Shown: piece by piece, positions 1 through 64,000 of the stretch
How positions within the stretch are numbered: the stretch's first letter is position 1
Layout of the letters: each line of letters begins with the position of its first letter
Assembly: GCA_044222185.1 (NCBI GenBank)
Contig: JBGANV010000005.1
Coordinates: forward strand, 320,001 to 384,000
Direction of reading: 5' to 3'
DNA length: 64,000 nt
DNA from: Planctomycetota bacterium
GTDB lineage: Bacteria; Planctomycetota; GCA-002687715; CAIWVZ01
Position numbers and translations under genes: made by a program
The notes under the pieces: model-generated
Told to the model about the DNA's origin: nothing
Seen by the model: the letters and a program-made list of their open reading frames with translations, nothing else
Database searches by the model: none

Positions 1-6
1 TCCGCC

Positions 7-1656
7 ATGGAACGGTGGCTCGCGGGACTGGGGATCCGGCTCGTGAACGCGCCCATTCCTCGCAAAGCCGTCGTGCACGAAGACGCGCTGCCGCGAGGAT
101 ACGCTCCGGATGCGGGGATCGAGGCCGAGCTTGCGCGCACGCTCGCGGCGAAGGGCACTCCGCTCGTCGACCTCCTCACCGCGTTCCGCGCGGAGCCGCG
201 CGCGCAGATCTACAACAAGGTCGACAGCCATTGGAACGACCGCGGCATGGCCATCGCCGCCGATGCCGTCGCCTCCTTCCTCGGCATGAAGAAGCCCGAG
301 GCCGAGCGCAAGACGGTCATCACCAAGGTCGACGACCGCCCCGAGCCCGGCGACGTCTACAAGATGATCGGGCTGGAGACCGAGGGCGCATCGAAAGTCG
401 ACGTCGGTCGCACGGAAGTCCTGGAGGTCCTCAACGTCTCCAACAAGCGGCCGGCCGCCCTCACCCAACCGAAGGAGCCCGGGCGCGTCTCGCTCGCCGG
501 CACGAGTTTCACGGCGACGACTCGCTTCGTCCGATTCCTCGGACACTTCCTGGGCGAGCCCGTCTTCAACGGTGCCGTCCGTGCCATCGGCCCGGTGGAG
601 CCGCTCCGGCGACTCCTGGCGCTGATGCGTGAGAAGCCGCGGCCCGGACGCGTCGTCGTCTGGGAGATCCCGGCGCACAACCTGTTCTGCACGCCGGCGC
701 CGCTCGCCGGCGCAGGGCGCGTGTTCGACGAGAACGCGCCGGGGAACCTGTCGCCGTTCCCGTTGGGCCGCATTCACGACGCGCTCTGGACACCCGGCCT
801 GCTCGGGCCCGGCAGTCACGCGTTGTCGACGGCGTCCGTTCGCCGCACGTCGGCGAACGGCGTCCTCATCCACCCCGGTGATGGCACGCTCGCCGTGCGA
901 ATCACCGGCGACGTGTACTCGGGCACCGCCGAATTCGAGATCGAGACTCGCGACGTCTCCCTGAAATCCGAGTGGCGCGCCGGTGAGAGCGAGTGCGTCA
1001 TCCCGATCCTCTCGCGTGATGTCGTGTCGACGTTCCACCTGGCGCTACGTGCGGCGAAGGGGCGCGCCGACGTGGACGTGCGCTCCATCGAGATCGTCAC
1101 GGACCTCGACCTGGAACGCCATCGCACGGCGAGGCTCGCACCGCCGACCACGTCCGGCGCTGGCGTGGAACAGATCGCCACCCTGCATGCGCCGACGAAG
1201 ATCGCACGGTTCTCCGTCGCACGCTTTCAATTCGACCCTGGCGCGAAGCTCGACGGAACGCAGGTGACGTTCGAAGCGCGGTGCGCGAATGGCGACTCCC
1301 GTGCAGTGACGTTGCCCGTCCTGAGACCCGACGGCGGCACGGGAACGGCTGTCGGCGCGGGCGCGACGGTGATCCTGTCGCTCTCGACACTCGAAGGCGC
1401 CGAGCTGGTGTCCCTCGTCGTACGCACCGACGGCGGCGCGACTCCGAAACTGCTCGAGTCGGCGGACTACCTGCCGAAGGCCGGAGCCACGTCGGCGTCG
1501 TCGCGGCCGTCGTCCCGCCCCGGATCCCGTCCGGCGTCGCGGCCGGCGTCGCGACCAGCGTCTCGGCCGGACACGACGAAGAAGCCGGCCGCGTCGAAGC
1601 CAGCCGCGCAGCCGAAGGCGCCGGCGTCTCGACCCGCTCCTACGAAGCCCAAGTGA
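7..1656 (+). CDS. AlgX/AlgJ-like SGNH-type polysaccharide O-acetyltransferase with C-terminal beta-rich domains (probably 5'-truncated by window edge)
   Basis: D-x-H motif (KVDSHWNDRG) and GTSF serine motif match the AlgX/AlgJ Asp-His-Ser triad. Also 'PIPRKAVVH' and 'VVVWE'. The frame is open from base 1, so the true start is probably upstream. Confidence 0.7.
   Translation: MERWLAGLGIRLVNAPIPRKAVVHEDALPRGYAPDAGIEAELARTLAAKGTPLVDLLTAFRAEPRAQIYNKVDSHWNDRGMAIAADAVASFLGMKKPEAERKTVITKVDDRPEPGDVYKMIGLETEGASKVDVGRTEVLEVLNVSNKRPAALTQPKEPGRVSLAGTSFTATTRFVRFLGHFLGEPVFNGAVRAIGPVEPLRRLLALMREKPRPGRVVVWEIPAHNLFCTPAPLAGAGRVFDENAPGNLSPFPLGRIHDALWTPGLLGPGSHALSTASVRRTSANGVLIHPGDGTLAVRITGDVYSGTAEFEIETRDVSLKSEWRAGESECVIPILSRDVVSTFHLALRAAKGRADVDVRSIEIVTDLDLERHRTARLAPPTTSGAGVEQIATLHAPTKIARFSVARFQFDPGAKLDGTQVTFEARCANGDSRAVTLPVLRPDGGTGTAVGAGATVILSLSTLEGAELVSLVVRTDGGATPKLLESADYLPKAGATSASSRPSSRPGSRPASRPASRPASRPDTTKKPAASKPAAQPKAPASRPAPTKPK
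1501..1569 (+). repeat. Coding tandem repeat (SRPx)6 in low-complexity C-terminal tail
   Basis: SRPS-SRPG-SRPA-SRPA-SRPA-SRP, 12-bp period with synonymous variation. Confidence 0.85.
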
Positions 1657-1681
1657 GTGCGGGAGGCGCGCGCCGCGCGGA

Positions 1682-2923
1682 TCACGGGACGATCGTCACG
1701 GACCAGGCATTCGACACGAAATCCTCCGGCGCGATCGTCAGGTACGCGAACTGGATCGTCGCGCCGATCGCGACCGACGGGATGAATCCCGGTGGCACGA
1801 GCAGGACTGCATTCGAGTCGCCGATGTCGCTGAAGAAGCTGTAGGAGTTCGGGAAGAACGCCGAGTCCGCCAACTCGACCGAAAGCTGGGTCACCGCATC
1901 GATGTTCAGCGGGAGCGTCAGGGAGCCGATGGGGGTTCCCGGAACGGAGCCCGAAGCGGACGCCGCCAGGATGTAGTTCTTGAATTGATTGGCCGTGCCG
2001 GCGCGGAGCGAGAAGAAGACCGACCCGCCGGATGCGGAAACCGTCGAGGCGTTCGCCACGAGCGGCAGCAGCGTGTTGAAGCCGCGGATCTGGAAGAGGG
2101 AGAACGTCAGCCAGTCCGTGATGAACAGGTCGCGGGTGATCGGGTCGAACGCCATGCCCACCTGCATGGGAAAGTTCGTGATCAGATCGTGCAACTGGGG
2201 CGTGCTCGCGCCGCCGAACGGTTGGCCGCTCGACGGATCGATGTCGATGCGACGCAGGACGGCGCCCGGCCAGGTGAAGTCCGCCACGAGCAGATCACCC
2301 TCGAACGGTCCCGACGGCACGTACTGGAGCGCTTCGATCGCGCTGGATGGCATCTGGGCGAACAAGCTCGCCGACGAGGGCGTGAACGTGCCGTTGGGGT
2401 TGGCCGTGAGCGTCACCGCGTAGATGCCACCGTTCGAGAACGAGCTCACGAGCATCGTGCCGGCGTTCGGCTGCGACGACGGGACGAACGTCATTCCGCC
2501 GGACGTGCCGACGGCGGCCGGCAGCGGAAACTCGTAGACGACACCGTTGACGATCTCACCGAGCTGATTCGTGGGGTACGTCGTGAAGAAGATCACGCCG
2601 TTCGGTCCCACCTCCAGGCCGGCGTCGATGTAGGAAACGACGGCGACGAGCGTCGCGGCCTGGAATCCGACGATCCGTCCCGTGACGTCGCGTATCACGG
2701 GCGCCGAGTACAGGAGGCTGCCCGGCTGATTCCCCGCGCCCGAGATGTAGAGCGTGGATCCGTCAGGGCTGAACTGCATGGCCGATGGCGCGGGCACGAT
2801 GCCCAGGTTCCACAGATGGAACTGGTTGGCGAGAACGAGGCCGGGGGGCAGCCCGAGCTGGGCGACGGCGAGCGATCCGGTGAGGACGGCGACGAGGGCG
2901 AGGCGGTTGGTGATCGAGCGCAT
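1682..2923 (-). CDS. Secreted beta-propeller protein with C-terminal beta-sandwich domain (413 aa)
   Basis: Start reassigned to MRSITNRLALVAVLTGSLAVAQ (signal peptide, AGGAG upstream). Propeller-like blades (MQFSPDG, LEVGPNG, MAFDP). The C-terminal domain resembles those of 41442-43049 and 57011-58471. Confidence 0.7.
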   Translation of the reverse strand: MRSITNRLALVAVLTGSLAVAQLGLPPGLVLANQFHLWNLGIVPAPSAMQFSPDGSTLYISGAGNQPGSLLYSAPVIRDVTGRIVGFQAATLVAVVSYIDAGLEVGPNGVIFFTTYPTNQLGEIVNGVVYEFPLPAAVGTSGGMTFVPSSQPNAGTMLVSSFSNGGIYAVTLTANPNGTFTPSSASLFAQMPSSAIEALQYVPSGPFEGDLLVADFTWPGAVLRRIDIDPSSGQPFGGASTPQLHDLITNFPMQVGMAFDPITRDLFITDWLTFSLFQIRGFNTLLPLVANASTVSASGGSVFFSLRAGTANQFKNYILAASASGSVPGTPIGSLTLPLNIDAVTQLSVELADSAFFPNSYSFFSDIGDSNAVLLVPPGFIPSVAIGATIQFAYLTIAPEDFVSNAWSVTIVP

Positions 2924-3155
2924 GGGACGGAATCTCCTGGTTCCTGAAAGCCGGGTTGGCGTCAGCGTGGCCGGATCGGTCGGCAGGGCGCGAGCCCTCG
3001 GGCCGTGACGCGCGGCGCAGGGCCTTCGAGGCTCATGCGCGGGATGTTCGACACTTGAAGCGTCGCAACGAATCGAAAAGTGACAGTCTGCGCCGCCTGC
3101 ATGCGGCGACGACGACCCTCGAAGGCCACGCCACGCGTCGTTAGCCTCGGCCCCC

Positions 3156-3863
3156 ATGTCGCTTCGAGACCGGTTCAAGACGCTGCGGATGTCGCTTGCG
3201 GCGCGAAGCCTCGTTCGCCGCGCCGATGCCACTCCGACTCTGGCGAATGCGATGGATCTCGTCATCGGCCGGAAGCCCTTCCAGGCCGCGCAGAACCGCG
3301 AAGAGATCGCGCCGCTGCTCGAACGGATCCGCGCCATCGAACCCAGACACGTCTGCGAGATCGGTTCCCGTCGAGGTGGCAACCTGTTCCTCTTCACGCG
3401 CGTCGCGCATGCGGAGGCTCGCCTCCTCTCCATCGACATCGGGCTCGACCCCATTCGCCAGCAGGCACACGCCAGGCTCGCGCGCGCGAAGCAGTCGATC
3501 ACGTGCCTGCGCGCCGATTCGCACGCCGACGCGACCCGCGAGGCCGTCGCCCGCTGGCTGGGCAGCGCCTTCCTCGACTTCCTCTTCATCGACGGCGACC
3601 ACAACTACGCCGGCGTGAAGCAGGACTTCGCCGTCTTCTCGCCGTTCGTGAGGCCTGGGGGTCTCATCGCGTTCCACGACATCGTCCCCGATGAACGTCT
3701 TCGCGGGCACACTCCGACGGGGAATTGGGTGGGAGAGGTTCCGGTCTTCTGGCGCGAGCTGTGCGCGGTGCATCCCCACTGCTGGGAGTTCGTCGCGAAT
3801 CCCGAACAGGACGGGTATGGCATCGGGCTCATCCAGGTCGAGGGCGCAGAGACTCGTGGCTGA
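3156..3863 (+). CDS. Class I SAM-dependent methyltransferase (Methyltransf_24-like)
   Basis: EIGSRRGG SAM motif, FLFIDGDHNY and PGGLIAFHD motifs. Confidence 0.85.
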   Translation: MSLRDRFKTLRMSLAARSLVRRADATPTLANAMDLVIGRKPFQAAQNREEIAPLLERIRAIEPRHVCEIGSRRGGNLFLFTRVAHAEARLLSIDIGLDPIRQQAHARLARAKQSITCLRADSHADATREAVARWLGSAFLDFLFIDGDHNYAGVKQDFAVFSPFVRPGGLIAFHDIVPDERLRGHTPTGNWVGEVPVFWRELCAVHPHCWEFVANPEQDGYGIGLIQVEGAETRG

Positions 3864-4521
3864 AGCGGGTGGGCGCCGGGCCACCTGGTCCGACTTCGCG
3901 AGGGCGGCCGCGTTCTCCTGGCTCTGCTTCGCCGTCATGACGTGCCTCGCCGTGCTGAACGAGGAGCGACCCGGGCGCCAGATCGACGACCCGATCCTCG
4001 ACGCGATCCCCTACGTCGCGCGCATCGACGCGTGGAACTACTGGATCTGGCTCCTCGCATGGCTCGGCGGCATCGGGGCCTTGCTTCGCGTGGACCGCCG
4101 CGCGTGTGCTCGCATGCTCCTGAGCTCCGGATTTGCGTCGCTCGCCCGCGGCGTCTGCGTCCTCACGACCGGGCTCGGCCCCGTGCGCGGCGAGGACGTC
4201 AACCTGCGGCATCCCTGGGACTGGAATCTGCGCGCGCACGTCGTCGGCCAGATCCTCGACCCGCTCTCGGTGTTCTTCGACGACTCCGCGCACATCTGGC
4301 TCACGAAGGACCTGTTCTTCTCGGGCCACGCCTGTTCCACGCTGCTTCTCGTGCTCTACGCGGGGCGCCGCAACGGCCTGCGAGCCGCCTTCCTGGCGCT
4401 CCACGGGATCGTCGTCGCCACGGTGCTGCTGGCACACCTCCACTACACCATCGACGTCGTCGGTGGGTGGGCCGCGGCGTCCGTGATCTGGTGGTGGCGC
4501 GACGGGCGCCGCGCGGCCTGA
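3856..4521 (+). CDS. Sphingomyelin/IPC-synthase-like PAP2-superfamily membrane phosphotransferase
   Basis: DLFFSGH and HYTIDV motifs (D3/D4 motifs of the SMS family) and several TM helices. GTG start overlaps the upstream stop by 8 bp. Confidence 0.75.
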   Translation: MAEAGGRRATWSDFARAAAFSWLCFAVMTCLAVLNEERPGRQIDDPILDAIPYVARIDAWNYWIWLLAWLGGIGALLRVDRRACARMLLSSGFASLARGVCVLTTGLGPVRGEDVNLRHPWDWNLRAHVVGQILDPLSVFFDDSAHIWLTKDLFFSGHACSTLLLVLYAGRRNGLRAAFLALHGIVVATVLLAHLHYTIDVVGGWAAASVIWWWRDGRRAA

Positions 4522-4533
4522 GACGGTCTCCCG

Positions 4534-5796
4534 TCACTCGCCGTCCCGCGGCTTGCGCGGCGGCTTCGCTTCGTCCCCGCGGATCGGTGCTGACTTCTCG
4601 AGAGCCGGAGACGGGGCCTTCTTCGTCGGCCGAGGCTGCGGCGCATCGCCAGCCGGCGCCCGCGGAGTGGGAGCCGACGGCACCACGTACTTGGGATCAC
4701 GCGCGTCGCTCCGCCGGACGTCAGGTATGCGATCGCGCCGCTGCGCGGCATCGAGCTGCTTGCGCTCACGCGTCATCTGCTGCTCGGCGAGGTCGCGTCG
4801 CTGCTGGGCCGCGCGGCGGCGGGCCTCCGCGTCCGCCGGGTTGGCGAGCGGCGGATTCGGCGTGCGGAGATCCTCCTCCACCTGGAGGCGAGTCTGGCGG
4901 TGGCGATCTTCGAGCGCCTGGCGCTCGATTTCGTGACGCCGCGTCAGGTCCGAGTCCTGCCGGGCCGCATGCGGCGTCGGCGCTGCGTGCGGCGGTCGCC
5001 CCTCCGAAAGCACGGGACGATAGGCGCGGAGCTCGTCCGGTCCGCCTTCGCGCGCTGCATCGGGCGAATCCACGTCTCGAATCGAGGCACGCGGGAGGGT
5101 CCGGCCGAGGTCGCGCTCGAGCGCCGGTGCGGCGAAGCTTCGGTTCTCAGCATGGCGCCCCTTCGGCGCATAGTCGGTCACGTCCCGCGACGACTGGATC
5201 AGTTCGTGGTTCCGCCACGCAGGCAGAACGTGCGTGTCGACGTCCCGAACGGTCAGACCGTCCGAATCGACGAACGTCCACGCGAGCGGATCCCCAGGGT
5301 CGCCGCCCCGCAGCCCGTCGTGCGGATTCCAGTGCGACTGGGGCGGCAACGGCGCCCAGCCGACATGACGCGGTCCGCGCCGCCAACAGACCCAGGCCGG
5401 CGACCACACGGTGCCGGGCACCCAGATCCAGCCGTGATCGTCGTGCAGCCTCCACGTCCCGTAGTGGAACGGGGCCCAGCCCCACGGCCAATCGGAAACC
5501 CACGTCATGCCGTAATCCGTCCAGACCCAGTGTCCGTGCGTGTAAGGCCGCCAGCCGATGTGCACGCCGTACGGCGTCCAACACCAGCCATGGGGATCGA
5601 CGAAGACCCATTCGCCGTACGGGGCGAGAGGCTCGTAGAACACGCTCACGTCGGTGACCGCGAGCGTCGTGCCCGCACTCGACGACTCGGTGACCACGAC
5701 GTCGGTCTCTCGCACGACCGGCTCGGTGCGACACGCGAATGACCCCGCGAGGACGATCGACATCAGCACCACATGCATCGTCGAGAGTCGGTTCAT
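4534..5796 (-). CDS. DUF6600-like Trp/Gly/Pro-rich putative lipoprotein with charged coiled-coil tail
   Basis: FYEPLAPYGEW...WRPYTHGHWVWTDYG.TWVSDWPWGWAPFHYG.W...WSPAWV..R...VGWAPLPP pattern. Lipobox-like LAGSFAC. Confidence 0.75.
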   Translation of the reverse strand: MNRLSTMHVVLMSIVLAGSFACRTEPVVRETDVVVTESSSAGTTLAVTDVSVFYEPLAPYGEWVFVDPHGWCWTPYGVHIGWRPYTHGHWVWTDYGMTWVSDWPWGWAPFHYGTWRLHDDHGWIWVPGTVWSPAWVCWRRGPRHVGWAPLPPQSHWNPHDGLRGGDPGDPLAWTFVDSDGLTVRDVDTHVLPAWRNHELIQSSRDVTDYAPKGRHAENRSFAAPALERDLGRTLPRASIRDVDSPDAAREGGPDELRAYRPVLSEGRPPHAAPTPHAARQDSDLTRRHEIERQALEDRHRQTRLQVEEDLRTPNPPLANPADAEARRRAAQQRRDLAEQQMTRERKQLDAAQRRDRIPDVRRSDARDPKYVVPSAPTPRAPAGDAPQPRPTKKAPSPALEKSAPIRGDEAKPPRKPRDGE

Positions 5797-5900
5797 GATG
5801 CACCTCCGCTTCGCACGGTGATCTTCCGATGAGGCATGACGTGGGGAACAGTGGCCGCTGTTCGCAGCACCGCCTGAACCGCGGCGAAACCCGCGGATCG

Positions 5901-8900
5901 TCAGCGTCCGCCGCGGCGCAAGTCCGCCGAACGCTCGAAGAAGCGCCAGTATGTCGCGAGGAGCGACGCGTCGGGCGGCGGGCAGCGGATTCCAAGACGC
6001 GAGAGTTCAGCCGTCGTCCGAGGACAGGTGACCACGGGTGCATCGGCCGTCGCGTCGCCACCGTCCGCCTCCTCGAGCACGGCGAGAACGGAGTGGAGGT
6101 CGCTCGCTTCGTCCGCGGCCGCGCGCTCGCGCAGCCGTCGCCGCCAGACGTCGAGCGGGACCGCTCGAAGCACGACGCCCATCGCCGCCAGCTCCGCGAC
6201 GATCGCATTCGTCGAGACGGTGGCCGGGTTCATCAGGTGCCAGGGCCCGGACGAACCCGAACCCTCGCCGGCGATCCGCACGATGGCTTTGGCGACGAAG
6301 TCCACGGGCGTGAGATCCACGTCTGCCGGCACCTCGGGAGTGCACCCGAGCTCGACGCAAGCCGCGAACAGTCGATTGACGAAGTCCTCGCGGTTGCATG
6401 CGCCGGTGCGCGAACTTCCCGTGAGCCGCCCCACGCGGTGGATGGTCACGGGGAGGCCGCGCATCCCGGCCGCGCGCACCAGTTCCTCGGCGACCCACTT
6501 GGACTGCGCGTAGCTGCCGGTGACGTCGACGGCGTCCGACAGGGTTGCACCTTCGTCGACCCGGGTGCCTCGACGTGACGGGCAGTCGAAGACGCCGATG
6601 GACGAGACGTGGTGGAGCGGCTTCGCGCGGACGCGCGATGCAAACCGGAGAACCTCGATCGTGCCGCCGACGTTGGTCGGGGCGAGGACGGCGTACGGCG
6701 CGGCGAAGCTCGTGGAACCGCCCGCATGGATGATGGCGTCGCAGTCGGTCGAAAGGCGCTCGTGATGACGTTCATCCAACCCGAAGCGCGGCTCGTCGAG
6801 GCGTCCCACGACGACGTCCACCCGCTCCTCCAGGCCGCTGCAATCCAGCGCGAACCGCGCGAAGGCGGCGTGGAGGCGCGCGAGCCCATCGGCCTGCGAC
6901 GCCGCACGCACGAGACACGCGACACGCGCCGTCGTCGCTTCGAGCAGTTCGCGCAGCACGAATGCACCGAGGAAGCCCGTCGCGCCGGTGACGAACGGGA
7001 ACATGAGGCGAGGTCCGGCGTCAGTCCTCGGCGGCGCCGCCACGACGTCGTCCGGCAACACGACCGCGGCACGGAGGTCGACGCCGGGCGTCGGCGCGAC
7101 CGGCGTTCCGGTCACGCCACGCTCCAACAGCGAGGCGAGCCCCGAGACCGTCGGGTGATCGAACAGCTGGCGCAGGAGCACACGCGAACCCGTCGCTTCG
7201 CGGAGCGCTGCCACCACCCGAAGGGCTGCCAGCGAATGGCCTCCCAGCGAGAAGAAACTCTCGTGCCGCGCCGGCAACGCGCACCCCAGCGCCCGTGAGA
7301 ACGCCCGCGCCACGGTCCGCTCGACTTCGCTGAGCGAACCGTCGTCGTGCGTCGATCGCGAGAGTGCCGACGGGGCACGCGCCAACGCCCTCCGGTCGAT
7401 CTTGCCGGTGACCGTGATCGGAAAGGCGTCCAACACGAGGACCTCCGCGGGGACGGACGCGGCTGGAAGCTGCGCCGACAGTCGCCCGCGGATTCCGTCC
7501 GGCGTCGCCGGAACGCCCTCGCGCACGATGCAGCAGGCGCGCAAGGACACCTCGCGCTCCGCCGAAGCCACGGCGACCACGACCGCGTCCGCGATCGACG
7601 GATCCGTTCGCAGGAGCGCCTCGACCTCGCGCGGCTCCACGCGGTGACCACGGATCTTCACCTGGTCGTCGATGCGCCCGAGCCATTCCAGTTGGCCGTC
7701 GGGTCGCCAGCGCACGCGATCCCCCGTCTCGTACGCACGCGCGCCCGGCTCGCCGATGAAGGTGTCCGCAACGAATGACGTGGCCGTCGCGGCGGGGTCG
7801 TTCCAGTAGCCGCGCGCCACGCCGCGGCCGCCCAGATACAACTCGCCGACGGCGCCGACCGGTGCGGGTGATCCCACGTCATCCAACACCCAGGCGCGGA
7901 CGCCGGGGAGAGGCCGCCCGATGGGGATGGCGTCGTCCGGGACGTGCGGGCCGGCCGTCAGGTCGGAGAGCGTCGCCACGATCGTGCCCTCCGTGGGCCC
8001 GTACGTGTTGACGAGGCGCACGCGACTCCCGACGACGTCACGCCAGGCGCGGACGGCCTGCGGCGATGCCGCCTCGCCCCCGAGGATCACGAGGCGCACG
8101 GAATCGGGCACCGAGCAGTCCCCCAATGGCAGCGCGCGGACAAGCTCGTGCCAGTACGACGTGGGAAGGTCGAGCACGGTGATCCTCTCGGCCGCCACGC
8201 GAATCCAGAACTCGCACGGGTCGAGCGGCCATCCGTCGTCGCGGATCACGAGCGTCGCGCCGGCCACGAGCGTGCACCAGATCTCCTCGGCACTCGCATC
8301 GAACCCGGTGGACGCGAACTGGAGGACTCGGTCGCCGCCCTCCAACGCGAACGAGGCGCGCGCGGTCGCCACGTAGGAAGCGAGGCCGGCGTGCGTCAGC
8401 TCGACGCCCTTGGGTTCGCCCGTAGTCCCGGACGTGAAGTAGATGCACGCCGGTTCCGTGAGCCCGTCGGTTGCGCGGGGCACCGCTCGCACGACCGATG
8501 CGCCCGGGGGTGCATCCAGGTACGCCACGCGGAACTCGCCGCCGATCGCCCCGCGCGACGCCCTGGGCGCGAGGATCAACGCCGGCGCAAGACGCGCCAG
8601 CAAGACCTGCTGCCGCGCGAGCGGCCAGCTGGGATCGAGCGGGACCGCGACGCGTCCGACTTGCCAGACGGCCAGCATCGCCGCCGCGAAGTCGGCCGAC
8701 CGGCCCAGCGTCACCGCGACGGGTCCAGGCTCGGGCGACGCGACCTCGATCAGCCTCGTGATCTCGTCGACGCGGGCGAGGAACGCGCGTCCGCTCGTTC
8801 GCGAACCGCGATCCTCGACGATCGTCGCGTCGGGGGCCCGCGAGCACCGGCGCATCACGGCGGTCACGAGGTTCTCCCCCGGCAGAGCCGGCCCTCCGTC

Positions 8901-11900
8901 GGCGAGCGCACGCCACCGAGAAAGCCCATCGCCCGTCAACACCCCGATCGAGCCCACGCGGCGGGCTGGATCCGCGGCGAATGCCCGCAGGACCTCCTCC
9001 ACCTGCTCCAGCACGCCGTCCCCGATGCGCCCATCGACCCTGGCCGGATCGAACTGGACGCGGAGCTCCCACGCCTCGCCCGGGACGGCGACGAACGTGA
9101 CCGGATAGCTCGTCTGCTCCCGCGCGATCGTTCGCAGGACCGAGATCCCCTCCGGCGTCGTGCCGGCGGCGCGATCGATGGGGTAGTTCTCGATCACGAC
9201 GAGGCTGTCGAAGGGAGCCCGACCGAGCGGCATGCCAGCCGCTCGCTGGACGTCGCTCATCGGCGTCCAATCGAAGGGTCCAGCCTCCACCTGCTCGTCG
9301 TGGACCGCGCGGATCCAGGAGCCCGCGGGCTCGTCGGCATCGATCCGGACTCGGACGAGCCGCGTGTTGATGAACAACCCGACGCGTTCGTCGAAACCCT
9401 CCACCTCCGGGCTGCGTCCGGAGACGGTGGCGCCGAAGAGCACGTCACGACATCCCGTCCAGGCGGCGAGGACGCGCGCCCATGCCGCCAGGACGACGGA
9501 TGCAGGCGTCGCACGGACCTCCTGCGCGAGCCGCTCGAGCGATCGCGTGGCGTCTCGGTCCAGCCGCATCGTGCGCTCGACGACTCCGCGCGACGCATCC
9601 GCGGGCGCTCCGGCGGGAAGTCGCGGCGGAGGCTCGAATCCGTCGAAGCGCGAACGCCAGAAATCGTGGGCGCGGGCCGAGTCCTGGCGTCCGAGCCAGG
9701 CGATGTAATCACGCACCCGACGCATCGGCGTCGGTCGTGGCGCGCGCGCGAGGCGTCGCCCGTCGTACGTGCGGACGACGTCACGAAGGAGAATCGGCAT
9801 CGACCACCCGTCCAGGATGAGGTGATGCCAGGTGAACACGAGCACGTGCCGGACCTCGCTCGAACGGATCAGCGCGCACCGCAAGAGGGGCGCGCCGTCG
9901 AGCACGAAGCCACGCCGCCGGTCCTCCTCGAGGAAGGCGTCGAGCCGGCTCTCCCAATGGGCCTCCCCCCGCCAATCGAGCTCCACCCACGGGACGTCGG
10001 GCGTCCGGCGGATCAGAAGGCGCGGCTCGGCGAGGCCGTCCGCGATGACGGAGGCGCGCAACATCTCGTGCAAGGACGCCACGTGTTCGAAGCTCGCTCG
10101 GAACGCACCGGCGTCGAGCGGTCCCTCGAGCACGCTCGCGAGCTGTTGGAAGTAGGCGCGGGACTCGGGCTCGAGGAGCGCGTGGAAGTACATGCCCTGC
10201 TGCGTCGACGTGAGGGGCAGCACGTCGGTCAGATCCGGCGCCCTTTCACACACGACGCGCAGCTCGTCCTCGGTGAGTCGGGCCAGCGTGAAATCCGCGG
10301 GCACGAGACAGTCCTTCGGCCGAGTGGCCGCAACCTCGGCGAGCTCGCGCAGGCTCGCGAGCACGTGCTCGCGGAACGCGACCATCGACGAAGGGTCGGA
10401 GACGCCGCAATCGAGGCGCAGCTCGCGAGCCGTACGCCAGACGTTCACTTCCAGCGGATGCGTCGGCCGGTTCGTTGGCCCGCGTGCGACCCGCCCCAGG
10501 TCCAACCCGACGAGCGAAAGCTCCTTCACGTCGCCGGCGGGCGGCGCGACCTCGCCCAGGTCGTTGAAGAGGATTCTCGCCGGCGCGCCGGCGAGCACAC
10601 CGGTCGACGCCAACCCGCGACCGGCACCGCGCGCCGCCCGCAAGGCCGATTTCACCGCGCGCAGCGCCGCGCTTGCGGACGATACACCCGTCACCGAGAT
10701 GCGGTGCACGTCCGTGAGCCAGCCGACGACGTGCGAGAGATCCAGCCCCGTGCCTTCGCGTCCATGGTGCTCGACGTCGACGCTCACCGTCGACGTCGGG
10801 TCGGCGGACGCAAGCGCGTGAACGACGGCCGCGAGGATGACTTCCTCGATCGACGCGTGCGACGCCGCCCGGCCCGCACCTCGCAGCACGGATGCGACGT
10901 CAGCCGGGACGTCGATGCGCACGGGAATCGCGCGCGGCAGATCCAGCACGCGTGACGCGGGGGCGACGGCCGTCGAGGGCTCCGCCCGTTCCGCGAGGCG
11001 CCGCGCATGCTCGGCGTGGGTCGCCGGCCCGCCGGCGTCGAGGGCTCGGATGTCCGGAGATTCGCCACGGACGTCGGTCACGAGCTCGTCGAGGAGGAGT
11101 CTCCAGGAGACACCGTCGACGACCAGGTGATGAGCGATGCAGACGAGTCCGCACATCCGGAGGTCGACGGCGCGGAACCAGATCGCGTGGAGGAGCGGGC
11201 CGTTCTCCACGTCGAGCGACGCGTGGGCCGCATCGACCGCAGTCTGCACGACCCCGACGACGGATTCGACGCCACCCTGAAGCGACCCCAGGTCGCTCCA
11301 CGCGGGCGCGTCGCGATCGACGAACGATTGCGTGACCTCGCCTCCCCGTCGTCGGAAGCGCGCCCGAAGCTGCGGATGCCGTTGAACCAATCGACCGAGC
11401 GCATCGCGCCATCGCCCCGAGCGTGAATCGAACGGCACCTCGAGTCCGACGACCTGGTTCCATTGGTTCGGCTCCGCGAAGCCTTGCGCGAAGAACCAGC
11501 GTTGTATGGGAGTCAGGGGAACGTTCTCGCCGGGGCGTACGTCACGGATTTTCGGCGATGGTGTCTCCTCGCGGGCTGCGAGGGACAGACGAGCGAGTCC
11601 GGCGACGGTCGGATGCTCGAACACGTCGCGCGTCCCCAGAGCGATCCCCTCCGCCCGCGCTCGGCTCACGATGCGTAGACTCGAGATGGAGTCCGCACCG
11701 ATCGCGAACAAATCGTCCGTCACGCCCACGCGTGCGCGACCGAGGACCGCGCCCACGATCCGCGCGAGCTGCGCCTCGCGCGGTGTGCGGGGCTCGACGC
11801 CGTCTCCGACGACGCCGCCCGCGAGATCCATCGACGTCTCGCGCTCGATCCGTGCTCGATCCACCTTGCCGTGAGCCGTGAGCGGCAGCGTATCCACGTG

Positions 11901-14900
11901 CACCACTCGCCGCGGCAGCGCCACGGGCGGCAGCAGGCGCCGCAACCGATCCTGGATCGCCGCGGCATCGAGCCCATCTCCCCGCGTGACCCACGCGACG
12001 AGCTGCGCCTCGCCGTTCGGCGGCCGCGCGACGGCCACCGCGCACCCGCTGGCGCCCGTGGCGTCGCGAATCGCCGCCTCCACCTCGCCCAGCTCGATGC
12101 GATGTCCGCGGAGCTTCACTTGCTCGTCGCGACGTCCGAGAAACAGGAGCGAGCCATCGCGCCGCCAACGACAGACGTCGCCGGTGCGATACAGCCGTGC
12201 GTCTCTCGCCGTGGTGAACGGATCCGGCACGAAGCGGTCGGCCTCCGACGGCTGCGCGTGCAAGTAGCCCTCGGACAGCCCCGCGCCGCCGATCCACAAC
12301 TCGCCCGCGACCCCCATCGGCGCGAGGTGGCGGTCGTCGTCCAGCACCCAGGCGCTCACGCCTCGCATGGGGCGCCCGATCGGCACCGTGCCATCCGGTG
12401 CACAGTCCCCCCGCGAGACCTCGTGCGCGAGGCATCCGACCACGGCCTCCGTCGGGCCGTACTCGTTGAAGACCCGCGCGCCCGTCGCGTCCATCCACGA
12501 GATCGCGGAGGCGTGGGGCAGGGCTTCGCCGCCCACGACGAGCACGCGGGTCCAGTGGCGGCAGTCCTCGATTCCACGGATCGCCGCGAGCGCGTCCAGG
12601 TGGGACGGGGTGAGCTTCACGAACGACAGGTCGCGGTGACGACGCATGGAAACGATCAGCGGCTCGATCCCCTCGCCGTCGACGACGAACACGGTCCTGC
12701 CGCAGACGAGAGGTACGAAGAGACTCGTGATCGTGAGGTCGAAGCCCAGGGATGTCACGAGGGGCGCGCCCACCCCGTCCGCGCCGCCATAGAGGCGCGA
12801 GGCGTTCTCGACGTAACGAAGCAACCCGCGGTGGCCGACGACGACGCCCTTCGGCCGACCGGTCGACCCGGACGTGAACATCACGTAGGCCGCGTCGTCC
12901 GGCGCCACGGCCGGGAGCGGAGCGCCGAGGTCGGTGATCGGTTCGCCCACGCCGTGGACGCCTGCGAATGCTCCCAAGGCGAACTCGGCGCAGGTCGCGG
13001 GATCCGAGCCGATGACTGCCCTGGGCCCACTCGCGTTCGCGATGCGCGACCGCCGCTCCTGCGGATAGGAAGGGTCGAGAGGCACGAACGCAGCGCCGGC
13101 GCGCATCGCGGCGAGCACGGCAATGACACATTCGACCGACCGCGGCAGGTCGACCAGCACGCGATCGCCGCGGCAGACGCCGGCCTCGCCCAATCGACGC
13201 GCCAGTGCGCCCGAGCGTCGCCACAGTTCGTCGAACGTGACGTCACCCTGCGAAGACGAGATGGCTACCGCGCTCGCGCGTGACGCGCAGACGCGTCCGA
13301 TCACGTCCAGGATCGTCTCCGAGGAAACCGGCGCTTCCTCGCCTCGCGAGAACCCCACGAGTCGCCGTTGCTCATCAGCGCCCACGTGGCACGCGTCCTC
13401 CACGGCACGGTCCGGCGCCGCGAGCGCGGCCTCGATGAAGTGCACCCAGCGTGCCTGCCATGCGTGGATCGTGTCGTCGTCGAACAGGTCGGCGTTGAAG
13501 ACCCAGGTCGACGTCCCGGCGGCGTCGTCGGCGACGAACACGGTCAGATCGAATCGGGCGGGAACACGACCCGGCGACAGGACGCACACCTCGCATCCCT
13601 CGATGGTGAGCGCCCCGAGCGGCGCGGCCCATGCTTCGAACGCGACCTGGAAGATGGGCGTGCGAGTCAAATCGCGGGGCGGCTCGATCGCACGCACGAT
13701 GCGATCGAACGGCACGTTCCGATGATCGATCGCGAAGGCCAGCACGCGCATCGCCTCGCTCACGAGGTCGCGGAACGACCGGTCCGGCGCCGGCCGCAGG
13801 CGAAGCGGCAGCGTGTCGACGCAGAAGCCGACGAGGTCATCGTCATCGCCTGGCCGCCGGCTCGAAACGGACGTGCCCAGCACGAGATCGTCGACGCCGG
13901 CCGCCCGCCCCATGACGACCGCGAACGCGGCGAGGCCCAATGCGAACGGCGTCGCGCCGAGCTCGGCGGCGACCTCTTGCAACCGGGCCGCGACCACGGC
14001 TCCCAGCGCGACGCGGATCTCGCGCCCACGATCCGTCTGGAACGCCGGGCGCCGACGATCGAGGGGCAGATCGAGTTGCAACGGAGCACCGGCGAGTTCT
14101 CCGACCCACGGCGCGGGGTCGGCATCATCCGCGCCCATCGCGTGCCGCGCGAAGCTCGCGAACGATGGTGCGGGAGGCAAGTTTGGCACCTGCTTCGCGC
14201 GCATCGCCGCCGTGAGCGCGGCCAGCTCGCGCGCGAGCACGCCGATGGAGGTGCCGTCCGTGACGAGGTGATGCTGCGTCACGACGACCACGTGGTCATC
14301 CGCCGCGATGCGGAGGCACACGACCCGCAGCAGAGGTCCGGACTGCAGGTCGAATGGCCGCGACGCCTCGGCGGCGATCTCGTGGTCGAGCTGCGTCGGA
14401 TCGATCGCGGCCTCGCGCCACGAGCAACTTTCGCTGGCGTCGATCCGAGCTGCGAATTCGCCGTCGCGAGCCTCCACCCGGAGACGCAGGGCATCGTGGC
14501 GCACGACGAGAGCATCCCACGCACCATGCAGGATCGAGGTGTCCAGAACGCCGCGCACGCGGACGACCGACTGGACGCCATAGGTCGTCGAGCCCGGGTG
14601 CAGCCGGTCCAGGAACACGAGCCTGCGTTGCGCCGCGGTGAGGGGCACGATCGCCAGGTCCCCGCCCGACCCATCGGCGGCACGCGGCGTCGGCGTGCGA
14701 TCGCGCAGGCCTTCGATCAGCCGGGCCAACGCGCCGACGGTGGGCGCGGCGAAGAACGATCGCATGGGCAGATCGACACCGAATCGTTCGCGCGCGAGGT
14801 ACTTGATGCGGGTCGCGCCCAGCGAATGGCCTCCCAGCCGGAAGAAGTCGGCGTCGCGAGCGACGACCGCGTCTTTCGGGAGCACGGACTTCCACCAGCC

Positions 14901-17900
14901 GGCGAGCGTGGACTCCAACTCTCCGATCGGCGCCTCCGTCGCGAATGCGCCGGCTGCGGGCGGCGGCGGAAGTCTCGCCACGTCGACCTTGCCGCTCGAG
15001 GTCAGCGGAATGGACGCCATGAAGACGATCCGCCCGGGCACCATCACCGGAGGCAGCGAGGCCGTCAGCCACCGGAGGATCTCGTCTTCGCGGACGGCGG
15101 AGTCGTCGCCGTCCCTGGAGACGACCCACGCCAAGAGTCGCGGGTCCTCGCCCGCAAGAAGCCCGGCGACGGCGTCCGCGACCTGCGGATGCGCACGCAG
15201 CGACGCCTCGATCTCGGCGGGCTCGATCCGGTGACCGCGCAACTTCACCTGGCGGTCCATGCGTCCGAAGAAATCCAACGAGCCGTCGCTTCGCCACGCG
15301 ACGCGGTCGCCCGTGCGGAAGAACCGCACGCGATCGCCTTCTGCGGCCGTGCGGTCGACGGTGAACTTGCGCGACGTGAGTTCGGCGAGCCCGCGGTAGC
15401 CGGCAGCGACCTGCGGACCACCGATCCAGAGCTCGCCGGGAACACCGATCGGGGCCCGGCGCCCCGCCTCATCCATCACCCGAACGGTGGTGCCGGCCAG
15501 GGGACGGCCGATCGACACGACGGCGGGCGCGTCGGGCCGCAGGTCGGATTCCGTCACGCGGTGGATCGTCGACCAGATCGTCGCTTCGGTCGGGCCGTAG
15601 AGATTCCACGAACTCCGGCTGCGCACGACCAACTCCCGCGCCAGATCCTTCTGCAGCGCTTCTCCGCCGCACAGCGCCGTCAGGCTGCGATCGCCGCTCC
15701 ACCCTGCGAGCAACAGCGAGCGCCACGTGGACGGAGTCGCCTGCATGACGTCGATGCGATCCTGCTCGATCCGCCGGCGCAGGCGCGTTCCGTCGCGGGC
15801 GTCCTCGCGCGAGGCGATCACGACGGTCCCGCCTCCGAGGAGCGGTCCGAGCAGATCCAGCACCGCGATGTCGAACGTGGGATTCGTCGTCGCGAGCCAG
15901 CGTCCGCCCCGTGGACAACCGCTCACCTCCGCCATGGCGTCGAAGAAGGCGCGCACGCTGCCGTGAGTGACGACGACAGCCTTCGGCCGGCCCGTCGATC
16001 CCGAGGTGTAGATCAAATAGGCGGCGTCGGACGCGGCGTGCGAAAGGGCTGGGAGCGGGCGATCGGGCGCGGACAGGCGTTCACCCGGCCCGATCACGAT
16101 CGGCCTTCGAGACGTCAGGGATTCTTGGCCCGCGCGCCCCGCCGTCGTGATGACGACGGTGATCGCCGAATCGCGCAGCACGTGAGCCAGCCGCTCCTCC
16201 GGCCACTGCGGATCGAGCGGGACCCACGCCGCGTGAGCCCGATGGATCGCCAGGAACGCGGCGACGAGGTCCGGGCACGGCTCGAGAAGGACGCCCACGG
16301 ATTCCCCGCGGGCGACGGAGTGCGCCAACAACGCCGCAGTGAGGGCGTCGGCACGACGATCGAGGGTTGCGTGGTCGATCTTCGCCCCGTCGAACTCGAC
16401 CGCGACTCGATCGGGAGACTCGCGCAATGCGCGCGCGAGCCGCAACGGCAGGAATTCCCCCGACGCAACGCCGCAGGGAGTGGGCCGGGAGAAGCGCGCG
16501 AGCTCCGCCGCTTCGGCCTCGTCCGTCGACGGCAAGTCCGAAAGGCGCACGTCGCAATCCGCGAGCGCACGTTCCAGCATGGCGTCGAAGCGCCGCAGGA
16601 ATCGATCCAGATCCTCGCGGCAGAACGCCCGCGACGCCTCGACCGCAAGCTCGAGCCCCTCCTCGCGCGCCGTGATCTCGAACACGAGATCGAACGCGCT
16701 GCCCGCCGGGATGCGTCGCGCCTCGACGACGAGGCCGTCCACGGATCGCGACGGCGGCGCGAAGTCCACGTAGTTGAGCATCACCTGAACGAGGGGATGC
16801 CGGTCGACGGCGCGCTCGGGCGAGAGCGCCTCGATCAGAAGCTCGAACGGAAGCTCCTGGTGATCGAAGGCGTCGCGGACGATCGATGCGGAACAGGCGA
16901 GGTGCTCCGAGAATCGCAACGACGGATCGACCGTCGCGCGCAAGACGACGACGTTCAACAGCGCTCCGACGGTGCGCGACGTCCCGTCGGCCAATCGACC
17001 GGAGACGGGCGTTCCGATGGCTACGTCGGCGACACCCACGTGACCGTGGATCCAGTGCTGCAGGACGGCATATACGACCGTGAACGGACTGGCTCTGGCG
17101 GCCTTCGCCGCTTCGCGAAGGCGCGCGGGCGTCACGCGCGAGATGCGCTCGGAGCGGGTCGCCGAGCCCTCCGGCGCCGTCGGTTTCGCGCGAATCGACA
17201 GCTTCACGAGGTCGAGGGGCTGGAGACCGTCGAGCCGCGCCTTCCACCATGAGAGCGCTGCGGCGAATCCTCCGCCAGCCGCGTGGGCACGCTCCGCGAC
17301 GGCGAGGGCCCGAGCCGTCATCGCGGGAGGATGGGCGATCGTGTCGCCCCGGCTCGCGTAGGCGTCCCACATCTCGTCGAACGTGATGCGGAGCGAAAGC
17401 CCGTCGATGACCGCGTGGTGCGCAACGCAGACGAGTTCATGTCGCTGCGGGTCCGAGCGGAGGAGGAGGAACCGGAGCAGTGGTGCTTTCGCCAGATCGA
17501 AGCCGCGCGCGATCATCTCGTCGACGAGCTGCCGCCGCCGGCGCACGCGCTCGTCCTCCGAGCCGGCGAGCGTCACGGTCTGGAGGTCGACGTCGACGGA
17601 TGCCTCCACGACCTGTCGCAGGACGCCTCCCTCGAACGACAACGACGTTCGAAGGGCCTCGTGGCGCGCGACGACGCCCCGAAGCGCGACCACGAGCCGA
17701 TCCACTTCGAGCGGGCCGCGGATGGTGGTCGTCACGGCGAGCACGTGCGCCGGGTTGCGTGGCTCGATCTGCTCGAGGAGCCAGAAGCGCTCCTGCGCGA
17801 ACGATGGCGGCTGGGCGGCGTCCGGTGCCGCAGTCGCGCGCTCGTGCAACCGCCGCGCGAGGACCGCGCGCTGCGCCGGGGTCAGGTTCGCGATGCGGCG

Positions 17901-17915
17901 CTCGGCATCATCCAT
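5901..17915 (-). CDS. Three-module NRPS C-A(Gly)-T-C-A(Asn)-T-E-C-A(Lys/Arg)-T-R, 4004 aa
   Basis: C motifs HHAVIDG, HHLVTDG, HHLILDG. Three A domains (YTSGSTGRPK, FTSGSTGRPKG, FTSGTTGEPKG). T motifs GGHSL, GADSI, GGHSL. E motifs HHLVVDGVSW/EHHGRE. Reductase motifs VTGATGFLG and YAQSKWVAE. Start reassigned to MDDAERRIANL, overlapping the PKS2 stop. Confidence 0.95.
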   Translation of the reverse strand: MDDAERRIANLTPAQRAVLARRLHERATAAPDAAQPPSFAQERFWLLEQIEPRNPAHVLAVTTTIRGPLEVDRLVVALRGVVARHEALRTSLSFEGGVLRQVVEASVDVDLQTVTLAGSEDERVRRRRQLVDEMIARGFDLAKAPLLRFLLLRSDPQRHELVCVAHHAVIDGLSLRITFDEMWDAYASRGDTIAHPPAMTARALAVAERAHAAGGGFAAALSWWKARLDGLQPLDLVKLSIRAKPTAPEGSATRSERISRVTPARLREAAKAARASPFTVVYAVLQHWIHGHVGVADVAIGTPVSGRLADGTSRTVGALLNVVVLRATVDPSLRFSEHLACSASIVRDAFDHQELPFELLIEALSPERAVDRHPLVQVMLNYVDFAPPSRSVDGLVVEARRIPAGSAFDLVFEITAREEGLELAVEASRAFCREDLDRFLRRFDAMLERALADCDVRLSDLPSTDEAEAAELARFSRPTPCGVASGEFLPLRLARALRESPDRVAVEFDGAKIDHATLDRRADALTAALLAHSVARGESVGVLLEPCPDLVAAFLAIHRAHAAWVPLDPQWPEERLAHVLRDSAITVVITTAGRAGQESLTSRRPIVIGPGERLSAPDRPLPALSHAASDAAYLIYTSGSTGRPKAVVVTHGSVRAFFDAMAEVSGCPRGGRWLATTNPTFDIAVLDLLGPLLGGGTVVIASREDARDGTRLRRRIEQDRIDVMQATPSTWRSLLLAGWSGDRSLTALCGGEALQKDLARELVVRSRSSWNLYGPTEATIWSTIHRVTESDLRPDAPAVVSIGRPLAGTTVRVMDEAGRRAPIGVPGELWIGGPQVAAGYRGLAELTSRKFTVDRTAAEGDRVRFFRTGDRVAWRSDGSLDFFGRMDRQVKLRGHRIEPAEIEASLRAHPQVADAVAGLLAGEDPRLLAWVVSRDGDDSAVREDEILRWLTASLPPVMVPGRIVFMASIPLTSSGKVDVARLPPPPAAGAFATEAPIGELESTLAGWWKSVLPKDAVVARDADFFRLGGHSLGATRIKYLARERFGVDLPMRSFFAAPTVGALARLIEGLRDRTPTPRAADGSGGDLAIVPLTAAQRRLVFLDRLHPGSTTYGVQSVVRVRGVLDTSILHGAWDALVVRHDALRLRVEARDGEFAARIDASESCSWREAAIDPTQLDHEIAAEASRPFDLQSGPLLRVVCLRIAADDHVVVVTQHHLVTDGTSIGVLARELAALTAAMRAKQVPNLPPAPSFASFARHAMGADDADPAPWVGELAGAPLQLDLPLDRRRPAFQTDRGREIRVALGAVVAARLQEVAAELGATPFALGLAAFAVVMGRAAGVDDLVLGTSVSSRRPGDDDDLVGFCVDTLPLRLRPAPDRSFRDLVSEAMRVLAFAIDHRNVPFDRIVRAIEPPRDLTRTPIFQVAFEAWAAPLGALTIEGCEVCVLSPGRVPARFDLTVFVADDAAGTSTWVFNADLFDDDTIHAWQARWVHFIEAALAAPDRAVEDACHVGADEQRRLVGFSRGEEAPVSSETILDVIGRVCASRASAVAISSSQGDVTFDELWRRSGALARRLGEAGVCRGDRVLVDLPRSVECVIAVLAAMRAGAAFVPLDPSYPQERRSRIANASGPRAVIGSDPATCAEFALGAFAGVHGVGEPITDLGAPLPAVAPDDAAYVMFTSGSTGRPKGVVVGHRGLLRYVENASRLYGGADGVGAPLVTSLGFDLTITSLFVPLVCGRTVFVVDGEGIEPLIVSMRRHRDLSFVKLTPSHLDALAAIRGIEDCRHWTRVLVVGGEALPHASAISWMDATGARVFNEYGPTEAVVGCLAHEVSRGDCAPDGTVPIGRPMRGVSAWVLDDDRHLAPMGVAGELWIGGAGLSEGYLHAQPSEADRFVPDPFTTARDARLYRTGDVCRWRRDGSLLFLGRRDEQVKLRGHRIELGEVEAAIRDATGASGCAVAVARPPNGEAQLVAWVTRGDGLDAAAIQDRLRRLLPPVALPRRVVHVDTLPLTAHGKVDRARIERETSMDLAGGVVGDGVEPRTPREAQLARIVGAVLGRARVGVTDDLFAIGADSISSLRIVSRARAEGIALGTRDVFEHPTVAGLARLSLAAREETPSPKIRDVRPGENVPLTPIQRWFFAQGFAEPNQWNQVVGLEVPFDSRSGRWRDALGRLVQRHPQLRARFRRRGGEVTQSFVDRDAPAWSDLGSLQGGVESVVGVVQTAVDAAHASLDVENGPLLHAIWFRAVDLRMCGLVCIAHHLVVDGVSWRLLLDELVTDVRGESPDIRALDAGGPATHAEHARRLAERAEPSTAVAPASRVLDLPRAIPVRIDVPADVASVLRGAGRAASHASIEEVILAAVVHALASADPTSTVSVDVEHHGREGTGLDLSHVVGWLTDVHRISVTGVSSASAALRAVKSALRAARGAGRGLASTGVLAGAPARILFNDLGEVAPPAGDVKELSLVGLDLGRVARGPTNRPTHPLEVNVWRTARELRLDCGVSDPSSMVAFREHVLASLRELAEVAATRPKDCLVPADFTLARLTEDELRVVCERAPDLTDVLPLTSTQQGMYFHALLEPESRAYFQQLASVLEGPLDAGAFRASFEHVASLHEMLRASVIADGLAEPRLLIRRTPDVPWVELDWRGEAHWESRLDAFLEEDRRRGFVLDGAPLLRCALIRSSEVRHVLVFTWHHLILDGWSMPILLRDVVRTYDGRRLARAPRPTPMRRVRDYIAWLGRQDSARAHDFWRSRFDGFEPPPRLPAGAPADASRGVVERTMRLDRDATRSLERLAQEVRATPASVVLAAWARVLAAWTGCRDVLFGATVSGRSPEVEGFDERVGLFINTRLVRVRIDADEPAGSWIRAVHDEQVEAGPFDWTPMSDVQRAAGMPLGRAPFDSLVVIENYPIDRAAGTTPEGISVLRTIAREQTSYPVTFVAVPGEAWELRVQFDPARVDGRIGDGVLEQVEEVLRAFAADPARRVGSIGVLTGDGLSRWRALADGGPALPGENLVTAVMRRCSRAPDATIVEDRGSRTSGRAFLARVDEITRLIEVASPEPGPVAVTLGRSADFAAAMLAVWQVGRVAVPLDPSWPLARQQVLLARLAPALILAPRASRGAIGGEFRVAYLDAPPGASVVRAVPRATDGLTEPACIYFTSGTTGEPKGVELTHAGLASYVATARASFALEGGDRVLQFASTGFDASAEEIWCTLVAGATLVIRDDGWPLDPCEFWIRVAAERITVLDLPTSYWHELVRALPLGDCSVPDSVRLVILGGEAASPQAVRAWRDVVGSRVRLVNTYGPTEGTIVATLSDLTAGPHVPDDAIPIGRPLPGVRAWVLDDVGSPAPVGAVGELYLGGRGVARGYWNDPAATATSFVADTFIGEPGARAYETGDRVRWRPDGQLEWLGRIDDQVKIRGHRVEPREVEALLRTDPSIADAVVVAVASAEREVSLRACCIVREGVPATPDGIRGRLSAQLPAASVPAEVLVLDAFPITVTGKIDRRALARAPSALSRSTHDDGSLSEVERTVARAFSRALGCALPARHESFFSLGGHSLAALRVVAALREATGSRVLLRQLFDHPTVSGLASLLERGVTGTPVAPTPGVDLRAAVVLPDDVVAAPPRTDAGPRLMFPFVTGATGFLGAFVLRELLEATTARVACLVRAASQADGLARLHAAFARFALDCSGLEERVDVVVGRLDEPRFGLDERHHERLSTDCDAIIHAGGSTSFAAPYAVLAPTNVGGTIEVLRFASRVRAKPLHHVSSIGVFDCPSRRGTRVDEGATLSDAVDVTGSYAQSKWVAEELVRAAGMRGLPVTIHRVGRLTGSSRTGACNREDFVNRLFAACVELGCTPEVPADVDLTPVDFVAKAIVRIAGEGSGSSGPWHLMNPATVSTNAIVAELAAMGVVLRAVPLDVWRRRLRERAAADEASDLHSVLAVLEEADGGDATADAPVVTCPRTTAELSRLGIRCPPPDASLLATYWRFFERSADLRRGGR

Positions 17916-20900
17916 CGTCGGGTGGCGATTCGAGGAGTCGCCGCGCCTCGGCGTCGGTGAGGTTCTCGATCTCGCGAAGCAGCGCGTCATCGACCGTGGC
18001 CGGCAACGGCTGCGGCGCTCGAAGATTGGACAGCACGGCGTCGGACAGGCCCGCGATCGTGCGGTCGCCTGCGACGTCCGAGAGGGCGACGGACGCGCCG
18101 ATCGCCGAGCGGATGCGGTTCCGCAGCTCGACGGCGAGGAGGGAATCCAGCCCCAACTCACCCAGCGCCTGCTCGGGTCGGAGCGCGTGGGCCGGCGCGC
18201 GCAACACGTCGGCGACGAGTTCGCGGACACGCCCGCCCACGCGGACGCTCCGCGTGGCGTCAGGCAACCGCTCGATCTCGGCGAGGAAGTCCGCGGAGAC
18301 GTCCGTCGGGCGCGTGGCCGCGGACGGCGTGCACAGCCGGCGCAGGACGGGCATCCGCGCAGCGGACTGCCAGGAGCGCGCGAGCCGCGTCCAATCCACG
18401 CTCGTCACGGCGGCCTGCGGCAGGTCGAGTGCCAGAACGCGGTCGAGGGCGGCGCACATCTCCGCCGGATCTAGCGGTCGGATCCCCGAGTCCGAGAAAC
18501 GCTGTTTCGCCGCCAGGCTTCGCCCCGCCATTCCGCCACCGGCCCACGGGCCGAAGTCGACGACGACGCTGCGCAACCCCACGGAGCGCCGCGCGTGGAC
18601 GACCGCATGCATGAACGCGTTCGCGGCCGCGTAGTTGGCCTGCCCGGGGCTCCCGAGAAGGGCCGCCGTCGACGACACGCAGAGAAACATCCGGACGCCG
18701 GAGTCGGCTGCGTTCTCGTGAAGATTCCACGTGCCGGCCACCTTCGGCGCGAGTACCCGCTCGAATCGCTTCCAGGTCTGTTCACCGATCACGCCGTCGT
18801 CGAGGACTCCCGCGGCATGCACGACACCAGTGATGGCCCCCATCGCGGATCGAACCCATTCGAACAACGCGCGCACGGCCGCCGCATCCACCACGTCCGC
18901 CTGCCGGACCTCGACGCGGACTCCGCGGCCACGGAGCTCGGTCACGCGAACCTCGGCATCCGGCGCGAGCTTCGAGCGAGCGACGAGGACGAGCCGCTTG
19001 ACTCCCTGCGCGGCCAGGTGATCGGCCAGGTGCAGGCCCACCGCTCCAGTCCCGCCGGTGACGATCACGGGCCCGCGCCCGAACGGCCCGTCGTCGTCGT
19101 CGGCGCGTTCCGTCAGCCGATCCAACCGCGGCCCGAAGCGCTTCGTGCCCCGGATCGCCACCTCCGACTCCTGGCCGGAAGCGACGATCTCGTCCAGCAG
19201 CGCCGGCGTCGTGACGACGTCCACGTCCACGAGCCGGCAGTCGATCGTCGGGTACTCGGCGGCGGTCACCCGGCCCAGGCCCCAAGCCGTGGATCCCGCG
19301 ACGTCGATGCGATCACCGGCATCCGCGGCGACGGCCCGGTGCGTCACGAGGACCAGCCGGATTCCCTCGCCGCCGTCGGCGAGCTGTCGCATCACGGCGA
19401 GGAGGTCGCCGCAGATCAGGCTCTGCCGATCCATGTGCGCGTCGGCATCGACGCCCGTCGGCCCGTCGAGCGCCGAGCAGAACACGACGCCACGCACGGG
19501 AGCCTTGGGCCAGGGATCGCCGGCGGCGACGCGGACGGCTCTCGCGCCGCGTGCTCGCAGCCCGTCGGCGATGATCGCGCCTTCGTCCCCCATCCCACCG
19601 GCGACGACCCACAGGCCGTTCGCGGAGCCGCGTGTCACTGGCGGGAGGATCTCCCAACGCAACGTGTAGACGTGGTCCGACGGCGTGGCGGACGGCGCGT
19701 GGCGCGGCTTCACCACAGACGGCGCGAGGTCGAGCCAACACCGTTGGCGATCGAAGGGGTGATGCGGAAGCGAGACGACTCGGCCGCCGCCGCGCGGTGC
19801 GTCCGCAAGCGCAGGTGGCGGGAACTCGCCCCCCAGGGCGAGCGCCCGGAGCTTCGCGACCAGGTCCGATCGATCGACGACGGCGACGTCGACCCTCGCC
19901 TTGAACGCACCGGATCGGCGGCGCGCCGACGTGCACGCATCCGCCGTCGAGACGCCCGGGCTCGCCGTCAAATGGTCGGCGATCGCGCCGCACCAGCGCC
20001 GCAGTGCTTCGGGCGTGCGGGCCGCAAGCGTGAACACGTCCGGACCGTCAGCGGCGCCATCGACGTGCGCCGTCGCCGCTTCGCGCAGGACCACGTGGAC
20101 GTTCGTGCCCGAGAAGCTGAACGCGCAGACGCCGGCATGGCGCAGGCCCGGCGGTGCCTTCCACGGCTCGAGTGTCGCGGGCACGCGAAGCGGAAGCTCG
20201 TTCCAGTCGACGTGCGCCGTTGGCCTGGCGCAGTGGAGATGCGGCGCGATCTGCCGCTGCTCGAGTTGGAGCACGACCTTGATCAGGCCTGCGATCCCGG
20301 CGGCCGACTCGAGGTGGCCGACGTTCGTCTTGATGGATCCCACGACGACGCGGTCGGCCGGCGCACGCCCGCCGAAGACCTGGCCAAGCGCATTCAGCTC
20401 GATCGGGTCGCCGAGCGCCGTGCCCGTGCCGTGCGCCTCCACGTAGCTGATCCTCTCGGGTGGAACGTCTGCCGCGGCCAACGCCAGACGGATCACTTCG
20501 GCCTGCGCGGGTCCGCTCGGGACCGTGAGGCCGCTGCTCGCGCCGTCCTGGTTCGTCGCCGATCCCACGATCTCCGCGCGGATCCGATCGCCACCGGCAC
20601 GCGCATCCACCGCGCGGCGGAGCACGACGACGCCGCAACCCTCTCCCCGACCGTATCCGTCCGCATCCGCGGAGAAGGCCTTCGATCGGCCGTCCGGCGA
20701 GAGCATCTGCGCTTGCGAGAACACCAGGCTGGAAATGGGCGATGCGATGACGTTCGCCCCTCCGGCGATGGCGAGTTCGCATTCACCGCGTCGCAGGCTC
20801 TCACACGCGAGGTGAACGGCGAGGAGCGCGGACGAACACGCCGTGTCGACGGAGAGACACGGCCCCGTGAGTCCCAGCGTGAACGCGATCCGCCCCGAGG

Positions 20901-21462
20901 CCGCGCTGTGCGCGGTCCCCGTTCCCGAGAACCCCGAGATGCGTTCCTTGGGCAAGTGATCGATGATCAGGTTGGCGTAGTCGTGCGTGCTGATGCCGAC
21001 GAACACGCCGACCTTCCGGCCGCGCAGCGCCGTGGGGGCGATTCCTGCGTCCTCGATCGCCTCCCAGGACGCTTCGAGCAGAAGCCGCTGCTGCGGGTCG
21101 ATCCACGCGGCCTCGCGCGGCGAGATGCCGAAGAAGAGCGGATCGAACTGATCGATGGTCGAAAGGAACGCGCCGCGGCGAGTCGCGATGCGGCCGGGAG
21201 CCGCGGGATCGGGGTCGAAGTGAGCGTCCGGATCCCAACGATCGGAGGGGACGTCGCTCGTGGCGTCCCGGCCCGCGCGGAGGAGTTCCCAGCATGCTTC
21301 CGGGTCGCCGACGCCCCCGGGAAGGCGGCACGCCATGCCGACCACGGCGACGGGCGCGTGCGCGGCCGATTCCAACTCGCGAATGCGGCGCTCGGCGTCC
21401 TTCAGACGCTGGAGCGCACGCGTCATGAGTTCGCGAACGTCGTCGGGCGGGGTCGAGTTCAC
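17908..21462 (-). CDS. Type I PKS, AT-less module KS-KR-ACP (1184 aa)
   Basis: KS DTACSSA/HGTGT/GHLESAAG. KR GGTGAVG, HAAGVLDDG, YAAAN. ACP LGLDSL. No GHSxG AT motif. GTG start overlaps the PKS1 stop (GTGA). N-terminal coiled-coil docking segment. Confidence 0.92.
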   Translation of the reverse strand: MNSTPPDDVRELMTRALQRLKDAERRIRELESAAHAPVAVVGMACRLPGGVGDPEACWELLRAGRDATSDVPSDRWDPDAHFDPDPAAPGRIATRRGAFLSTIDQFDPLFFGISPREAAWIDPQQRLLLEASWEAIEDAGIAPTALRGRKVGVFVGISTHDYANLIIDHLPKERISGFSGTGTAHSAASGRIAFTLGLTGPCLSVDTACSSALLAVHLACESLRRGECELAIAGGANVIASPISSLVFSQAQMLSPDGRSKAFSADADGYGRGEGCGVVVLRRAVDARAGGDRIRAEIVGSATNQDGASSGLTVPSGPAQAEVIRLALAAADVPPERISYVEAHGTGTALGDPIELNALGQVFGGRAPADRVVVGSIKTNVGHLESAAGIAGLIKVVLQLEQRQIAPHLHCARPTAHVDWNELPLRVPATLEPWKAPPGLRHAGVCAFSFSGTNVHVVLREAATAHVDGAADGPDVFTLAARTPEALRRWCGAIADHLTASPGVSTADACTSARRRSGAFKARVDVAVVDRSDLVAKLRALALGGEFPPPALADAPRGGGRVVSLPHHPFDRQRCWLDLAPSVVKPRHAPSATPSDHVYTLRWEILPPVTRGSANGLWVVAGGMGDEGAIIADGLRARGARAVRVAAGDPWPKAPVRGVVFCSALDGPTGVDADAHMDRQSLICGDLLAVMRQLADGGEGIRLVLVTHRAVAADAGDRIDVAGSTAWGLGRVTAAEYPTIDCRLVDVDVVTTPALLDEIVASGQESEVAIRGTKRFGPRLDRLTERADDDDGPFGRGPVIVTGGTGAVGLHLADHLAAQGVKRLVLVARSKLAPDAEVRVTELRGRGVRVEVRQADVVDAAAVRALFEWVRSAMGAITGVVHAAGVLDDGVIGEQTWKRFERVLAPKVAGTWNLHENAADSGVRMFLCVSSTAALLGSPGQANYAAANAFMHAVVHARRSVGLRSVVVDFGPWAGGGMAGRSLAAKQRFSDSGIRPLDPAEMCAALDRVLALDLPQAAVTSVDWTRLARSWQSAARMPVLRRLCTPSAATRPTDVSADFLAEIERLPDATRSVRVGGRVRELVADVLRAPAHALRPEQALGELGLDSLLAVELRNRIRSAIGASVALSDVAGDRTIAGLSDAVLSNLRAPQPLPATVDDALLREIENLTDAEARRLLESPPDDG

Positions 21463-24400
21463 GCAGGGCCTCCGGAGCGCGGCGCCGAGCCGCGATCGAG
21501 GAGAGCTTCTACCGCCGCCACCTGTGCGCGCAACGCGGCAGCGAGGTCGTCGATCGACGTGGACGCCGCGGGCGGCATCTCCGCCGGCTGCGCCACGGGG
21601 CGCGTCGCCGGAGCCGCCTGATCGATCCTGCGTTCGATGGCCTCGAGCAGGGACTCGACGTCCGGGTGGTCGAACAACAGCGTCGTTGCCAGGCGACAGC
21701 GCAGTTGGGATTCCAGCCGGTTGCGGAATTCGACGGCGAGAAGTGAGTCCACGCCCAGGTCCGCGAAACGCCGCGTGGGATCCAGCTCCAGCGGTTTCTG
21801 GAAACCGAGCACGCGACCGAGTTGCTCTCCGACGAAGCGATGGAGCAGTCGTCGACGATCGTCGCCGACGGCCGCGAGGACCTGCGCACCGAGCCCGTCG
21901 GCCGCAGGCGAGCCGCCCGCAGGCGCTCGCTCGCCGGCGACGGCGCCGTCGACGACCTCCAGGAGCGGCAGGATCGCGGGAGGCGCCGCGGAGCGCAGCC
22001 GGGTCCAATCGACGTCGAGCACGGCCACGTTCGCGGCATCGCCACCGATCACTCGAGCCATGGCGTCGAACGCCGCGGACGCGTCCAGCATCCCGATGCC
22101 GCTCGCCGAGAACCGGGCCCGGTTGCGATCGGCGACCGCGCTCGCCATTCCGCCGCCGCCGATGGGGCCGAACGCGACGGCCGTCGCCGGAAGCCCCGCG
22201 GTTGCGAACGCGGACGCCAGCGCATCGGCGGCAGTGTTCGCGCAGGCGTACGGCGCCTGGCCGGCCGAACCCAGGAGCCCGGACTGAGACGTGAAGACCA
22301 CGAGCGACTCCACCGGCTCGCCGCGAAGCGCGTCGCGCAGGTTCCAGAACCCGTCGATCTTCGAGGCGAGAACGGGGGGGAACCGCTCCGGGTCGAGCCC
22401 GACCAGCATGCCGTCGTCGACGACGCCGGCGAGGTGGAATGCGCCGACGATGGGGACGTCGCCCTTCAGCGCCGACATCTCCGTGATGAGTTTGCGGCGG
22501 TCGGCCACGTCGGCGACGACGACACGAACGACGACACCGCGGGCCCCGAGCGCGTCGATGAGAGCGCGGACCTCCGGCGCGGGTTCGCGACGCGCCACCA
22601 GCACGAGGCTCCGTGCGCCGCGATCGGCGAGCCACGTTGCGAGGCGCAGCCCCAGGCTGCCCGTCCCGCCGGTGATGACGTAGGCGCCGTCCGAACGTAC
22701 ATCACGCAGAGCGCCGGGCGACGACCCGGTCCGTTCGTCGAGCCGCAAGACCACCTTGCCCACCGAGCGACCGTGGGCAAACGCGCGCAGCACCTTCGGA
22801 GCGAGCGTCACGTCGCAAACCGTCACGCGCGGCGGAGCCCACTCTCCCCTCGCGAACCGATCGAGGAGCCGTTCGAGACGACGGCGCTGGAGGGCCGGAT
22901 CGCCCGCCGCGGCCTCCGCCTGCTCGACCACGTGGTAGGCGACGTCCGGGCGGACCTGCCTGGCCTTCTCGGGGCTCCAGATTCCGAGCTTGCCGATCTC
23001 GATGAACCGGCCCCGCGGTGCGAGGCAACGGAAGCTCGCATCGATCGCGTCCCCCGCGAGGCAGTTGAGCACGACGTTCACGCCGCGTCCGCCAGTGGCG
23101 GTGAGGATCCTCTGGCGGAAGGTCGTGTCGCGCGACGAGTAGACGTGTTCGATTCCCTGGCGGCGGAGAAGCGGGACCTTCGCCGCCGACGCCGTCGCGA
23201 GGACGATCGCGCCCGCGCGGCGCGCGACGGCGATGGCCGCCTGCCCGACGCCGCCGGCCGCCGCGTGGATCAAGACGGTCTCGCCCGATTTCAGCTGCGC
23301 CAACTCTTCCAACGCCACGACGGCCGTGAGGTACGTGGTCGGGATCGCCGCCGCGTCGGTGAACGACAACGCACCCGGAAGCGCGAACACCTGCGAACGG
23401 TCGACCGTCACTTCCGACGCCAGACATCCGACCGTCGACACCAGCACCCGGTCGCCGATCGCAACACCTGCGCATCCCGCGCCAACCTCGCTCACGACGC
23501 CCGCGGCCTCGTAACCAAGCGGTGCGCCCTCGGCTGACGCGATCCCGAGGGTTTCGTGGAATGGTCGCATGGACCCCAGCACCGTGAGGCCGTCGCGGAA
23601 GTTCAGACCAGCGGCCGCAAGCGTCACTCGGACCTCGCCGTCCCGCGGCGCTCGTCTGGGGACCGGCGCGAGGTGGAGGCCGTCGAAGTCACCGTAGGAC
23701 GAAAGTTGCAACCGCCATGGGCCGTCCGGCCGCTGGAGGCGGTCTCGGCCGGCCTTGGGAGCGCGCTCGAGACGAGGCGCGAAGCGCAGCCCGGCCCGAC
23801 GCGCGATCTGGCATCCGTCATCGGAGGCCAGCGCCTCGCGCAGCACGAGGCCAGCTTCGTCCTGTTCGACGAACGGATCCAGGTCCAGATGAAGGGGGAC
23901 GAGGTCCGGGTGCTCGTGGGCGACGACCGTCGTGAATCCCGCGAAGAGCGCGCCCTCGGGATCGACGACGGGCGTCACGTCGTCGACGGCCCTGGTGCCG
24001 CGTGTGACGAAGATCAGTCGTGCCGCGTCAGACCCCAGACGTGCGAGGGCACGCGTGGCGAGGGTCGCGATCGTGCAGAGCTCGCGACGGCGCGACGCAT
24101 CCGGCGCAGCGAAGGCGAACCCGCCGCCGTCGAGGCCCCGCAGGATCACGGCGCGCGCTCGCGGCGCCTGGATCGCGGCGAATTCTCCGATTGCCGAACC
24201 GATCCGCTCGAGATTCGCGCCCGCCGCGACCTCCGTGACGGCGGCGCCCCGCTCCCGTAGTTGCGTCGAAAGCCTGGTGCCCAGCCCGCTCGCATCGTCG
24301 ATCACGAGCCAGCTCTCGCCGTCGAGCTTCGCTTCGCCCGTCACCGCGGCGACTTCGTGCCAGCGGGTGAAGCGGACGAGATCCGTGTTTGCGGTCGCCG

Positions 24401-27400
24401 GCGGCTGGAAGCGCTCGCGCACCGCCGGCCGAAGCTTCAAGCCCGTCAGGGTGACGTCGCCGGAGCCGTCGCCCGCGACGAATGCGACGCGCGCCACGCG
24501 CACCGCCGAGTGAACCGTCGCCGAGTCCATGTCGACGCGGACGCGTGCACGCGATCCGAGATTGCCCCGCACCACGATGCTTCCGATCGAGATCGGCAGC
24601 CACGGCTGGGTCTCCTCCAGGCCCAACGCCGCGACGACGGTCTGCAAGCCGCCGTCCACGAGCGCCGGGTGAGCCGAAAACCCCGCCGGCGAGCCCGCCT
24701 CCGCGGGGAGTTCGAGGCGCGCATCGGAGGCATGCTGCGCCGTCGCGAGCTCGCGCACGGATCGGAAGGCCGGCCCGTACTCCAGTCCACGCGCCAGGAG
24801 CTCCCGGTCGAACGCCTCGAGATCACACGGAACGGCGTCCGTCAGACCGGTGAGTTCGGCGGTCCCCGCACCCACCGAACGGCTGATGCGTGCGCGCACG
24901 TGCGTCGTCCACGGCGATGGCTCGGAGCCTCCGATCGGCTGCGAGACGACGGCGACCTCGCGCTCGCCGCTCTCGAGGCGCCGCACGACGGTCTGTATCG
25001 TCGATTCGCCAGCGAGCCGAAGGGGTGCCTCGATGTTGAAGTCCTCGAGAACCACGTCGCCGGCACCATCGGTGCGACGCACGGCGGAGACGCACAGCTC
25101 GATGAATCCCGCGGCCGGAAACACCACCGCGCCGAAGACCCGGTGGTCGGCGAGCCAGCGCGGGCTCTCCCGCGAGACCGTGGTCGTGAACACGCGAACG
25201 TTCGCATCGATGGCGACGGATCGGATCTCGGTCCCGAGCAGATCCGCGGTCGCATCGGCCGCGGCGCCGCGAAGGGTCTGCCGTGGCGGGAACCAGAACC
25301 TCTCGCGCGCGAAGGGCGTCGTCGGCAGTGCGACGCGATGCCGCACCGGATCCCGGGCAACGCGCGCCCAGTCGACGGGCGCGCCTGCGAGGAACAGCCG
25401 CGCGCACGCATCCGCGACGTCGCCGCGATCGTCACCGGCGGTGCGGAGAGGCGAGATCCATCGGATGTGCGCGCCGCCGAGAAATGCCTTCGCCATGGAC
25501 GTGAGCGTGGGCTTCGGCCCGATCTCGACGGCCACCGTGGCACCCATCTCGGCCACCCGCTGCATGGCAGCATGGAAGCGCACGGCCGAACGGAGCTGCT
25601 CGAGCCAGTACTCGGGTGTCGCGAAGACCGACGCATCGGCGTCTGGCGCGGCGGTCGAGACGATGGGCGTCGTCGCGCGGCCAAACGAGACGGCTGACAG
25701 CTCGCGCCGGAACGGTTCGATCACCGGATCCATCAGCGGCGAGTGGAACGCATGCGAGACGTCGAGGCGGCGATTGGGCAGCCGGCGACGATCGAGCTCG
25801 AGAACGATCCGGTCGATCGCCTCGAGGCTTCCCGATACGACGACCGAGCGCGGGCCGTTCATCGCGGCGACGGCGGCGCGGTCGCGAAGCGGCTGAACGA
25901 GCGGGGCGACGTCCTCCAGGGCGGCCGACACGGCAACCATGGCGCCTTCAGGCGACAGCTGACGCATCAAGCGGCCACGCGCCGCCGCGAGTCGCAGCGC
26001 ATCCTCGATCGTGAAGACGCCGGCCCGCGCCGCCGCGGCGAATTCGCCGATGCTGTGCCCGAGCATCACCGAGGGCTCGATGCCGAAGCTCGCCAGCAGC
26101 TCGGCGAGTGACCACTCGAACGCGACGAGCGCCGGCTGGGTGATCTCGGTCGCGGATAGCTGGTCAGACCGGGCTCCCCACAGGAAATCCGTGAGTGGCG
26201 CCGGGATCTCGTTTCGAAGGATCCGGCTGCACCGCTCGATCGCGTCGCGAAACACCTCGAACGTTCGGTGAAGTTCGCGACCCATGGACGCGTACTGCGA
26301 CCCCTGCCCGGTGAAGAGCCATGCGACCTTGGGTGGCGTCGATGCCACGCACGCAGCGTCGTCGGATCCGGACGTGGAAGCCAGAGCCTGCATGAACGTC
26401 TGCAGATCGTGCTGGGACCGGACGACTCGCGCCGCTCGCACCGGCTGCGGGGCACGGCCTGCCGCGAGCGTGAAGCACGTCGCGCCGACGTCCACCGGGC
26501 CGCGACTCACGACTTCCAGGAGGTTCGATGCGGTGGTGCGGAGTCGATCGCGCGTGGGGGCGGAGACGACGGCGACGAACGGTCCCGCGTCGTCCGCCAC
26601 GGGCTGAGCCGCGGCGTCTGCCGGGGACTCACCGATGACGATGTGACAGTTCGTTCCGCTGAAACCGAACGAGCTGATGCCGGCGACGCGCGGCCCGCCG
26701 GACCCGGGCCAGGCGACTGTGGCGCGCGGGATCGCGATCGGCATGCGCGACCAGGCGATGTGCGGGCTGGGCTCTTCGCAATGGAGGTGCCCCGGGATGA
26801 CGCCATTTCCCACGACCTGGACCGCGCGTATGAACCCGGCGATCCCGGCGGCGGTCTCCAGGTGGCCCAGGTTCGTCTTCACGGACGCGACGAGGAGCGG
26901 CCGCCCCGGCGGGCGCGAATCCGAGAACACGGCGTCGAGCGCGTTGATCTCGATGGGATCGCCGAGCGCCGTCCCCGTGCCGTGGGCCTCGATGAATCCT
27001 ACGGCCGCCGGTGTCAGGCGCGCGTCCTCGAGGGCGGCGCGAATCAACCGTTCCTGGGCGATGCCGTTGGGCATCGTGAGTCCGCCGCTCGCTCCGTCCT
27101 GGTTGACGGCGGAACCGAGGATGACCGCGAGGACCGAATCGCCGTCGCGCCGCGCATCCGACAGGCGCTTCAAGTACACGAGGCCGCAGCCCTCGCCGCG
27201 ACCGTAGCCGTCGGCCGCGGCCGAAAACGTCTTGCACCGCCCGTCGGGCGCGAGCATGTTCGCTTGTGAAAGTGCGATCGACGACAGCGGGTCGAGCATC
27301 AAGCTGACGCCGCCCGCGAGCGCCGCGCGGCACTCGCCGGCGCGCAGGCTCCGCACCGCGAGATGGATGGCGACGAGTGAGCTCGAGCACGCGGTGTCGA

Positions 27401-28277
27401 GGGCGATCGCAGGACCCGTCAACCCGAGCGTGAACGCGATCCGGCCCGCGGCCGTCGAGAGTGCATTGCCCGTGGCGTAGTAGGTCGACACGTCCGGCGG
27501 CGCGCGGTTCGTCTGGGAATTGAAATACTCCGATTCGCGGAGTCCGATGAAGACGCCCGTCTCCGAGCCTGCGAGCGACGACGGGGCGTGACCCGAGCGC
27601 TCGATCGCTTCCCACGCGATCTCGAGGAGGAGGCGCTGCTGCGGATCGAGCTGCGACGCCTCGCGTGGGGAGATCTTGAAGAACGCGGCATCGAAGCGGT
27701 CGACACCGGCGATGAACCCGCCGGAGCGGCAGCAGGTCTTTCCGGGAGCGCCGCGGACGGGGTCGAAGATCGCCGCGACGTCCCAGCGGTCCGCGGGAAC
27801 GTCGACGATGCCGTCGCGCCCATCGAGCTGCATCTGCCAGAACGCCGACGGATCATCCGCGCCGCCGGGAAATCGGCACGCCATCCCGACGACGGCGACG
27901 GGATCGTCGACCAGTTGCGTGTTTGCGGGCGCGTCCTTCGCGGTCGACGGGTCCGGCGCGTTGCATCCCATGACGTCGGCGAGCGCGTCCGCGAGCTTCG
28001 CCGGAGTCGGGTAATCGAATACGAGCGTCGTGCGAAGCGCGGCGCCCGTGAGTGGCTCGAGGCGGGTCTTGAAGTCGACGGCTTGCGACGAGTCGAAGCC
28101 GAAGTCCTGGAACGTCCGCGCCGGATCGATGGCGTCCCCCTCGCGCATCCCGAGGAACGCCGTCATCTCGACGGCGAGCAGTCCCAGGATCCGCTCCCGT
28201 GCTGCGGCTGGCGCCAGTCCACGCAGAGACTCAGCCCACCGGGCTGCGGGGCTGGCGGATCCCGCTTCGTCCGTCAT
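21459..28277 (-). CDS. Type I PKS ACP-KS-AT(malonyl)-DH-ER-KR-ACP (2272 aa)
   Basis: N-terminal ACP FGFDS. KS DTACSSS/HGTGT/GHLETAAG. AT GHSIG and HAFH. DH HRVFGAVVFP. ER LIHAAAGGVG. KR GGTGSLG, VDD, YACAN. ACP LGVDSL. Confidence 0.95.
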   Translation of the reverse strand: MTDEAGSASPAARWAESLRGLAPAAARERILGLLAVEMTAFLGMREGDAIDPARTFQDFGFDSSQAVDFKTRLEPLTGAALRTTLVFDYPTPAKLADALADVMGCNAPDPSTAKDAPANTQLVDDPVAVVGMACRFPGGADDPSAFWQMQLDGRDGIVDVPADRWDVAAIFDPVRGAPGKTCCRSGGFIAGVDRFDAAFFKISPREASQLDPQQRLLLEIAWEAIERSGHAPSSLAGSETGVFIGLRESEYFNSQTNRAPPDVSTYYATGNALSTAAGRIAFTLGLTGPAIALDTACSSSLVAIHLAVRSLRAGECRAALAGGVSLMLDPLSSIALSQANMLAPDGRCKTFSAAADGYGRGEGCGLVYLKRLSDARRDGDSVLAVILGSAVNQDGASGGLTMPNGIAQERLIRAALEDARLTPAAVGFIEAHGTGTALGDPIEINALDAVFSDSRPPGRPLLVASVKTNLGHLETAAGIAGFIRAVQVVGNGVIPGHLHCEEPSPHIAWSRMPIAIPRATVAWPGSGGPRVAGISSFGFSGTNCHIVIGESPADAAAQPVADDAGPFVAVVSAPTRDRLRTTASNLLEVVSRGPVDVGATCFTLAAGRAPQPVRAARVVRSQHDLQTFMQALASTSGSDDAACVASTPPKVAWLFTGQGSQYASMGRELHRTFEVFRDAIERCSRILRNEIPAPLTDFLWGARSDQLSATEITQPALVAFEWSLAELLASFGIEPSVMLGHSIGEFAAAARAGVFTIEDALRLAAARGRLMRQLSPEGAMVAVSAALEDVAPLVQPLRDRAAVAAMNGPRSVVVSGSLEAIDRIVLELDRRRLPNRRLDVSHAFHSPLMDPVIEPFRRELSAVSFGRATTPIVSTAAPDADASVFATPEYWLEQLRSAVRFHAAMQRVAEMGATVAVEIGPKPTLTSMAKAFLGGAHIRWISPLRTAGDDRGDVADACARLFLAGAPVDWARVARDPVRHRVALPTTPFARERFWFPPRQTLRGAAADATADLLGTEIRSVAIDANVRVFTTTVSRESPRWLADHRVFGAVVFPAAGFIELCVSAVRRTDGAGDVVLEDFNIEAPLRLAGESTIQTVVRRLESGEREVAVVSQPIGGSEPSPWTTHVRARISRSVGAGTAELTGLTDAVPCDLEAFDRELLARGLEYGPAFRSVRELATAQHASDARLELPAEAGSPAGFSAHPALVDGGLQTVVAALGLEETQPWLPISIGSIVVRGNLGSRARVRVDMDSATVHSAVRVARVAFVAGDGSGDVTLTGLKLRPAVRERFQPPATANTDLVRFTRWHEVAAVTGEAKLDGESWLVIDDASGLGTRLSTQLRERGAAVTEVAAGANLERIGSAIGEFAAIQAPRARAVILRGLDGGGFAFAAPDASRRRELCTIATLATRALARLGSDAARLIFVTRGTRAVDDVTPVVDPEGALFAGFTTVVAHEHPDLVPLHLDLDPFVEQDEAGLVLREALASDDGCQIARRAGLRFAPRLERAPKAGRDRLQRPDGPWRLQLSSYGDFDGLHLAPVPRRAPRDGEVRVTLAAAGLNFRDGLTVLGSMRPFHETLGIASAEGAPLGYEAAGVVSEVGAGCAGVAIGDRVLVSTVGCLASEVTVDRSQVFALPGALSFTDAAAIPTTYLTAVVALEELAQLKSGETVLIHAAAGGVGQAAIAVARRAGAIVLATASAAKVPLLRRQGIEHVYSSRDTTFRQRILTATGGRGVNVVLNCLAGDAIDASFRCLAPRGRFIEIGKLGIWSPEKARQVRPDVAYHVVEQAEAAAGDPALQRRRLERLLDRFARGEWAPPRVTVCDVTLAPKVLRAFAHGRSVGKVVLRLDERTGSSPGALRDVRSDGAYVITGGTGSLGLRLATWLADRGARSLVLVARREPAPEVRALIDALGARGVVVRVVVADVADRRKLITEMSALKGDVPIVGAFHLAGVVDDGMLVGLDPERFPPVLASKIDGFWNLRDALRGEPVESLVVFTSQSGLLGSAGQAPYACANTAADALASAFATAGLPATAVAFGPIGGGGMASAVADRNRARFSASGIGMLDASAAFDAMARVIGGDAANVAVLDVDWTRLRSAAPPAILPLLEVVDGAVAGERAPAGGSPAADGLGAQVLAAVGDDRRRLLHRFVGEQLGRVLGFQKPLELDPTRRFADLGVDSLLAVEFRNRLESQLRCRLATTLLFDHPDVESLLEAIERRIDQAAPATRPVAQPAEMPPAASTSIDDLAAALRAQVAAVEALLDRGSAPRSGGPA

Positions 28278-28873
28278 GTCGCCGCCGGTGCGTCGCTGCC
28301 GGATCGGCGAGCCGAGACGGCGCCCGTGGTCCTGCGATCGACGATCGCGAGCGTCACCTCGCCCTGCGCGAGTCCGCCCGCGTCATCGCGGAACCGGCAG
28401 CTGGTCCGCAGGAAGATGAAACGCCCGCGACTGGAGACGTGGTCGATTCGGACCTCGCCGACGAATCGGTCCGGCGAAAGTTGCCGCTTGAAGACGCTGG
28501 AGAACTCGTGGATCAGCACGTCGGGAAGTTGGCGGCGACGGTACTCGTCGATCGTCATGTCGCTGAGCGACGGGACGAGCTTGCTCACCACGCATTGCGC
28601 CATCAGCACGTAGACGAGCTGGTTGTAGCAGATGTTGAATTCGACGGAGTTGAAGTGCCCCGTGGCGTCGATGTAGCAGGACTCGGGGATCGAGAACTCT
28701 CCGGACGCGCGCGCCAGCGCCACGGGGTCGAGCGTGAAGTCGTCGGGCTGGACGTGCGGAACGTCGACGACGGCCGAGCGCAGGTAGCGACACTCCGGGC
28801 GATAGGGCGCGAGGATCGACGCGAGGAGGTCGGGTTCGACCACGATCCGCGGACCATTGGGGGGGAGCGACAC
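28274..28873 (-). CDS. fcoT: FcoT/ScoD-family thioesterase (glycine Michael addition in isonitrile biosynthesis)
   Basis: FSIPESCYIDATGHFNSVEFNICYNQ signature of the FcoT (Rv0098)/ScoD family. GAGGTG RBS. ATGA overlap with PKS1. Confidence 0.88.
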   Translation of the reverse strand: MSLPPNGPRIVVEPDLLASILAPYRPECRYLRSAVVDVPHVQPDDFTLDPVALARASGEFSIPESCYIDATGHFNSVEFNICYNQLVYVLMAQCVVSKLVPSLSDMTIDEYRRRQLPDVLIHEFSSVFKRQLSPDRFVGEVRIDHVSSRGRFIFLRTSCRFRDDAGGLAQGEVTLAIVDRRTTGAVSARRSGSDAPAAT

Positions 28874-28881
28874 GGATCACC

Positions 28882-29739
28882 TCACTTCGGGTAGAACGGC
28901 AGGCCGTCGTAGATGCCGATGCGGAAGCTGACGCTGGGTTCTCCATGGAGGCTCGAGCCTGCCATGTGGAGAAGCGGGCGGTTGTCCCACAGGAGCACGT
29001 CGCCCGCACGCCACGTGTGCGTGTGCACGAACCGCGGCTGCTCCGCGAATGCCGTGAGCTGCGACAGGGCCTCCGTCGAGGCTTCGTGCGACAGCCCCGC
29101 GAAACCGACGGTGAATCCGGAACTGACGTAAAGACTCGGGGCGCCGGTGACGGGATGCCGGATGACCGTCGGGTGCGTCACGGGCGGAGCCATCTTCGTG
29201 AACTCCTCCATGAGTTCGAGGAGTGACTTGTCGACGTCACAGGGCTGAACCTTGTATCGCAGCTTGGCGTCGTGGATCGCCCGCGTGCCGTCGGCGAACG
29301 CGCGCAGCGCCGGTGGCAGTTCGCGATAGACGCGCGCCATGTCGATGTAACGGGTCTCGCGACGCGTTTCGGGCAGCGTGTGCGGATGCAGCATCGTCAG
29401 CGGCAGCGGGTCGTCGAAGAACTGGCAGTCGGTGTGCCAGTATCGGCCGGTGCCCGCAACGCCGATCTTCTTGCCGTCGAGCGGAACGTTGGCGGAGACG
29501 AAGACCTCGGGATGATCGGGGTGATGGTAGTTGGGCTGGAAGTAGATCTGCGGAGTCCCGAACTGCTTCGCGCAGGCGACGTACTCGGTCAGCGTCAGCG
29601 TCTGATCCCGAAAGACGATCAGCTTGTGCGCGTAGAGAGCGGCCTTCGCTTCCGCCAGCTCGGAGGCGGTCATCCGGCGGACGTCGACCCCGGTGATCTC
29701 GCTGCCGATGTCGTCTGGCGGTGGCGGTTGGATCCTCAT
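28882..29739 (-). CDS. scoE: ScoE-type Fe(II)/2-oxoglutarate isonitrile synthase (TauD fold)
   Basis: HxD (WHTD), WDNR..H and distal Arg (SFRI). The segment Y..P.Y.HP...E.FVS.NVP..GK.IGV..TG..WH.D matches ScoE as I recall it. Adjacent to fcoT. Confidence 0.85.
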   Translation of the reverse strand: MRIQPPPPDDIGSEITGVDVRRMTASELAEAKAALYAHKLIVFRDQTLTLTEYVACAKQFGTPQIYFQPNYHHPDHPEVFVSANVPLDGKKIGVAGTGRYWHTDCQFFDDPLPLTMLHPHTLPETRRETRYIDMARVYRELPPALRAFADGTRAIHDAKLRYKVQPCDVDKSLLELMEEFTKMAPPVTHPTVIRHPVTGAPSLYVSSGFTVGFAGLSHEASTEALSQLTAFAEQPRFVHTHTWRAGDVLLWDNRPLLHMAGSSLHGEPSVSFRIGIYDGLPFYPK

Positions 29740-29925
29740 GGACCTGTGCTTTCTCGTTGGTCTCGCGGGTCGGTCGATTGTAGGGGTTGGTCAGGGGCTC
29801 GGCGAGGGCCCGCGATGCGGTGGCCGAAGCGCGACGCATGCGCGTTCCACGGCGCCGTCGTGGTAGAACCCGCGCGCCGGCCCGGATTCGGGTGCGGCCG
29901 TCGTCGACCGCGCGGAGCCAGATCG
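29740..29925. promoter_or_regulatory. Divergent promoter region between scoE-like operon and acyl-AMP ligase
   Basis: 186-bp divergent intergenic region. Minus strand: TACAAT (29782-29777) with TCGCCG 17 bp upstream. Plus strand: TGGTAGAA at ~29861 resembling an extended -10. Confidence 0.45.
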
Positions 29926-31503
29926 GTGCCAACGGATCCATCCACCACGACCTTGTCCGAGCTGATCCGCGCGCAGGCGCAGGTTCGCGGAGACCGGATC
30001 GCGCTGATCGTCGGTGCGAGAACCGTGAGCTTCCGCGACCTGAACGCGTCGGCGGACCGCGTCGCGTCCGCCCTCACGAGATGTGGCTGCGGCAGAGGCA
30101 CGCGCGTGGCGGTCCTCGCCCGCGACTCGGAGATCACATTCGCGATCCTGTTCGGCGCAGCCCGCGTCGGCGCCGTGCTCGTGCCGATCAACTGGCGGCT
30201 GACGGCGCCGGAGATCGGGTTCATGCTCGAGGACTCGCAGGCACGGATTCTCTTTCTCGACGCGGAGTTTTCGGCGCGCGTTGCCGCGACCGTCGGGCCG
30301 ACGGCCGCGCCGATCCATCGTGTCGTCCTGTACGGAGCAACCGACGACGCCGCGAGTTTCGATGCGTGGGTCGCACGATCGGCGCCCCCGGCGAACGTGC
30401 CGGAACCCACGCCCGACGACGTGGCCGTGCAGATGTACACCTCGGGCACGACGGGGAACCCAAAAGGCGTCCTCCTTCCCCACCGGAGCCTGTTCGCCGT
30501 GATGCGCTCGCTGCACGCGCACGGGGATCCGTGGATCGGTTGGTCGGACCGCGACGTGGGACTGCAGGCACTCCCGTCGTTTCACATCGGCGGGCTGTGG
30601 TGGGCCGTGACGACGCTCTTCGTCGGCGCGACGAACGTCGTGCTGCCGGCGTTCGCCGGCTGGCAGGCCCTCGACCTCATCGCGCGCCACCGGGTGACGA
30701 AGACCTGCTTCGTCCCGTCGATGATCCAGTTGATGCTCGCGGAGCCGAACGCTGCCACGGCCGACGTCTCGTCGCTCGACACCGTCGTCTACGGAGGCTC
30801 GCCCATTCCGACGACGCTGCTCGAACGCGCGCTCGCACGATTCCGCTGTCGGTTCTTCCAGATCTACGGCCTGACGGAGACGGGCAACACGGCCGTGTGC
30901 CTGCGTCACGAGGATCACGTGGGGCCCGAGCCGAGCCGGCGACTGGCGGCGGGCCGCCCTTACCCCGGCGTCGACGTGAAGTGCGTAGATGCGAGCGGTG
31001 CGACTCTGCCGCCGGGCGCCATCGGCGAAATCTGCATCCGATCGCCGGCGAACATGATCGGCTACTGGAATCGCCCCGACGCCACGCGGGATACGCTGCG
31101 GGACGGGTTCGTCCACACGGGCGACGCCGGAACCATCGACGCCGACGGCTACGTGTTCATCTCGGACCGAGTGAAGGACATGATCATCCATGCCGGGGAG
31201 AACGTGTATCCAGCCGAGGTGGAGAACGCGCTGTCGAGTCATCCGGCAATCGCGGAAGTTGCGGTGATCGGGATTCCGGACGAGCGGTGGGGCGAGGCGG
31301 TGAAGGCCCTCGTCGTCCTCGTTCCCGGCGCATCCGTCACGCCGCAGGAACTCGCGCGTCATGCCCGCGCGAGGATCGCCGACTTCAAGGTTCCCAAGTC
31401 CGTGGACTTCGTCACCAGTCTGCCGCGGACTCCGAGCGGCAAGCTCCGCAAGGCGGAGCTGCGCGAACCGTACTGGCGCGGCCGCGAGCGCCGCGTCAAC
31501 TGA
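29926..31503 (+). CDS. Fatty acyl-AMP/ACP ligase (ScoC/FadD10-like), 525 aa
   Basis: YTSGTTGNPKG, YGLTETG, HTGDAG, SGKLRK adenylation motifs. FHIGGLWW is reminiscent of ScoC-type ligases. Start reassigned to GTG 29926 with GGAG RBS. Confidence 0.88.
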   Translation: MPTDPSTTTLSELIRAQAQVRGDRIALIVGARTVSFRDLNASADRVASALTRCGCGRGTRVAVLARDSEITFAILFGAARVGAVLVPINWRLTAPEIGFMLEDSQARILFLDAEFSARVAATVGPTAAPIHRVVLYGATDDAASFDAWVARSAPPANVPEPTPDDVAVQMYTSGTTGNPKGVLLPHRSLFAVMRSLHAHGDPWIGWSDRDVGLQALPSFHIGGLWWAVTTLFVGATNVVLPAFAGWQALDLIARHRVTKTCFVPSMIQLMLAEPNAATADVSSLDTVVYGGSPIPTTLLERALARFRCRFFQIYGLTETGNTAVCLRHEDHVGPEPSRRLAAGRPYPGVDVKCVDASGATLPPGAIGEICIRSPANMIGYWNRPDATRDTLRDGFVHTGDAGTIDADGYVFISDRVKDMIIHAGENVYPAEVENALSSHPAIAEVAVIGIPDERWGEAVKALVVLVPGASVTPQELARHARARIADFKVPKSVDFVTSLPRTPSGKLRKAELREPYWRGRERRVN

Positions 31504-31517
31504 GGACGTCAGAGGGG

Positions 31518-33134
31518 TCAGAAGTCGTACGTGACCCACGTCTCCGCCTGCGGGGTGTTGTTCGCGGACCAACCGCCGGCGAAGAGGAACGAGCCGTCAT
31601 ACAGGCGCGTGAACGTGTGCGCACCGCGCGGCCGGTCGACCATGTTTCCGAGTTCGGGATGCAATCCGATCCAGTACGTCTGCCAGATGGACGTGCCGCT
31701 GTGACGCTGGACGACGCTCGACGCCGTCGGCGCGGTCATGTCGCCGGTGAGACCACCCGCGATGATCACCGAGCCATCCGCCGCACGCTCTTGCGTATGG
31801 AACGCGACCGGCTGCGCCAGTGCGCCGACGTTCGTCCACGCGGTGCCGTTGATGAGTTCGCACGAGTCGATGGCGACTGTCGCCGTCGTGCTCCCGACGG
31901 TACCCAGCCCGAGTCCGCCCGAGACGAGGATTGAGAACCCCGTCCCGATCCAGCTCATCCCGTGGAACGCTCGCGCCGTGGCCATGGCCGGCATCGTGGA
32001 GAACAGCCCGGTCACCGGATCGAAGCGTTCACACAAGGAAGTGAATTGCGGGAACGACGGTCCGCCGAAGATCGACGGCGTGACGGACCCAAAGATCCCG
32101 CCAGAGATGAAGACGCTCCCATCCGGAAGCTGCATCTGCGCGTGCCCGACGCGACGAAGGACCATGTTTCCGGCCGTGGAGTTCCACGTCCCCGTCACGG
32201 GATTGTAGATTTCGGCGCTCAACAGGATGCCGTTCATCCGGGCCACGAACTCGGCCTGCGCCGCCGCATAGCTCGGTATGCCACCCGTCGCGAGCACCCG
32301 GCCGTCGTTCAAGAGCGTGAGCCCGTGACCAGCGCGTGGCGACAGCATGGCACCGGTCAGCGCGAACGTATTCGTGACTGGGTCGTAGATCTCGCAGCTT
32401 GCGGTGACGTTGCCTCCCGTCTGGATTCCGCCCGCGTAGAGGACGCGGCCGTCCTGCAGACGAACGGAGCGATGCAGCATGCGCGACTGCGCCATGGACG
32501 GGCCCGGTGTGAACGAGCGCGTCATGGGGCTGAAGATCTCGGTCGAGTTGCCCGCCGTCGGGGCCAAGAGCGTCCCACCGCCGCCTCCGGCGACGACGAC
32601 GTTCGTGCGGTTGTCGCCTACGTACCGCTGGAGGCTGTTGGCGGTGTGAAAACCGCGGGCGGTCGCCAGGGCGTTCGTGGTCGGCGTGAACCGGCGCTCC
32701 TTGTCGAATTGGATGCGCACCGTCTTGCTGACGGAGATCGACGGGAACGGCAACGACGGATCGAGCACTGCCGCGTAGACGTAGATCGGTGGCGTGAAGA
32801 TCAGGGCCGGATCATTCGGGACGAAGGCGACGGCCGTTGCGGCGCCGTTGGAATCCAACGAGAACGGGATGTGGAAGAGTGAAGGCGACGTGAAATCGAG
32901 CCAGAACGTGCCCCAGCCCGGGATGACGGTCGGCCCGTAACTGAGCGCGCCGCTGATCGCCGCGGCGCCGTACGGCACGTTCACGGCCCCGAGCGAAATG
33001 GTCAGCGGCTGGCCGATGATCGCCTGGGTCGGGACGATGTAGGCCTGGCCCACACCGTTGCCGTCCTGGCACAAACCGACGGCGGCGACCACGGACGCAA
33101 GCGCGACGGACACCACGAACGACCGAGTTCGCAT
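31518..33134 (-). CDS. Secreted kelch-repeat protein, paralog 1 (538 aa)
   Basis: Signal peptide ending GLC/QDGNG. Seven kelch blades (R..H...L.DGRVL..GG...E.YDP). GGAGAG RBS. Confidence 0.85.
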   Translation of the reverse strand: MRTRSFVVSVALASVVAAVGLCQDGNGVGQAYIVPTQAIIGQPLTISLGAVNVPYGAAAISGALSYGPTVIPGWGTFWLDFTSPSLFHIPFSLDSNGAATAVAFVPNDPALIFTPPIYVYAAVLDPSLPFPSISVSKTVRIQFDKERRFTPTTNALATARGFHTANSLQRYVGDNRTNVVVAGGGGGTLLAPTAGNSTEIFSPMTRSFTPGPSMAQSRMLHRSVRLQDGRVLYAGGIQTGGNVTASCEIYDPVTNTFALTGAMLSPRAGHGLTLLNDGRVLATGGIPSYAAAQAEFVARMNGILLSAEIYNPVTGTWNSTAGNMVLRRVGHAQMQLPDGSVFISGGIFGSVTPSIFGGPSFPQFTSLCERFDPVTGLFSTMPAMATARAFHGMSWIGTGFSILVSGGLGLGTVGSTTATVAIDSCELINGTAWTNVGALAQPVAFHTQERAADGSVIIAGGLTGDMTAPTASSVVQRHSGTSIWQTYWIGLHPELGNMVDRPRGAHTFTRLYDGSFLFAGGWSANNTPQAETWVTYDF

Positions 33135-33296
33135 GAGCACTCTCCAAAGGACGGCGGACATCCTACGCCTCCCCTGCCCGCCGAATGCAACCGGTGGATG
33201 GTTGAGACGCCGACGTTCCAGCGGTTGAGTTGCCGCCGACGCCTCCGCGTTGCATCTCAGGTGAAATTCGGCGCGGCGACGCGCTTTGGAACCGGA

Positions 33297-34928
33297 TCAG
33301 TTGTCGTAGGTGACCCAGGCTCCATTTTGGGGCGTCGCGTTCGCGGACCATCCTCCCGCGAGCAGGAACGAGCCGTCGTACAGCCGCGTGCACGTATGTG
33401 CACCGCGACCACCCGGCACCCCGGTGAGCCCGCGCTCGGGGTAGGCGCCGATGACTGGCGTCGACGTCACCGTGAGCCCGGTGTGCCGCACCACCATGGA
33501 CGTCGCGGTGGGTCCGACCATCAGGCCGGTGAGTCCGCCCGCTACCAGCGCCGAGCCGTCGGCGGCCTGGACCTGAGTGTGGAATGCCGCGGCCCATGGG
33601 AGGTTCGGGGCCGGCTGCCAGGACGTTCCGTTGAAGCGCTCGCAGGTCGAAAGCGCGAGGGTCGCGGCCTGGGACCCGACGTTGAATCCGCCGGTTACCA
33701 GCACCTCCCCGCTTGCTCCCACCAGACTCATGCCGTGAAACGCGCGCACGGCCAGCATCGACGGCCGCGGCTGGAACTGCTCCGTCACCGGGTCGAACGC
33801 TTCGCACGTCGCGACGACGTTCGGCACCGCGAGGGTGTTGTAGATCTGGGCGGTGATGTAGGAGTTCGCGGTCGCACCACCGGCGGCTCCGCCCGTGATC
33901 AGGACCGAGCCGTCAGGCATCAGAAGCTGCGCGTGGCCGACGCGAGCCGAAGACATCGGCGCCGCGACGGGGCTCCAGGTTCCGGCGCCCGGGTCGTAGA
34001 TCTCCGCCGAGTTCTGGGCCGAGTTCATGGCCATCAGGAAGTCGACGTTGGCCGCGGTGTAATCGGCAAGTCCACCGGTCGCGAGCACGCGGCCGTCGTT
34101 CAGCAGCGTGAGCCCATGGCCCGCACGTGGGTGCGCCATGCTCCCGGTGGCCGTGAACGTGTTCGACGCGGGGTCGTAGATCTCGCAGCTGGCCGTCGCG
34201 GGTCCGGCCGGAGTGATGCCGCCCGTGTAGAGAACGCGGCCATCCTGGAGCCGCACGCTGCGGTGGACGATGCGCGCCTGTTGCATGTCCGGGCCGGGCA
34301 CGAAGCTCCGCGTGAGCGGCTGATAGATCTCGGAGGTATTCGTCGCCGTGGGCGCGAGCAAGGAGCCCGCACCGCCGCCGGCGACGACGACCGACGTTCG
34401 GTTGTCACCGGCATATCGCGTCAGGCTGTTCGCCGTATGGAGGCCGCGCGCGGTCGCCATGGCGTTCGTCGTCGGGCTGAAGCGCCGCGCGTAGTCGAAT
34501 TGCACGCGAACGGTCTTGCTCACCGAGATCGGCGGGAAGGCCAGCGAGAGGTCCACGACGATGGCGTAGAGGTAGACAGGCGGGAACGAAAGGAGCGCGG
34601 GGTCGTTCGGGATGAACGCGACCATCTGCATCGCACCGTTGGCGTCCAACGTGACCGGGATGTGGAACAGGGTGGGTGACGTGAGGTCGAGCCAGAACGT
34701 GCCCCATCCGGGCACGACCGTCGGGCCGAAGCTCGCGGCCCCGCTCAGGCCGGCGTCACCGTTCGGGACGTTGGCCGCACCGAGGCTGATCGTGAAAGGC
34801 TGGCCGATGATCGCCTGCGACGGGTCGATGTAGGCCTGCCCCTGGCCATTCCCCTCCTGGGCCGGAGAACTCGTGGCGGCATATGCGAACACCAGTGCCC
34901 ACGCGAGGAAACGTCCGCAGCTGTTCAT
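33297..34928 (-). CDS. Secreted kelch-repeat protein, paralog 2 (543 aa)
   Basis: Signal peptide ending SPA/QEGNGQGQAY. Collinear with paralogs 1 and 3. Alternative ATG at 34934. Confidence 0.85.
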   Translation of the reverse strand: MNSCGRFLAWALVFAYAATSSPAQEGNGQGQAYIDPSQAIIGQPFTISLGAANVPNGDAGLSGAASFGPTVVPGWGTFWLDLTSPTLFHIPVTLDANGAMQMVAFIPNDPALLSFPPVYLYAIVVDLSLAFPPISVSKTVRVQFDYARRFSPTTNAMATARGLHTANSLTRYAGDNRTSVVVAGGGAGSLLAPTATNTSEIYQPLTRSFVPGPDMQQARIVHRSVRLQDGRVLYTGGITPAGPATASCEIYDPASNTFTATGSMAHPRAGHGLTLLNDGRVLATGGLADYTAANVDFLMAMNSAQNSAEIYDPGAGTWSPVAAPMSSARVGHAQLLMPDGSVLITGGAAGGATANSYITAQIYNTLAVPNVVATCEAFDPVTEQFQPRPSMLAVRAFHGMSLVGASGEVLVTGGFNVGSQAATLALSTCERFNGTSWQPAPNLPWAAAFHTQVQAADGSALVAGGLTGLMVGPTATSMVVRHTGLTVTSTPVIGAYPERGLTGVPGGRGAHTCTRLYDGSFLLAGGWSANATPQNGAWVTYDN

Positions 34929-35094
34929 GTCCATACCCCCGTCGAGAATCGACGGTCTCCGTGCGAGACCTCGGTTTCGAGCGCGGCACCGCGCCTCCGC
35001 CTGACGCGCGTGCAAGACCCGTGAAGGGCAGCAGATTAGTCGATGAGTCCGGGTCTCGCCAGTGCCCGCGGGTGAAGTGCCGGGGTTGCGGCGC

Positions 35095-36702
35095 TCAGAA
35101 ATCGCAGGACGTGAAGGCGTCCGTGAGTCCCGCGCCGGTGTCCCAGCCGCCTGCGACGACGTACGACCCGTCAAAAATCCGCGTAAACGAGTGCCCGCCG
35201 CGGGGGCGGACCACGCCCTGACCTCGCTCAGGATGGATGCCCAGACTGAAGCTTTGAACGACCGCGCTCCCGTCATGGCGATAGACGAGGGCCGTCGCCG
35301 TGGGATTCGTTGCGAAGTCCGAGATGAGCCCGCCTGCGATGATCGCCTCCCCGGTCTGCGGCGAACGAAGCTGAGTATGGAACGAGGTCGGCGTCGGGAG
35401 GCTGGCCACCAGGGTCCAGCCCAAGCCCGTGAGCTTCTCGCAGACGGGCGTCGCCTCGCAGATCCCGAGGTTCGGGTTCCCAACGATCCCGCCGGTGACC
35501 AGGAGCTCGGTCCCGGCGCCGACGAAGCTGATTCCGTGGAAGGCGCGGGAGAGCGTCATCGTCGGACCCGTCGAGAACGTGGCGGTCGCGGGGTCGAAGT
35601 ACTCACACGTCGGCGTCATGACCGGGATCACGGGGCCGACCAGCGTGGACGTTCCCGTGGCGATGCCGCCGGAGATCAGCACGACGCCGTTGGGCAATAC
35701 GATCTGCCCGTGGCCGGCACGCGGACTCGCCATCACGCCGGTGAGCGACGTCCATTGGCCCGTCGCCGGCGTCCACACCTCCGCCGAGTTCATGATCGAC
35801 GTCATGCGGGTGTGGAAGTAGGTCGCGGCGCCCATGTAGTCCGGGACGCCGCCGGTCGCGAGGACACGGCCGTCGTTCAGGAGCGTCACCGCGTGGGCGG
35901 CGCGCGGCCAGTTCATGGACCCCGTGGGCGACCACGTGTTCGATGCCGGGTCGTAGATCTCGCACGCGCCCGTCACGACGCCAGCGGTCTGGACGCCGCC
36001 GGAAACGAGGACGCGCCCATCCTGCAGCCGGACGCACCCGTGGAATGCGCGCGCATCGTTCATCGGAGGTGCGGGGACGAACGCGTGCGTCACCGGCCGA
36101 TACAACTCCGCGGAGGCCGTGGAGACCGGATTCAGCAGGTCGCCGGTGCAGCCGCCGGCAACGAGGACCGCATTGCGGTTGTCACCGTCGAATCGAGAGA
36201 GGCTCTGGGCCGAGTGGAAACCCCGTGCCGTTCCCATGGGCGACGCCGTGGCGGTGTATCGGCGTTCGTAGTCGAATTGGACGCGGATCGTCTTGCTCAC
36301 CGAGAGGGACGGAAACGGCAGCGAGGGGTCGACGACGGCGGCTTGGAGGAAGACGGGCGGGGCGCCAAGCAGCGCCGGGTCGTTGGCGATGAAGACGGGA
36401 ACGATGGCCTGGCCGTTGGAGTCCAGCGTGTACGGGAGATGGAACACGATCGGCGCGTTGAGCCCGATCCAGAACGTGCCGTAGCCGGCGATCGTAGTTG
36501 GGCCGAGGCTGGACGAACCGCTCAGGATGGCTTGTCCGTTGGGGACGTTCGGCGCGCCCAGGGCGAAGAACAGCGGCCGTCCGATCAGCGCCTGGCTCTG
36601 TTGGAGATATGCCCCGCCCTGACCGTTGCCGTCCTGGGCGCGGACGGATGCCTGCGCGATGAAACAGGCAACGAAGAGCGTGACGAGACGGCGCATCTCC
36701 AT
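35095..36702 (-). CDS. Secreted kelch-repeat protein, paralog 3 (535 aa)
   Basis: Signal peptide ending VRA/QDGNGQGGAY. Kelch blades. Start reassigned from the 1300-aa ORF (GAGGG RBS). Confidence 0.85.
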   Translation of the reverse strand: MEMRRLVTLFVACFIAQASVRAQDGNGQGGAYLQQSQALIGRPLFFALGAPNVPNGQAILSGSSSLGPTTIAGYGTFWIGLNAPIVFHLPYTLDSNGQAIVPVFIANDPALLGAPPVFLQAAVVDPSLPFPSLSVSKTIRVQFDYERRYTATASPMGTARGFHSAQSLSRFDGDNRNAVLVAGGCTGDLLNPVSTASAELYRPVTHAFVPAPPMNDARAFHGCVRLQDGRVLVSGGVQTAGVVTGACEIYDPASNTWSPTGSMNWPRAAHAVTLLNDGRVLATGGVPDYMGAATYFHTRMTSIMNSAEVWTPATGQWTSLTGVMASPRAGHGQIVLPNGVVLISGGIATGTSTLVGPVIPVMTPTCEYFDPATATFSTGPTMTLSRAFHGISFVGAGTELLVTGGIVGNPNLGICEATPVCEKLTGLGWTLVASLPTPTSFHTQLRSPQTGEAIIAGGLISDFATNPTATALVYRHDGSAVVQSFSLGIHPERGQGVVRPRGGHSFTRIFDGSYVVAGGWDTGAGLTDAFTSCDF

Positions 36703-37068
36703 GAGTAAACCCTCGATCTTCGACCTCGGTCTGGAAGGTCCGCGGTGGACCCGTCGATCCACGAACGAACCCGACGGCGCGGCGACGGTATACGACGCCG
36801 CCGCATTCCGCCAAACAAACCTCACCGCGGCGGTCGGTGGCGACGTGCGCGGGGCTCGGCCCGACGCCCACGGGGTGACCGAACCTCGGCGCAGCAAATG
36901 CCTTGCGCGAGCGGTGCGGGCCGAGCTCCGCAGCCCGCGCCTTCCCGGGGTGACGTCGCCGCAAATCCGGCGTTCCACCCCGGCTTTTCCTCCGAGGGAC
37001 TCTGTGACGAAGCTGGACGAATCAGGCGGCGCCGCCCCGTGCGGCAGTCCAGAGGAGACATGCGTCCG

Positions 37069-38664
37069 ATGAGTACACGCCATGCGTTTCGATGGGTGAT
37101 TTTCACGCTCGTGCTCGCGATCGCGCCCGCGTGCGGGCAGCAGGGTGATCACGGGCACGAGAAGGCGCCGGCCGTCCATGCGGGGGCGCCGGGCTCGCCA
37201 CACGAAACCTCCAAACCGCCGGCGCACGAGCCGGCGAACGGAGGCGCGCCCGCGAAGGCTCATGACGCTCCGCGACCAGGCGGAGGTGAGAAGGCGCACG
37301 CCCCCGCCGGCAAACCGGACGACCACGCGCCTGCGCACGGCGCCGCGAAGGATCACGCGGCCGACGCGCATGACGCCCACGACGCACATGCGCCCGCGGC
37401 ACCCGCGGACGCGCACGCCGGTACCCACGCAGGCGCTGGCGACCCCGACGCGATCTGGGAAGACCTCGCCGCCGGCAATCGGCGCTTCGTCGACGGCAAG
37501 CCGAAGCCGCGCGAGTTCGTGGAGCTTCGCAAGCAACTCGCGACCGGGCAGCACCCACGCGCGGCGATCCTCACCTGCGCCGACAGCCGCGTCGCACCGG
37601 AGATCATCTTCGATCAGAACCTGGGTGACGTGTTCGTCGTCCGCATGGCCGGCGCGACCGCGGACCCCGTGGCCCTCGGAAGCCTCGAGTACGCCGTCGA
37701 GCACCTGCACGTCCCTCTGATCGTCATCGTGGGACACGAGAAGTGCGGCGCCGTCGCCGCCGCAGCCGGCGGCGAGAAGATGCCCACGGCGAACCTCGAG
37801 GCCGTCGTCTCCAACCTCAAGCCAGCGCTGGCGGATCTCCCGAAGGATCAAGTCCAGGCCCGCGGCGTCGGGGCGTGCGTCGACCTCGTCGCCCAGGACC
37901 TGCGCAAGGACAGCCCCATCCTTCGCGAGAAGCTCGACAACGGCTCGCTGACGATCATGCGAACGGTGTATTCGCTGGAGACGGGCGCCGTGGAGCGCCG
38001 CGACGAGAACGTCGAGACGTCCCCCGAGGCCGTGTGGAAGGAACTGGTCGAAGGAAACGCCCGCTTCGTCGCTGGCGAACCCCGCGCCTACAACCTGGCG
38101 GCCCGTCGCCGTCGCGTCGCCGCAGGCCAGCACCCCCGCGCGATCGTCCTCACCTGCGCGGACAGCCGCGTCGCTCCCGAACTGGTTTTCGACCAGAGCC
38201 TGGGCGACGTGTTCGTCGTTCGCAACGCGGGAAACCTCGCCGATCCGTTGTCGCTCGGCAGCATCGAGTACGCCGTCGAGCACCTGCACGCGCGGTTGAT
38301 CATCGTCATGGGACACGAAAAGTGCGGCGCAGTCGCAGCCGCGGTGGCGGGACAGGCCATGCCGACGCCGAATCTCCAGGCCATCGTCGACGACATCGGT
38401 CGAACGATCGCACCGCTGAAGGCGAAAGGTCTTTCGGCCGAGCTGGCGTCTCGCGGTCCGATCGACAACGTCATGCGCGTCGCGAAGGACCTCGTCGATC
38501 GCAGCTCCATCGTGCGCGAGGCCGTCGAGAATGGGCACGCGGGGATCGTCCGCTGTCTCTATCAGCTCGAATCCGGCACGGTCGTCCGCTTCGACGCGCC
38601 GGCGAAGGAAGTGGGCGCGGCCGAGGCGCCGGCCCACCAGGCCACGGCCGAGGGGCATCGATAG
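37069..38664 (+). CDS. Lipoprotein with His-rich linker and two tandem beta-carbonic anhydrase domains
   Basis: Two copies each of CADSRV and GHEKCGAV Zn motifs. Lipobox-like IAPAC. Alternative start at 37060. Confidence 0.9.
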   Translation: MSTRHAFRWVIFTLVLAIAPACGQQGDHGHEKAPAVHAGAPGSPHETSKPPAHEPANGGAPAKAHDAPRPGGGEKAHAPAGKPDDHAPAHGAAKDHAADAHDAHDAHAPAAPADAHAGTHAGAGDPDAIWEDLAAGNRRFVDGKPKPREFVELRKQLATGQHPRAAILTCADSRVAPEIIFDQNLGDVFVVRMAGATADPVALGSLEYAVEHLHVPLIVIVGHEKCGAVAAAAGGEKMPTANLEAVVSNLKPALADLPKDQVQARGVGACVDLVAQDLRKDSPILREKLDNGSLTIMRTVYSLETGAVERRDENVETSPEAVWKELVEGNARFVAGEPRAYNLAARRRRVAAGQHPRAIVLTCADSRVAPELVFDQSLGDVFVVRNAGNLADPLSLGSIEYAVEHLHARLIIVMGHEKCGAVAAAVAGQAMPTPNLQAIVDDIGRTIAPLKAKGLSAELASRGPIDNVMRVAKDLVDRSSIVREAVENGHAGIVRCLYQLESGTVVRFDAPAKEVGAAEAPAHQATAEGHR

Positions 38665-38785
38665 ACGCACCGGGCGCGCGGCCCGAACGCCGCGTGCACA
38701 CGAGTCGACGCATCCCCTCGGTGGCGAGCGCTGCCGCGCGACCTGATACGATCCGCGCCACCGTCCACATCGAGGGGATCGCATC

Positions 38786-40555
38786 ATGTCTCGGACCGCA
38801 TGCGTCGTTCGCGTCTCCGCCATCATCGCGCTGACCGTCTGCATGGCGTCGGCCCAGTCGGCGGCGCCCAAGATTGGGGACCAGGTCGGTGACCTCGGTT
38901 TCGTCGACAGCCGTTTCCTTCCGAGGCGGCTGTCGGACTTCAAGGACGCGAAGGCGATCGTCGTCGTCTTCACCGGCAAGTCCTGCCCGATCGTCAAGCG
39001 TTACCTGCCACGCCTCGCCGCCCTGGATCGAACGCTGCGCGAGAGCGGCGTCCGGTTCCTCGGCGTCAATCCCGTGGACGGCGACACGGTGCTCGACGTG
39101 GCCGCGCAAGCCATGGAATACGACGTGGCATTCCAGGTCGGAAAGGACGAGGGGGGCGCCATGGCGCGGGCGCTGGGGGTCACGCGTCTCGCCGAGGTCG
39201 TGGTCCTCGACGGCACACGGCGCCTGCGGTACCGAGGCCACGTCGACGGTCAGTACAGACTCGGCGGCGCGAGCCCCGCCGTGGGGCGCGAAGACCTTCG
39301 CGAGGCCATCACCGCCGTCGTCGCGGGCAGGGATGTGGAGGTTTCCGAGACCGCCGTCGACGGATGCGCGATCGCCGCACCGGAATCGCGACCGACGGCC
39401 CCGGTCACGTTCCACCGCGACGTCGTGCCCGTGTTGAAACGGAACTGCGTTTCGTGCCACAGCTCGGGCGGGGACGCGCCGTTTCCGCTGACGTCCTACC
39501 TCGACGCCAAGACGAACGGCGGCATGCTTCGCGAGGTCGTGCACGGACGGCGGATGCCGCCATGGCTCGCGTACGGCGACACGTCGGCGTTCGCGAACGC
39601 CCCGACCATCACTGACGCCGAGCGCAAGATCCTCGAGGATTGGGTGAGCGCGGGCATGGCGGAAGGCACGGCGGAGGCTTCAGCCGAATCCCGTCCCACA
39701 CCCCCACTCCGTTGGAAGATCGGCGAGCCCGACCTCGTCCTGCGTTCACCCGAAGCCGTTCGCATCCCCGCGGAAGGCTTCGTGACCTCGCAGACGGTGA
39801 TCCTCCCGCACATGTTCGACGTGGATACCTGGGTCAACGGGATCCAGATCCTCGCCGACAACGCCAAGGTGATGCATCACGCGATCCTCGTCGTCGTGCG
39901 CCCGAACGAGATGCCGACGCCAGACGGACTCCTCGCCACACAGGTGCCCGGCGGGCAGCCCCTGCTTCTCGCCGACGACACCGCCGTCCTGATCCCCCGC
40001 GGAACGGTCCTGGCGCTTTCGCTGCACTACGTGACGACCGGGAAGGTGGAGCGCGATCAGTTGTCCGTCGGTCTCCGTTTCCCCAAGGTCCCCGTGAAGC
40101 ACCGACTCCGCTACCACCTTGTGGTGAACGAGAACTTCGAGATCCCCCCGGGCGATCCAGCGTTCGCCGTCGCGGCGGAGAAGCCCCTGCCGACGGACGC
40201 GAGACTCATGTGGCTCTTCCCGCACATGCATCTGCGGGGCCGCGACATGAGCTTCACGGCGACGCTGCCGGACGGCACGTCGGAGAGCCTGCTGTCCGTC
40301 CCCAGTTTCAGCTTCGACTGGCAGGCGACCTACTACTACAAGCCCAGCGGTCACCCTCTGCCGAAGGGCACCGTGATCTCGTGCCGCGCGCGTTTCGACA
40401 ACTCGCCGTTCAACCCGTTCAACCCCGATCCGAAGGCGAAGGTGCATCACGGCTACGACGTGACGTCCGAGATGATGTACGCGTTCGTCGGGTACCTGGA
40501 TCCGGCCGAATCGCTGAACGTGCTCGTGGACCCGAAGACTGGCCGCGGGAAGTAG
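38786..40555 (+). CDS. Secreted redoxin + c-type heme + copper type II ascorbate-dependent monooxygenase-like protein
   Basis: Signal peptide. Thioredoxin-like SCPI...YRG.VD domain. CVSCH heme motif. MHHA, LHY, PHMHLRG and SEM copper-monooxygenase motifs. Confidence 0.8.
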   Translation: MSRTACVVRVSAIIALTVCMASAQSAAPKIGDQVGDLGFVDSRFLPRRLSDFKDAKAIVVVFTGKSCPIVKRYLPRLAALDRTLRESGVRFLGVNPVDGDTVLDVAAQAMEYDVAFQVGKDEGGAMARALGVTRLAEVVVLDGTRRLRYRGHVDGQYRLGGASPAVGREDLREAITAVVAGRDVEVSETAVDGCAIAAPESRPTAPVTFHRDVVPVLKRNCVSCHSSGGDAPFPLTSYLDAKTNGGMLREVVHGRRMPPWLAYGDTSAFANAPTITDAERKILEDWVSAGMAEGTAEASAESRPTPPLRWKIGEPDLVLRSPEAVRIPAEGFVTSQTVILPHMFDVDTWVNGIQILADNAKVMHHAILVVVRPNEMPTPDGLLATQVPGGQPLLLADDTAVLIPRGTVLALSLHYVTTGKVERDQLSVGLRFPKVPVKHRLRYHLVVNENFEIPPGDPAFAVAAEKPLPTDARLMWLFPHMHLRGRDMSFTATLPDGTSESLLSVPSFSFDWQATYYYKPSGHPLPKGTVISCRARFDNSPFNPFNPDPKAKVHHGYDVTSEMMYAFVGYLDPAESLNVLVDPKTGRGK

Positions 40556-40683
40556 CCGGACAGCCTGCGTTTCGGCGAGATCGAGCGGCTGATCGCCCCG
40601 TCGCCCCAACGCCATTGGAAGTCGTTCGCATCCGGGGCAGCGAAATGAGGCGGTCCGGCAGTCGCACCTACGCAGTTCGACTG

Positions 40684-41328
40684 ATGCACCCGGGGGACGC
40701 GCCGATCGACCAGTACACTCTCACCGTGGACGTCGACCGACTGAGCCGCCCGGACCAGTTCATCACGAACGAAGACCGCACCCGCGCGCGACGCCATGCG
40801 CGCATCGGCCCCATCGTCGGGGGCGTCATCCTCGTCGCCCTCGGCCTCTACCCAGGCAGCTTCGTCTCGTTGCCGCTGTGGGCGTCGCTCGGGATGCTCG
40901 CGGTGGGCCTCGTGACGGCCGTTGCATCGTTCGACTGCCTGCACTTCTCGCGGGCGCCGCTCCGAGTCACGGCGGCGATGCTCGCGGCGCTCGTGATCGC
41001 GGTCGCGGCCAGCGTCACCTACGTCCCGACGCGCGTCGCGTTCCCCCTCCATCGGGCCGCGTTCGAGCGCGAGGCGCGATCCCTGCCGCCCGCCGCCGCA
41101 AAGCAGGACGTCTGGATCGGCATCTATCACCTGCAGCAGATCTGGCGCGACGCTGACGGGACCGTGTGGTTCCAGGTGAACCGCTCGACCGCGCTCCCCG
41201 GCGCAATGGCGACGGGCTTCCGATACCGGCCGAGCCACGAAGGAATCGCCCCAGACGGCGACCGCGAGCAATCCATCCCGCTGGACGACTCGTGGTCCAT
41301 CTTCTTCCGCGCGCCGAGCGTCGACTGA
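40684..41328 (+). CDS. Hypothetical membrane protein (3 TM helices plus soluble C-terminal domain)
   Basis: 3' part of ORF 39640-41328 with hydrophobic helices, filling an otherwise empty gap. Start uncertain (40646 region to 40684). Confidence 0.6.
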   Translation: MHPGDAPIDQYTLTVDVDRLSRPDQFITNEDRTRARRHARIGPIVGGVILVALGLYPGSFVSLPLWASLGMLAVGLVTAVASFDCLHFSRAPLRVTAAMLAALVIAVAASVTYVPTRVAFPLHRAAFEREARSLPPAAAKQDVWIGIYHLQQIWRDADGTVWFQVNRSTALPGAMATGFRYRPSHEGIAPDGDREQSIPLDDSWSIFFRAPSVD

Positions 41329-41441
41329 CGCGGATCTGACGGCTCGCGACGAACGACGGAGCCGAGCACGACCGTTCGGACATGCCGCCCGCAGCCATCG
41401 CATCGCTATGATCACGCGACCGCCATCCCGGAGGTCCCACG

Positions 41442-43049
41442 ATTCACCGATCCGATCCCAATCGGCCCACGCGATCCGTCGCTGGTTGCGCGGCACTCGG
41501 GCTCCTGTGTGCTTCGCTCGCGAACGGGCAGTACCTCCAGGTGGTGAGCCAAACCGCGCCCGCTCCGACCACGAACTACGCCTTCGTCGGCAGCCTCGCC
41601 GACGTCAACGGGAACGGATCCCCCGACCTCTTCGTTCAGGCGTTCACCGCGCTCTCGATCGTCGTCGACCCGCGCACGGCGACGACAGCACAGCTCGCCG
41701 CGCCGACGCCGATCACCGCATGCGGCGAGCACGCGATCGGGAACGTCAACGGCGACCCGTTCCCGGACCTCGTCGTCGCGAGCGTCTCCGCGCTGTTCAT
41801 CCTGCTCGGTAACGGCAACGGGACCTTTCAGGTGCCGATCCAGGTCGCCACGCTCGGGAGCATCGGCCCCGTCGGCAGTTCCGGCGTGGCCGGGCCGATG
41901 GAACGGGCGCTGAACATCACGGACATCAACGGCGACGGACTCGATGACGTCGTCGTCGCGGGGGCGAGCGGGCTCGGCGCCTGGGTGAATACCGGCACGG
42001 CGTGGACGAACGTCTGGAGCTTTCCATACACGACGCTGAGTCTCTCTCCTCTCGTGATGCCCGGCCGCTACGTGCAGTTCGCGGATTGGAACGGTGATGG
42101 TCGAAAGGACCTGGCGCTCGGCATGAGCCTGCCGCCGATCCAGACGCAGATCTTCGTCTGGTACGGCGTCGCCGGCGGATTCACGACGACGCCGGCGGTC
42201 CTCGTCACGCCCGCACCAGCCACGTCGTCCGAGACGATCGGGTGCGGCGACGTCGACGGTGACGGGTTCGCCGACATCATCGTCATGACGTACGGCCCGG
42301 GAACCTTCGGGCCCGTTCTCTTCGTGCGCTACGGCTCGCCGGCCGGTCCTGGCGCGCCGGTCGCCATCCCGTCGACGTCCAGCTCGATCTACGGCGGCGA
42401 GACGGACGTCGTCGACGTGGACGCCGACGGGAACAACGACATCGTCGTGCAGGGGTTCGGGTATCCCGCGTCCGTGCTCGTGCGAAACGCCGGCAACCGC
42501 AGCCTGATCTACGCCCCGTTCGGCCCCCCGGTCGCGGCAGGCAACGCCGGGGGCGGCCTCCTGATCTTCGCCGACATGGACGGAGACGGAGATCCCGACG
42601 CCGCGTCCGTTCCGGGAATCGGCAACTACTTCACCGTCCTCGACGACACCGCGCTGCTCGCCAGCGGATGCGCGGGAGCGGGCGGGGTCCCCGTGTTTCC
42701 CATCGGATGTGCGGCGCGCGGGAACGCGAACTTCCAGCTCGGCGTGGCGAGCGCAGCCGCCAACGCCACGGCAGTTCTGGGTGTGTCGACGGCCTATGCG
42801 CCCCTCACCGGTTGCGGCGTCGGACCCGTGTTCAGCCCGGCGACCACGGTGCTCCCCACGCCGACGCTTGGTGTGTTCACCACGTCGGCCACGGGCTCCG
42901 CGAGCCTCGCCTTTGCGCTTCCGAACGTCCCCGCGATTCCGACCGTCCGGGTCTACGCGCAGTGGGCCGTCGCCGACGCATCAGGGACCTTCACGGCGGG
43001 CGCGACGAACTGGTCGCTGACGAAGGTGCGGACGATCGACGTCTTCTGA
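41442..43049 (+). CDS. Secreted FG-GAP/VCBS repeat protein with C-terminal beta-sandwich; apparent ATT start
   Basis: Seven DxNGDG-type repeats (DVNGNG, NVNGDP, DINGDG, DWNGDG, DVDGDG, DVDADG, DMDGDG). An in-frame signal peptide lies upstream of the called GTG 41541. GGAGGT sits 6 nt before ATT 41442. Confidence 0.8.
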   Translation: MHRSDPNRPTRSVAGCAALGLLCASLANGQYLQVVSQTAPAPTTNYAFVGSLADVNGNGSPDLFVQAFTALSIVVDPRTATTAQLAAPTPITACGEHAIGNVNGDPFPDLVVASVSALFILLGNGNGTFQVPIQVATLGSIGPVGSSGVAGPMERALNITDINGDGLDDVVVAGASGLGAWVNTGTAWTNVWSFPYTTLSLSPLVMPGRYVQFADWNGDGRKDLALGMSLPPIQTQIFVWYGVAGGFTTTPAVLVTPAPATSSETIGCGDVDGDGFADIIVMTYGPGTFGPVLFVRYGSPAGPGAPVAIPSTSSSIYGGETDVVDVDADGNNDIVVQGFGYPASVLVRNAGNRSLIYAPFGPPVAAGNAGGGLLIFADMDGDGDPDAASVPGIGNYFTVLDDTALLASGCAGAGGVPVFPIGCAARGNANFQLGVASAAANATAVLGVSTAYAPLTGCGVGPVFSPATTVLPTPTLGVFTTSATGSASLAFALPNVPAIPTVRVYAQWAVADASGTFTAGATNWSLTKVRTIDVF

Positions 43050-43054
43050 CCGAC

Positions 43055-43091
43055 GATCCGCGCCACCGCCTCGACGGCAGCGACGCGGATC
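43055..43091. terminator. GC-rich hairpin between convergent genes
   Basis: GATCCGCG...CGCGGATC inverted repeat with an inner GCC/GGC pair. No U-tract. Confidence 0.35.
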
Positions 43092-43111
43092 CCGGTCCCG
43101 CGATCAGCGAA

Positions 43112-46100
43112 TCACTGGCCGTTCAGCGAAAGCGTCCAGGAGTTGAGCGTTCCGACGTCCGCTGCCGCCAGGTCCTGGACCTTCAGGCTCCAGTTGCCGG
43201 TGACGCTCTTCCCGACGAACGTCGCGAGCGAGGCCGCCGGCACGGTGAGGTCCGGGAACTCGGTCTGGATGTTGTCGGTCGCCCCGCCCGTACGGTTGTG
43301 CAACAGCACGGCGGTTCCATCGGGCGCGATCAAGGTGACGACGAGGTCACCCTTGTAGGTGTGGGTGATGTTCACCTTCACCTTCACGCCCGAAACGAAG
43401 CCCGAATCGGAGTAGTTCAGGATGCTCGTGATCCCCGTGGCGTTGTTGTCGGGGATGGCCAGCGCAGGCGACGCCGACTTCTCGCCGTTGAACGAGACGT
43501 TCCACGAGTTCAACGTGCCCACGTCGGCCGCCGCCAGGTCCTGCACGCGCAGGCTCCAGCTTCCCGACGTGTTGAGGCCGTTGAACACCGACAACGCCTG
43601 GTTCGGAGTCGTGAGGATCGAGTACGTGGTCACGATGTTGTCCGTGCCGCCGCCCGTGCGGTTGTGCAGGATCGCGGAGGCTCCCGAGGGTCCCGTCAGC
43701 GTCACGACCAGATCGCCCTGGTAGGTGTGCGTGACGTTGACTGAAACCGCCACGCTCGTGATCGCCTGCGAGATCGGCACGACGATCGCACTCGTGACGC
43801 CCGTGGCGTTGTTGTCCGGGATCGCGAGCGCGGGGGACGCGGAGTACGTCTTGACCTGACTCGATCCGGCAGGCGGGCTCACGGTCAGCGACACGGCCGT
43901 CGTGCGCGTGAGGGCTCCGCCGGTTCCCGTGACGGTGATGTTGTAGGTGCCGGCAGGCGTGGCGGCGCTCGTCGTCACGGACAGCGTCGAGCTGCCGTTG
44001 GCCGCCATGGGATTCGGCGCGAAGGCGTAGGTCACGCCCGTGATCGCGGGCGACGCCGACAGCGTGATCGTCGACGCGAATCCGTTCACGGCCGTGTTGG
44101 ACACGGTGTAGGTCGTGGAACCGCCCTGCGTGACGGCGCGCGTCGCCGGGCTCGCGGCGAGCGAGAAGTCAGGCGTCGGCGCGCTGACCGTCCCGTTGGA
44201 GACGACGAGAGCGAAGTCCTGATCCGTCGTGTCGGCATTGCCCGGCACGCCGTCGCCCGCGACGTTCGTCGCGCGCACGGTCACGGAGAACGTGCCCGTG
44301 ACGCCCGCGGGCAGGAACACGAACTCGGCGTTATTGCGCGTGTCCGCGGCCCCGCCCGTGACCGAGCTGGCGCCGGAGAACACGTTGCCGCGGTACAGCG
44401 TCCCGTTGACGGTGACTTCCAGGTCGAGGTCGTTGACCCAGGCGTTGCCCGTCGTGGCCCCCGGCTTGTCCGTCCAGGTGAGACCGACGCGGAACGGCTG
44501 CGCCGACGTGGCGATCGTTCCGCTCACGGTGTACGTCTGCCCGGTCGTGCCGAACACCTGGGACTGATCCACGCGGATGTTCGACGTGCCGTTGAACGCG
44601 CGGCCGAGGTCCACGCTGCCCATGCCCTGGTTGTTCGACCAGAGCGTGTCGTTCGCGCCGACCCCGTTCTCGTAGTGCGCGGCCGTCATGAGCCACGCCT
44701 TCACCATGGCCGGGCTGGGGGTGCCGAATCCCTGGTTGATGAAGAACTGGCGAACGAGCGCCGACGCGCCCGACGTGGCCGGCGTCGAGTGACTCGTTCC
44801 GGACGACCAGGCGTAGAGCGTCTGCGCGGCCGGCCAGAACTGATTGCACACTCCCGATCCGTTGTAGGAGAGCGAACGACTGGCGGCGCCCTGGATGTGC
44901 GTGCCGGGCGCGACGATCTCGGGCTTCTTGCGCAAGTCCGCCGTGGGGCCGCGCGAGGAGAAGTTGATGATGTCGTTCGCGTTGTCGGCACCCGAGTTCG
45001 CGACGGCGCATCCGTCCGTTCCGGTCTGACGGTCGTTCTCGCTGGCGCCGACCGTGATGATGTTCTTGCCGGTCGCCGGCGGACGGACGGTGTTCGCCGC
45101 CGATCCGTCGTTGCCCGCGGCGAAGACGACGGTCATCTCCTGGTTGCCGGCCGTTCCCGCGACGGCGTCGCGCACGATCGTGTCGTGCTCCTGGGCATCG
45201 ACGTTGTAGTTGTTGCCGGAGATGAAGCCCCACGAGTTGCTGCTGATGCGCGCCCCGGCGTTGTACGCCGCGGTCAGCCGCGCCGTGGCCGACTGTGTGA
45301 ACTGGCTCCCGGTGCCGTTGGAGAACACCTTGGAGTTGCCGAGCTGGACGAAGGGGCAGAGTCCCAGCCCGTAGTTGTATCCGCTCGCGTCCTCCGCCGC
45401 GGCGCCCGTCAGGCTGTTGTATCCGCCGACGATCGACGCGTTCAGATTGCCGTGGCCCCCGCCGCCGTCGGCGAGTGCGTCACTGGTGTAGTTGTTGTTG
45501 TAGACGATGCGACCGGCGCCCGCGGCCGTTCCACCCACGCGGAACTCCACGTTGATGTCGGTCGTCGAACCGCGATCGATGCCGTCGTCCGTCACGTCGA
45601 CGACGAAGCCGAACTGCCCGGTCTGGCTGAATCCCTTGGATGCGAGCCACGCCAGGTATCCCGGAGCCGAGGGACTCGCCCCCGTCGCAGTCACGTTGCC
45701 GGCCATGATCTGTCCCTGGCGCTCGTCGAAGCGACGCTCGGCGTACTTCCGCTCGATGGCGAAGACGGACGGGTGCGCGGCGAGGTACGGAAGGATCCCG
45801 TTGGGAACGTGCATGTGCAGGTTCAGGTAGTTCAGCACGAGGCTCGACGGGCGGATCTCGCGATACCCCGCATCCACGAGGCCCATGACGACCGGGACGG
45901 CTTCCTCGTCCGCGATGAACTGGATCGTGACGTCCGACTCGCCGGCGCCGTTGGCGGCGTCGTCGCGGAGGTCCGGTGCAATCTTGAACACGGGCTCATA
46001 GGTCCCCGTCCAGCCCACGAAGTCGCGGGCCGAGAGGTCGTCGAACGCCGCCTGCGACGACGGCGGGACGGCGACGACGTACGTGTTCTGCGGCACGTAG

Positions 46101-46597
46101 GCGATGATCGTCACGCCGGTGGCGGAGAGTTCGTCGAGCCACTGGTCCTTCACGGGTCCGATGAATTGCACGAGGCGGAGTTCGCGTCCCGTTTCGGCAG
46201 CGACGGCGACGCCGCCCTGGCGCAGGATCGCCGGCACGCCGGCGAGCTGAGTCGACACGCTTCGGCCGCCGCGCGTCCCGATCGGCAGACCGTTGAAGCC
46301 GATCACTCCCTGTTCGTCACGGACCTCGACGCCGAGCGCCCGCAGCGCCTCGGTCCCACCGAGGGCCGTGCTGTCGACGAGCACGGCAGCGAACGATCCG
46401 TAGTCCTCGATGTGCCTGACGACGCCGCGTGAGATCAGCACGTCGAGGGCCCGGTCTCCGTTTCGGACGAACACGCTATCGATGCGCGAACTCGCGTCGC
46501 CCCGACCGTCGCGCGCGATCTGCGCCCAACCGGAAGTCGACGTCACGAGAACCACGGCCAGAAGGAACGACAGGACGGAACCTCGGCGTACGTGCAT
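43112..46597 (-). CDS. Secreted S8 subtilisin-like serine protease (KP-43-like) with two proprotein-convertase P domains (1161 aa)
   Basis: Triad TDDG / GHG / SGTS, plus NSWG and FAAGNDG. Two IPDNNATG...THTY.GDL...W.L.VQD repeats. Signal peptide. AGGAG RBS. Confidence 0.92.
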   Translation of the reverse strand: MHVRRGSVLSFLLAVVLVTSTSGWAQIARDGRGDASSRIDSVFVRNGDRALDVLISRGVVRHIEDYGSFAAVLVDSTALGGTEALRALGVEVRDEQGVIGFNGLPIGTRGGRSVSTQLAGVPAILRQGGVAVAAETGRELRLVQFIGPVKDQWLDELSATGVTIIAYVPQNTYVVAVPPSSQAAFDDLSARDFVGWTGTYEPVFKIAPDLRDDAANGAGESDVTIQFIADEEAVPVVMGLVDAGYREIRPSSLVLNYLNLHMHVPNGILPYLAAHPSVFAIERKYAERRFDERQGQIMAGNVTATGASPSAPGYLAWLASKGFSQTGQFGFVVDVTDDGIDRGSTTDINVEFRVGGTAAGAGRIVYNNNYTSDALADGGGGHGNLNASIVGGYNSLTGAAAEDASGYNYGLGLCPFVQLGNSKVFSNGTGSQFTQSATARLTAAYNAGARISSNSWGFISGNNYNVDAQEHDTIVRDAVAGTAGNQEMTVVFAAGNDGSAANTVRPPATGKNIITVGASENDRQTGTDGCAVANSGADNANDIINFSSRGPTADLRKKPEIVAPGTHIQGAASRSLSYNGSGVCNQFWPAAQTLYAWSSGTSHSTPATSGASALVRQFFINQGFGTPSPAMVKAWLMTAAHYENGVGANDTLWSNNQGMGSVDLGRAFNGTSNIRVDQSQVFGTTGQTYTVSGTIATSAQPFRVGLTWTDKPGATTGNAWVNDLDLEVTVNGTLYRGNVFSGASSVTGGAADTRNNAEFVFLPAGVTGTFSVTVRATNVAGDGVPGNADTTDQDFALVVSNGTVSAPTPDFSLAASPATRAVTQGGSTTYTVSNTAVNGFASTITLSASPAITGVTYAFAPNPMAANGSSTLSVTTSAATPAGTYNITVTGTGGALTRTTAVSLTVSPPAGSSQVKTYSASPALAIPDNNATGVTSAIVVPISQAITSVAVSVNVTHTYQGDLVVTLTGPSGASAILHNRTGGGTDNIVTTYSILTTPNQALSVFNGLNTSGSWSLRVQDLAAADVGTLNSWNVSFNGEKSASPALAIPDNNATGITSILNYSDSGFVSGVKVKVNITHTYKGDLVVTLIAPDGTAVLLHNRTGGATDNIQTEFPDLTVPAASLATFVGKSVTGNWSLKVQDLAAADVGTLNSWTLSLNGQ

Positions 46598-46740
46598 GGA
46601 TTCTTTCTCCTGGTGCTTCACTTCACGCTTCACTCGCGCGGCATACGGGGGACCGTCGCGGCGCGGCGGAGAGCGTAGGCGCGCCCCGCGGGAAACGTCA
46701 ACAGTGGAGAAGCGTCGCGTGCGTCGCCGAAGTGACGCGA

Positions 46741-49700
46741 CTATCTGCCGAGCAGGAGCGGCGTGAAGTAGCGGTAGTAGACCTCGAGGCTCAGGACGCA
46801 CATCGCGGTCGTGTACGCCCGGTTGCTCCGCGTGTCGCCGGCGAGACGCGCGTACTCGTCGATGGGCTCGAAGGATCCGTCATCCGACTGCCCTCGAGGG
46901 AGGACCTGCTTCAGGGCTGCATTCCACCGCGTCCAGGTGTCGCCTCCCGCCATGAAACACGCGAGGCTGCCGTAGTACCAGAAGTACACGTTTCCTGCCG
47001 CCATGCGGACGAACTCGTCCGAGCTGAACCGGCGGTAGTCGGTGGGACGACGCTCGAGCGTGAACTCGAGTCCCGCCGTGAGCCGGCCGTCGTCCTTCGG
47101 CGTCCCGAGGAGGAGCAGCGCGAACACGGCGGCTGGCGTGGACGCGGGCAACGTGCGCCAGTTCGATGCGAGCCGGCTGGGTTCCCGGTTGTACAGGAAG
47201 CAGCCGGTTTGAGCGTCGTACTCCTGGAGGAGGAACGACTTGGCGAGCGGCAGCACGTCGTCGCGCACGCGGAATCCGGAGAGCTTCGCCGACTCCAAGG
47301 CCATGACCTGCCACGCGCTGATGGAGGTTCTCGCGAACCCATCCTCCGGCGAGAGGCTGGCGGAGAAGTATCCCCACCCGCCCTTGCTGCGCTTGTCGCG
47401 GGAACGGTTCTGCTGAGAGACGATCCAATCGACCGCGCGCTGGACCGGCTCCTTCAGGCGAGCGTCCTTCGTCAACCCGAAGCATTCGGCGAGTGCGTAG
47501 GTGCTGATGCCGTGGCTGTACGAGGAGGTCTCACCGAAATGCCCGCTCTCCTGATCCTGGATCTTCAGGAGGTAGTTCACTGCCCGCGTCGTGTTGCCGG
47601 CGTAGGGGCCATCTCCTCCGGGAGCGTGGCCCGCACCGAGGAACGCGAGCAGACACAGGCCGGTCTTCCCCACCGTCACGTGTCCGTACTTGGGATCGAC
47701 GGTGCGCGGATCGCCCCATGACCCGTCCTTGTTTTGGATGCGCGCGAGGTACGCGAGGCCCTTGGCGACCGCCGCCTCGGTCTCGCGGGTGCCGCCGAAC
47801 TTCTCGAGCGCTTCGACCTTCCCTGGTCCGAAGCGGTTCTGGAAGACGGTTCCTCCGAGAGCGATCGCCGGCATGGCCGGGGCCCCGCGGGAAGCCCGGG
47901 GCGCCGGCTCCACGAGCGAGCCCGGCAGCGTCACCGAAGCCGCAAGCCCGCCATCGCCACGATCGTCCGTCGGCGCCGCGGTGCGACCGGGCTTCGACAC
48001 CGCGGCTGACGCCGGTCCGCCGAACCCGGGAAGGTCGAGCGGGCGCAGCGCCCCGGCCCCCCCGGTCGACCCCATCGTGCCTGACGCGTCGCGTCCCGGA
48101 CGGTGAGCTCGACCCGTCGCGACGATGGCGTCGCGCAATGGCATGTCCGACGGGCCCGGCAGCGAGCGCGCCGCGAACCTCGCGCCGCCCATGGACGGCA
48201 CGTCCACGGCCGAAGCGAGATGGGCGCCGCCGCGCTCCAGCGCCGAGCCCGGCACGACGACGCTCGCCGGCCGCTCGCCGGAGGTGCCGAGGTCGGACGT
48301 CTGGCGTCGCGCGGCCCCCGCGAGCACCGGCTGCCCCGTCGGGCCGTGACCGCCCGCATCCACCGAGGGCTTGAGCGGCGCAGGTCCGGCGTCGTGTCCA
48401 CCGCGAGTGCCTCCCGCCTCCTTCGCGACGGCCGCGATCCCGTCGGCGACACCGGCAGTTGGCGCGTGAACCCCGCGAGCGACGAGCGGTGTCCCGTTCA
48501 TGGACGGGAGCTCGGGAGCCGCACGGCCCGAGCTCCGGCCACTCTCGACCGCCGAACCCGGCATCGCGACGCCGATCGTCCGGTCCCCGTCGCCGGCACC
48601 GGCCGGTGGCGCTGGCCGCGTCGCCTTCGCCGCGAGTGGTTGCCCCGACGGGCCAGCCGCACCCGCGGTGCTCGAGGGCGCGATGGGAGCAGCGTCGCCG
48701 TCGTGACCGGACCGGCTCGCGATCGCCGACGAGTCCTTCGACGGAGCATCCGACACGCCGGCCTGCGGCGCCGTCATCGCACCGGCCGCGAGCGGTGCTC
48801 CGGAATCCGGCGCGGGAACCGCCGCGCTCCCGACGCGCGCGCCGGAAGCCCCCGACGGCCCCGTCCCGCCGACCGCGCTCCCGGGAACGTTGACGACGAT
48901 CCGCTCGTCGACGGCCGCGGTCGTCCGCCCCGTCGCGGTCACGGACTGGTCCTGTGCGGGCGCAGGCAGGGGCGATGCGGCGACCTCCGTCTGCGTGACG
49001 TCGTGCCCGGACTTCACGTCGGGGGACGGCGCGGCGTCCTTCAGGTCGTTCGTCAGCTCCGCCTTGGCGACGGCGGCGTTCTCCGCGGGCGCGGCGGTCG
49101 TGGGCAGATCGGGTGTGGCCCGATCACCGCTGGTCCGATCGACCATCACGACTTCCGAGCCGGGCGCGACCGCGGTCGGTGCGTCCGCGTGACCCGAGAA
49201 CTGGAGTTCGCGTGCCATTGCGGCGGCGGAATCACCCGCCGCCCCCCCGCTCGAAGGCGAGCCGCCCGAGGCCGACGACACGAGGTCCACCTCGAGTCCA
49301 CCCACGTAGGGCGCGACGGGTTTCAGCGTCGTGACGAGCTGCACGTCGCGCAACAGCCACAGGACGAGGAGATGCACGAGAAGCGAGAGAATCACGCACC
49401 ACGTGATGAAGTCGAGCGTGCGGAACCGCTTGCCAAGCTGGAGGAGCAAGAGGATCAGCACCGCCGCGATCATGGCGAGGATCAGAAGCCGCTCGAGATC
49501 GCGCTGACCTTCCCACCACGGATACACTTCGTGCGCGGAGGCCCGGTAGACGAGGGCCGGGTCGGTGGGCTTCACCAGCATCAGTCCGAAGCCCTTGTCG
49601 ACGGACACGGGCCCGCGGGCCTCGCCGCCGAGTGCGAGCTCGGGCATGGCAAAGGGCTCGACGAACTGGCCGGCATGCCGCCACGTCCGCATCACGACGG

Positions 49701-50430
49701 GCTTCTCGCCGAGCGTGTGCCGGACGAACCACAGGCCCGTCCCGTCGGGCGCGAGCCACGGATCGCGATCGATCCACAGCTCGTTCGGCTTGTCGATCTC
49801 GAAGACCGGCCGTTGCCCACCGGCCGCGTCGACGAGGATGAGCCTGCCATTTTGACCGCGGTTGGCGTTCGGATCGCGTCGCACGAAGACCCAACCGCCG
49901 TCCGGATCCGCGCAGGCGTCCGTCTCGTCCAGCTCCGTGTTGATCCCGTCCGGCAAGCGGTGAACGTCCGTCACGCGCAGCCCCACGAGGCGCGCCGACC
50001 ACAAGTCGAATCCGCCGGCGCCGCCATCGCGATCCGACGCGAAGACGATGCCACCATCGGGCGCGAGCGCGGGGGAAAGGTCGTGGCCAGGTGCGTTCAG
50101 CCCCGGTGGCGCGATGGCGCCCATGTCCCGGTGCGCGGGGTCGAACACCACGAGGTCGGTGCTGCCATCGGCGAGCCGGCGAGCATAGAGATAGCGACCA
50201 TCCGGCAGCGGTTGGACGCGTCCCTCGACGGGCCCCGGCAACTCCGTCTCGGGGCGCGGTCGGTCCCACACGAGCTGTGTCGCGGCGACGAGCTCGGTCG
50301 CGGCGATCGGCGATCGTCCGTCGGTGTAGTAGAGCGGCCGACCCGTTCGGAGGAACACGTAGCCCGCGAGCGCCGCGACGAACACGGCGATCGCACCACG
50401 CATCATCCAGCGACGAGTCTGCGTCGTCAC
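46741..50430 (-). CDS. Membrane protein: TolB/PD40-like propeller, TM helices with SxxxH, Ala/Pro/Gly repeat linker, prenyltransferase/squalene-oxidase-repeat (alpha/alpha) barrel
   Basis: SPALAPDG...FASDRDGGAGGFDLW. SLLVH TM helix. GLAYLARIQNKDGSW, QQN...GGWGY and GQSDDGSF repeats. GTGA overlap with exbD. Confidence 0.75.
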   Translation of the reverse strand: MTTQTRRWMMRGAIAVFVAALAGYVFLRTGRPLYYTDGRSPIAATELVAATQLVWDRPRPETELPGPVEGRVQPLPDGRYLYARRLADGSTDLVVFDPAHRDMGAIAPPGLNAPGHDLSPALAPDGGIVFASDRDGGAGGFDLWSARLVGLRVTDVHRLPDGINTELDETDACADPDGGWVFVRRDPNANRGQNGRLILVDAAGGQRPVFEIDKPNELWIDRDPWLAPDGTGLWFVRHTLGEKPVVMRTWRHAGQFVEPFAMPELALGGEARGPVSVDKGFGLMLVKPTDPALVYRASAHEVYPWWEGQRDLERLLILAMIAAVLILLLLQLGKRFRTLDFITWCVILSLLVHLLVLWLLRDVQLVTTLKPVAPYVGGLEVDLVSSASGGSPSSGGAAGDSAAAMARELQFSGHADAPTAVAPGSEVVMVDRTSGDRATPDLPTTAAPAENAAVAKAELTNDLKDAAPSPDVKSGHDVTQTEVAASPLPAPAQDQSVTATGRTTAAVDERIVVNVPGSAVGGTGPSGASGARVGSAAVPAPDSGAPLAAGAMTAPQAGVSDAPSKDSSAIASRSGHDGDAAPIAPSSTAGAAGPSGQPLAAKATRPAPPAGAGDGDRTIGVAMPGSAVESGRSSGRAAPELPSMNGTPLVARGVHAPTAGVADGIAAVAKEAGGTRGGHDAGPAPLKPSVDAGGHGPTGQPVLAGAARRQTSDLGTSGERPASVVVPGSALERGGAHLASAVDVPSMGGARFAARSLPGPSDMPLRDAIVATGRAHRPGRDASGTMGSTGGAGALRPLDLPGFGGPASAAVSKPGRTAAPTDDRGDGGLAASVTLPGSLVEPAPRASRGAPAMPAIALGGTVFQNRFGPGKVEALEKFGGTRETEAAVAKGLAYLARIQNKDGSWGDPRTVDPKYGHVTVGKTGLCLLAFLGAGHAPGGDGPYAGNTTRAVNYLLKIQDQESGHFGETSSYSHGISTYALAECFGLTKDARLKEPVQRAVDWIVSQQNRSRDKRSKGGWGYFSASLSPEDGFARTSISAWQVMALESAKLSGFRVRDDVLPLAKSFLLQEYDAQTGCFLYNREPSRLASNWRTLPASTPAAVFALLLLGTPKDDGRLTAGLEFTLERRPTDYRRFSSDEFVRMAAGNVYFWYYGSLACFMAGGDTWTRWNAALKQVLPRGQSDDGSFEPIDEYARLAGDTRSNRAYTTAMCVLSLEVYYRYFTPLLLGR

Positions 50431-50849
50431 CGAGGTTGTCCCTCACCGTCCGGTTGAGCCGCGATCGAGACCTTGCGGAGCGATGCACCCAGGCACGCGT
50501 CGAACGCCTTGGCGACGACGCCGAACTGCGCCGACGTGTCGCCGCGGATGAGGACCTCCTGGTCCTTGTTCCGCTGGGCGGCGGACTTCAGTTTCTGGTG
50601 CAACGCCTCGACCGTCACGACGCGGCCGTCGACGTGGAGCGCCCCATCCCGCGTCACGTTGATGACGAGGAGGTGGGCATCCTTGCCCGCCTTGCCGTTG
50701 CGAGCCTCGGGCAGCGTGAGTCCCATCTCGACCTGCTCGACGGCGAACGTAGTCGACGCCAGGAAGAAGATCAGGAGGAGGAACACCATGTCGATCATCG
50801 GCGTGAGGTTGATCGTCGCCTCTTCCTCCTCGCCGCGGTCAAGACGCAT
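50427..50849 (-). CDS. exbD: Biopolymer transport protein ExbD/TolR
   Basis: INLTPMIDMVFLLLIFF with the conserved Asp, and VLIRGD. Confidence 0.92.
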   Translation of the reverse strand: MRLDRGEEEEATINLTPMIDMVFLLLIFFLASTTFAVEQVEMGLTLPEARNGKAGKDAHLLVINVTRDGALHVDGRVVTVEALHQKLKSAAQRNKDQEVLIRGDTSAQFGVVAKAFDACLGASLRKVSIAAQPDGEGQPR

Positions 50850-51513
50850 GGGTCACCGTCGCCGGGCGGAACGCGATGCGGTCGACGACCGGGCTCAGCT
50901 TCTCCTCCACGAGCGTCACCAGGCGGCGCACACGACTCGTGAGGTGTGCCGAGAGGACGACGACGGGAATGGCCACGAGCAACCCGCCGATCGTCGTGAT
51001 CAGCGCAACCTCGATCCCGTGCGCGAGCTGCTCCGGCTTGCCCATGCCTACCTTGGCCACCACGCTGAACGCCTCGTGGATTCCGACGACGGTCCCGAAC
51101 AGTCCGAGCAGCGGAGCCAGATTGGCGATGATGTTGAGGGGCCGGATGTTGCCTCGAAGGCGTTCCAGTTCCTTCGAAGCCTGATCCTGCATGGCGGTTT
51201 CGATCTCCTGCGTCGTGAAGCCCGCGCGACGCAGGCCGGCGGCGAGGATCCGCGACGCCGGGGCGTCGACCTTCTTGCAGGCGTCCAGGGCCGCCGCCAC
51301 GTCGCCGCGTTCGGCGGTGGCGATCACTTCGTCCAGGGCCCTGGGGCAGACGCGACCCCGCGACAGCTTCGCATACCGTTCGGCCGCGAACGCCAGCGCA
51401 ATGACCGAGCAGATCCCGATGGGGACCATGATCGGGCCGCCGGAGGCGAGGAAGTCCCAGGCGCTCTGCAGCGTCGCCACTTCGTTCATGTTGAGGAGCG
51501 GGAACATCGTCAT
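50839..51513 (-). CDS. exbB: MotA/TolQ/ExbB proton channel protein
   Basis: GGPIMVPI, APLLGLFGTVVGI and GIEVALITTIGGLLVAIP. Start overlaps the TPR stop (TGATG). Confidence 0.92.
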   Translation of the reverse strand: MTMFPLLNMNEVATLQSAWDFLASGGPIMVPIGICSVIALAFAAERYAKLSRGRVCPRALDEVIATAERGDVAAALDACKKVDAPASRILAAGLRRAGFTTQEIETAMQDQASKELERLRGNIRPLNIIANLAPLLGLFGTVVGIHEAFSVVAKVGMGKPEQLAHGIEVALITTIGGLLVAIPVVVLSAHLTSRVRRLVTLVEEKLSPVVDRIAFRPATVTHAS

Positions 51514-54500
51514 CAGCCTCCGAGTGATCCGAGCCTGTTGCGGGCTTCCTTCGCCGACTCCGACTCGGGGAAGCGCTGCAAGAGCTCCGCATAGAGTTTG
51601 CGAGCCTTGTCTTTCTGATCGCGATCCTCGAAGCACCGCCCCGCGAGGAGGAGGCCCTGCGAGACCCATTGCGGGTGCGTGTAGAGAATCGAGAGTTTCA
51701 GGAACGCGTCCACGGAGCCGTCGAGCTCTCCCCGGTCGCGGCGGGATTCGCCGAGCCGGAACTGGGCCTCGGCCGCCAGTTCGCCGTCACTCAGCTGCGT
51801 GACCTTCGTGAGCGCAGCCTCCGCCGCGGCGTAGTCCTTGAGCTCGATGCGCCCTCGTCCGACGAGCAAATTCGCCCGGGCCGACGCTGCGCGGTCCTTC
51901 CCGTCATCACGGGCGATGAACTGCTCGGCGGCGGCGACGGCCTCGGACGGGCGCCGCAACGCCATCTCGCAGGTCGCGAGCGAAAGGCGTCCACCTTGCG
52001 CTCGCGCGTGGTCGGGAGATTCCTTCACCATCCTGCGGAGCGGCGGTGCTGCCGCCTCCCATTGCCCGAGCCGCGTCCGGGTCTCGCCCACGAGGAACAG
52101 GCCTTCATGGAACAACTCCCCCTCGCCGAGGGCGACGAGCGCCTCGAACGCGGTTGCCGCGTCGGCCAGACGATTCTCGTCCAGCAGGCTGAACCCGGCC
52201 CGATAGAGCGCGCGCGCCTGATGTTTGCCCTTCACCCCGGCGAACATCTCGCGGGCAGCATCGCCCTTCTTCTCTGCGAGGAGCGCCTCGCCGATCTGCG
52301 TGCGGGCCTCACCGGCGAGGTCGTCGTCCTTCGAGGACTCGACGACGTGGCGGAACGCGTCGATCGCCGCCGGCTTGTCATTCAACCTCTGACAGCACCA
52401 CGCGAGCTCGTACCAGACGCGATCCGGCCTCGCCGTCGCGTTCGCTGCGGCGAGCCGCGCAAGGCGAGACCGCGCGGCCTCATCCTTCCCCGAGCGCGCC
52501 TGGGCCACGGCGAGCGCGTAGCTCACGTCCGCGGCGCGGGCATGTTTGGCAAAGCGGCCGAGAAAATCCGTCGCCGACGCCTCGGCCTCCGCCCAACGCT
52601 CCTTCTTCACGTGAAGCGTCGTCAGGAGCTCGAGCAGGCTCGCCGCGAGGTCACCGACCGCGGGGTGCGCGAGGCCGCGCGCGACCTCGCGCCGGCATCC
52701 CCCGTCGTCATCCAGCTCGAAAGCGCACCATGCAAGCCCTTCGATGGCCCGGGCACCGGTCGTGCCCTCGACGGCCGCGAGCTTCGCGTAGGCATCCCGC
52801 GCGCCTTCGAAGTCGCCCTGCTGGAAGAGGATCTCGGCGGCCTGCAGCCGGTCGGTCGTCATCTCCTCGGGCGTGGCGCCGCTGGCGGAAGACGCCGCCG
52901 CAAGCCGTTCCGAGGCTCCCCGGAGATTCCCCTGCTTCTTCAGGACGCGGGCGGCGACGCGTTCCGTCCGCCCCAGGAACGAACCCTGCCGGTAACGGGC
53001 CCGGTACCGATCCGCGGCGGCGAGCGCCGCGTCATCGTCGCCAGCCTGCAATGCGGCCAGCGCGACCATGGAGAGCGCCTCCTCGCCGAGCGCGTCCTTC
53101 TCCTGTCCCGCCGCGAGGGCGCCGAAGGCCTCTGCGGCCTCCTTCGCGCGCCCGGCGAGATACGTGCACCACGCACGCTTGAACGCGGCCTTGCGCGCCA
53201 GCGGATGATCTGCGGGAACGGCGGCGAAAATCGGTGCGGCCTCGTCGAATCTCTTGAGCGCAAAGAGATTCTCGGCCTCGGCGAACTTCGCCTGGACGGC
53301 CAGCCGGTGCTGCGGCTGTGACGACGTCAGCGTTCGAAGCCGCGCGAGCGCGGCGTCGAACTGACCGAGCTTGTGGAGCGCGAGAGCCTCGCCGTACAGC
53401 GCGTCTCCTGCGAGCGCCGCATCCGCGGCGCCGGCCGCCTGCCTGTACTCCGGTGCGGCCTTCTCCCATCGTTCCTGCGCGGCGAGCGCCTCGGCGAGCT
53501 GGTAATGGAGGCGAGTCGTCGTCACCGGGTCCTTGGCGACGGCGAGTGCCTGCTCGAACAAGGGAGCTGCCTCGGCAGCCTTCCCGCCGTCGAGCAGAGC
53601 CACCCCGCGCAGCTCGAGCGACGGCGCCATGAGCTCGGGTGACGTCTTGTCGCTTCCGGCGAGCTCGCCCAGCTCCTTCGCCGCCTGATCGGCCTTGCCC
53701 TGCTTGTAGAGGATGCGTCCGATCTCCAGCCTCGCGCGGGCCAGGTGCGGAGAGTCCGGGTATTTCTTGACGATCTCGCGGAGGAACGGAAGCGCGTCGT
53801 CCGGCTTGCCGCCGTCGATGCGGCATCGCGCCAGCCCCATCGCCGCATCGTCCGCGAATTCGCCGCCGGCCTTCTTCGCGATCGCGAGCGCTCGATCAGC
53901 AGCCTCGAAGTCGCCGGCGCGAAGGGCCGCCTCGCCCTGGAGATAGCGACACTCGGCGGCGGCAGCATGTGCCGGATACCTGTCGGCCACGGCGCCAAAC
54001 GCCTGCGACGCGTCCGCCGCCTTGCCCCCGTTCAACAAGATGAAGCCAGCGGCGTAGAGGGCCGGCGCCGCGTACTGGCCATCCTTCGATTTGTCCGATT
54101 GGGCCGACGAGACGAAGGCCGTCAGCGCCTGGTCCGTCTTGCCCGCATCCCGCCAGCACTCGCCAGCCGCGAACTGGGATGCCGCGCTCAAATAGTGATC
54201 GGCCCCCGACTCCTCGACGAGCTTCTGATACTGCTCGGCGGCCTCGCCGTGGCGGTTGGCGACCTTCAACGCGTTGCCGAGTCGATAGCGACACTCGGGT
54301 CGAAGCTCGAAGGCCTCCCCCTTCGCGAGAGCGCGCTGGAACGCGACGATCGCCTGGTCGTTCTGCTTGAGCTCGGCGCGACAGGTGCCGAGCCGATACC
54401 AGCCCTCGGTCGCCATGCGATGACGCGGCGACTCCTTCAGGAACTGCTCCAGTTGCTGAGCAGCCTCGTCGTGAAGGCCGCGCTGGATCAACCCGAGCGC

Positions 54501-54599
54501 GAGCTGGAATTTCTCGGGGGGACGCGCATCGGGCTCCTGCGCGAGGGCGAGTCCGGATGCGAGGGTCAAGGCGAGGAGGACGGCCGGACGGGACACCAT
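51513..54599 (-). CDS. Periplasmic tetratricopeptide-repeat protein (CpoB/BamD-like repeats), 1028 aa
   Basis: Signal peptide MVSRPAVLLALTLASGLALAQ. More than 20 TPR-like units (e.g. KKYPDSPHLARARL, LLQRFPESESAKEA). Confidence 0.88.
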   Translation of the reverse strand: MVSRPAVLLALTLASGLALAQEPDARPPEKFQLALGLIQRGLHDEAAQQLEQFLKESPRHRMATEGWYRLGTCRAELKQNDQAIVAFQRALAKGEAFELRPECRYRLGNALKVANRHGEAAEQYQKLVEESGADHYLSAASQFAAGECWRDAGKTDQALTAFVSSAQSDKSKDGQYAAPALYAAGFILLNGGKAADASQAFGAVADRYPAHAAAAECRYLQGEAALRAGDFEAADRALAIAKKAGGEFADDAAMGLARCRIDGGKPDDALPFLREIVKKYPDSPHLARARLEIGRILYKQGKADQAAKELGELAGSDKTSPELMAPSLELRGVALLDGGKAAEAAPLFEQALAVAKDPVTTTRLHYQLAEALAAQERWEKAAPEYRQAAGAADAALAGDALYGEALALHKLGQFDAALARLRTLTSSQPQHRLAVQAKFAEAENLFALKRFDEAAPIFAAVPADHPLARKAAFKRAWCTYLAGRAKEAAEAFGALAAGQEKDALGEEALSMVALAALQAGDDDAALAAADRYRARYRQGSFLGRTERVAARVLKKQGNLRGASERLAAASSASGATPEEMTTDRLQAAEILFQQGDFEGARDAYAKLAAVEGTTGARAIEGLAWCAFELDDDGGCRREVARGLAHPAVGDLAASLLELLTTLHVKKERWAEAEASATDFLGRFAKHARAADVSYALAVAQARSGKDEAARSRLARLAAANATARPDRVWYELAWCCQRLNDKPAAIDAFRHVVESSKDDDLAGEARTQIGEALLAEKKGDAAREMFAGVKGKHQARALYRAGFSLLDENRLADAATAFEALVALGEGELFHEGLFLVGETRTRLGQWEAAAPPLRRMVKESPDHARAQGGRLSLATCEMALRRPSEAVAAAEQFIARDDGKDRAASARANLLVGRGRIELKDYAAAEAALTKVTQLSDGELAAEAQFRLGESRRDRGELDGSVDAFLKLSILYTHPQWVSQGLLLAGRCFEDRDQKDKARKLYAELLQRFPESESAKEARNRLGSLGG

Positions 54600-54819
54600 C
54601 GACGGACTCCTGTTTCGGCGGGGCGGCGCGAGGGGGGCGGGACGAGGTCGGAGCGGGCTCGAGCAACAGATCAGTACGCATTCGCGACGACGACACTTCA
54701 TCGCGAAGAACTTTTTTGGGACTCACGACGCGCGAGCGGCATCGTGCATCGAGAGGACCGATGGACGCATCACCGGTGTCGGACGATGACGGGACTCGAC
54801 GGGTAACAGGCCACTACGG

Positions 54820-54847
54820 TTGACAACGCCGCGAGTCGCGCCACACT
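54820..54847 (+). promoter_or_regulatory. Putative sigma70-type promoter
   Basis: TTGACA-16 bp-CACACT, ending 10 bp before ATG 54858, in a divergent intergenic region. Confidence 0.45.
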
Positions 54848-54857
54848 GGGGGCCTTC

Positions 54858-56999
54858 ATGGATTTCGCAAGTGCTGAACCCACGACACGACGGCGCGCGG
54901 TCGTGGGAGTGGTCGTCGTCGCGGTTGCGGCGCTGACCGCAGTGGGCCACGTGTCGTGGATGTCGCTGACCGGGTTCCTCACGCGCCCGCCATCCATGGA
55001 CGCTGGCTGGGATCGCCTCGACGCCGATGCGATGCTCGACCGGCTGCGCGATGGGGGCGTCGGTCGGTGGCTCACCGAGGGGATCACTCGCCCGGGGACG
55101 CATCCCCCGCTGCTCCAGATGCTCGTGGGGATGGTGGCGAGCTTCACCGGCGGCGAAGTCACGACGGGCACCTACACGATCGTCATGACGGGCGCCCTCG
55201 TCGCGTTCGTGCTGGGCGCGTGGAGGCTGGCTCGCAGCGTCGCCGGCCCCCGAGCTGCAGCGCTCGCGGCGGCCCTCGCCGCGACCGCGCCGGTCGTGCT
55301 CACCTCGCCGCGCCAGCTCCGACCTCAGTTCGCCATGGCTGCCGCGAGCCTGTGGGCACTGAACGCCATCGTCCGCAGCGAGGGGTTCACACGGCGGGGG
55401 CCGTCCATCGCCGCCGGTTGTCTGGTGGCGATCGCCGCGCTCGTGAAGATGCTGGCACCCGTCGAGGTCGCTGGCGCCGTCATCGTCGCTGCCGCCATGG
55501 GATGGGCGCGCGAGGGATGGAAGCGCGTCTTCGCGAACCTGGCGCTGGCCGGGGCCGCGTGCGCAGCGCTCGCCGCGCCGTGGTACGCCACCAACCTCGC
55601 GAGCGCCCTGCGGTACGCCCGGTGGGTGTCCGATGCCGAAGGCCAGGCCCGATTCTCGGGGAGCCTGGGAACGTTCGACCTCGGGAGGTGGACCTACTAT
55701 CCCCTCAATCTCGTGAACAACGGCTTCGGGGCCATGCTCGCGGCGGGCGTCCTCGCGTCCGCCGTCCTGCTCTTCGTGTGCCGACGCCGCGCTGCGGACG
55801 CGGCGCCAGACGGCGGCCGATCCTCGGCCCTCGCGGTGATGCTCGCCGCTCCCATCGTCGCCTTCCCGGTGATCACGCTGGGCACCGTGACCCTCCACAG
55901 CCACTACGTCGTGGGCTTCATCCCGGTCGGATGCGCTCTCGTGGGAGCGGCCGTCGATCGCCTGAGCGGCAAGCCCCGTACGACGGCCTTCACCGTGGGG
56001 ATCGTGATCGCCCTGCTCGATGGCGTGCTCGCGTTGCGGTCACCGCGAGCCGACGTCCCCCTCGCCACGATCGGGCCGATCGAACTCCTCGGGCAGGCGG
56101 ACCCGCTCACCGCACCCCAAGCCCTGGCGGTCGGGGAGCCGGAACTCCCGGGCAGCGAGGCCTCGACGAACGTCCACGTCGCAGGCCGGATGCTCCGAGA
56201 AACGACCCGACCCGAACCGCGCTTCGTCGTCGTCCACCCGGTCGGCGCCGAACATCCATTCATCAGTCCGCAGAACATCCTCCACGAGATCCACCGCCTC
56301 GGCCGCGAGGCGGAAGCGGTCGACTTCGACGAGTTCCTCTCCGCCTCGGGCGGGGTGACGATGGAGCGGCTGCGGTCCCTCGACTTCGTGGTGCTGGATG
56401 AACGACTGATGGAATCAGGAACGCTTCTGGCAGCGCTCGACGCGGCGAGAGTGCCGGCGAGCTCGGCAGGTCGAGTCTTCATCGGCCCGCGATCGACGAT
56501 CGCGCTGGTGCGCATCGAGCCGGACGACGCCGAACGGCCCGACTCGCGCCCCCTCGAGAAACCCGGCGTCCAGCGAGTGAACGTGCGGTTCTCGCTCGGG
56601 CTCACGCTTCGGGGGTTTGCGATCGGCGGCGGGGTCGGCACGGCGCCAGGTCTCAGGACCATCTGGAGCCAGCACGGAATGGTCCCCACACCCCTCGACG
56701 CCGTCGTCTACCTGGAGCAACCCGGCGAGCCGGCGAGACCAAGACGGTTCCGCCTGCGCGCGGACCCGCTGGGCGAGGGCGAGCTGCGGGTGATCACCTT
56801 CGACGGGTTCGACTCGCCGGGCCGGGGGCCTGCGATCCCGGCGAACGTCCCCGCCCGCTTTCGGCTCGCGCTCGTTCCTGGCGGCGAGCATTCGACTCCG
56901 GCGACGATCGAGTCGTCGGACCTGCCGAAGGTCGGAGGCTCGTGGGTCGCGATCCCGCTCGGTGACGCGCCCGATGGGGCCGCATCGCGCGGTCGCTGA
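54858..56999 (+). CDS. GT-C fold (ArnT/PMT-like) membrane glycosyltransferase
   Basis: About 11 TM helices, HPPL motif, A.LVK, APWY and a C-terminal soluble domain. Confidence 0.7.
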   Translation: MDFASAEPTTRRRAVVGVVVVAVAALTAVGHVSWMSLTGFLTRPPSMDAGWDRLDADAMLDRLRDGGVGRWLTEGITRPGTHPPLLQMLVGMVASFTGGEVTTGTYTIVMTGALVAFVLGAWRLARSVAGPRAAALAAALAATAPVVLTSPRQLRPQFAMAAASLWALNAIVRSEGFTRRGPSIAAGCLVAIAALVKMLAPVEVAGAVIVAAAMGWAREGWKRVFANLALAGAACAALAAPWYATNLASALRYARWVSDAEGQARFSGSLGTFDLGRWTYYPLNLVNNGFGAMLAAGVLASAVLLFVCRRRAADAAPDGGRSSALAVMLAAPIVAFPVITLGTVTLHSHYVVGFIPVGCALVGAAVDRLSGKPRTTAFTVGIVIALLDGVLALRSPRADVPLATIGPIELLGQADPLTAPQALAVGEPELPGSEASTNVHVAGRMLRETTRPEPRFVVVHPVGAEHPFISPQNILHEIHRLGREAEAVDFDEFLSASGGVTMERLRSLDFVVLDERLMESGTLLAALDAARVPASSAGRVFIGPRSTIALVRIEPDDAERPDSRPLEKPGVQRVNVRFSLGLTLRGFAIGGGVGTAPGLRTIWSQHGMVPTPLDAVVYLEQPGEPARPRRFRLRADPLGEGELRVITFDGFDSPGRGPAIPANVPARFRLALVPGGEHSTPATIESSDLPKVGGSWVAIPLGDAPDGAASRGR

Positions 57000-57010
57000 C
57001 GCCGATCGCC

Positions 57011-58471
57011 CTACTGGAACGTGACCGTGAGCGTGTTGCTCAGGACCGTTCGGCCGACGACCCCTCCGCCGCCCTGGGCATACAGCGTCACGCCCGCCAG
57101 GAGCGGATCGTTCGGGATCGCGAACGGGAACGTGAGCCGACCCGGTGCCGGCATGGCGAAGAACGGGAACAGCTCGAAGTAGGCCCCGGGAATGGCGAGG
57201 CTGATCCCGAGCGTCCCGTAGGGAGGCAGCGGCGTGTTGTCCGGCAACGACGACAGGATGACGATCATCCCGTCGTTCACGGCCGACTCGAGCGTGAGCG
57301 TCGCCACGCCTCCGATGGGTGCGGGAGTGGGAGTCAGCGCGAGCCCGGGCGTCTTCAGGAAGGCGACGGAACGGCACGCGGAGATCAGCGTGCTGGCGGC
57401 GGCCGTCGAATACACGTCGGTCTTCTCGCCGGGGCCCGTGCAATCGCCGTTCGAGTCCAGGTCCGCGAGCGCGTACACGCGGTCCGGGCTCTGGTCCTCG
57501 GCGACGAAGAGGCGGCCATCGGAGCCCACGGCCGCGATCCACATGTCGCTGGCGCTCCCCACGGCGTAGTAGAGCCGCTCCTCGGGGCCGCCGAGCGTGA
57601 TCGTCTGGTCGGCGTTCATGTCGCGCACCTTCGTGATGCGCTCGGACGAGTTCCCGCGATCATTCACGTAGAAGGTGTCCGCCCGGTCGATGCTGAACCC
57701 CCACAGGAACGCGGCGGTCGCCGGGGGCGTGGGAATGTAGAACGGCGAGATCTCCCCCGGATCGTTGCAGTTGCCGTTGGGGATCACGTCGTCGTGGAGC
57801 CGGTAGATGCCGCGGGGCCGGCCGGTCGTCGTCCCGTTCTCGAGGAAGTAGACCGTGCCGTCCGAGGCGACGACGACGGACGTGGGGATCGATTCGCCGA
57901 CGGCGCCGCCGGGCGCGATGATCGCGTAGTTCGACGCTTCGCCCGTGTCGTTCGCATCGCCATCGGCGTTCAGGTCCTGGAGCCTGACGACCGCGTCCAC
58001 ACCACCGCTCGTGGTGTTGGAGCTCGCGACCCACAGGACGCCGTCCACGCCGACGGCGATGCCCCAGGCGGACGCGATGCTGACGCCGCTCGCATTCGAC
58101 GACGAGTTGAACCACACCGTGGCCTCGCCCGGTGAACTCGCGAGCCCGTCGCCGTCCTGATCGACGAGACGCAGGATGCGATCCTGGATCGAGGTCGGAT
58201 TGTCGGTGACGAACACCGAGCCGTCCGTCGCGACGGCCATCGCCGTGAGGTCCGTCGCCGTGATCCCGCTGTTCCCCGAGGAGAAGAATGGCTGCACCTC
58301 GCCGGCGTCGTTCCAGTCGCCGTCCAGGTTGAGGTCGCTCATCCGCCAGATCCGGTCCGAACTGGGGTCGGCGACGAGGAGATCGACGGTGTTCAGGAAG
58401 GGCGCGGTCTGCTGGGCTGCGAGGGTCGCCGCGATCAGCGCGGCGCCGAGGAAGAACCGGACGTGGGGCAT
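57011..58471 (-). CDS. Secreted beta-propeller protein with DxNxDG Ca-binding loops and C-terminal beta-sandwich (486 aa)
   Basis: Signal peptide MPHVRFFLGAALIAATLAAQ. Six repeats with DLNLDGD, DQDGDG, DLNADGD and DLDSNGD loops. Confidence 0.75.
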   Translation of the reverse strand: MPHVRFFLGAALIAATLAAQQTAPFLNTVDLLVADPSSDRIWRMSDLNLDGDWNDAGEVQPFFSSGNSGITATDLTAMAVATDGSVFVTDNPTSIQDRILRLVDQDGDGLASSPGEATVWFNSSSNASGVSIASAWGIAVGVDGVLWVASSNTTSGGVDAVVRLQDLNADGDANDTGEASNYAIIAPGGAVGESIPTSVVVASDGTVYFLENGTTTGRPRGIYRLHDDVIPNGNCNDPGEISPFYIPTPPATAAFLWGFSIDRADTFYVNDRGNSSERITKVRDMNADQTITLGGPEERLYYAVGSASDMWIAAVGSDGRLFVAEDQSPDRVYALADLDSNGDCTGPGEKTDVYSTAAASTLISACRSVAFLKTPGLALTPTPAPIGGVATLTLESAVNDGMIVILSSLPDNTPLPPYGTLGISLAIPGAYFELFPFFAMPAPGRLTFPFAIPNDPLLAGVTLYAQGGGGVVGRTVLSNTLTVTFQ

Positions 58472-58598
58472 GGGCGAACTCCGAAGGGTCGACGTCGTCT
58501 CGCGTGGTGGGTGCACGCCGTCCGTTCGACGGCGAGGGCGAAGCGTACACGCCGAGGCCCCGCCCAGGTCAATCCGCTCGCGTCGCCGCGCCCCGCTC

Positions 58599-60011
58599 TC
58601 ACTTCCCGACGCTGCGATCGGGGAGCGCCCGGACGGGGTCGACCGGCTCGCTCAACGTCGCGAGCCGCAGCAGCGCCAGCGCCTCGCCGCTCGCCCCGAG
58701 CATGAGATCGATGCCGAATTCGTCCTCGCTGCGCTCGTGCGCGGACGCCCCGTTGCGCCATTTCACGCCGTCGCCGTCGGGGCGCGCCGAGGCCAGGAGA
58801 TAGCTGCCCGCCCGGACGGCGAAGTCGCGGAACTCCGCCTTGCCCGTGGCGCGATAGAGGTCGCAGAAGAAGTCGGTGACCCCGGCGACGCCGCAGCACA
58901 GGCTCGGCGGAACGTCCTTGGGCTTGACGCCGCGGGCCGTGGCCGCGTCCGCGTAGCCCACGAGCCACCGCGCGGCCGAAAGCGCCGTGTCGAGGTAGCG
59001 CGCGTCACCGGTCTGGGCATGGAGGAGGAGGAAGAGGCGGGCGGTTCCCGGGGGTCCGTGACACCACCCGCCCATCATCGTCTTGGAGCCGTCGACGGCG
59101 GGCCAGGCCTGCGTGTCGCCGGCATGGACGGCGTGATCCATCAACCAGGCGGCCCCGGCTCGCGCGGCCGAAGCGCAGGCGTCGTCCTTCGCCGCGGCGC
59201 CGATGCGCGCGAGCGCGTAGGCGACACCGGCGGTCCCGTGACTGAAGTTCGGCATGTGGCGGTCGCCGGCGATCGGCGTCGTCCAGAACAGCGTCTTGCG
59301 CGCCGAATCGGTCTTCAGCGGGCCCGCCGCGCCGCGCGAGACGAGCCACCGGCCCGCGGCCGCCGCGCCCTCGACGAATCGCGGCTGCTTCGTCTCCGCC
59401 CCCAGGTCCAGGAGGAAGAGCGCCGTTCCCGCCGCGCCGAAGATGATGTCGACCTGGGAGTCGGGCCAATGCAGGCGATCGCCGTCGCGGATGCCCGATG
59501 CCAGGAGCGAATCGCCGACCTCGACTGCCGTCGTGAGCGCGGCGTCGTCCTTGCGGAGCCTCGCGCGAACGAGGAATGCCTGGCCGATGCCCGCGTCGCC
59601 GACGTACAGCGAACTCGCGCCGGGCTGGTCCGCGCTGCCGGCCCACGTGATGGACTTGCCGCTGCGACGGGCCGACGCGAGTAGGCCCTTGGCCGTCGCA
59701 TCCGCGAGCTTGCGAGCCTGTTCGTCGTTCATCACGGCGGCCGCGTTTTCGAGGAAGACGAGGACGCCCGCGCTGCCGCCGTAGACGATCGGTGCGGGGT
59801 CCGCATCGGAGTCGGCGGATGGGCGGAAGCGGACGGCATCCGGAACTCCGTCGACCGGCACCGCCTGGCGGGCGATCCACGACAGGGCGCGAGTCACCGT
59901 GGCGCGGACCTCGCCGACGGCGGGTTTGGAGTCCTGCGCTCGACCGAGGGCCGCGAGCACGAGGCAAGCGAGTGACAGGGTGAGCGACGCACGCGAGCGG
60001 ATGGGGCTCAT
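58599..60011 (-). CDS. Secreted LanC-like (lanthionine synthetase C-like) protein (470 aa)
   Basis: GxxG repeats (YGGSAG, YVGDAG, IFGAAG, SHGTAG, WCHGPPG, LCCGVAG, MLGASG). Signal peptide. Confidence 0.85.
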   Translation of the reverse strand: MSPIRSRASLTLSLACLVLAALGRAQDSKPAVGEVRATVTRALSWIARQAVPVDGVPDAVRFRPSADSDADPAPIVYGGSAGVLVFLENAAAVMNDEQARKLADATAKGLLASARRSGKSITWAGSADQPGASSLYVGDAGIGQAFLVRARLRKDDAALTTAVEVGDSLLASGIRDGDRLHWPDSQVDIIFGAAGTALFLLDLGAETKQPRFVEGAAAAGRWLVSRGAAGPLKTDSARKTLFWTTPIAGDRHMPNFSHGTAGVAYALARIGAAAKDDACASAARAGAAWLMDHAVHAGDTQAWPAVDGSKTMMGGWCHGPPGTARLFLLLHAQTGDARYLDTALSAARWLVGYADAATARGVKPKDVPPSLCCGVAGVTDFFCDLYRATGKAEFRDFAVRAGSYLLASARPDGDGVKWRNGASAHERSEDEFGIDLMLGASGEALALLRLATLSEPVDPVRALPDRSVGK

Positions 60012-60240
60012 GAGGGAACTCCGGTTCGGGAATGGGAACGACAGGTTGGGCACGATCGGGCGCCGGCGCAACGGATGGGTCGGCGGCGGGACATTCGATG
60101 GCGCACAAGACGCATTGCCACGTTCGCGCGGGGCGGAGCCCCGCGGTCCGGCCGGGGATGAACCCCGGCGCTCCGGCGCTCGCGCGCTCCGGGGGCGCGT
60201 ATCATCGGCGTTCCCTTCTCACCCAGCAGGAGCCCGACTG

Positions 60241-61281
60241 ATGACCGACGATGCCGTTCCGCCCCAAGCCGCCGTGATGCAAATGGTCATGGGAGCGTGG
60301 ATCTCACAGACGATCTCGACCGTGACGCGGCTCGACCTGCCGGACATCATCCACAAGCATGGCCCGCTGTCGGCCTCCGAGATCGTCGCGCGGCACGGCA
60401 TCCGCGCCAACGTCCGCTTCCTCGAGCGTGTGCTCCGCGCCTGCGCCAGTCTGGGCATCTTCAGCGAAGCGGCCGACGGCCGTTTCGGCGCCACGCCCCT
60501 GACGGAGCCCCTCACGCGCGGGTCGCCCGTGTCGGTCAAGAAGCTCGTCGAGATCATGGGCGCCAGCTGGTGGAAGGTCTGGGGCGGGCTCGAGAACGCC
60601 ATCCATTCGGGCGAGTCCCAGGCGAAGGCGCAGCTCGGGCTTCCCTACTGGGATTACTGCAAGGCGAATCCCAAGGAGATGGAGGCCTTCGGCGAGGCGA
60701 TGAAGTCGAACAGCCACAACTCCATGCGGGGCGTGCTGGAGCAGTGCGACTTCTCCCGCGCGGCGACCGTCGTCGACGTCGGCGGCGGCCTGGGTCATCT
60801 CGCCGTCGCGTTGCTGCGCAAGTACCCCGAGTTGCGCGCCACCGTCCTCGACGTTCCGGATCTCATGCCGCTGGCCCGGGAGCGGGCCGCGGAGGAAGCG
60901 GCCGACGTCCTCGCGCGCCTCACCTTCGTCGGCGGCGACATGTTCGCCCAGGTTCCGCCGGCGGACGCCTACGTGATCAAGCACATCATCCACGACTGGG
61001 ACGACGAGCGCTGCGTCAAGCTCCTGCAGAACTGCGCCCGCGCGCTCAACAAGGACGGCCGCGTCCACTGCGTCGATTCGGTGCTGCCGCCCATGGGCAA
61101 CACGACCGGCACTGCCGCCAAGCTCTTGGACCTCGACATGATGGTGTTCGTTCCCGGCAAGGAGCGGACGGAGGCGCAGTGGCGCTCGCTCTTCGGCAAC
61201 TCGGGCTTCAAGCTCCAGTCGATGACGCCGATTCACGACAACTTCGGCACGAGCATCCTGACGGGTGTGAAGTTGGCGTAG
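60241..61281 (+). CDS. SAM-dependent O-methyltransferase (Methyltransf_2 with dimerisation domain)
   Basis: VDVGGGLG, GDMF, KHIIHDWDD and GKERT. AGGAG RBS before ATG 60241. Confidence 0.92.
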   Translation: MTDDAVPPQAAVMQMVMGAWISQTISTVTRLDLPDIIHKHGPLSASEIVARHGIRANVRFLERVLRACASLGIFSEAADGRFGATPLTEPLTRGSPVSVKKLVEIMGASWWKVWGGLENAIHSGESQAKAQLGLPYWDYCKANPKEMEAFGEAMKSNSHNSMRGVLEQCDFSRAATVVDVGGGLGHLAVALLRKYPELRATVLDVPDLMPLARERAAEEAADVLARLTFVGGDMFAQVPPADAYVIKHIIHDWDDERCVKLLQNCARALNKDGRVHCVDSVLPPMGNTTGTAAKLLDLDMMVFVPGKERTEAQWRSLFGNSGFKLQSMTPIHDNFGTSILTGVKLA

Positions 61282-61333
61282 GCGAACGCCGCTCGCCCGG
61301 TTTGGAGGCCGCGGTGATAGGCTCGCGCGGCAG

Positions 61334-63344
61334 ATGGGTCGATCGCACGTCCTCTCCCTCGTGATCGCGGCAGCCCTGGCGGCGTCGCTGCGGTCGCAGG
61401 ACGACGCGCCGAACGTCGAGTCGCTCGTCCTCGGCGCCCGAACGGACGAGGGCCGCGCGCGCGCCCAGGCGATCGACGCGATGTATCGGCTCGGGCCGCG
61501 GGCGGTGGCGTGGCTCCCGGCGCTCGCGCGGCTCGCGGCGGATTCCGACCTGCCGGTGCGGAGCCTCGCGATCCGGCTCATGCGCGGCGTCCTGACGTCG
61601 GCCGGCGACGCCGTCGCCGAGACCGCGCTGAATGCGGACGCGGAGGACCACGCCGTTCGTCCGCGACATGCTGCGCGCCGATCCTGATGGAACCGTCGTC
61701 GTCCCGGCGCTCGTCCGCGTCTGGCGCCGGGCCGACGCCGCGGAAAAGCCGCAACTCGCGGAGGTCCTGTCTCGATGGGACACGCCGATCCCCGGGTTGG
61801 GAGACGCGCTCGTCACTCTGATCGAAGAACTCGATGCGACGCAGCCAGCCACGACGCTGCCGACGAAAGAGCTGCGCACCCGTTCGGCTCTGCACTCCAA
61901 GCTCAGGTGGAGGATCCTCGCATGTCTCGCGAGGCAGGGCCCAGCGGCGAGTGGCGCGCTGCCCCGCGTTCTCACCATCCTCGAGCGCGAGCCCGAGCCC
62001 CGCTGGCGCACGCAGATCCTCACGGTGCTCGGCACGATGGACCCGAGCGGATCGGTCGTGCGGCCGGTCTTCGATGCCTACCTGCGCGACGGTCCGACTC
62101 CCTCCGAACGGAGAATCGCGTGCGAATGGCGGGCCCGTCTTCGACCGGTGTCGAGCGAGGCGATCGAAGATCTCCTCGACCGCAGCCCGTGCGACTCGAT
62201 CGACGAGATCGCAAGAGCCGCGCTGGTGATTCAGGACCTGGGACCCCGTGCGATGGCGGCGACTCCCATGCTCCTGTCAGCTCTGTCCGACGCCCAACGA
62301 TGGCAGCTCTCGACGATCGTGGGTGCGCTGACCGCGTTGAAGACGGACGTCCGTCCGATCCGCGGCGCACTCGCGACCAGACTCGCGCGAGGCGACGTGA
62401 TCACCGCCACCGAGCTCCTGCCGATCCTCGATCGCCTGCCGGCGCCTCCGACGCCCACGCGTGCCGACGTCGAGCGAGCGATGTACGCCGCGGAGCCTGA
62501 CGTCGAATTGGCCTTTGCGTTGTATGCCCTGGGATGTTCGGGCCTGGACCCGGCGACCCTCGACACGTGCGTCGGAGCCCTCTCGCACCCGATCCCGAAC
62601 ATGCGTTGGCTCGCCGCACTCGCGCTGCGTAATGCCGGACCGCGGGGCCTTTCCGCACTGCCCGCTCTCGTCGCAGCGCTCGAGCGTGAGCGGCCTCGCG
62701 AGTCGGCCGAGTCGGCGCCGCACGGGCGCGGGCACGGAATGCTCGTGGGGTACCGATGGGACCACATCATCGGGCTGGAAGTTCTCAATGTCCTCGCCAG
62801 CCTCGGGCCGGCGGCGAAAGACAGCCTCCCCCGTATCTCGAGCGCGCTTCGCGCGATCTTCAACCTCGAAGCCGACGAAGTCGCAAGTTGCTTCCCGCGC
62901 CAGATCCATCGCATCGCTCCGATTCCACGGGGACGCGTGGAAGTGATCGCCGACCCGGAGCTGATCGTCACGGGGAATCGCCGTCACACCGCGACGGCGC
63001 GCGGCGATTTCATCCGCAACATGGCTGCGGACTCGGAACGCGAACCGGACGGAACCTGGAGCGTCGCGCTGCGCGAGTTGCAGTTCCCCGGCGAGGTGTA
63101 TTGGTCCGGACCTCCGCCCGACCTCACGCTGTTCCTCCGGCGGGACTCTGCTGGAACCCTCGTCGTCGACGCGGAATGCCGCCAACTCAATCACGACGGA
63201 ACGACGAAGGAACTCTCAACCCCCCGGTTCGTGCACTTCCGGCCCGCCGACCTTCGAACCGCCGACCGGCTCGAATTCGCCTACCGCGACACCTTCGATC
63301 CCGACTCCTGGATCGAGTTCTCGATCGCCAACCCGTTTCGGTGA
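61334..63344 (+). pseudogene. Secreted HEAT-repeat protein split by a frameshift near 61630-61660
   Basis: ORF 61334-61687 (signal peptide plus LGPRA...LPAL HEAT unit) overlaps ORF 61632-63344 in another frame, which carries the same GP.A...LP.L repeats. Confidence 0.6.
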
Positions 63345-63603
63345 GTTCGTGGCGCCGCGCCGCGTTCCACGCGGAGGAACCGACCGGGCTCCAGCTCCGA
63401 CCTCCGGGCGACGCGCGACCGGCCTTCCGGTACGTCCGAAAAAACCCCGCGATGTGCGCACCGCGCGACTTTCTCAAGCCTCGTGACGGATCGGACGCAC
63501 CGTTTCCGTCTGCGGGACATCCCTGCGGGAACACGGGTGCGCGATCACTGACGTCGAGCCGACGGGCACCGCACCGCATCCCGCCATAGCCGGAGGTTCG
63601 CCC

Positions 63604-64000
63604 GTGCACAGCCGCCACACCGTCCCCGCGCCGTCAAATGCATCAACGTCCGCTTCGCGTTTCGGGTTGTTCGACATCCATGCGCAGGCGAACGCACTCG
63701 GCCAGCGCTCAGCGCTCACCCCGGTCGGCAGGATGACGCGCGTCCTTGCCGGCCTGTGGCTGCTGAGTGTGTCGACGGCCGCACAGGCGACGCTCGTCAG
63801 CAGCAACGTCTCGACCAATCCCAATTACGCCAACATCCAATTCGACTTCTATACGAAGTACACCGCACGCCTCGCGCCGGACGGACTGACGGCGTTCGTC
63901 ACGGCCACTTCGAACAACCGCGTCCAGATCGCAGCGGAGACACGAACGGCCATCGGGCAGCCGTTCACGACGCCGTCCTTCATTCCCGAGTTGCTTGCCC
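63604..64000 (+). CDS. Secreted protein with PD40-like repeat (3'-partial)
   Basis: GGAGGT 6 nt before GTG 63604. Frame open to the window end. Signal-like MTRVLAGLWLLSVSTAAQA (ATG 63733), then ARLAPDGLTAF. Confidence 0.55.
   Translation, partial: MHSRHTVPAPSNASTSASRFGLFDIHAQANALGQRSALTPVGRMTRVLAGLWLLSVSTAAQATLVSSNVSTNPNYANIQFDFYTKYTARLAPDGLTAFVTATSNNRVQIAAETRTAIGQPFTTPSFIPELLA

Follow-up and report, generated by a model that had tools for sequence, protein, structure and literature searches.

A candidate gene cluster for an isonitrile-bearing polyketide-tripeptide in a planctomycete, with an INLP-like cassette beside a PKS-PKS-NRPS assembly line

The closest known systems to the locus described here are the clusters for isonitrile lipopeptides (INLPs), copper-binding compounds of bacteria; among them are ScoA-E of Streptomyces coeruleorubidus, Rv0096-0101/MmaA-E of mycobacteria, and those of SF2768 and other diisonitrile chalkophores. 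An INLP-type cluster of Streptomyces clavifer has the gene order KASIII-ACP-TauD-FcoT-ligase-PCP-NRPS, with genes for a Cu ATPase and PCu(A)C as neighbours. ScoE-type cassettes near PKS genes have been flagged earlier in the literature for the aec/amc clusters and for Halothiobacillus neapolitanus. A short-chain preference is predicted for the aec/amc cassette enzymes, and the H. neapolitanus isonitrilase is reported to prefer methyl and propyl substrates in vitro (Hostetler et al. 2025, PMC11811631).

We analyzed a 64,000-nucleotide stretch of DNA from a Planctomycetota bacterium (hereafter, the window), and consider it reasonably probable that it carries an intact cluster for an isonitrile-bearing polyketide-tripeptide, INLP-like (ScoA-E) with PKS and two NRPS modules inserted. 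We observed directly which genes and domains it contains, which residues are conserved, that the operon genes are coupled and that the layout recurs, as described below. An ORF check recovered every gene named in the original prediction, intact and in place, and the planctomycete-like host proposed there was borne out by 5 PSD1 domains and the absence of FtsZ_C in a genome that is 93.8% complete.

The cassette genes

Five coupled genes form a minus-strand operon in the order ScoE-like oxidase, ScoD/FcoT-like protein, PKS1, PKS2 and NRPS. The ScoE-like and ScoD-like genes are separated by an 8-nt gap, the ScoD-like gene and PKS1 share an ATGA overlap, PKS1 and PKS2 a GTGA overlap, and PKS2 and the NRPS overlap by 8 nt. 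The isonitrile cassette had been thought to sit directly on the PKS1-PKS2-NRPS operon; this holds for the ScoE-like and FcoT-like genes but not for the ligase, which is on the plus strand, opposite to the operon and divergent from the ScoE-like gene, with approximately 80-200 bp between them. The intergenic region (29740-29937), whose sequence we read, is presumed to be the promoter region. The window ORFs that we scanned yielded no transporter, PPTase, metal-related gene or P450.

The acyl-activating ligase (29938-31503, plus strand; start at GTG 29938 or ATG 29818, within an ORF of 29272-31503) is the ScoC-equivalent candidate. It matched AMP-binding (E 1.6e-89) and AMP-binding_C in Pfam, and its best NCBIfam family was PRK06187, long-chain-fatty-acid-CoA ligase (569.9 bits, over the cut-off of 476). 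Because this family describes a CoA ligase, and because FadD10 ranked 7th (3.7e-68) in a PDB search led by FadD13 and feruloyl-CoA synthetase, the earlier label of acyl-AMP ligase is unsupported. Over 522 aa the protein shares 48% identity with its counterpart in the S. clavifer INLP-type cluster, and 46 of 80 related loci have a gene labelled as a ligase homologue. A minus-strand ORF that overlaps the ligase (29791-31572) had no Pfam match.

The first gene of the operon (28882-29739, minus strand) encodes a 285-aa protein of the TauD family (PF02668, E 7.9e-48), a putative isonitrile synthase of the ScoE-like Fe(II)/2-oxoglutarate oxidase-decarboxylase type. Its best PDB matches were 6l86 (8.1e-65), ScoE 6dch (1.2e-63) and Rv0097-type entries (8e-52 to 1e-49); the best TauD match (1.7e-32) came directly after 10 isonitrile-synthase-type matches, with the ScoE family approximately 100 bits ahead. 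The best NCBIfam model was the ScoE equivalog NF049937, at 267.8 bits, which is under its cut-off of 400. In a tree of the oxidase family, E. coli TauD fell outside on a very long branch, and the window oxidase belonged to a clade of 13 rows of which 11 were PKS-linked; the non-actinobacterial rows of this tree included no experimentally validated isonitrile synthase. PDB search, NCBIfam, tree and residues all place the oxidase with isonitrile synthases of the ScoE/Rv0097 type and not with ordinary TauD, as had been proposed.

The adjacent gene (28274-28873, minus strand; 199 aa; PF10862, E 1.1e-54) is the sole FcoT-family gene in the whole genome and a candidate ScoD/FcoT-like enoyl-ACP glycyltransferase/thioesterase. 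It was correctly described as FcoT-like, being ScoD-like by both NCBIfam and PDB matches: the best model was the ScoD equivalog NF049938 (158.1 bits, under the cut-off of 250), and the structures matched included 5wsy (2e-36) and Rv0098 (2pfc, 1.6e-23). Since a ScoD-like gene lies directly after the ScoE-like gene in 74 of 79 related loci, and the other 5 have less than 500 bp of contig left, this pairing is not due to chance. By the same criterion of FcoT co-occurrence, Hostetler et al. (PMC11811631) called 365 isonitrilases.

These comparisons weigh on whether the cluster encodes an ordinary lipopeptide, in which the TauD-family enzyme would hydroxylate a residue such as Asn, the FcoT protein would be an editing thioesterase, and neither a glycine adduct nor an isonitrile would form. 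Asn/Asp hydroxylases exist within the TauD superfamily, Pfam itself returns just "TauD" and "FcoT-like thioesterase", and module 2 of the NRPS activates Asn. However, NRPS-pathway amino-acid beta-hydroxylases accounted for 0 of 34 PDB matches, the lead of the ScoE family in bits and the remote branch of E. coli TauD point away from such an enzyme, ScoE-specific substrate residues are kept, and the ScoE-ScoD pairing is strict; we therefore regard an ordinary lipopeptide as very unlikely.

In an alignment of the oxidase family, window residues H102/D104/H258, R127, K163, R273, Y66 and Y71 were invariant in 81 of 81 rows. The window oxidase thus keeps the Fe triad and the equivalents of ScoE R157, K193 and R310, plus Y96 and Y101 (named for ScoE/Rv0097 in PMC11811631, PMC11350588 and PMC12946266), and Tyr96 is the ScoE base. 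The His-loop histidine (ScoE H299, Rv0097 H264) has been reported to be critical for activity, and in Rv0097 it is proposed to seal the active site between the two half-reactions, protecting the imine intermediate. This histidine is absent at the aligned position: S262 of the window aligns with ScoE H299, the column is occupied in the clade by T, S, K, I, G or D with His not among the six commonest residues, and S. clavifer alone among the nine rows listed has His there.

The missing imine guard, together with the scores of both cassette proteins under their equivalog cut-offs, would fit an oxidase that carries out the first half-reaction only or frees the imine. The glycine adduct would then either break down to glyoxylate and a 3-amino acid or be left with an N-formyl group, and the product would be a beta-amino or formamido polyketide-peptide with no isonitrile. 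We consider this outcome unlikely. Every other catalytic and binding residue is invariant, and window His265 is present in the same loop, three residues past S262 in a stretch where the alignment is uncertain. Furthermore, enzymes of Gram-negative and other non-Streptomyces hosts, picked by FcoT co-occurrence, are reported by Hostetler et al. (PMC11811631) to form isonitrile in vitro. From its sequence, we infer that the window oxidase is a candidate maker of a 3-isocyano acid from an N-carboxymethyl-3-amino acid. At P2-P3 all 81 of 81 rows, the window included, have the Gly-Phe pair of short-chain ScoE, and in the Srug enzyme a Gly-to-Phe change at P3 moved the preference towards short chains. 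Gly-Phe at these positions points to a short starter, and the PKS would therefore be needed to gain chain length.

The PKS and NRPS modules

PKS1 (21459-28277, minus strand) has the Pfam domain order ACP-KS-AT-DH-ER-KR-ACP, with ACP0 at 27978-28205, KS at 26514-27905, AT at 25488-26321, DH at 24411-25241, ER at 22746-23642, KR at 22161-22688 and the C-terminal ACP at 21636-21827. PP-binding matched the protein twice, and the N-terminal match is an ACP missing from the original prediction. Among cluster ORFs of at least 80 aa we found no free-standing ACP of the ScoB type; the likely ScoB equivalent is the PP-binding domain fused to the N-terminus of PKS1. The PKS1 translation contains DTACSSS, GHSIGE, HAFH, HxxxGxxxxP and an LDD-type KR, motifs that we interpreted by inspection and not with a predictor. 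Its AT was confirmed by a genome search.

PKS2 (17908-21462, minus strand) consists of a KS (19912-21354), a linker without an AT, a KR (18541-19071) and an ACP (18034-18231). Acyl_transf_1 was absent from PKS2 by Pfam and an AT query returned a single AT in the whole cluster, so that PKS2 breaks the cis-AT rule of one AT for each module. Genome-wide there were two AT matches, one in PKS1 and the other a discrete ORF of 314 aa on contig 1. In line with the original prediction, the order of domains in PKS1 and PKS2 predicts one fully reducing extension followed by one beta-hydroxy extension.

A PKS2 without an AT could also mean that the cluster is silent or decaying, with PKS2 dead and the mature product never made, and the patchy distribution of the cluster (a ScoE-like gene in 2 of 40 relatives and in none of the 4 genomes from the same family) would agree with this. 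However, the ORFs are all intact and coupled, the KS of PKS2 has its Cys and both His motifs, and the KR2 and ACP2 motifs are intact too. In addition, the module without an AT is likewise kept in a second genome, G004, at just 40-59% identity. Its retention at this distance argues for selection, and decay seems to us highly improbable.

The NRPS (5901-17915, minus strand) has the domain string C-A-T-C-A-T-E-C-A-T-R. The first module comprises C1 (16491-17828), A1 for Gly (14988-16436) and T1; the second, C2 (13311-14648), A2 for Asn (11841-13283), T2 and E (10251-11513); and the third, C3 (8937-10226), A3 for a basic residue (7386-8873), T3 and R (5943-6995). Pfam matches were to Condensation (four), AMP-binding (three), PP-binding (three) and NAD_binding_4. 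The A-domain codes are, in order, DILQLGLIWK, DLTKVGEVGK and DAEDIGTIVK, which we take, on our own reading and not that of a predictor, to specify Gly, Asn and a basic residue. The E region returned 10 PDB matches, all of them presumably NRPS constructs containing an E domain, and the R domain matched the thioester reductase model TIGR01746 at 298.9 bits, over the cut-off of 213. The A codes, the E domain after the Asn module and the terminal thioester reductase agree with the Gly-D-Asn-basic residue order and reductive release that had been predicted.

The MxcG model of NCBIfam aligns to 2670-4094 of the NRPS, the whole last module, at 1515 bits (under the cut-off of 2300). Over 1452 aa the terminal C-A-T-R shares 33% identity with the S. 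clavifer INLP-type C-A-T-R NRPS, whose code DTEDIGTVVK is nearly identical to that of A3. ScoA-type and MxcG-type modules acylate both Lys amines. This homology and this activity would be consistent with an isonitrile acid that is not the PKS starter, an ordinary acyl group priming the PKS and the ScoA-like module placing the isocyano-acyl group of ACP0 on the Lys side-chain amine. Such a route would require two roles for one ACP, and ACP0 is fused right before KS1; cluster ORFs of at least 80 aa gave no second free ACP or extra C domain, and C3, which follows the E domain, should accept a D-Asn-peptidyl donor. We find side-chain delivery quite improbable and favor the isocyano acid as the PKS starter.

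Recurrence and proposed pathway

The ligase/ScoE/ScoD/ACP-PKS/NRPS layout was present in 12 of the 19 Planctomycetota loci found, with an identical domain string in one. This one is the orthologous G004 cluster, which also shares the Gly and Asn codes of the window. Engelhardtia mirabilis Pla133 has a version with a single PKS. The cassette is always upstream of its assembly line, whether PKS, NRPS or KS-like-NRPS, and this would fit a starter-unit role. A full-text literature search found no description of a ScoE-type PKS-NRPS hybrid, and to that extent the layout is as unfamiliar as first thought; it recurs in Planctomycetota loci, however, and in place of a "grafted" one-off or "new class" we see an established Planctomycetota family. 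In both three-module genomes, genes for Kelch-propeller proteins lie next to the cluster.

Operon coupling, intact KS/DH/ER/KR/R motifs and the orthologous G004 cluster argue for a working pathway, of which all the chemical steps and the order of events are what we infer. In the most likely scheme, two rounds of extension lengthen a short 3-isocyano acid starter, which is then coupled to Gly-D-Asn-Lys and leaves the assembly line by reduction. The divergent ligase would load a short 2-enoic acid, e.g. crotonate, on the N-terminal ACP of PKS1, where we assume that an enzyme resembling CoA ligases can load an ACP. The ScoD-like protein would add glycine to C3 and release an N-carboxymethyl-3-amino acid, the ScoE-like Fe/2OG enzyme would convert this to the 3-isocyano acid, and the ligase would put the acid back on ACP0 as the starter unit. 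PKS1 would then add one malonate, fully reduced, and the AT-less PKS2 a second, ending at the 3-hydroxy stage; either the PKS1 AT or the genome's single discrete AT would charge the PKS2 ACP in trans. The NRPS would attach Gly, then Asn, which would be epimerised to the D form, and finally Lys or Orn, and release by the R domain would yield an aldehyde or an amino alcohol. If the starter is C4, this scheme predicts a 3-hydroxy-7-isocyano-octanoyl group as the acyl portion. By analogy with the known diisonitriles, the product probably binds copper or zinc or acts as an antibiotic.

Three extensions of this pathway may be considered. The ScoA-like last module may acylate both Lys/Orn amines, joining two isocyano-hydroxyacyl-Gly-D-Asn chains on one reduced lysine; if true, the product would be a diisonitrile chalkophore of large size and new structural type. 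The subfamily that lacks the His-loop histidine may have a portable cassette, supplying a short isocyano starter to differing assembly lines across phyla; these would include Planctomycetota, cyanobacteria, Bacteroidota and 14 methanotroph loci, and isonitrile-based copper capture would then be widespread outside Actinobacteria. Finally, the Kelch-propeller proteins may belong to the system. That all three hold jointly strikes us as rather doubtful.

Comparison with known systems

As described in PMC11811631, the Gram-negative H. neapolitanus resembles the window in having a ScoE-type enzyme next to a PKS and an FcoT gene; the passages compared mention neither an NRPS nor an R domain. The aerocyanidin (aec) and amycomicin (amc) clusters likewise have an mmaB-E-type cassette clustered with PKS genes. 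P450s are present in these clusters and no NRPS or reductive release is described for them, whereas the window has a three-module NRPS with an R domain. The myxochelin NRPS MxcG, a C-A(Lys)-T-R protein, is similar in that its model covers the whole last window module; unlike MxcG, this module is the third of three, follows an E domain and scores under the MxcG cut-off.

The INLP clusters are closest, and all five of their core functions have candidates in the window: oxidase, glycine adder, acyl ligase, carrier protein and terminal C-A(basic)-T-R. The window differs from them in a carrier protein that is fused to a PKS rather than free-standing, in a ligase that is not FadD10-like, and in an oxidase from a separate, non-actinobacterial subfamily that lacks the His-loop histidine; the host, too, differs, being a planctomycete. 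Finally, whereas INLP clusters have a single-module C-A(Lys/Orn)-T-R, the window adds two PKS modules and two NRPS modules, for Gly and D-Asn.

Layout of the cluster and its putative isonitrile cassette

Six intact genes occupy positions 5901-31503 of the window. Five of them lie on the minus strand and encode a ScoE-like oxidase (28882-29739), a ScoD/FcoT-like protein (28274-28873), PKS1 (21459-28277), PKS2 (17908-21462) and an NRPS (5901-17915); the sixth, which encodes an adenylating ligase (29938-31503), runs on the plus strand and diverges from the oxidase gene. Translational coupling of the five minus-strand genes is indicated by their junctions: 8 nt separate the ScoE-like from the ScoD-like gene, the latter shares ATGA with PKS1, PKS1 shares GTGA with PKS2, and PKS2 overlaps the NRPS gene by 8 nt. 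The original prediction placed both cassette and ligase directly on a coupled PKS1-PKS2-NRPS operon; the junctions bear this out for the ScoE-like and ScoD-like genes but not for the ligase, given its opposite strand and divergent orientation. A minus-strand ORF (29791-31572) was rejected as the ligase: it matches no Pfam family, and over the same DNA the plus strand encodes an AMP-binding protein (E 1.6e-89). DUF6600, PAP2-like and peroxiredoxin genes and an ORF at 1682-3604 were likewise rejected as cluster members, their counterparts being absent from related loci at E 1e-8.

The sequence tests applied place the 285-aa oxidase among the ScoE-type enzymes. Its ten best PDB relatives are 6l86, ScoE (6dch, 6l6w) and entries named [quoted passage not shown] (E 8e-65 to 1e-49), and the first ordinary taurine dioxygenase appears below these ten at E 1.7e-32. 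The top NCBIfam model was the ScoE equivalog for the oxidase (267.8 bits, against 136.7 for taurine dioxygenase) and the ScoD equivalog for its 199-aa ScoD-like neighbour, both proteins scoring under the NCBI equivalog cut-offs. Furthermore, equivalents of the residues named for ScoE/Rv0097, namely the iron triad, R157, K193, R310, the base Tyr96 and Tyr101 (PMC11811631, PMC11350588, PMC12946266), are all present and are invariant in 81/81 aligned family rows. The PDB ranking and this conservation led us to reject an amino-acid hydroxylase. As originally proposed, the oxidase stands apart from ordinary TauD in the PDB ranking, in the NCBIfam models and in a tree where E. coli TauD falls outside the family on a very long branch. 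The ScoD-like protein matched PF10862 at E 1.1e-54 and has 5wsy/5wsx and Rv0098 as PDB relatives; each of the two genes is present in one copy in the host genome.

It has been reported that a His-loop histidine (H299 in ScoE, H264 in Rv0097) is critical, and its proposed role is to keep the active site closed between the first half-reaction and the second. The aligned position in our oxidase is Ser262, with a His three residues further on. Across the non-actinobacterial ScoE-like clade (80 loci and the window) the six commonest residues in this column are T, S, K, I, G and D, His not being among them, and the actinobacterial reference row retains His. The main rival explanation starts from this column: a His-less subfamily might fail to complete the second oxidation. 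Beside the missing histidine stand the invariant catalytic residues, and we consider such a failure improbable. Under the preferred reading, in which the oxidase does form an isonitrile, its substrate would be short: the alkyl pocket positions P2-P3 are Gly-Phe in 81/81 rows, matching short-chain ScoE, and a Gly-to-Phe substitution at P3 of another enzyme moved its preference toward short chains. Our survey shows that these ScoE/ScoD cassettes make up a distinct subfamily occurring in no fewer than five phyla, with Phe at P3 and the His-loop histidine not at its aligned position.

The label "acyl-AMP ligase" given in the original prediction could not be upheld: the ligase belongs to the long-chain-fatty-acid-CoA ligase family PRK06187 (score above cut-off) and is closer to FadD13 than to FadD10, so that the label is not established and an FAAL/FadD10 orthologue is unsupported. 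Comparative sequence analysis still assigns the ligase to the cassette: a homologue adjoins ScoE/ScoD in 46/80 related loci (15 divergent, 31 co-directional), and it shares 48% identity over its full length with the ligase of an isonitrile lipopeptide (INLP)-type cluster of Streptomyces clavifer. No free-standing ACP was evident in the cluster among ORFs of at least 80 aa. The obvious candidate for a ScoB equivalent is ACP0, the ACP at the N-terminus of PKS1, which is kept in the same place in relatives.

Assembly line and predicted product

Pfam and NCBIfam searches gave ACP-KS-AT-DH-ER-KR-ACP for PKS1, KS-KR-ACP without an acyltransferase for PKS2, and four condensation-type, three adenylation and three carrier domains for the NRPS, followed by a thioester reductase that clears the TIGR01746 cut-off (298.9 bits against 213). 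The translated PKS sequences contain KS active sites in both modules, HAFH in the AT, and a DH, an ER and two KR domains, all intact; we take the KS motifs to be those of condensing enzymes, HAFH to mark a malonyl-type AT and the KRs to be of the LDD type. The R domain carries YxxxK, presumably its reductase motif. Besides the PKS1 AT, the host genome (93.8% complete) gave a single AT match, a discrete ORF of 314 aa; since PKS2 has no AT of its own, loading of ACP2 in trans would be needed.

The third condensation-type domain of the NRPS is an epimerase (E) domain. Its region gave 10 PDB matches at E <=1e-5, all of which we take to be E-domain-containing constructs (PvdL, bacitracin synthase 3, TycA, TycB, GrsA), and the carrier ahead of it has a GADSI-type motif, presumably that of a carrier preceding an E domain. 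A MAFFT alignment with core motifs as anchors gave the A-domain codes DILQLGLIWK, DLTKVGEVGK and DAEDIGTIVK, in that order; we read the first as Gly, the second as Asn and the third as a basic residue. The last of these codes differs at 2/10 positions from DTEDIGTVVK, its counterpart in the INLP-type NRPS of S. clavifer. Over 1452 aa the terminal module shares 33% identity with that NRPS, and it matches the MxcG model with a score below its cut-off; by these comparisons the assembly line terminates in a ScoA-like module. The PKS1-PKS2-NRPS-R chain of the original prediction is supported by the domain strings and the reductase, its peptide of Gly, Asn (with E) and a basic residue by our reading of the codes.

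Harris et al. showed that ScoD frees the glycine adduct, that the free acid is the form on which ScoE acts, and that the ligase afterwards reloads the product. Together with the position of the cassette and the Gly-Phe pocket, this order suggests that a short 3-isocyano acid would be formed off-line and then loaded onto ACP0. The isocyano acyl chain would be extended twice, with full reduction after the first extension and reduction to the 3-hydroxy stage after the second, joined to Gly-D-Asn-Lys/Orn, and reductively released as an acyl-tripeptide. This whole course is the most economical reading of the cluster, and we judge it reasonably probable.

Distribution of related loci

Oxidase relatives were collected by a pattern scan with one genome per species, which yielded 135, of which 80 were kept, and their loci were annotated by tblastn with the window's own domains. 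The order ligase(divergent)-ScoE-ScoD-ACP-KS-AT-DH-ER-KR-ACP-C-A was found in 12/19 Planctomycetota loci (a 13th locus ends within KS), and a similar layout in one Sulfurifustaceae and one Bacteroidota locus. The full clusters of five such genomes (G001-G005) all end in T-R. G004 has a domain string identical to that of the window, AT-less KS-KR module included, at 40-59% identity and with the codes DILQLGLIW-, DLTKVGEVGK and DTEDVGTIVK. G001-G003, among them the cultured Engelhardtia mirabilis Pla133, have one PKS module and C-A-T-C-A-T-R; the second A domain of G005 was not recovered. The cluster is real, intact and recurrent. It does not stand alone and its chemistry is not of a new kind, and given this recurrence and the known INLP and cassette-PKS precedents the proposal of a candidate new class is overstated.

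In a quick maximum-likelihood tree (82 rows, SH-aLRT support only), which does not include ScoE, AecA, AmcA, the H. neapolitanus enzyme or L049 (in-frame stop in the matched stretch), the window oxidase lies within a 13-row Planctomycetota clade (SH-aLRT 94), 11/13 rows of which are PKS-linked; TauD and S. clavifer sit on long branches, so the exact placement of their rows is unsure. A ScoE-like gene (E <=1e-40) was found in 2/40 sampled relatives of the host genome and in 0/4 of the same family, indicating a patchy distribution. The host itself proved planctomycete-like, as predicted, with five PSD1 domains (0 in 14 control genomes) and no FtsZ_C, a domain found in 13/14 controls.

The cassette is consistently upstream of an assembly line, be it a type I PKS, an NRPS (29 loci, mostly cyanobacteria) or a KS-like-NRPS (18 loci; methanotrophs, Bacteroidota). 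In a large cyanobacterial group that makes up most of the 29 NRPS loci and includes Nostoc, Scytonema, Rivularia and Aetokthonos (within L007-L055), ScoE-ScoD is followed directly by multi-module NRPS genes, and the Okeania, Caldora, Dapis and Trichodesmium loci have PKS genes on the opposite side of ScoE-ScoD. Ligase-ScoE-ScoD is carried by 14 methanotroph loci of Methylobacter, Methylocucumis, Methylomicrobium and Methylococcales (L033, L051, L053, L059, L060, L063, L065, L066, L069, L071, L074, L075, L077, L078), mostly followed by ACP, a KS-like domain (~30% identity) and C-A. These loci may direct the synthesis of isonitrile copper chelators in their copper-hungry hosts; our literature search found no paper linking isonitriles to methanotroph chalkophores. 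Two loci, L033 (3065-4860) and L048 (8195 and 11156), have two ScoE-like copies each.

Several neighbouring genes were also noted. Three paralogous Kelch-propeller genes (31518-38997, minus strand) adjoin the ligase, at least the first with a signal-peptide-like N-terminus. G004 has a homologue (39-41% identity) directly after the R domain (L093 7249-8805); the family is multi-copy in that genome. In G001, G002, G003 and G005 the neighbourhood of the cluster contains no homologue. Copper-radical oxidases were rejected for these proteins, as PDB matches are to generic Kelch repeats and galactose oxidase/GlxA align over only ~80-145 residues. An AlgX-like SGNH-domain gene (1-1656, plus strand) lies ~4 kb past the NRPS gene, and its G004 counterpart (30% identity) ~7 kb upstream of the ScoE-like gene (L068 2091-3266). 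A tandem pair of 1229-aa ORFs (43112-50430, minus strand) comprises a subtilase with proprotein-convertase P domains and an ORF weakly matching a squalene-hopene-cyclase C-terminal domain. A possible second small biosynthetic locus lies at 58599-61281, where a minus-strand LanC-like gene (E 6.4e-31) runs into the start of a plus-strand O-methyltransferase gene (E 1.1e-50), the two overlapping.

Comparison with known isonitrile systems

The antiSMASH label for such clusters is, we believe, "isocyanide-nrp"; it was discarded as a literature lead, the papers listed being fungal or lichen genome studies with none on bacterial ScoE-type clusters. A full-text literature search turned up neither a paper on a PKS-NRPS hybrid of the ScoE type nor one on isonitriles from planctomycetes, in agreement with the original prediction, which knew of no PKS+NRPS+R hybrid of this layout and of none in a planctomycete-like host. 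The 365-cluster list of Hostetler may already include planctomycete hybrids.

Mycobacteria and Streptomyces scavenge copper and zinc with isonitrile lipopeptides, and one of the isonitrile polyketides is an antibiotic active against staphylococci at nanomolar concentrations. The His-less, Phe-P3 subfamily bears on the gating of the two half-reactions and on how frequent isonitrile metallophores are in nature. To our knowledge, very few natural products are known from Planctomycetota. Because the cultured E. mirabilis Pla133 carries the one-PKS version, the prediction is directly testable by tetrazine-click detection.

Known INLP clusters combine the cassette with a single-module NRPS. The S. 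clavifer plasmid cluster has this layout, KASIII-ACP-TauD-FcoT-ligase-PCP-NRPS(C-A-T-R), on linear plasmid NZ_CP107794.1 (315770-334597), where a heavy-metal (copper) P-type ATPase and a PCu(A)C copper chaperone are encoded next to it, as is an ABC uptake system. The aerocyanidin and amycomicin clusters and an uncharacterised H. neapolitanus cluster combine the cassette with a PKS. By merging the INLP and polyketide logics, the cluster described here is predicted to yield a new scaffold, a tripeptide aldehyde or alcohol that bears an omega-isocyano-3-hydroxyacyl group.

Follow-up and report, generated by a model that had tools for sequence, protein, structure and literature searches.

According to published work on romidepsin, DepB and DepC both lack a functional AT and the cluster contains no AT gene; when the line was fully reconstituted in vitro, FabD1 loaded both proteins (10.1101/2025.03.13.642940; PMC12994790; both cited from the available parts of their text). 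The thalassospiramide line Ttc was described, in the accessible part of its report, as a pairing of a cis-AT module with an AT-less one, without any AT gene in the cluster, and as functional in a heterologous host. Its products persisted after inactivation of the cis AT, which the authors credited to a trans AT, and a primary-metabolic AT was proposed (10.1101/560987). According to the available portion of a catalogue of 8799 lines, both module types occurred in 473 of them (PMC10394414), and an Archangium cluster was reported in which module 1 carries two ATs while module 3 lacks one (PMC13454183, in part). The enzymes of isonitrile lipopeptide biosynthesis are known as ScoA-E (10.1101/121228, in part), and the accessible parts of several further papers provided general background (PMC6164871, PMC11907408, PMC13324335, PMC13691573, PMC12946266). 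An AT-less architecture with FabD as the donor is already known from romidepsin, and a missing AT is unsurprising to a specialist. Colibactin ClbC and certain modules of enacyloxin may be similar cases, although no support for this was found in the literature searched.

The window analysed here was the whole 64-kb stretch of Planctomycetota DNA (positions 1-64000), which was free of N. By its predicted gene functions, the cluster around the AT-less PKS2 is a ScoC/D/E-like isonitrile PKS-NRPS cluster, a context that was absent from the earlier note. The genes were as follows.

5901..17915, minus strand: NRPS, 4004 aa, C-A-T-C-A-T-E-C-A-T-R by Pfam
17908..21462, minus strand: PKS2, 1184 aa in one frame, from Pfam, the structural model and the coordinates
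21459..28277, minus strand: PKS1, 2272 aa, ACP-KS-AT-DH-ER-KR-ACP by Pfam and motifs
25488..26321, minus strand: AT of PKS1, with GHSIG and the malonyl-type HAFH; the only AT of the window and a candidate donor
28274..28873, minus strand: FcoT/ScoD-like enoyl-ACP glycyltransferase (PF10862, E 1e-54; NF049938, 158 bits, cut-off 250)
28882..29739, minus strand: ScoE-like Fe/2-oxoglutarate isonitrile-forming oxygenase (PDB ScoE, E 1e-63; NF049937, 268 bits, cut-off 400)
29926..31503, plus strand, divergent: ScoC-like acyl ligase, AMP-binding, start approximate (NF004837 above cut-off)

HAFH was listed as a malonyl motif in the accessible part of PMC13691573. Homologues of ScoD and ScoE were present together with a ligase and a carrier. 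Their best matches were ScoD and ScoE, at scores below the NCBIfam equivalog cut-offs, and the divergent ScoC-like ligase was found at the same position in related loci. Like the ScoA-E and Rv0097-0101 clusters, the window encoded an acyl ligase, a carrier protein, putative FcoT/ScoD and ScoE counterparts and an NRPS whose last module was of the Lys type and was followed by an R domain. However, ScoA-E had a free-standing ACP and no PKS, whereas in the window the carrier was fused to PKS1 and two PKS modules were inserted; the NRPS had three modules in the window and one in ScoA-E. The E domain of the NRPS was assigned putatively, from its position and motif. The extracted A-domain codes were, in order, DILQLGLIWK, DLTKVGEVGK and DAEDIGTIVK. 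We take the first two to be codes for Gly and Asn. The third resembled Lys codes printed in the part of 10.1101/121228 that was available, and together the codes point to Gly, Asn and Lys as the predicted specificities. Neither a PPTase nor a type II thioesterase nor any evident exporter was found among the Pfam-scanned ORFs of window positions 1-64000, so these functions must come from elsewhere in the genome. Elsewhere in the window, three tandem paralogous Kelch-repeat genes adjoined the ligase (31518-36700, minus strand), and a stand-alone LanC-like gene was located next to an O-methyltransferase gene (58599-60071, minus strand, and 59899-61281, plus strand).

PKS2 started with a GTG at 21462, overlapping the stop codon of PKS1, and contained no stop or frameshift over 1184 codons, with a GC3 of 0.85 that was similar to that of the neighbouring genes. 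Its domain order was an N-terminal coiled-coil docking domain, KS, KS-AT linker, post-AT linker, KR (LDD type), ACP and a C-terminal docking domain. Pfam placed the KS at residues 37-411, the KR at 798-974 and the ACP at 1078-1143, in addition to the KS-AT linker, and found neither an AT nor a DH over the whole protein. The parts around the missing domain and the C-terminal end were as follows.

20080..21354, minus strand: KS, Cys-His-His intact, on the cis-AT side of the KS tree
19837..20040, minus strand: KS-AT linker subdomain, kept (PF22621 and PF16197), folded in the model
19783..19836, minus strand: junction loop, aa 543-560, in place of the entire AT domain
19735..19782, minus strand: post-AT linker, kept, AT profile positions 343-362
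17929..17988, minus strand: C-terminal docking motif, of the NRPS-facing type in related clusters (docking profile, 41.4 bits)

The earlier note had described the protein as running directly from the KS-AT linker into the post-AT linker. Both peptides quoted for this were found at the claimed site in one open frame, LVAKLRALALGGEF from 19863 (PKS2 aa 534) and RVVSLPHHPFDRQRCW from 19782 (aa 561). The distance between the end of the KS and the post-AT linker was 113 aa in PKS2, compared with 443 in PKS1 and approximately 445 in most AT-bearing homologues. Thus, about 330 aa (about 990 bp) of AT were missing from PKS2, in frame. An AT profile with 363 positions, built from 39 AT-bearing modules, matched PKS2 at positions 343-362 only, which corresponded to the post-AT linker. 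The deletion was also upheld by Pfam, which found the KS, the KS-AT linker, the KR and the ACP of PKS2 and no AT, and which recovered the full AT reported for PKS1 (Acyl_transf_1, aa 653-930, E 1e-62). When the AT profile was run on 861 six-frame segments of the window, it found the PKS1 AT only, in agreement with the statement that the cluster contained no trans-AT; tblastn and motif scans of the window gave the same result. A frameshifted or displaced AT in another frame was rejected, since the six-frame scan of the window contained none. The deletion was deeper than usual in that it also removed the helix preceding the post-AT linker, which was kept in 22 of 40 comparable modules, and the spacer was the second shortest of 53 measurable. 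Such an unusually deep deletion could weaken the linker.

The remaining active sites were intact, as had been claimed for the KS triad, the KR Tyr and the ACP Ser: the KS contained DTACSS, EAHGTGT and GHLE, the KR its Lys-Ser-Tyr and the ACP the DSL motif. A single-sequence fold of PKS2 reached a pLDDT of 35, and an alignment-based model (57 rows) was used instead. It had a mean pLDDT of 90, with the KS, the linker, the KR and the ACP folded and a short loop at the AT site. This junction loop had the lowest local confidence (pLDDT 61) and was flanked by two confident parts, and the closest structural matches of the model were DEBS-type modules. Since an AT was present in most of the alignment rows, the model indicated compatibility and not stability.

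The loss was shared by homologues, as the earlier note had suggested checking. Related loci were collected by an FcoT-alignment scan of species-representative genomes, in which 320 loci were confirmed and the best 80 were kept. Among 1020 other KSs, those nearest to the KS of PKS2 (KS2) came from the locus L015 (61% identity), the locus L046 (58%) and the protein P0073 (59%), all without a working AT. P0073 was a Planctomycetota MAG protein of 1174 aa that had the same clean loss and aligned with PKS2 end to end, in a single stretch, at 40% identity; the KR Tyr and the ACP Ser were conserved in both. A second homologue search with PKS2 residues 1-300 was dominated by two-KS proteins and gave no closer relative. 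In L015 and L046 the second PKS, whose gene was incomplete because it extended past the fetched DNA, had at the same position a shrunken AT without the serine. In this remnant GGHALGE or GGAGIGE stood at the serine motif, and the small subdomain that carries HAFH had been lost. After the AT remnant, these second PKSs (L015 17176-20508, L046 7416-10538) contained a DH-like stretch in which no catalytic motif could be recognised. The cluster family may hold an AT series from an intact AT, through half an AT without the serine (L015, L046), to none (PKS2, P0073). Both KS histidines were intact in all four second PKSs. An ACP-led PKS1 with a next gene was seen in 14 of the best 80 of 320 loci, of which 12 led to an NRPS (L009 and L011 being near copies) and two (L015, L046) to a second PKS. 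As judged from these sequences, the AT loss of PKS2 is real and inherited.

The origin of the module was addressed with an IQ-TREE tree of 40 KSs out of 1021; these comprised nearest neighbours, AT-less matches and references. A split with 100/100 support set 10 trans-AT rows apart, and PKS2 fell on the cis side of it, so the KS was of the cis type. PKS2 and P0073 were sisters (99/96), and both were located with L015 and L046 inside a 96/91 group that included two AT-bearing KSs. A branch of their own for the four AT-less relatives was supported at only 63/24 and, given the AT-bearing KSs in the group, one or two AT losses were possible. Forcing KS2 among the trans-AT KSs cost 57 log-likelihood units, with a borderline AU p of 0.047. 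KS2 scored 125 bits higher with a cis KS profile than with a trans one, and it was 39-43% identical to the KSs of two trans-AT reference loci (L081, L082) versus 55-58% to cis-AT KSs. In the 40-row tree, the AT-less KSs of the cis side did not all group together but stood at several points next to AT-bearing ones, which suggested repeated secondary loss in cis-type lines. The possibility of a cis-to-trans-AT intermediate, raised in the earlier note, fared poorly against this placement and scatter, with the AU result borderline. PKS2 as an ancestral intermediate of the trans-AT clade was rejected, given the position of its KS on the cis side of the 100/100 split. The pattern fits AT-less cis modules that would be convergent with trans-AT systems, not ancestral to them.

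Loss of this kind was seen in other proteins as well, at frequencies that were biased because the homologue sets had been seeded with PKS2. No AT was found in 16 of 99 other proteins of the PKS2 homologue search, and 70 of 357 AT-less KSs were cis-like, 40 of these with a clean loss, in 36 proteins including PKS2 and P0073. AT-bearing and cleanly AT-less modules were mixed in 11 of 149 giant PKS proteins; the giant proteins came from a search of protein representatives that yielded no close orthologue of PKS2, and they served as a source of KSs. Sharing of an AT between modules would be more plausible in these giant alternating PKSs (P0348, P0364, P0373, P0376, P0377, P0408, P0425, P0430, P0434, P0464, P0476) than in PKS2.

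We compared PKS2 with the known AT-less systems. It had canonical cis-AT traits, namely a cis-clade KS, a KS-AT linker, a post-AT linker and terminal docking domains, whereas neither Pfam nor the AT profile found the embedded AT with a GHSxG serine. Like romidepsin DepC/DepB and their burkholdac-type homologues, PKS2 was a stand-alone protein with the order KS-KR-ACP and a length of about 1185 aa that had cleanly lost its AT, kept its other active sites intact, carried a cis-side KS, lay directly before the NRPS and had no AT gene in the cluster to serve it. A dep-like protein from the locus L085, so called by gene order and annotation and not by comparison with DepC, was 37% identical to PKS2 end to end (1203 columns). 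No AT was found in the 43.6 kb of this dep-like cluster, where the first PKS retained an AT remnant and the second, which was the one compared with PKS2, was a clean loss. The Burkholderia proteins P0098 and P0099 were of the dep type, as a 79% identical plasmid protein lay in this dep-like cluster. However, PKS2 was rejected as a DepC orthologue since KS2 and the DepC-like KSs of P0098 and P0099 were on different branches. Thus, the AT loss of PKS2 was independent of that of DepC. Moreover, the DepC-like proteins kept the helix preceding the post-AT linker, which PKS2 did not, and docked by SLiM/beta-hairpin elements in contrast to the helical motifs of PKS2. Both PKS modules of dep clusters were without a working AT, whereas in the window the upstream PKS1 kept its AT. 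In this respect the thalassospiramide line was closer, as Ttc also paired a cis-AT PKS module with an AT-less one in a mixed NRPS-PKS line that had no separate AT gene in its vicinity. The AT-less module of Ttc lies within an NRPS protein and is termed trans-AT in the available part of the paper, and it was likened to PKS2 by description (10.1101/560987). Classical trans-AT PKSs (thiomarinol and Bacillus; L081, L082) shared with PKS2 the KS-AT and post-AT linkers without an AT, but their KSs formed a separate 100/100 branch outside which KS2 was located, and their clusters encoded a stand-alone AT. A stand-alone AT shared by several AT-less modules was not found in the 64-kb window, which contained one AT-less module.

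The place of PKS2 on the line was indicated by its docking motifs. A profile of the NRPS-facing end was built from the PKS1 C-termini of the 12 clusters where PKS1 meets the NRPS directly. These PKS1 proteins ended in an acidic two-helix motif, with leave-one-out scores of 16-44 bits. PKS2 scored 41.4 and P0073 23.6 bits, while the PKS1 of the window scored 2.7, that of L015 7.2 and that of L046 -1.1 bits. An N-terminal coiled-coil motif was common to the four second PKSs (PKS2, P0073, L015, L046). From these motifs, the order PKS1, PKS2, NRPS appeared to be wired in. The KR, DH and ER motifs of PKS1 were intact and, for this reason, KR2 would have no ketone to reduce unless KS2 condenses. In the scheme that we prefer, PKS2 would be an active elongation module that descends from the cis-AT type and has secondarily lost its AT. 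A predicted isonitrile fatty acyl starter would be made by the ScoC/D/E-like enzymes, and PKS1 would add one fully reduced extension before its chain passes to PKS2 via the docking domains. ACP2 would receive its malonyl group in trans, chiefly from FabD, the malonyl transacylase of the fatty-acid synthase, whose gene would lie outside the window; KS2 would condense, KR2 would leave the beta-hydroxyl, and the chain with this one beta-hydroxy extension would move to the NRPS for addition of Gly, D-Asn and Lys and reductive release. The simplest interpretation of these sequence features is elongation, and it is quite probable that PKS2 elongates with some trans malonyl donor. The complete reading, that is, secondary AT loss, in-trans malonyl mainly from FabD and elongation, is held at a little over even confidence.

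Supply of malonyl to PKS2 in trans, as the earlier note had proposed with the PKS1 AT or FabD as the source, was the most likely option, with the AT absent and the KS, KR and ACP residues intact. The romidepsin and thalassospiramide precedents favour FabD, and by analogy it is the likeliest main donor for ACP2, a view that we consider somewhat more probable than its negation. The 64-kb window did not contain fabD; we presume that the host genome encodes it, as is usual where fatty acids are made by the type II route. It is unlikely that PKS2 elongates with malonyl from the embedded AT of PKS1, which would then load both ACP1 and ACP2 in a docked complex. This AT was the sole one in the window, intact, of malonyl type and one gene away from PKS2, and an intact PKS1 AT also accompanied the dead or missing AT in L015 and L046. 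In addition, the 11 of 149 giant PKSs in which a single chain combined AT-bearing modules with cleanly AT-less ones, together with the Archangium cluster (PMC13454183, as far as its available text goes), made sharing within a line plausible. On the other hand, PKS1 had a single AT and an unchanged layout in the 12 clusters without PKS2, Ttc was productive despite inactivation of the upstream cis AT (10.1101/560987, in part), and DepB and DepC work with no cis AT whatever (10.1101/2025.03.13.642940, in part). Accordingly doubtful is the wider proposal that the PKS1 AT physiologically loads ACP2 on a separate protein and that the family preserves the steps of AT loss. A dedicated stand-alone AT outside the 64-kb window is very unlikely to serve PKS2. 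Some dep-type clusters do have an AT of their own (SpiP, PcdP) that replaces FabD1, according to the available part of 10.1101/2025.03.13.642940, and the source contig was 466 kb long compared with the 64 kb covered. However, unrelated genes bounded the cluster on either side, and no intact free-standing AT gene was present in the best 80 of 320 related loci, where the few KS-less AT matches were fragments of broken PKS genes.

The earlier note had also allowed that PKS2 only passes the chain on. There is little probability that it merely hands the chain from PKS1 to the NRPS as a non-elongating adaptor, although it has no AT, the module was absent from 12 of 14 related clusters (among the best 80 of 320 loci) and the docking motifs make chain passage via PKS2 likely anyway. 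Against this, both KS histidines were intact in the four second PKSs, and the KS histidines and the KR residues were kept in PKS2 and P0073 although the two were 40% identical. Non-elongating KS0 domains have been described, in the accessible part of PMC9582728, as being without one catalytic histidine; PKS2 was rejected as a KS0 since the histidines of EAHGTGT and GHLE were intact. Similarly improbable is a decaying PKS2 in a cluster that is silent or bypasses it. The progressive erosion in the family, where L015 and L046 have a degenerate DH-like stretch and an AT that lacks its Ser, would agree with decay, as would the very short spacer of PKS2, but the reading frame was open throughout, GC3 was as in the neighbours, and all active sites and both docking motifs were retained. 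Moreover, skipping PKS2 would not be easy because the NRPS-facing motif was lost from PKS1. Finally, PKS2 was known from a single contig, and the deletion might in principle be an assembly error. This was extremely improbable: of the 20 largest direct repeats and the 25 longest inverted repeats listed, none lay at the junction, and the sister protein P0073 from an independent genome had the same loss. The deletion also kept the reading frame, and the KS genes of PKS1 and PKS2 were only 70-89% alike in their best stretches.

The cluster type was not limited to this window. The nearest named FcoT homologues and the PKS1 orthologues were from Planctomycetota, and a conserved cluster of a divergent ScoC, ScoE, FcoT, PKS1 and NRPS was found in many members of this phylum (L001, L005, L007-L013, L016, L021, L038), including the cultured Engelhardtia mirabilis Pla133 (L012), whose cluster has no PKS2. 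The first A-domain codes of the conserved clusters formed two groups. L015 (7873-10552), L019 and L038 had FcoT and a ligase with no ScoE-like gene between them or nearby. These ScoE-less variants may end at a glycyl or beta-amino fatty acid and not at an isonitrile, and L015 may make a different product because no ScoE gene was present in its 20 kb. Many cyanobacterial genomes had ScoE-FcoT-ACP-NRPS clusters (L014, L018, L024, L026-L031, L037, L043, and further L065, L067-L069, L075, L076, L080). In other FcoT/ScoE loci (L056 9470-10975, L061, L064 17339-18790, L079), a KS-only gene of about 480-500 aa followed a highly reducing PKS. A ScoE search of plasmids gave three distant matches. No publication on the Planctomycetota isonitrile PKS-NRPS family was found in the literature searched, which was thin in subscription journals.

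For product prediction, PKS2 should be counted as an active extension and not as a broken gene. If loading by the PKS1 AT were true, the locus would be a two-protein natural model of an embedded AT starting to act in trans, and the first cis-to-trans step would be directly testable in a line making an undescribed isonitrile polyketide-peptide. Within the small family, the added PKS, the changes in its docking and two stages in the decay of the AT can be compared, and the family offers a compact setting for testing FabD against neighbour-AT loading. The Planctomycetota isonitrile PKS-NRPS family itself may be a better lead than the missing AT.

Follow-up and report, generated by a model that had tools for sequence, protein, structure and literature searches.

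A toroid-headed candidate force transducer encoded with an ExbB-ExbD motor in a planctomycete

Introduction

What does an ExbB-ExbD motor act on when the gene that follows it encodes a protein ending in neither a TonB nor a TolA C-terminal domain? The question is raised by a 64,000-nucleotide stretch of a Planctomycetota genome (hereafter the window), in which a TPR gene, exbB, exbD and the gene of a 1229-aa protein form a coupled operon of four minus-strand genes whose ends touch or overlap (Table 1). According to PMC12673574 and the PMC12204202 supplement, the periplasm of planctomycetes is wide, no Tol-Pal system has been recognised in them, and their uptake of macromolecules is energy-dependent and without known machinery. 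A preliminary description of the window, made from its letters, had placed the 1229-aa protein in the TonB/TolA slot of an uncharacterised motor-driven machine.

Table 1. Positions in the window of the operon genes and of the parts of the 1229-aa protein
Feature	Position	Strand	Basis
TPR protein, periplasmic, 1028 aa, cleavable signal peptide, CpoB/YbgF-like repeats	51513..54599	-	Pfam TPR families and N-terminal hydrophobic segment
ExbB/TolQ motor subunit	50839..51513	-	PF01618, E 4e-30
ExbD/TolR motor subunit, 140 aa	50427..50849	-	PF02472, E 7e-32
1229-aa candidate force transducer (whole gene)	46741..50430	-	GTG overlaps exbD stop
Helix 1 (residues 9-27), N-terminal anchor	50350..50406	-	hydropathy; found in 105/109
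Beta-propeller, periplasmic (about residues 50-302), PD40/TolB-type repeats	49525..50283	-	model, pLDDT 89
Helix 2 (residues 315-333), re-enters cytoplasm ahead of basic loop GKRFR	49432..49488	-	hydropathy, model, charge pattern
Helix 3 (residues 342-360), S349-x3-H353, candidate ExbB-docking helix	49351..49407	-	conservation in 109
D-box-like strand LEVDLV (residues 379-384), candidate ExbD-binding motor box	49279..49296	-	alternating hydrophobic pattern
Ala/Pro-rich low-complexity periplasmic spacer (residues 385-860)	47851..49278	-	composition
(alpha/alpha)6 toroid head (residues 861-1229), squalene-cyclase-related	46744..47850	-	model, pLDDT 92, pTM 0.93

Results

The order TPR-exbB-exbD-transducer, whose conservation had been proposed as a check, is kept in 60 of 79 related loci picked by barrel similarity, while contig ends truncate 16 of the 79. 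Among the 63 loci free of such truncation, 61 carry exbBD, with the TPR gene upstream in 60 of these, and two (L055 and L071) lack exbBD between the TPR and transducer genes. The 1229-aa protein matches the profiles PD40 (E 3e-5) and SQHop_cyclase_C (E 5e-10), and has 220 homologues at E<=0.001, the best 120 of which are mostly full length; named homologues include Rubinisphaera brasiliensis WP_013628552 and Caulifigura coniformis Pan44_04800. A scan for promoters and terminators beyond the operon end found none, and clustering of the genes flanking the 79 loci returned neither a partner common to several clades or to the window nor a recurring receptor. Evolutionary distances among barrels mirror those among ExbB proteins (rho 0.80); we discarded this as evidence of coupling, since shared descent accounts for the correlation.

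The 1229-aa protein has three membrane helices, with a net charge of +2.0 ahead of the first. The third contains the segment VILSLLVHLL seen at the outset (49395-49366, with its S-x3-H core at 49386-49372), and runs N-in/C-out, as TonB and TolA do. His353 is present in 109/109 aligned proteins and is the sole invariant column within the first 865 residues, in a helix that is otherwise variable; its partner Ser349 is found in 99/109 and replaced by Ala in 10/109. Among the best 120 of the 220 homologues the His is kept in 118, the remaining two being fragments without the region, and only 21/1043 background ORFs of the same genome have a hydrophobic [SAGT]-x3-H helix, so that the Ser-x3-His helix is not a product of chance. 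The Leu and Ser that complete the SHLS motif, at +7 and +11 counted from the His region, are kept in part (position 360 is Leu in 58/109 and Phe in 36/109, with no conserved Ser beyond); these two are less conserved in TonB too, as stated in the available part of PMC12215075.

Past helix 3, a D-box-like pattern occurs 18-38 residues beyond the His in 96/109 proteins, starting at +26 in 71 of them, versus 1-14/109 in control windows, for a pattern that was derived from PMC10907165 but written after the alignment had been viewed. In the accessible portion of that paper, the hydrophobic pattern of the TonB D-box peptide 43-54 begins 25 residues past His20. The long linker that had been described ahead of the C-terminal barrel is also there, rich in Ala, Gly, Pro and Ser (24% Ala, 12% Pro), and it sets the barrel 299-836 aa away from the His (median 483). 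Two clusters of spacer length lie near 360 and 460, and PGS recurs in the spacer at 423, 516, 624, 727 and 836, that is, every 93-109 residues. A division of the spacer into repeat units could not be established: self-BLAST gave 0/109, possibly a failure of the method, and a repeat HMM, at low thresholds, scored shuffled spacers almost equally.

The residues of a 5:2 ExbBD/TolQR motor are present, namely the membrane Asp of ExbD (Asp20, 62/62) and, each in 62/62, both pore Thr of ExbB (T139, T172) and its docking Ser and Pro (S34, P181); their E. coli counterparts were assigned from where they sit in the motifs rather than from an alignment, and ExbB is numbered from the ATG at 51507, an alternative to the ATG that overlaps the TPR stop (51513). 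In E. coli, Ser16 and His20 of TonB touch Ser34, Trp38 and Pro190 of ExbB, following what is available of PMC12215075. The Trp38 position is Leu or Val in 59/62 and Trp in 0/62; Leu is also found there in the ExbB that partners the genome's true TonB. A complex prediction combining four ExbB copies with transducer helices 2-3 scored 0.00, the partner fold being uncertain, and speaks neither for nor against docking. At the head of the operon, the TPR protein reaches 218.8 bits with TIGR02795 (YbgF/CpoB-like; cut-off 90.1), in nine stretches.

The conserved Ser/His pair, the TonB/TolA-like orientation and the kept operon order thus support a motor-coupled transducer, as first described, and this reading gains from the D-box-like strand at TonB spacing and from the docking Ser34 of ExbB. 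We consider it likely that the ExbB-ExbD motor, whose genes precede that of the 1229-aa protein, uses this protein as its force transducer. The loss of Trp38 from ExbB, the partial SHLS motif, the exbBD-less loci and the over-long spacer were counted against it.

An [S/A]xxxH helix recurs in the same genome in the true TonB, in a vWA-headed protein and in two further barrel proteins, one of which heads a second operon (TPR-TPR-exbB-exbD-exbD). In the wider barrel family 45/56 proteins have the helix, versus the above background. The barrel family is found in 137/151 genomes of the phylum. In one family of the phylum (f7), TonB_C is found in 0/8 genomes and the barrel in 8/8, and the barrel gene directly follows exbD in all four stretches examined. 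Among short paralogues, the strict D-box pattern occurs in 5/45, and exbB or exbD in the examined stretch in 6/40; these few links were also counted against the transducer reading. An SxxxH helix that only anchors or oligomerises the protein, which would be co-transcribed with the motor without being energised by it while the motor drives another transducer (a short paralogue with a barrel, or the vWA-headed protein), would fit the two loci without exbBD, the other [S/A]xxxH proteins without a motor of their own, and the position of most short paralogues away from motors. It would hardly explain an invariant membrane His, a D-box-like strand placed as in TonB and a 61/63 linkage with overlapping frames, and we regard it as quite improbable.

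The candidate transducer ends, in place of a TonB-C domain, in the (alpha/alpha) barrel that had been proposed, a 12-helix toroid; PF03544 is not found in the 1229-aa protein. Its nearest folds are class II terpene cyclases (SHC 1gsz, Z 26.6, rmsd 3.0, 293 aligned; MstE, TM 0.6), and some glycan-acting toroids are nearly as close (Z 23-24). With the cyclases (SHC beta domain, MstE) it shares the fold and QW-type repeats; it differs in its identity to them of 13-20%, in a Ser for the catalytic Asp, and in its periplasmic position, where a long tether carries it. In the ESM Atlas it matches only planctomycete and verrucomicrobial barrel clusters, which hold no functional information.

These folds would suit a toroid that is an active enzyme or a lipid/isoprenoid carrier, in which case the motor would move the toroid or its cargo between membranes and pull on no protein. 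The conservation of residues at inner-helix starts (Y971, H973, D1030, R1034, W1040, Y1149, W1151, Y1152) in 79-80/80 toroids would suit it as well, and so would the mean identity of the barrel, 58% versus 43-47% for the motor in loci chosen by barrel similarity. However, in the best profile register DxDDT aligns with R1034-T-S1036-I-S (RxS(V/I)T across the family), and the position of the catalytic acid is Ser1036 in 77/80 toroids and, across the wider family, a Ser in 54/57: judging from sequence, the toroid has lost the cyclase general acid. Scattered DxDD matches, in 19/80 toroids, fall at seven unconserved places. A placement of the catalytic Asp at Tyr971, from cyclase topology, was abandoned, the profile alignment putting Ser1036 there; neither residue is acidic. 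Protein prenyltransferase beta and thioester domains are marked by a Zn-binding DxC...H and by CxEQ, respectively; CxEQ is found in 0/80 toroids and DxC, anywhere, in 6/80. Also, a separate squalene-hopene cyclase (775 bits) is encoded in the genome, and another genome (G136, 94% complete) has the orthologous barrel and no squalene-hopene cyclase that we could find. We therefore hold an enzyme or carrier to be unlikely.

The extra propeller had been called TolB-like, which holds for its repeats but not for the TolB N-terminal domain, which it lacks, and probably not for the six-bladed TolB form. By sequence it matches TolB best (E 1e-7), with a one-blade-sized gap, and TolB also provides the top Foldseek matches (E 1e-11, TM 0.41), while VIA-align puts five-bladed glycoside hydrolases on top (Z 17-18, best 18.3; TolB, Z 16.6). 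The propeller is probably five-bladed, fitting such structures at least as closely as it fits six-bladed TolB.

As had been noticed, the window contains no TonB-dependent receptor or Pal; neither the genome's sole receptor nor any of its five OmpA-domain genes is on this contig. Its single TonB_C is on contig C14, outside the window, in a complete separate Ton system. The genome, which is 93.8% complete, yielded no match to PF04052, the TolB N-terminal domain, and no Pal, two OmpA-domain lipoprotein-like genes reaching at most 39 bits against a Pal cut-off of 125; we counted both absences against the transducer reading.

Discussion

By analogy with TonB and TolA, helix 3 would dock on the exterior of the ExbB ring via its Ser/His pair, the ExbD dimer would grip the strand 26 residues past the His, and proton-driven rotation of ExbD would reel in the long spacer. 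The toroid would then be a non-catalytic binding head, pulling a partner at the peptidoglycan or the outer membrane, and the TPR protein and tethered propeller may be scaffolds or regulators, as CpoB and TolB are.

The protein shares with E. coli TonB an N-in/C-out S-x3-H helix, a D-box-like strand at +26, a Pro-rich spacer and the linkage to exbBD with conserved motor residues, and differs from it in lacking TonB_C and a receptor nearby and in being polytopic, the genome's real TonB being elsewhere. Helix 3 is close in sequence to TolA's IIISAVLHVILF, and the operon has a CpoB-like TPR protein and TolB-type repeats in common with tol-pal. Unlike tol-pal, it holds no TolA C-terminal domain, TolB N-terminal domain or pal; its propeller is membrane-tethered, and the spacer (median 483 aa) contrasts with TolA domain II (110-335).

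Closest are the vWA-headed motor-driven transducers predicted in PVC bacteria with the same operon layout (Williams-Jones et al. 2025, PMC12204202 section 8). They share the His-bearing membrane helix, motor box, disordered spacer and a non-TonB globular head, are encoded downstream of TPR, tolQ-like and tolR-like genes, and have no known function. Their head is a vWA domain, of which the 1229-aa protein has no match, instead of an (alpha/alpha)6 toroid; they have an exbD pair versus one exbD, a spacer of ~100 aa versus ~480, and neither the extra propeller nor the two additional helices. The words "squalene" and "prenyl" are absent from the text of PMC12204202 and its searched supplement, and the literature searched, including PMC12419801, PMC12905483, PMC12283558, PMC5147048 and PMC12505986, yielded no barrel-headed transducer. 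The machine is less isolated than first described, its vWA-headed kin having been predicted already. What seems new, as read from the protein's sequence, is a toroid head on an otherwise known type of transducer.

Several uses of such a transducer were weighed. A TPR gene, a motor and a transducer also make up the layout in Myxococcus, which was counted in favour of an AglRQS-GltG-like machine for gliding or surface motility, whose barrel would engage an adhesion complex in the outer membrane. For the vWA-headed relatives, section 8 of PMC12204202 puts motility forward. Yet no recurring outer-membrane or adhesin genes flank the 79 loci, flagellar MotA/MotB are also encoded in the genome, and the spread of the barrel family over the phylum is more housekeeping-like; a gliding machine would be very surprising. 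If the 1229-aa protein is a transducer, we give an even chance to a Tol-like job in tethering or remodelling the envelope, to which the CpoB-like TPR protein, the TolB-type repeats, the lack of a recurring flanking receptor and the separate complete Ton system incline us. Macromolecule uptake is possible though doubtful, lipid handling rather unlikely, and any other job has little in its favour.

The essential genes of Planctopirus limnophila include those of an ExbB (Plim_3131), an ExbD (Plim_3133) and a "squalene cyclase" of COG1657 (Plim_0306), whereas the hopanoid cyclase can be deleted; no Planctopirus protein is among the listed matches of our homologue searches and cluster look-up. We tentatively speculate that transducers with a toroid head form a third class of Ton/Tol arm across the phylum, which in Planctomycetota might replace Tol-Pal or power macromolecule uptake, the long spacer being suited to the enlarged periplasm and one or more of the members being essential. 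A conserved, motor-linked arm of this kind is a concrete candidate for energy transfer across the planctomycete envelope, and many planctomycete gene products now labelled "squalene cyclase" or "prenyltransferase" probably belong to the envelope and are not terpene enzymes.

Operon conservation

The preliminary description read this locus as a coupled operon in which TPR, exbB and exbD genes precede a 1229-aa protein standing in the place of TonB or TolA, and the four genes do lie on the minus strand with their ends touching (table). The operon is a real, conserved system: scanning species genomes gave 548 confirmed stretches, with 79 loci returned for analysis, and the order TPR-exbB-exbD-transducer, expected to hold in orthologues, is kept in 60 of the 79. 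One further locus has exbBD on a contig that stops before the TPR gene, contig ends interrupt 16 and two carry the TPR and transducer genes without motor genes. No flanking gene common to different clades was found around the 79 loci, and the downstream subtilase, which probably starts at the ATG near 46590 rather than at the GTG at 46801, is not conserved beside the operon in related loci. Planctomycetota supply nearly all named homologues of the transducer. Among 151 genomes of the phylum the barrel profile matches in 137, and scores at least 460 bits in 22, mostly on long reading frames resembling the transducer (the next score is 307).

Features of the operon, its surroundings and related genes of the same genome. 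Positions are in the window unless a fetched DNA stretch (L) or another contig of the genome (C) is named.
Feature	Position	Strand	Basis or content
TPR protein gene	54599-51513	minus	TPR by Pfam; above NCBIfam YbgF/CpoB cut-off
exbB	51513 (alternative start 51507) to 50839	minus	MotA/TolQ/ExbB protein by Pfam/NCBIfam
exbD	50849-50427	minus	ExbD/TolR protein by Pfam/NCBIfam
Candidate transducer gene, 1229 aa	50430-46741	minus	PD40 and squalene-cyclase C-terminal Pfam matches
Helix 1	residues 9-27		hydropathy and AlphaFold2 model
Helix 2	residues 315-333		hydropathy and AlphaFold2 model; short basic loop follows
Helix 3	residues 342-360		hydropathy and AlphaFold2 model
Subtilase	43112-46590	minus	S8 protease, two P-proprotein domains; immediately downstream of operon
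NRPS and PKS	5901-28277	minus	large cluster; 4109 aa with terminal reductase, and 2272 aa
Three Kelch-propeller proteins	31518-38997	minus	in succession
LanC-like protein	58599-60071	minus	stand-alone, apparent signal peptide
Second barrel operon	L001:8365-16118 (C1)		AxxxH-helix barrel protein (545 aa), TPR, TPR, exbB, exbD, exbD
FHA-vWA protein	L125:6968-9088 (C1)		FHA domain, AxxxH helix, spacer, vWA head
ExbD-barrel fusion	L131:5523-7502 (C7)	minus	secreted-looking; ExbD-type periplasmic domains (PF02472, E 3e-9) and barrel
ExbD-type gene	C1:1391115-1392023		ExbD-type domains without barrel
Lipoprotein-like genes	L129:5276-6037; L130:5638-6351		coiled coil and OmpA/MotB peptidoglycan-binding domain

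Proposed coupling to the motor

The AlphaFold2 model of residues 1-401 (pLDDT 89) places a propeller between helices 1 and 2. Across 109 homologues, the ten residues preceding helix 1 carry a net charge of +2.0, the loop between helices 2 and 3 holds 2.1 Lys/Arg versus 1.2 acids, and an acidic stretch lies C-terminal to helix 3. Under the positive-inside rule, this charge pattern suggests that the propeller and the C-terminal part are periplasmic and that helix 3 is oriented as in TonB; hydropathy, model and charge all fit this orientation.

The proposed Ser/His pair is conserved. The His of helix 3 is present in 118 of 120 sequences (the transducer and 119 listed homologues, the best 120 of 220), the remaining two being fragments without the region. 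In an alignment of 109 rows, from which two fragments and nine apparent near-duplicates were left out, His353 (109/109) is the sole invariant column before residue 866, and position 349 is Ser in 99 rows and Ala in 10. In 96/109 rows the His is followed 18-38 residues later by an alternating-hydrophobic strand, which in 71 begins at +26, against 1-14/109 in five control windows; the D-box of TonB starts 25 residues past His20 (PMC10907165, PMC12215075). On the motor side, Asp20 of ExbD is kept in 62/62, as is each of Thr139, Thr172, Ser34 and Pro181 of ExbB. Two features count against coupling, however: the SHLS motif is otherwise only loosely kept, and the ExbB position equivalent to Trp38 is Leu or Val. 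The ExbB adjoining the true TonB of this genome also has Leu there.

Head and propeller

The predicted prenyltransferase-repeat-type barrel is borne out by the model of residues 861-1229, a 12-helix toroid (pLDDT 92) whose closest folds are class II terpene cyclases (Z 26.6, rmsd 3.0, 293 aligned). In a profile alignment to four authentic squalene-hopene cyclases, which has a probability of 97-98% although other, weaker registers exist, the cyclase DxDDT falls on R1034-T-S1036-I-S, and hence Ser replaces the general acid, as it does in 77 of 80 barrel sequences. One barrel face is strongly conserved despite the lost catalytic Asp, which suggests a putative binding pocket. A true hopanoid cyclase is encoded elsewhere in the genome.

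The propeller had been called TolB-like, and this stands only in part. TolB is its best match both by sequence and by Foldseek, but the alignment has a gap about one blade in size, and in a broad structural search the top rank goes to five-bladed propellers of glycoside hydrolases (Z 18.3, versus 16.6 for TolB). The N-terminal domain of TolB was not found in the genome (7.08 Mb, 93.8% complete).

Other heads and paralogues

Contig C14 of the same genome carries a complete, ordinary Ton cluster. The genome also encodes a second barrel operon, a third AxxxH barrel protein (on C4), and an FHA-vWA protein of the vWA transducer type already in print, whose FHA domain is cytoplasmic; no motor gene was seen beside it among the listed ORFs of its stretch. 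One cell thus carries three kinds of head (TonB_C, vWA and toroid) on one kind of helix. The OmpA-domain proteins of L129 and L130 score far under the Pal cut-off and are possible outer-membrane tethers.

Among 56 barrel proteins from 40 stretches picked from the best other barrel-profile matches, 45 carry a [SAGT]-x3-H motif in a hydrophobic helix that mostly lies 100-145 residues ahead of the barrel (background, 21 of 1043 ORFs). Since the strict D-box pattern occurs in only 5 of 45 short paralogues and a motor gene lies nearby in only 6 of the 40 stretches, motor coupling of these proteins appears less well supported than that of the transducer. Family f7, in which none of eight genomes yielded TonB_C, has exbD directly before the gene of a propeller-less, two-helix barrel protein in all four fetched stretches. 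Nine of the 40 stretches (L086, L087, L091-L094, L107, L116, L123) have short SxxxH-barrel genes, frequently as tandem copies, behind mfd and a gene for a SurA-like PPIase. The paralogue of L102 bears an anti-sigma-type zinc finger ahead of its SxxxH helix (Pfam), those of L103 and L110 resemble it, and those of L104 and L111 have HEAT repeats C-terminal to the barrel.

Proposed mechanism and role

With gene order, folds, topology, motifs and the loss of the cyclase acid established, docking and pulling may be pictured by analogy with TonB/TolA. Helix 3 would bind the rim of the ExbB ring, the ExbD dimer would catch the D-box-like strand, proton-driven motion would shorten the spacer, and the toroid would pull on an envelope partner, the choice of target being a guess. 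We consider it quite likely that the transducer works like TonB/TolA; it is a member of neither family.

As to its job, we lean toward a Tol-like one, tethering or remodelling of the envelope, because parts of the operon resemble CpoB and TolB, no receptor is linked to it and a Ton system lies elsewhere in the genome. Macromolecule uptake comes second, on account of the glycoside-hydrolase-like propeller fold and of planctomycete uptake machinery that is still unassigned, being described as unknown (PMC12673574). A genetic lead to a possible essential member of the class comes from P. limnophila: insertion indices are 0.005-0.006 for Plim_3131 (ExbB COG), Plim_3133 (ExbD COG) and Plim_0306 (squalene cyclase COG), all three of which appear in the essential-gene figure of PMC10632474. 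Plim_0306, the candidate, has a PulG-like gene and a phosphoglycerate mutase in its neighbourhood. The shc gene of P. limnophila is deletable (PMC9907078), and the sole listed exbB orthologue of V. spinosum is non-essential.

Transducers of this class are already predicted in print with another head: PMC12204202 places vWA-headed proteins of PVC bacteria behind TPR, tolQ-like and tolR-like genes, a context like that of the 1229-aa protein, whose head is a toroid instead. The terms squalene, prenyl and terpene are absent from the searched parts of that paper and its supplement, and PMC12324236 refers to a two-domain, SHC-like clade of PVC bacteria that is uncharacterised and has a different architecture. 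We found no description of the barrel-headed form in the literature searched, which covers few subscription papers. The system is widespread and directly testable.
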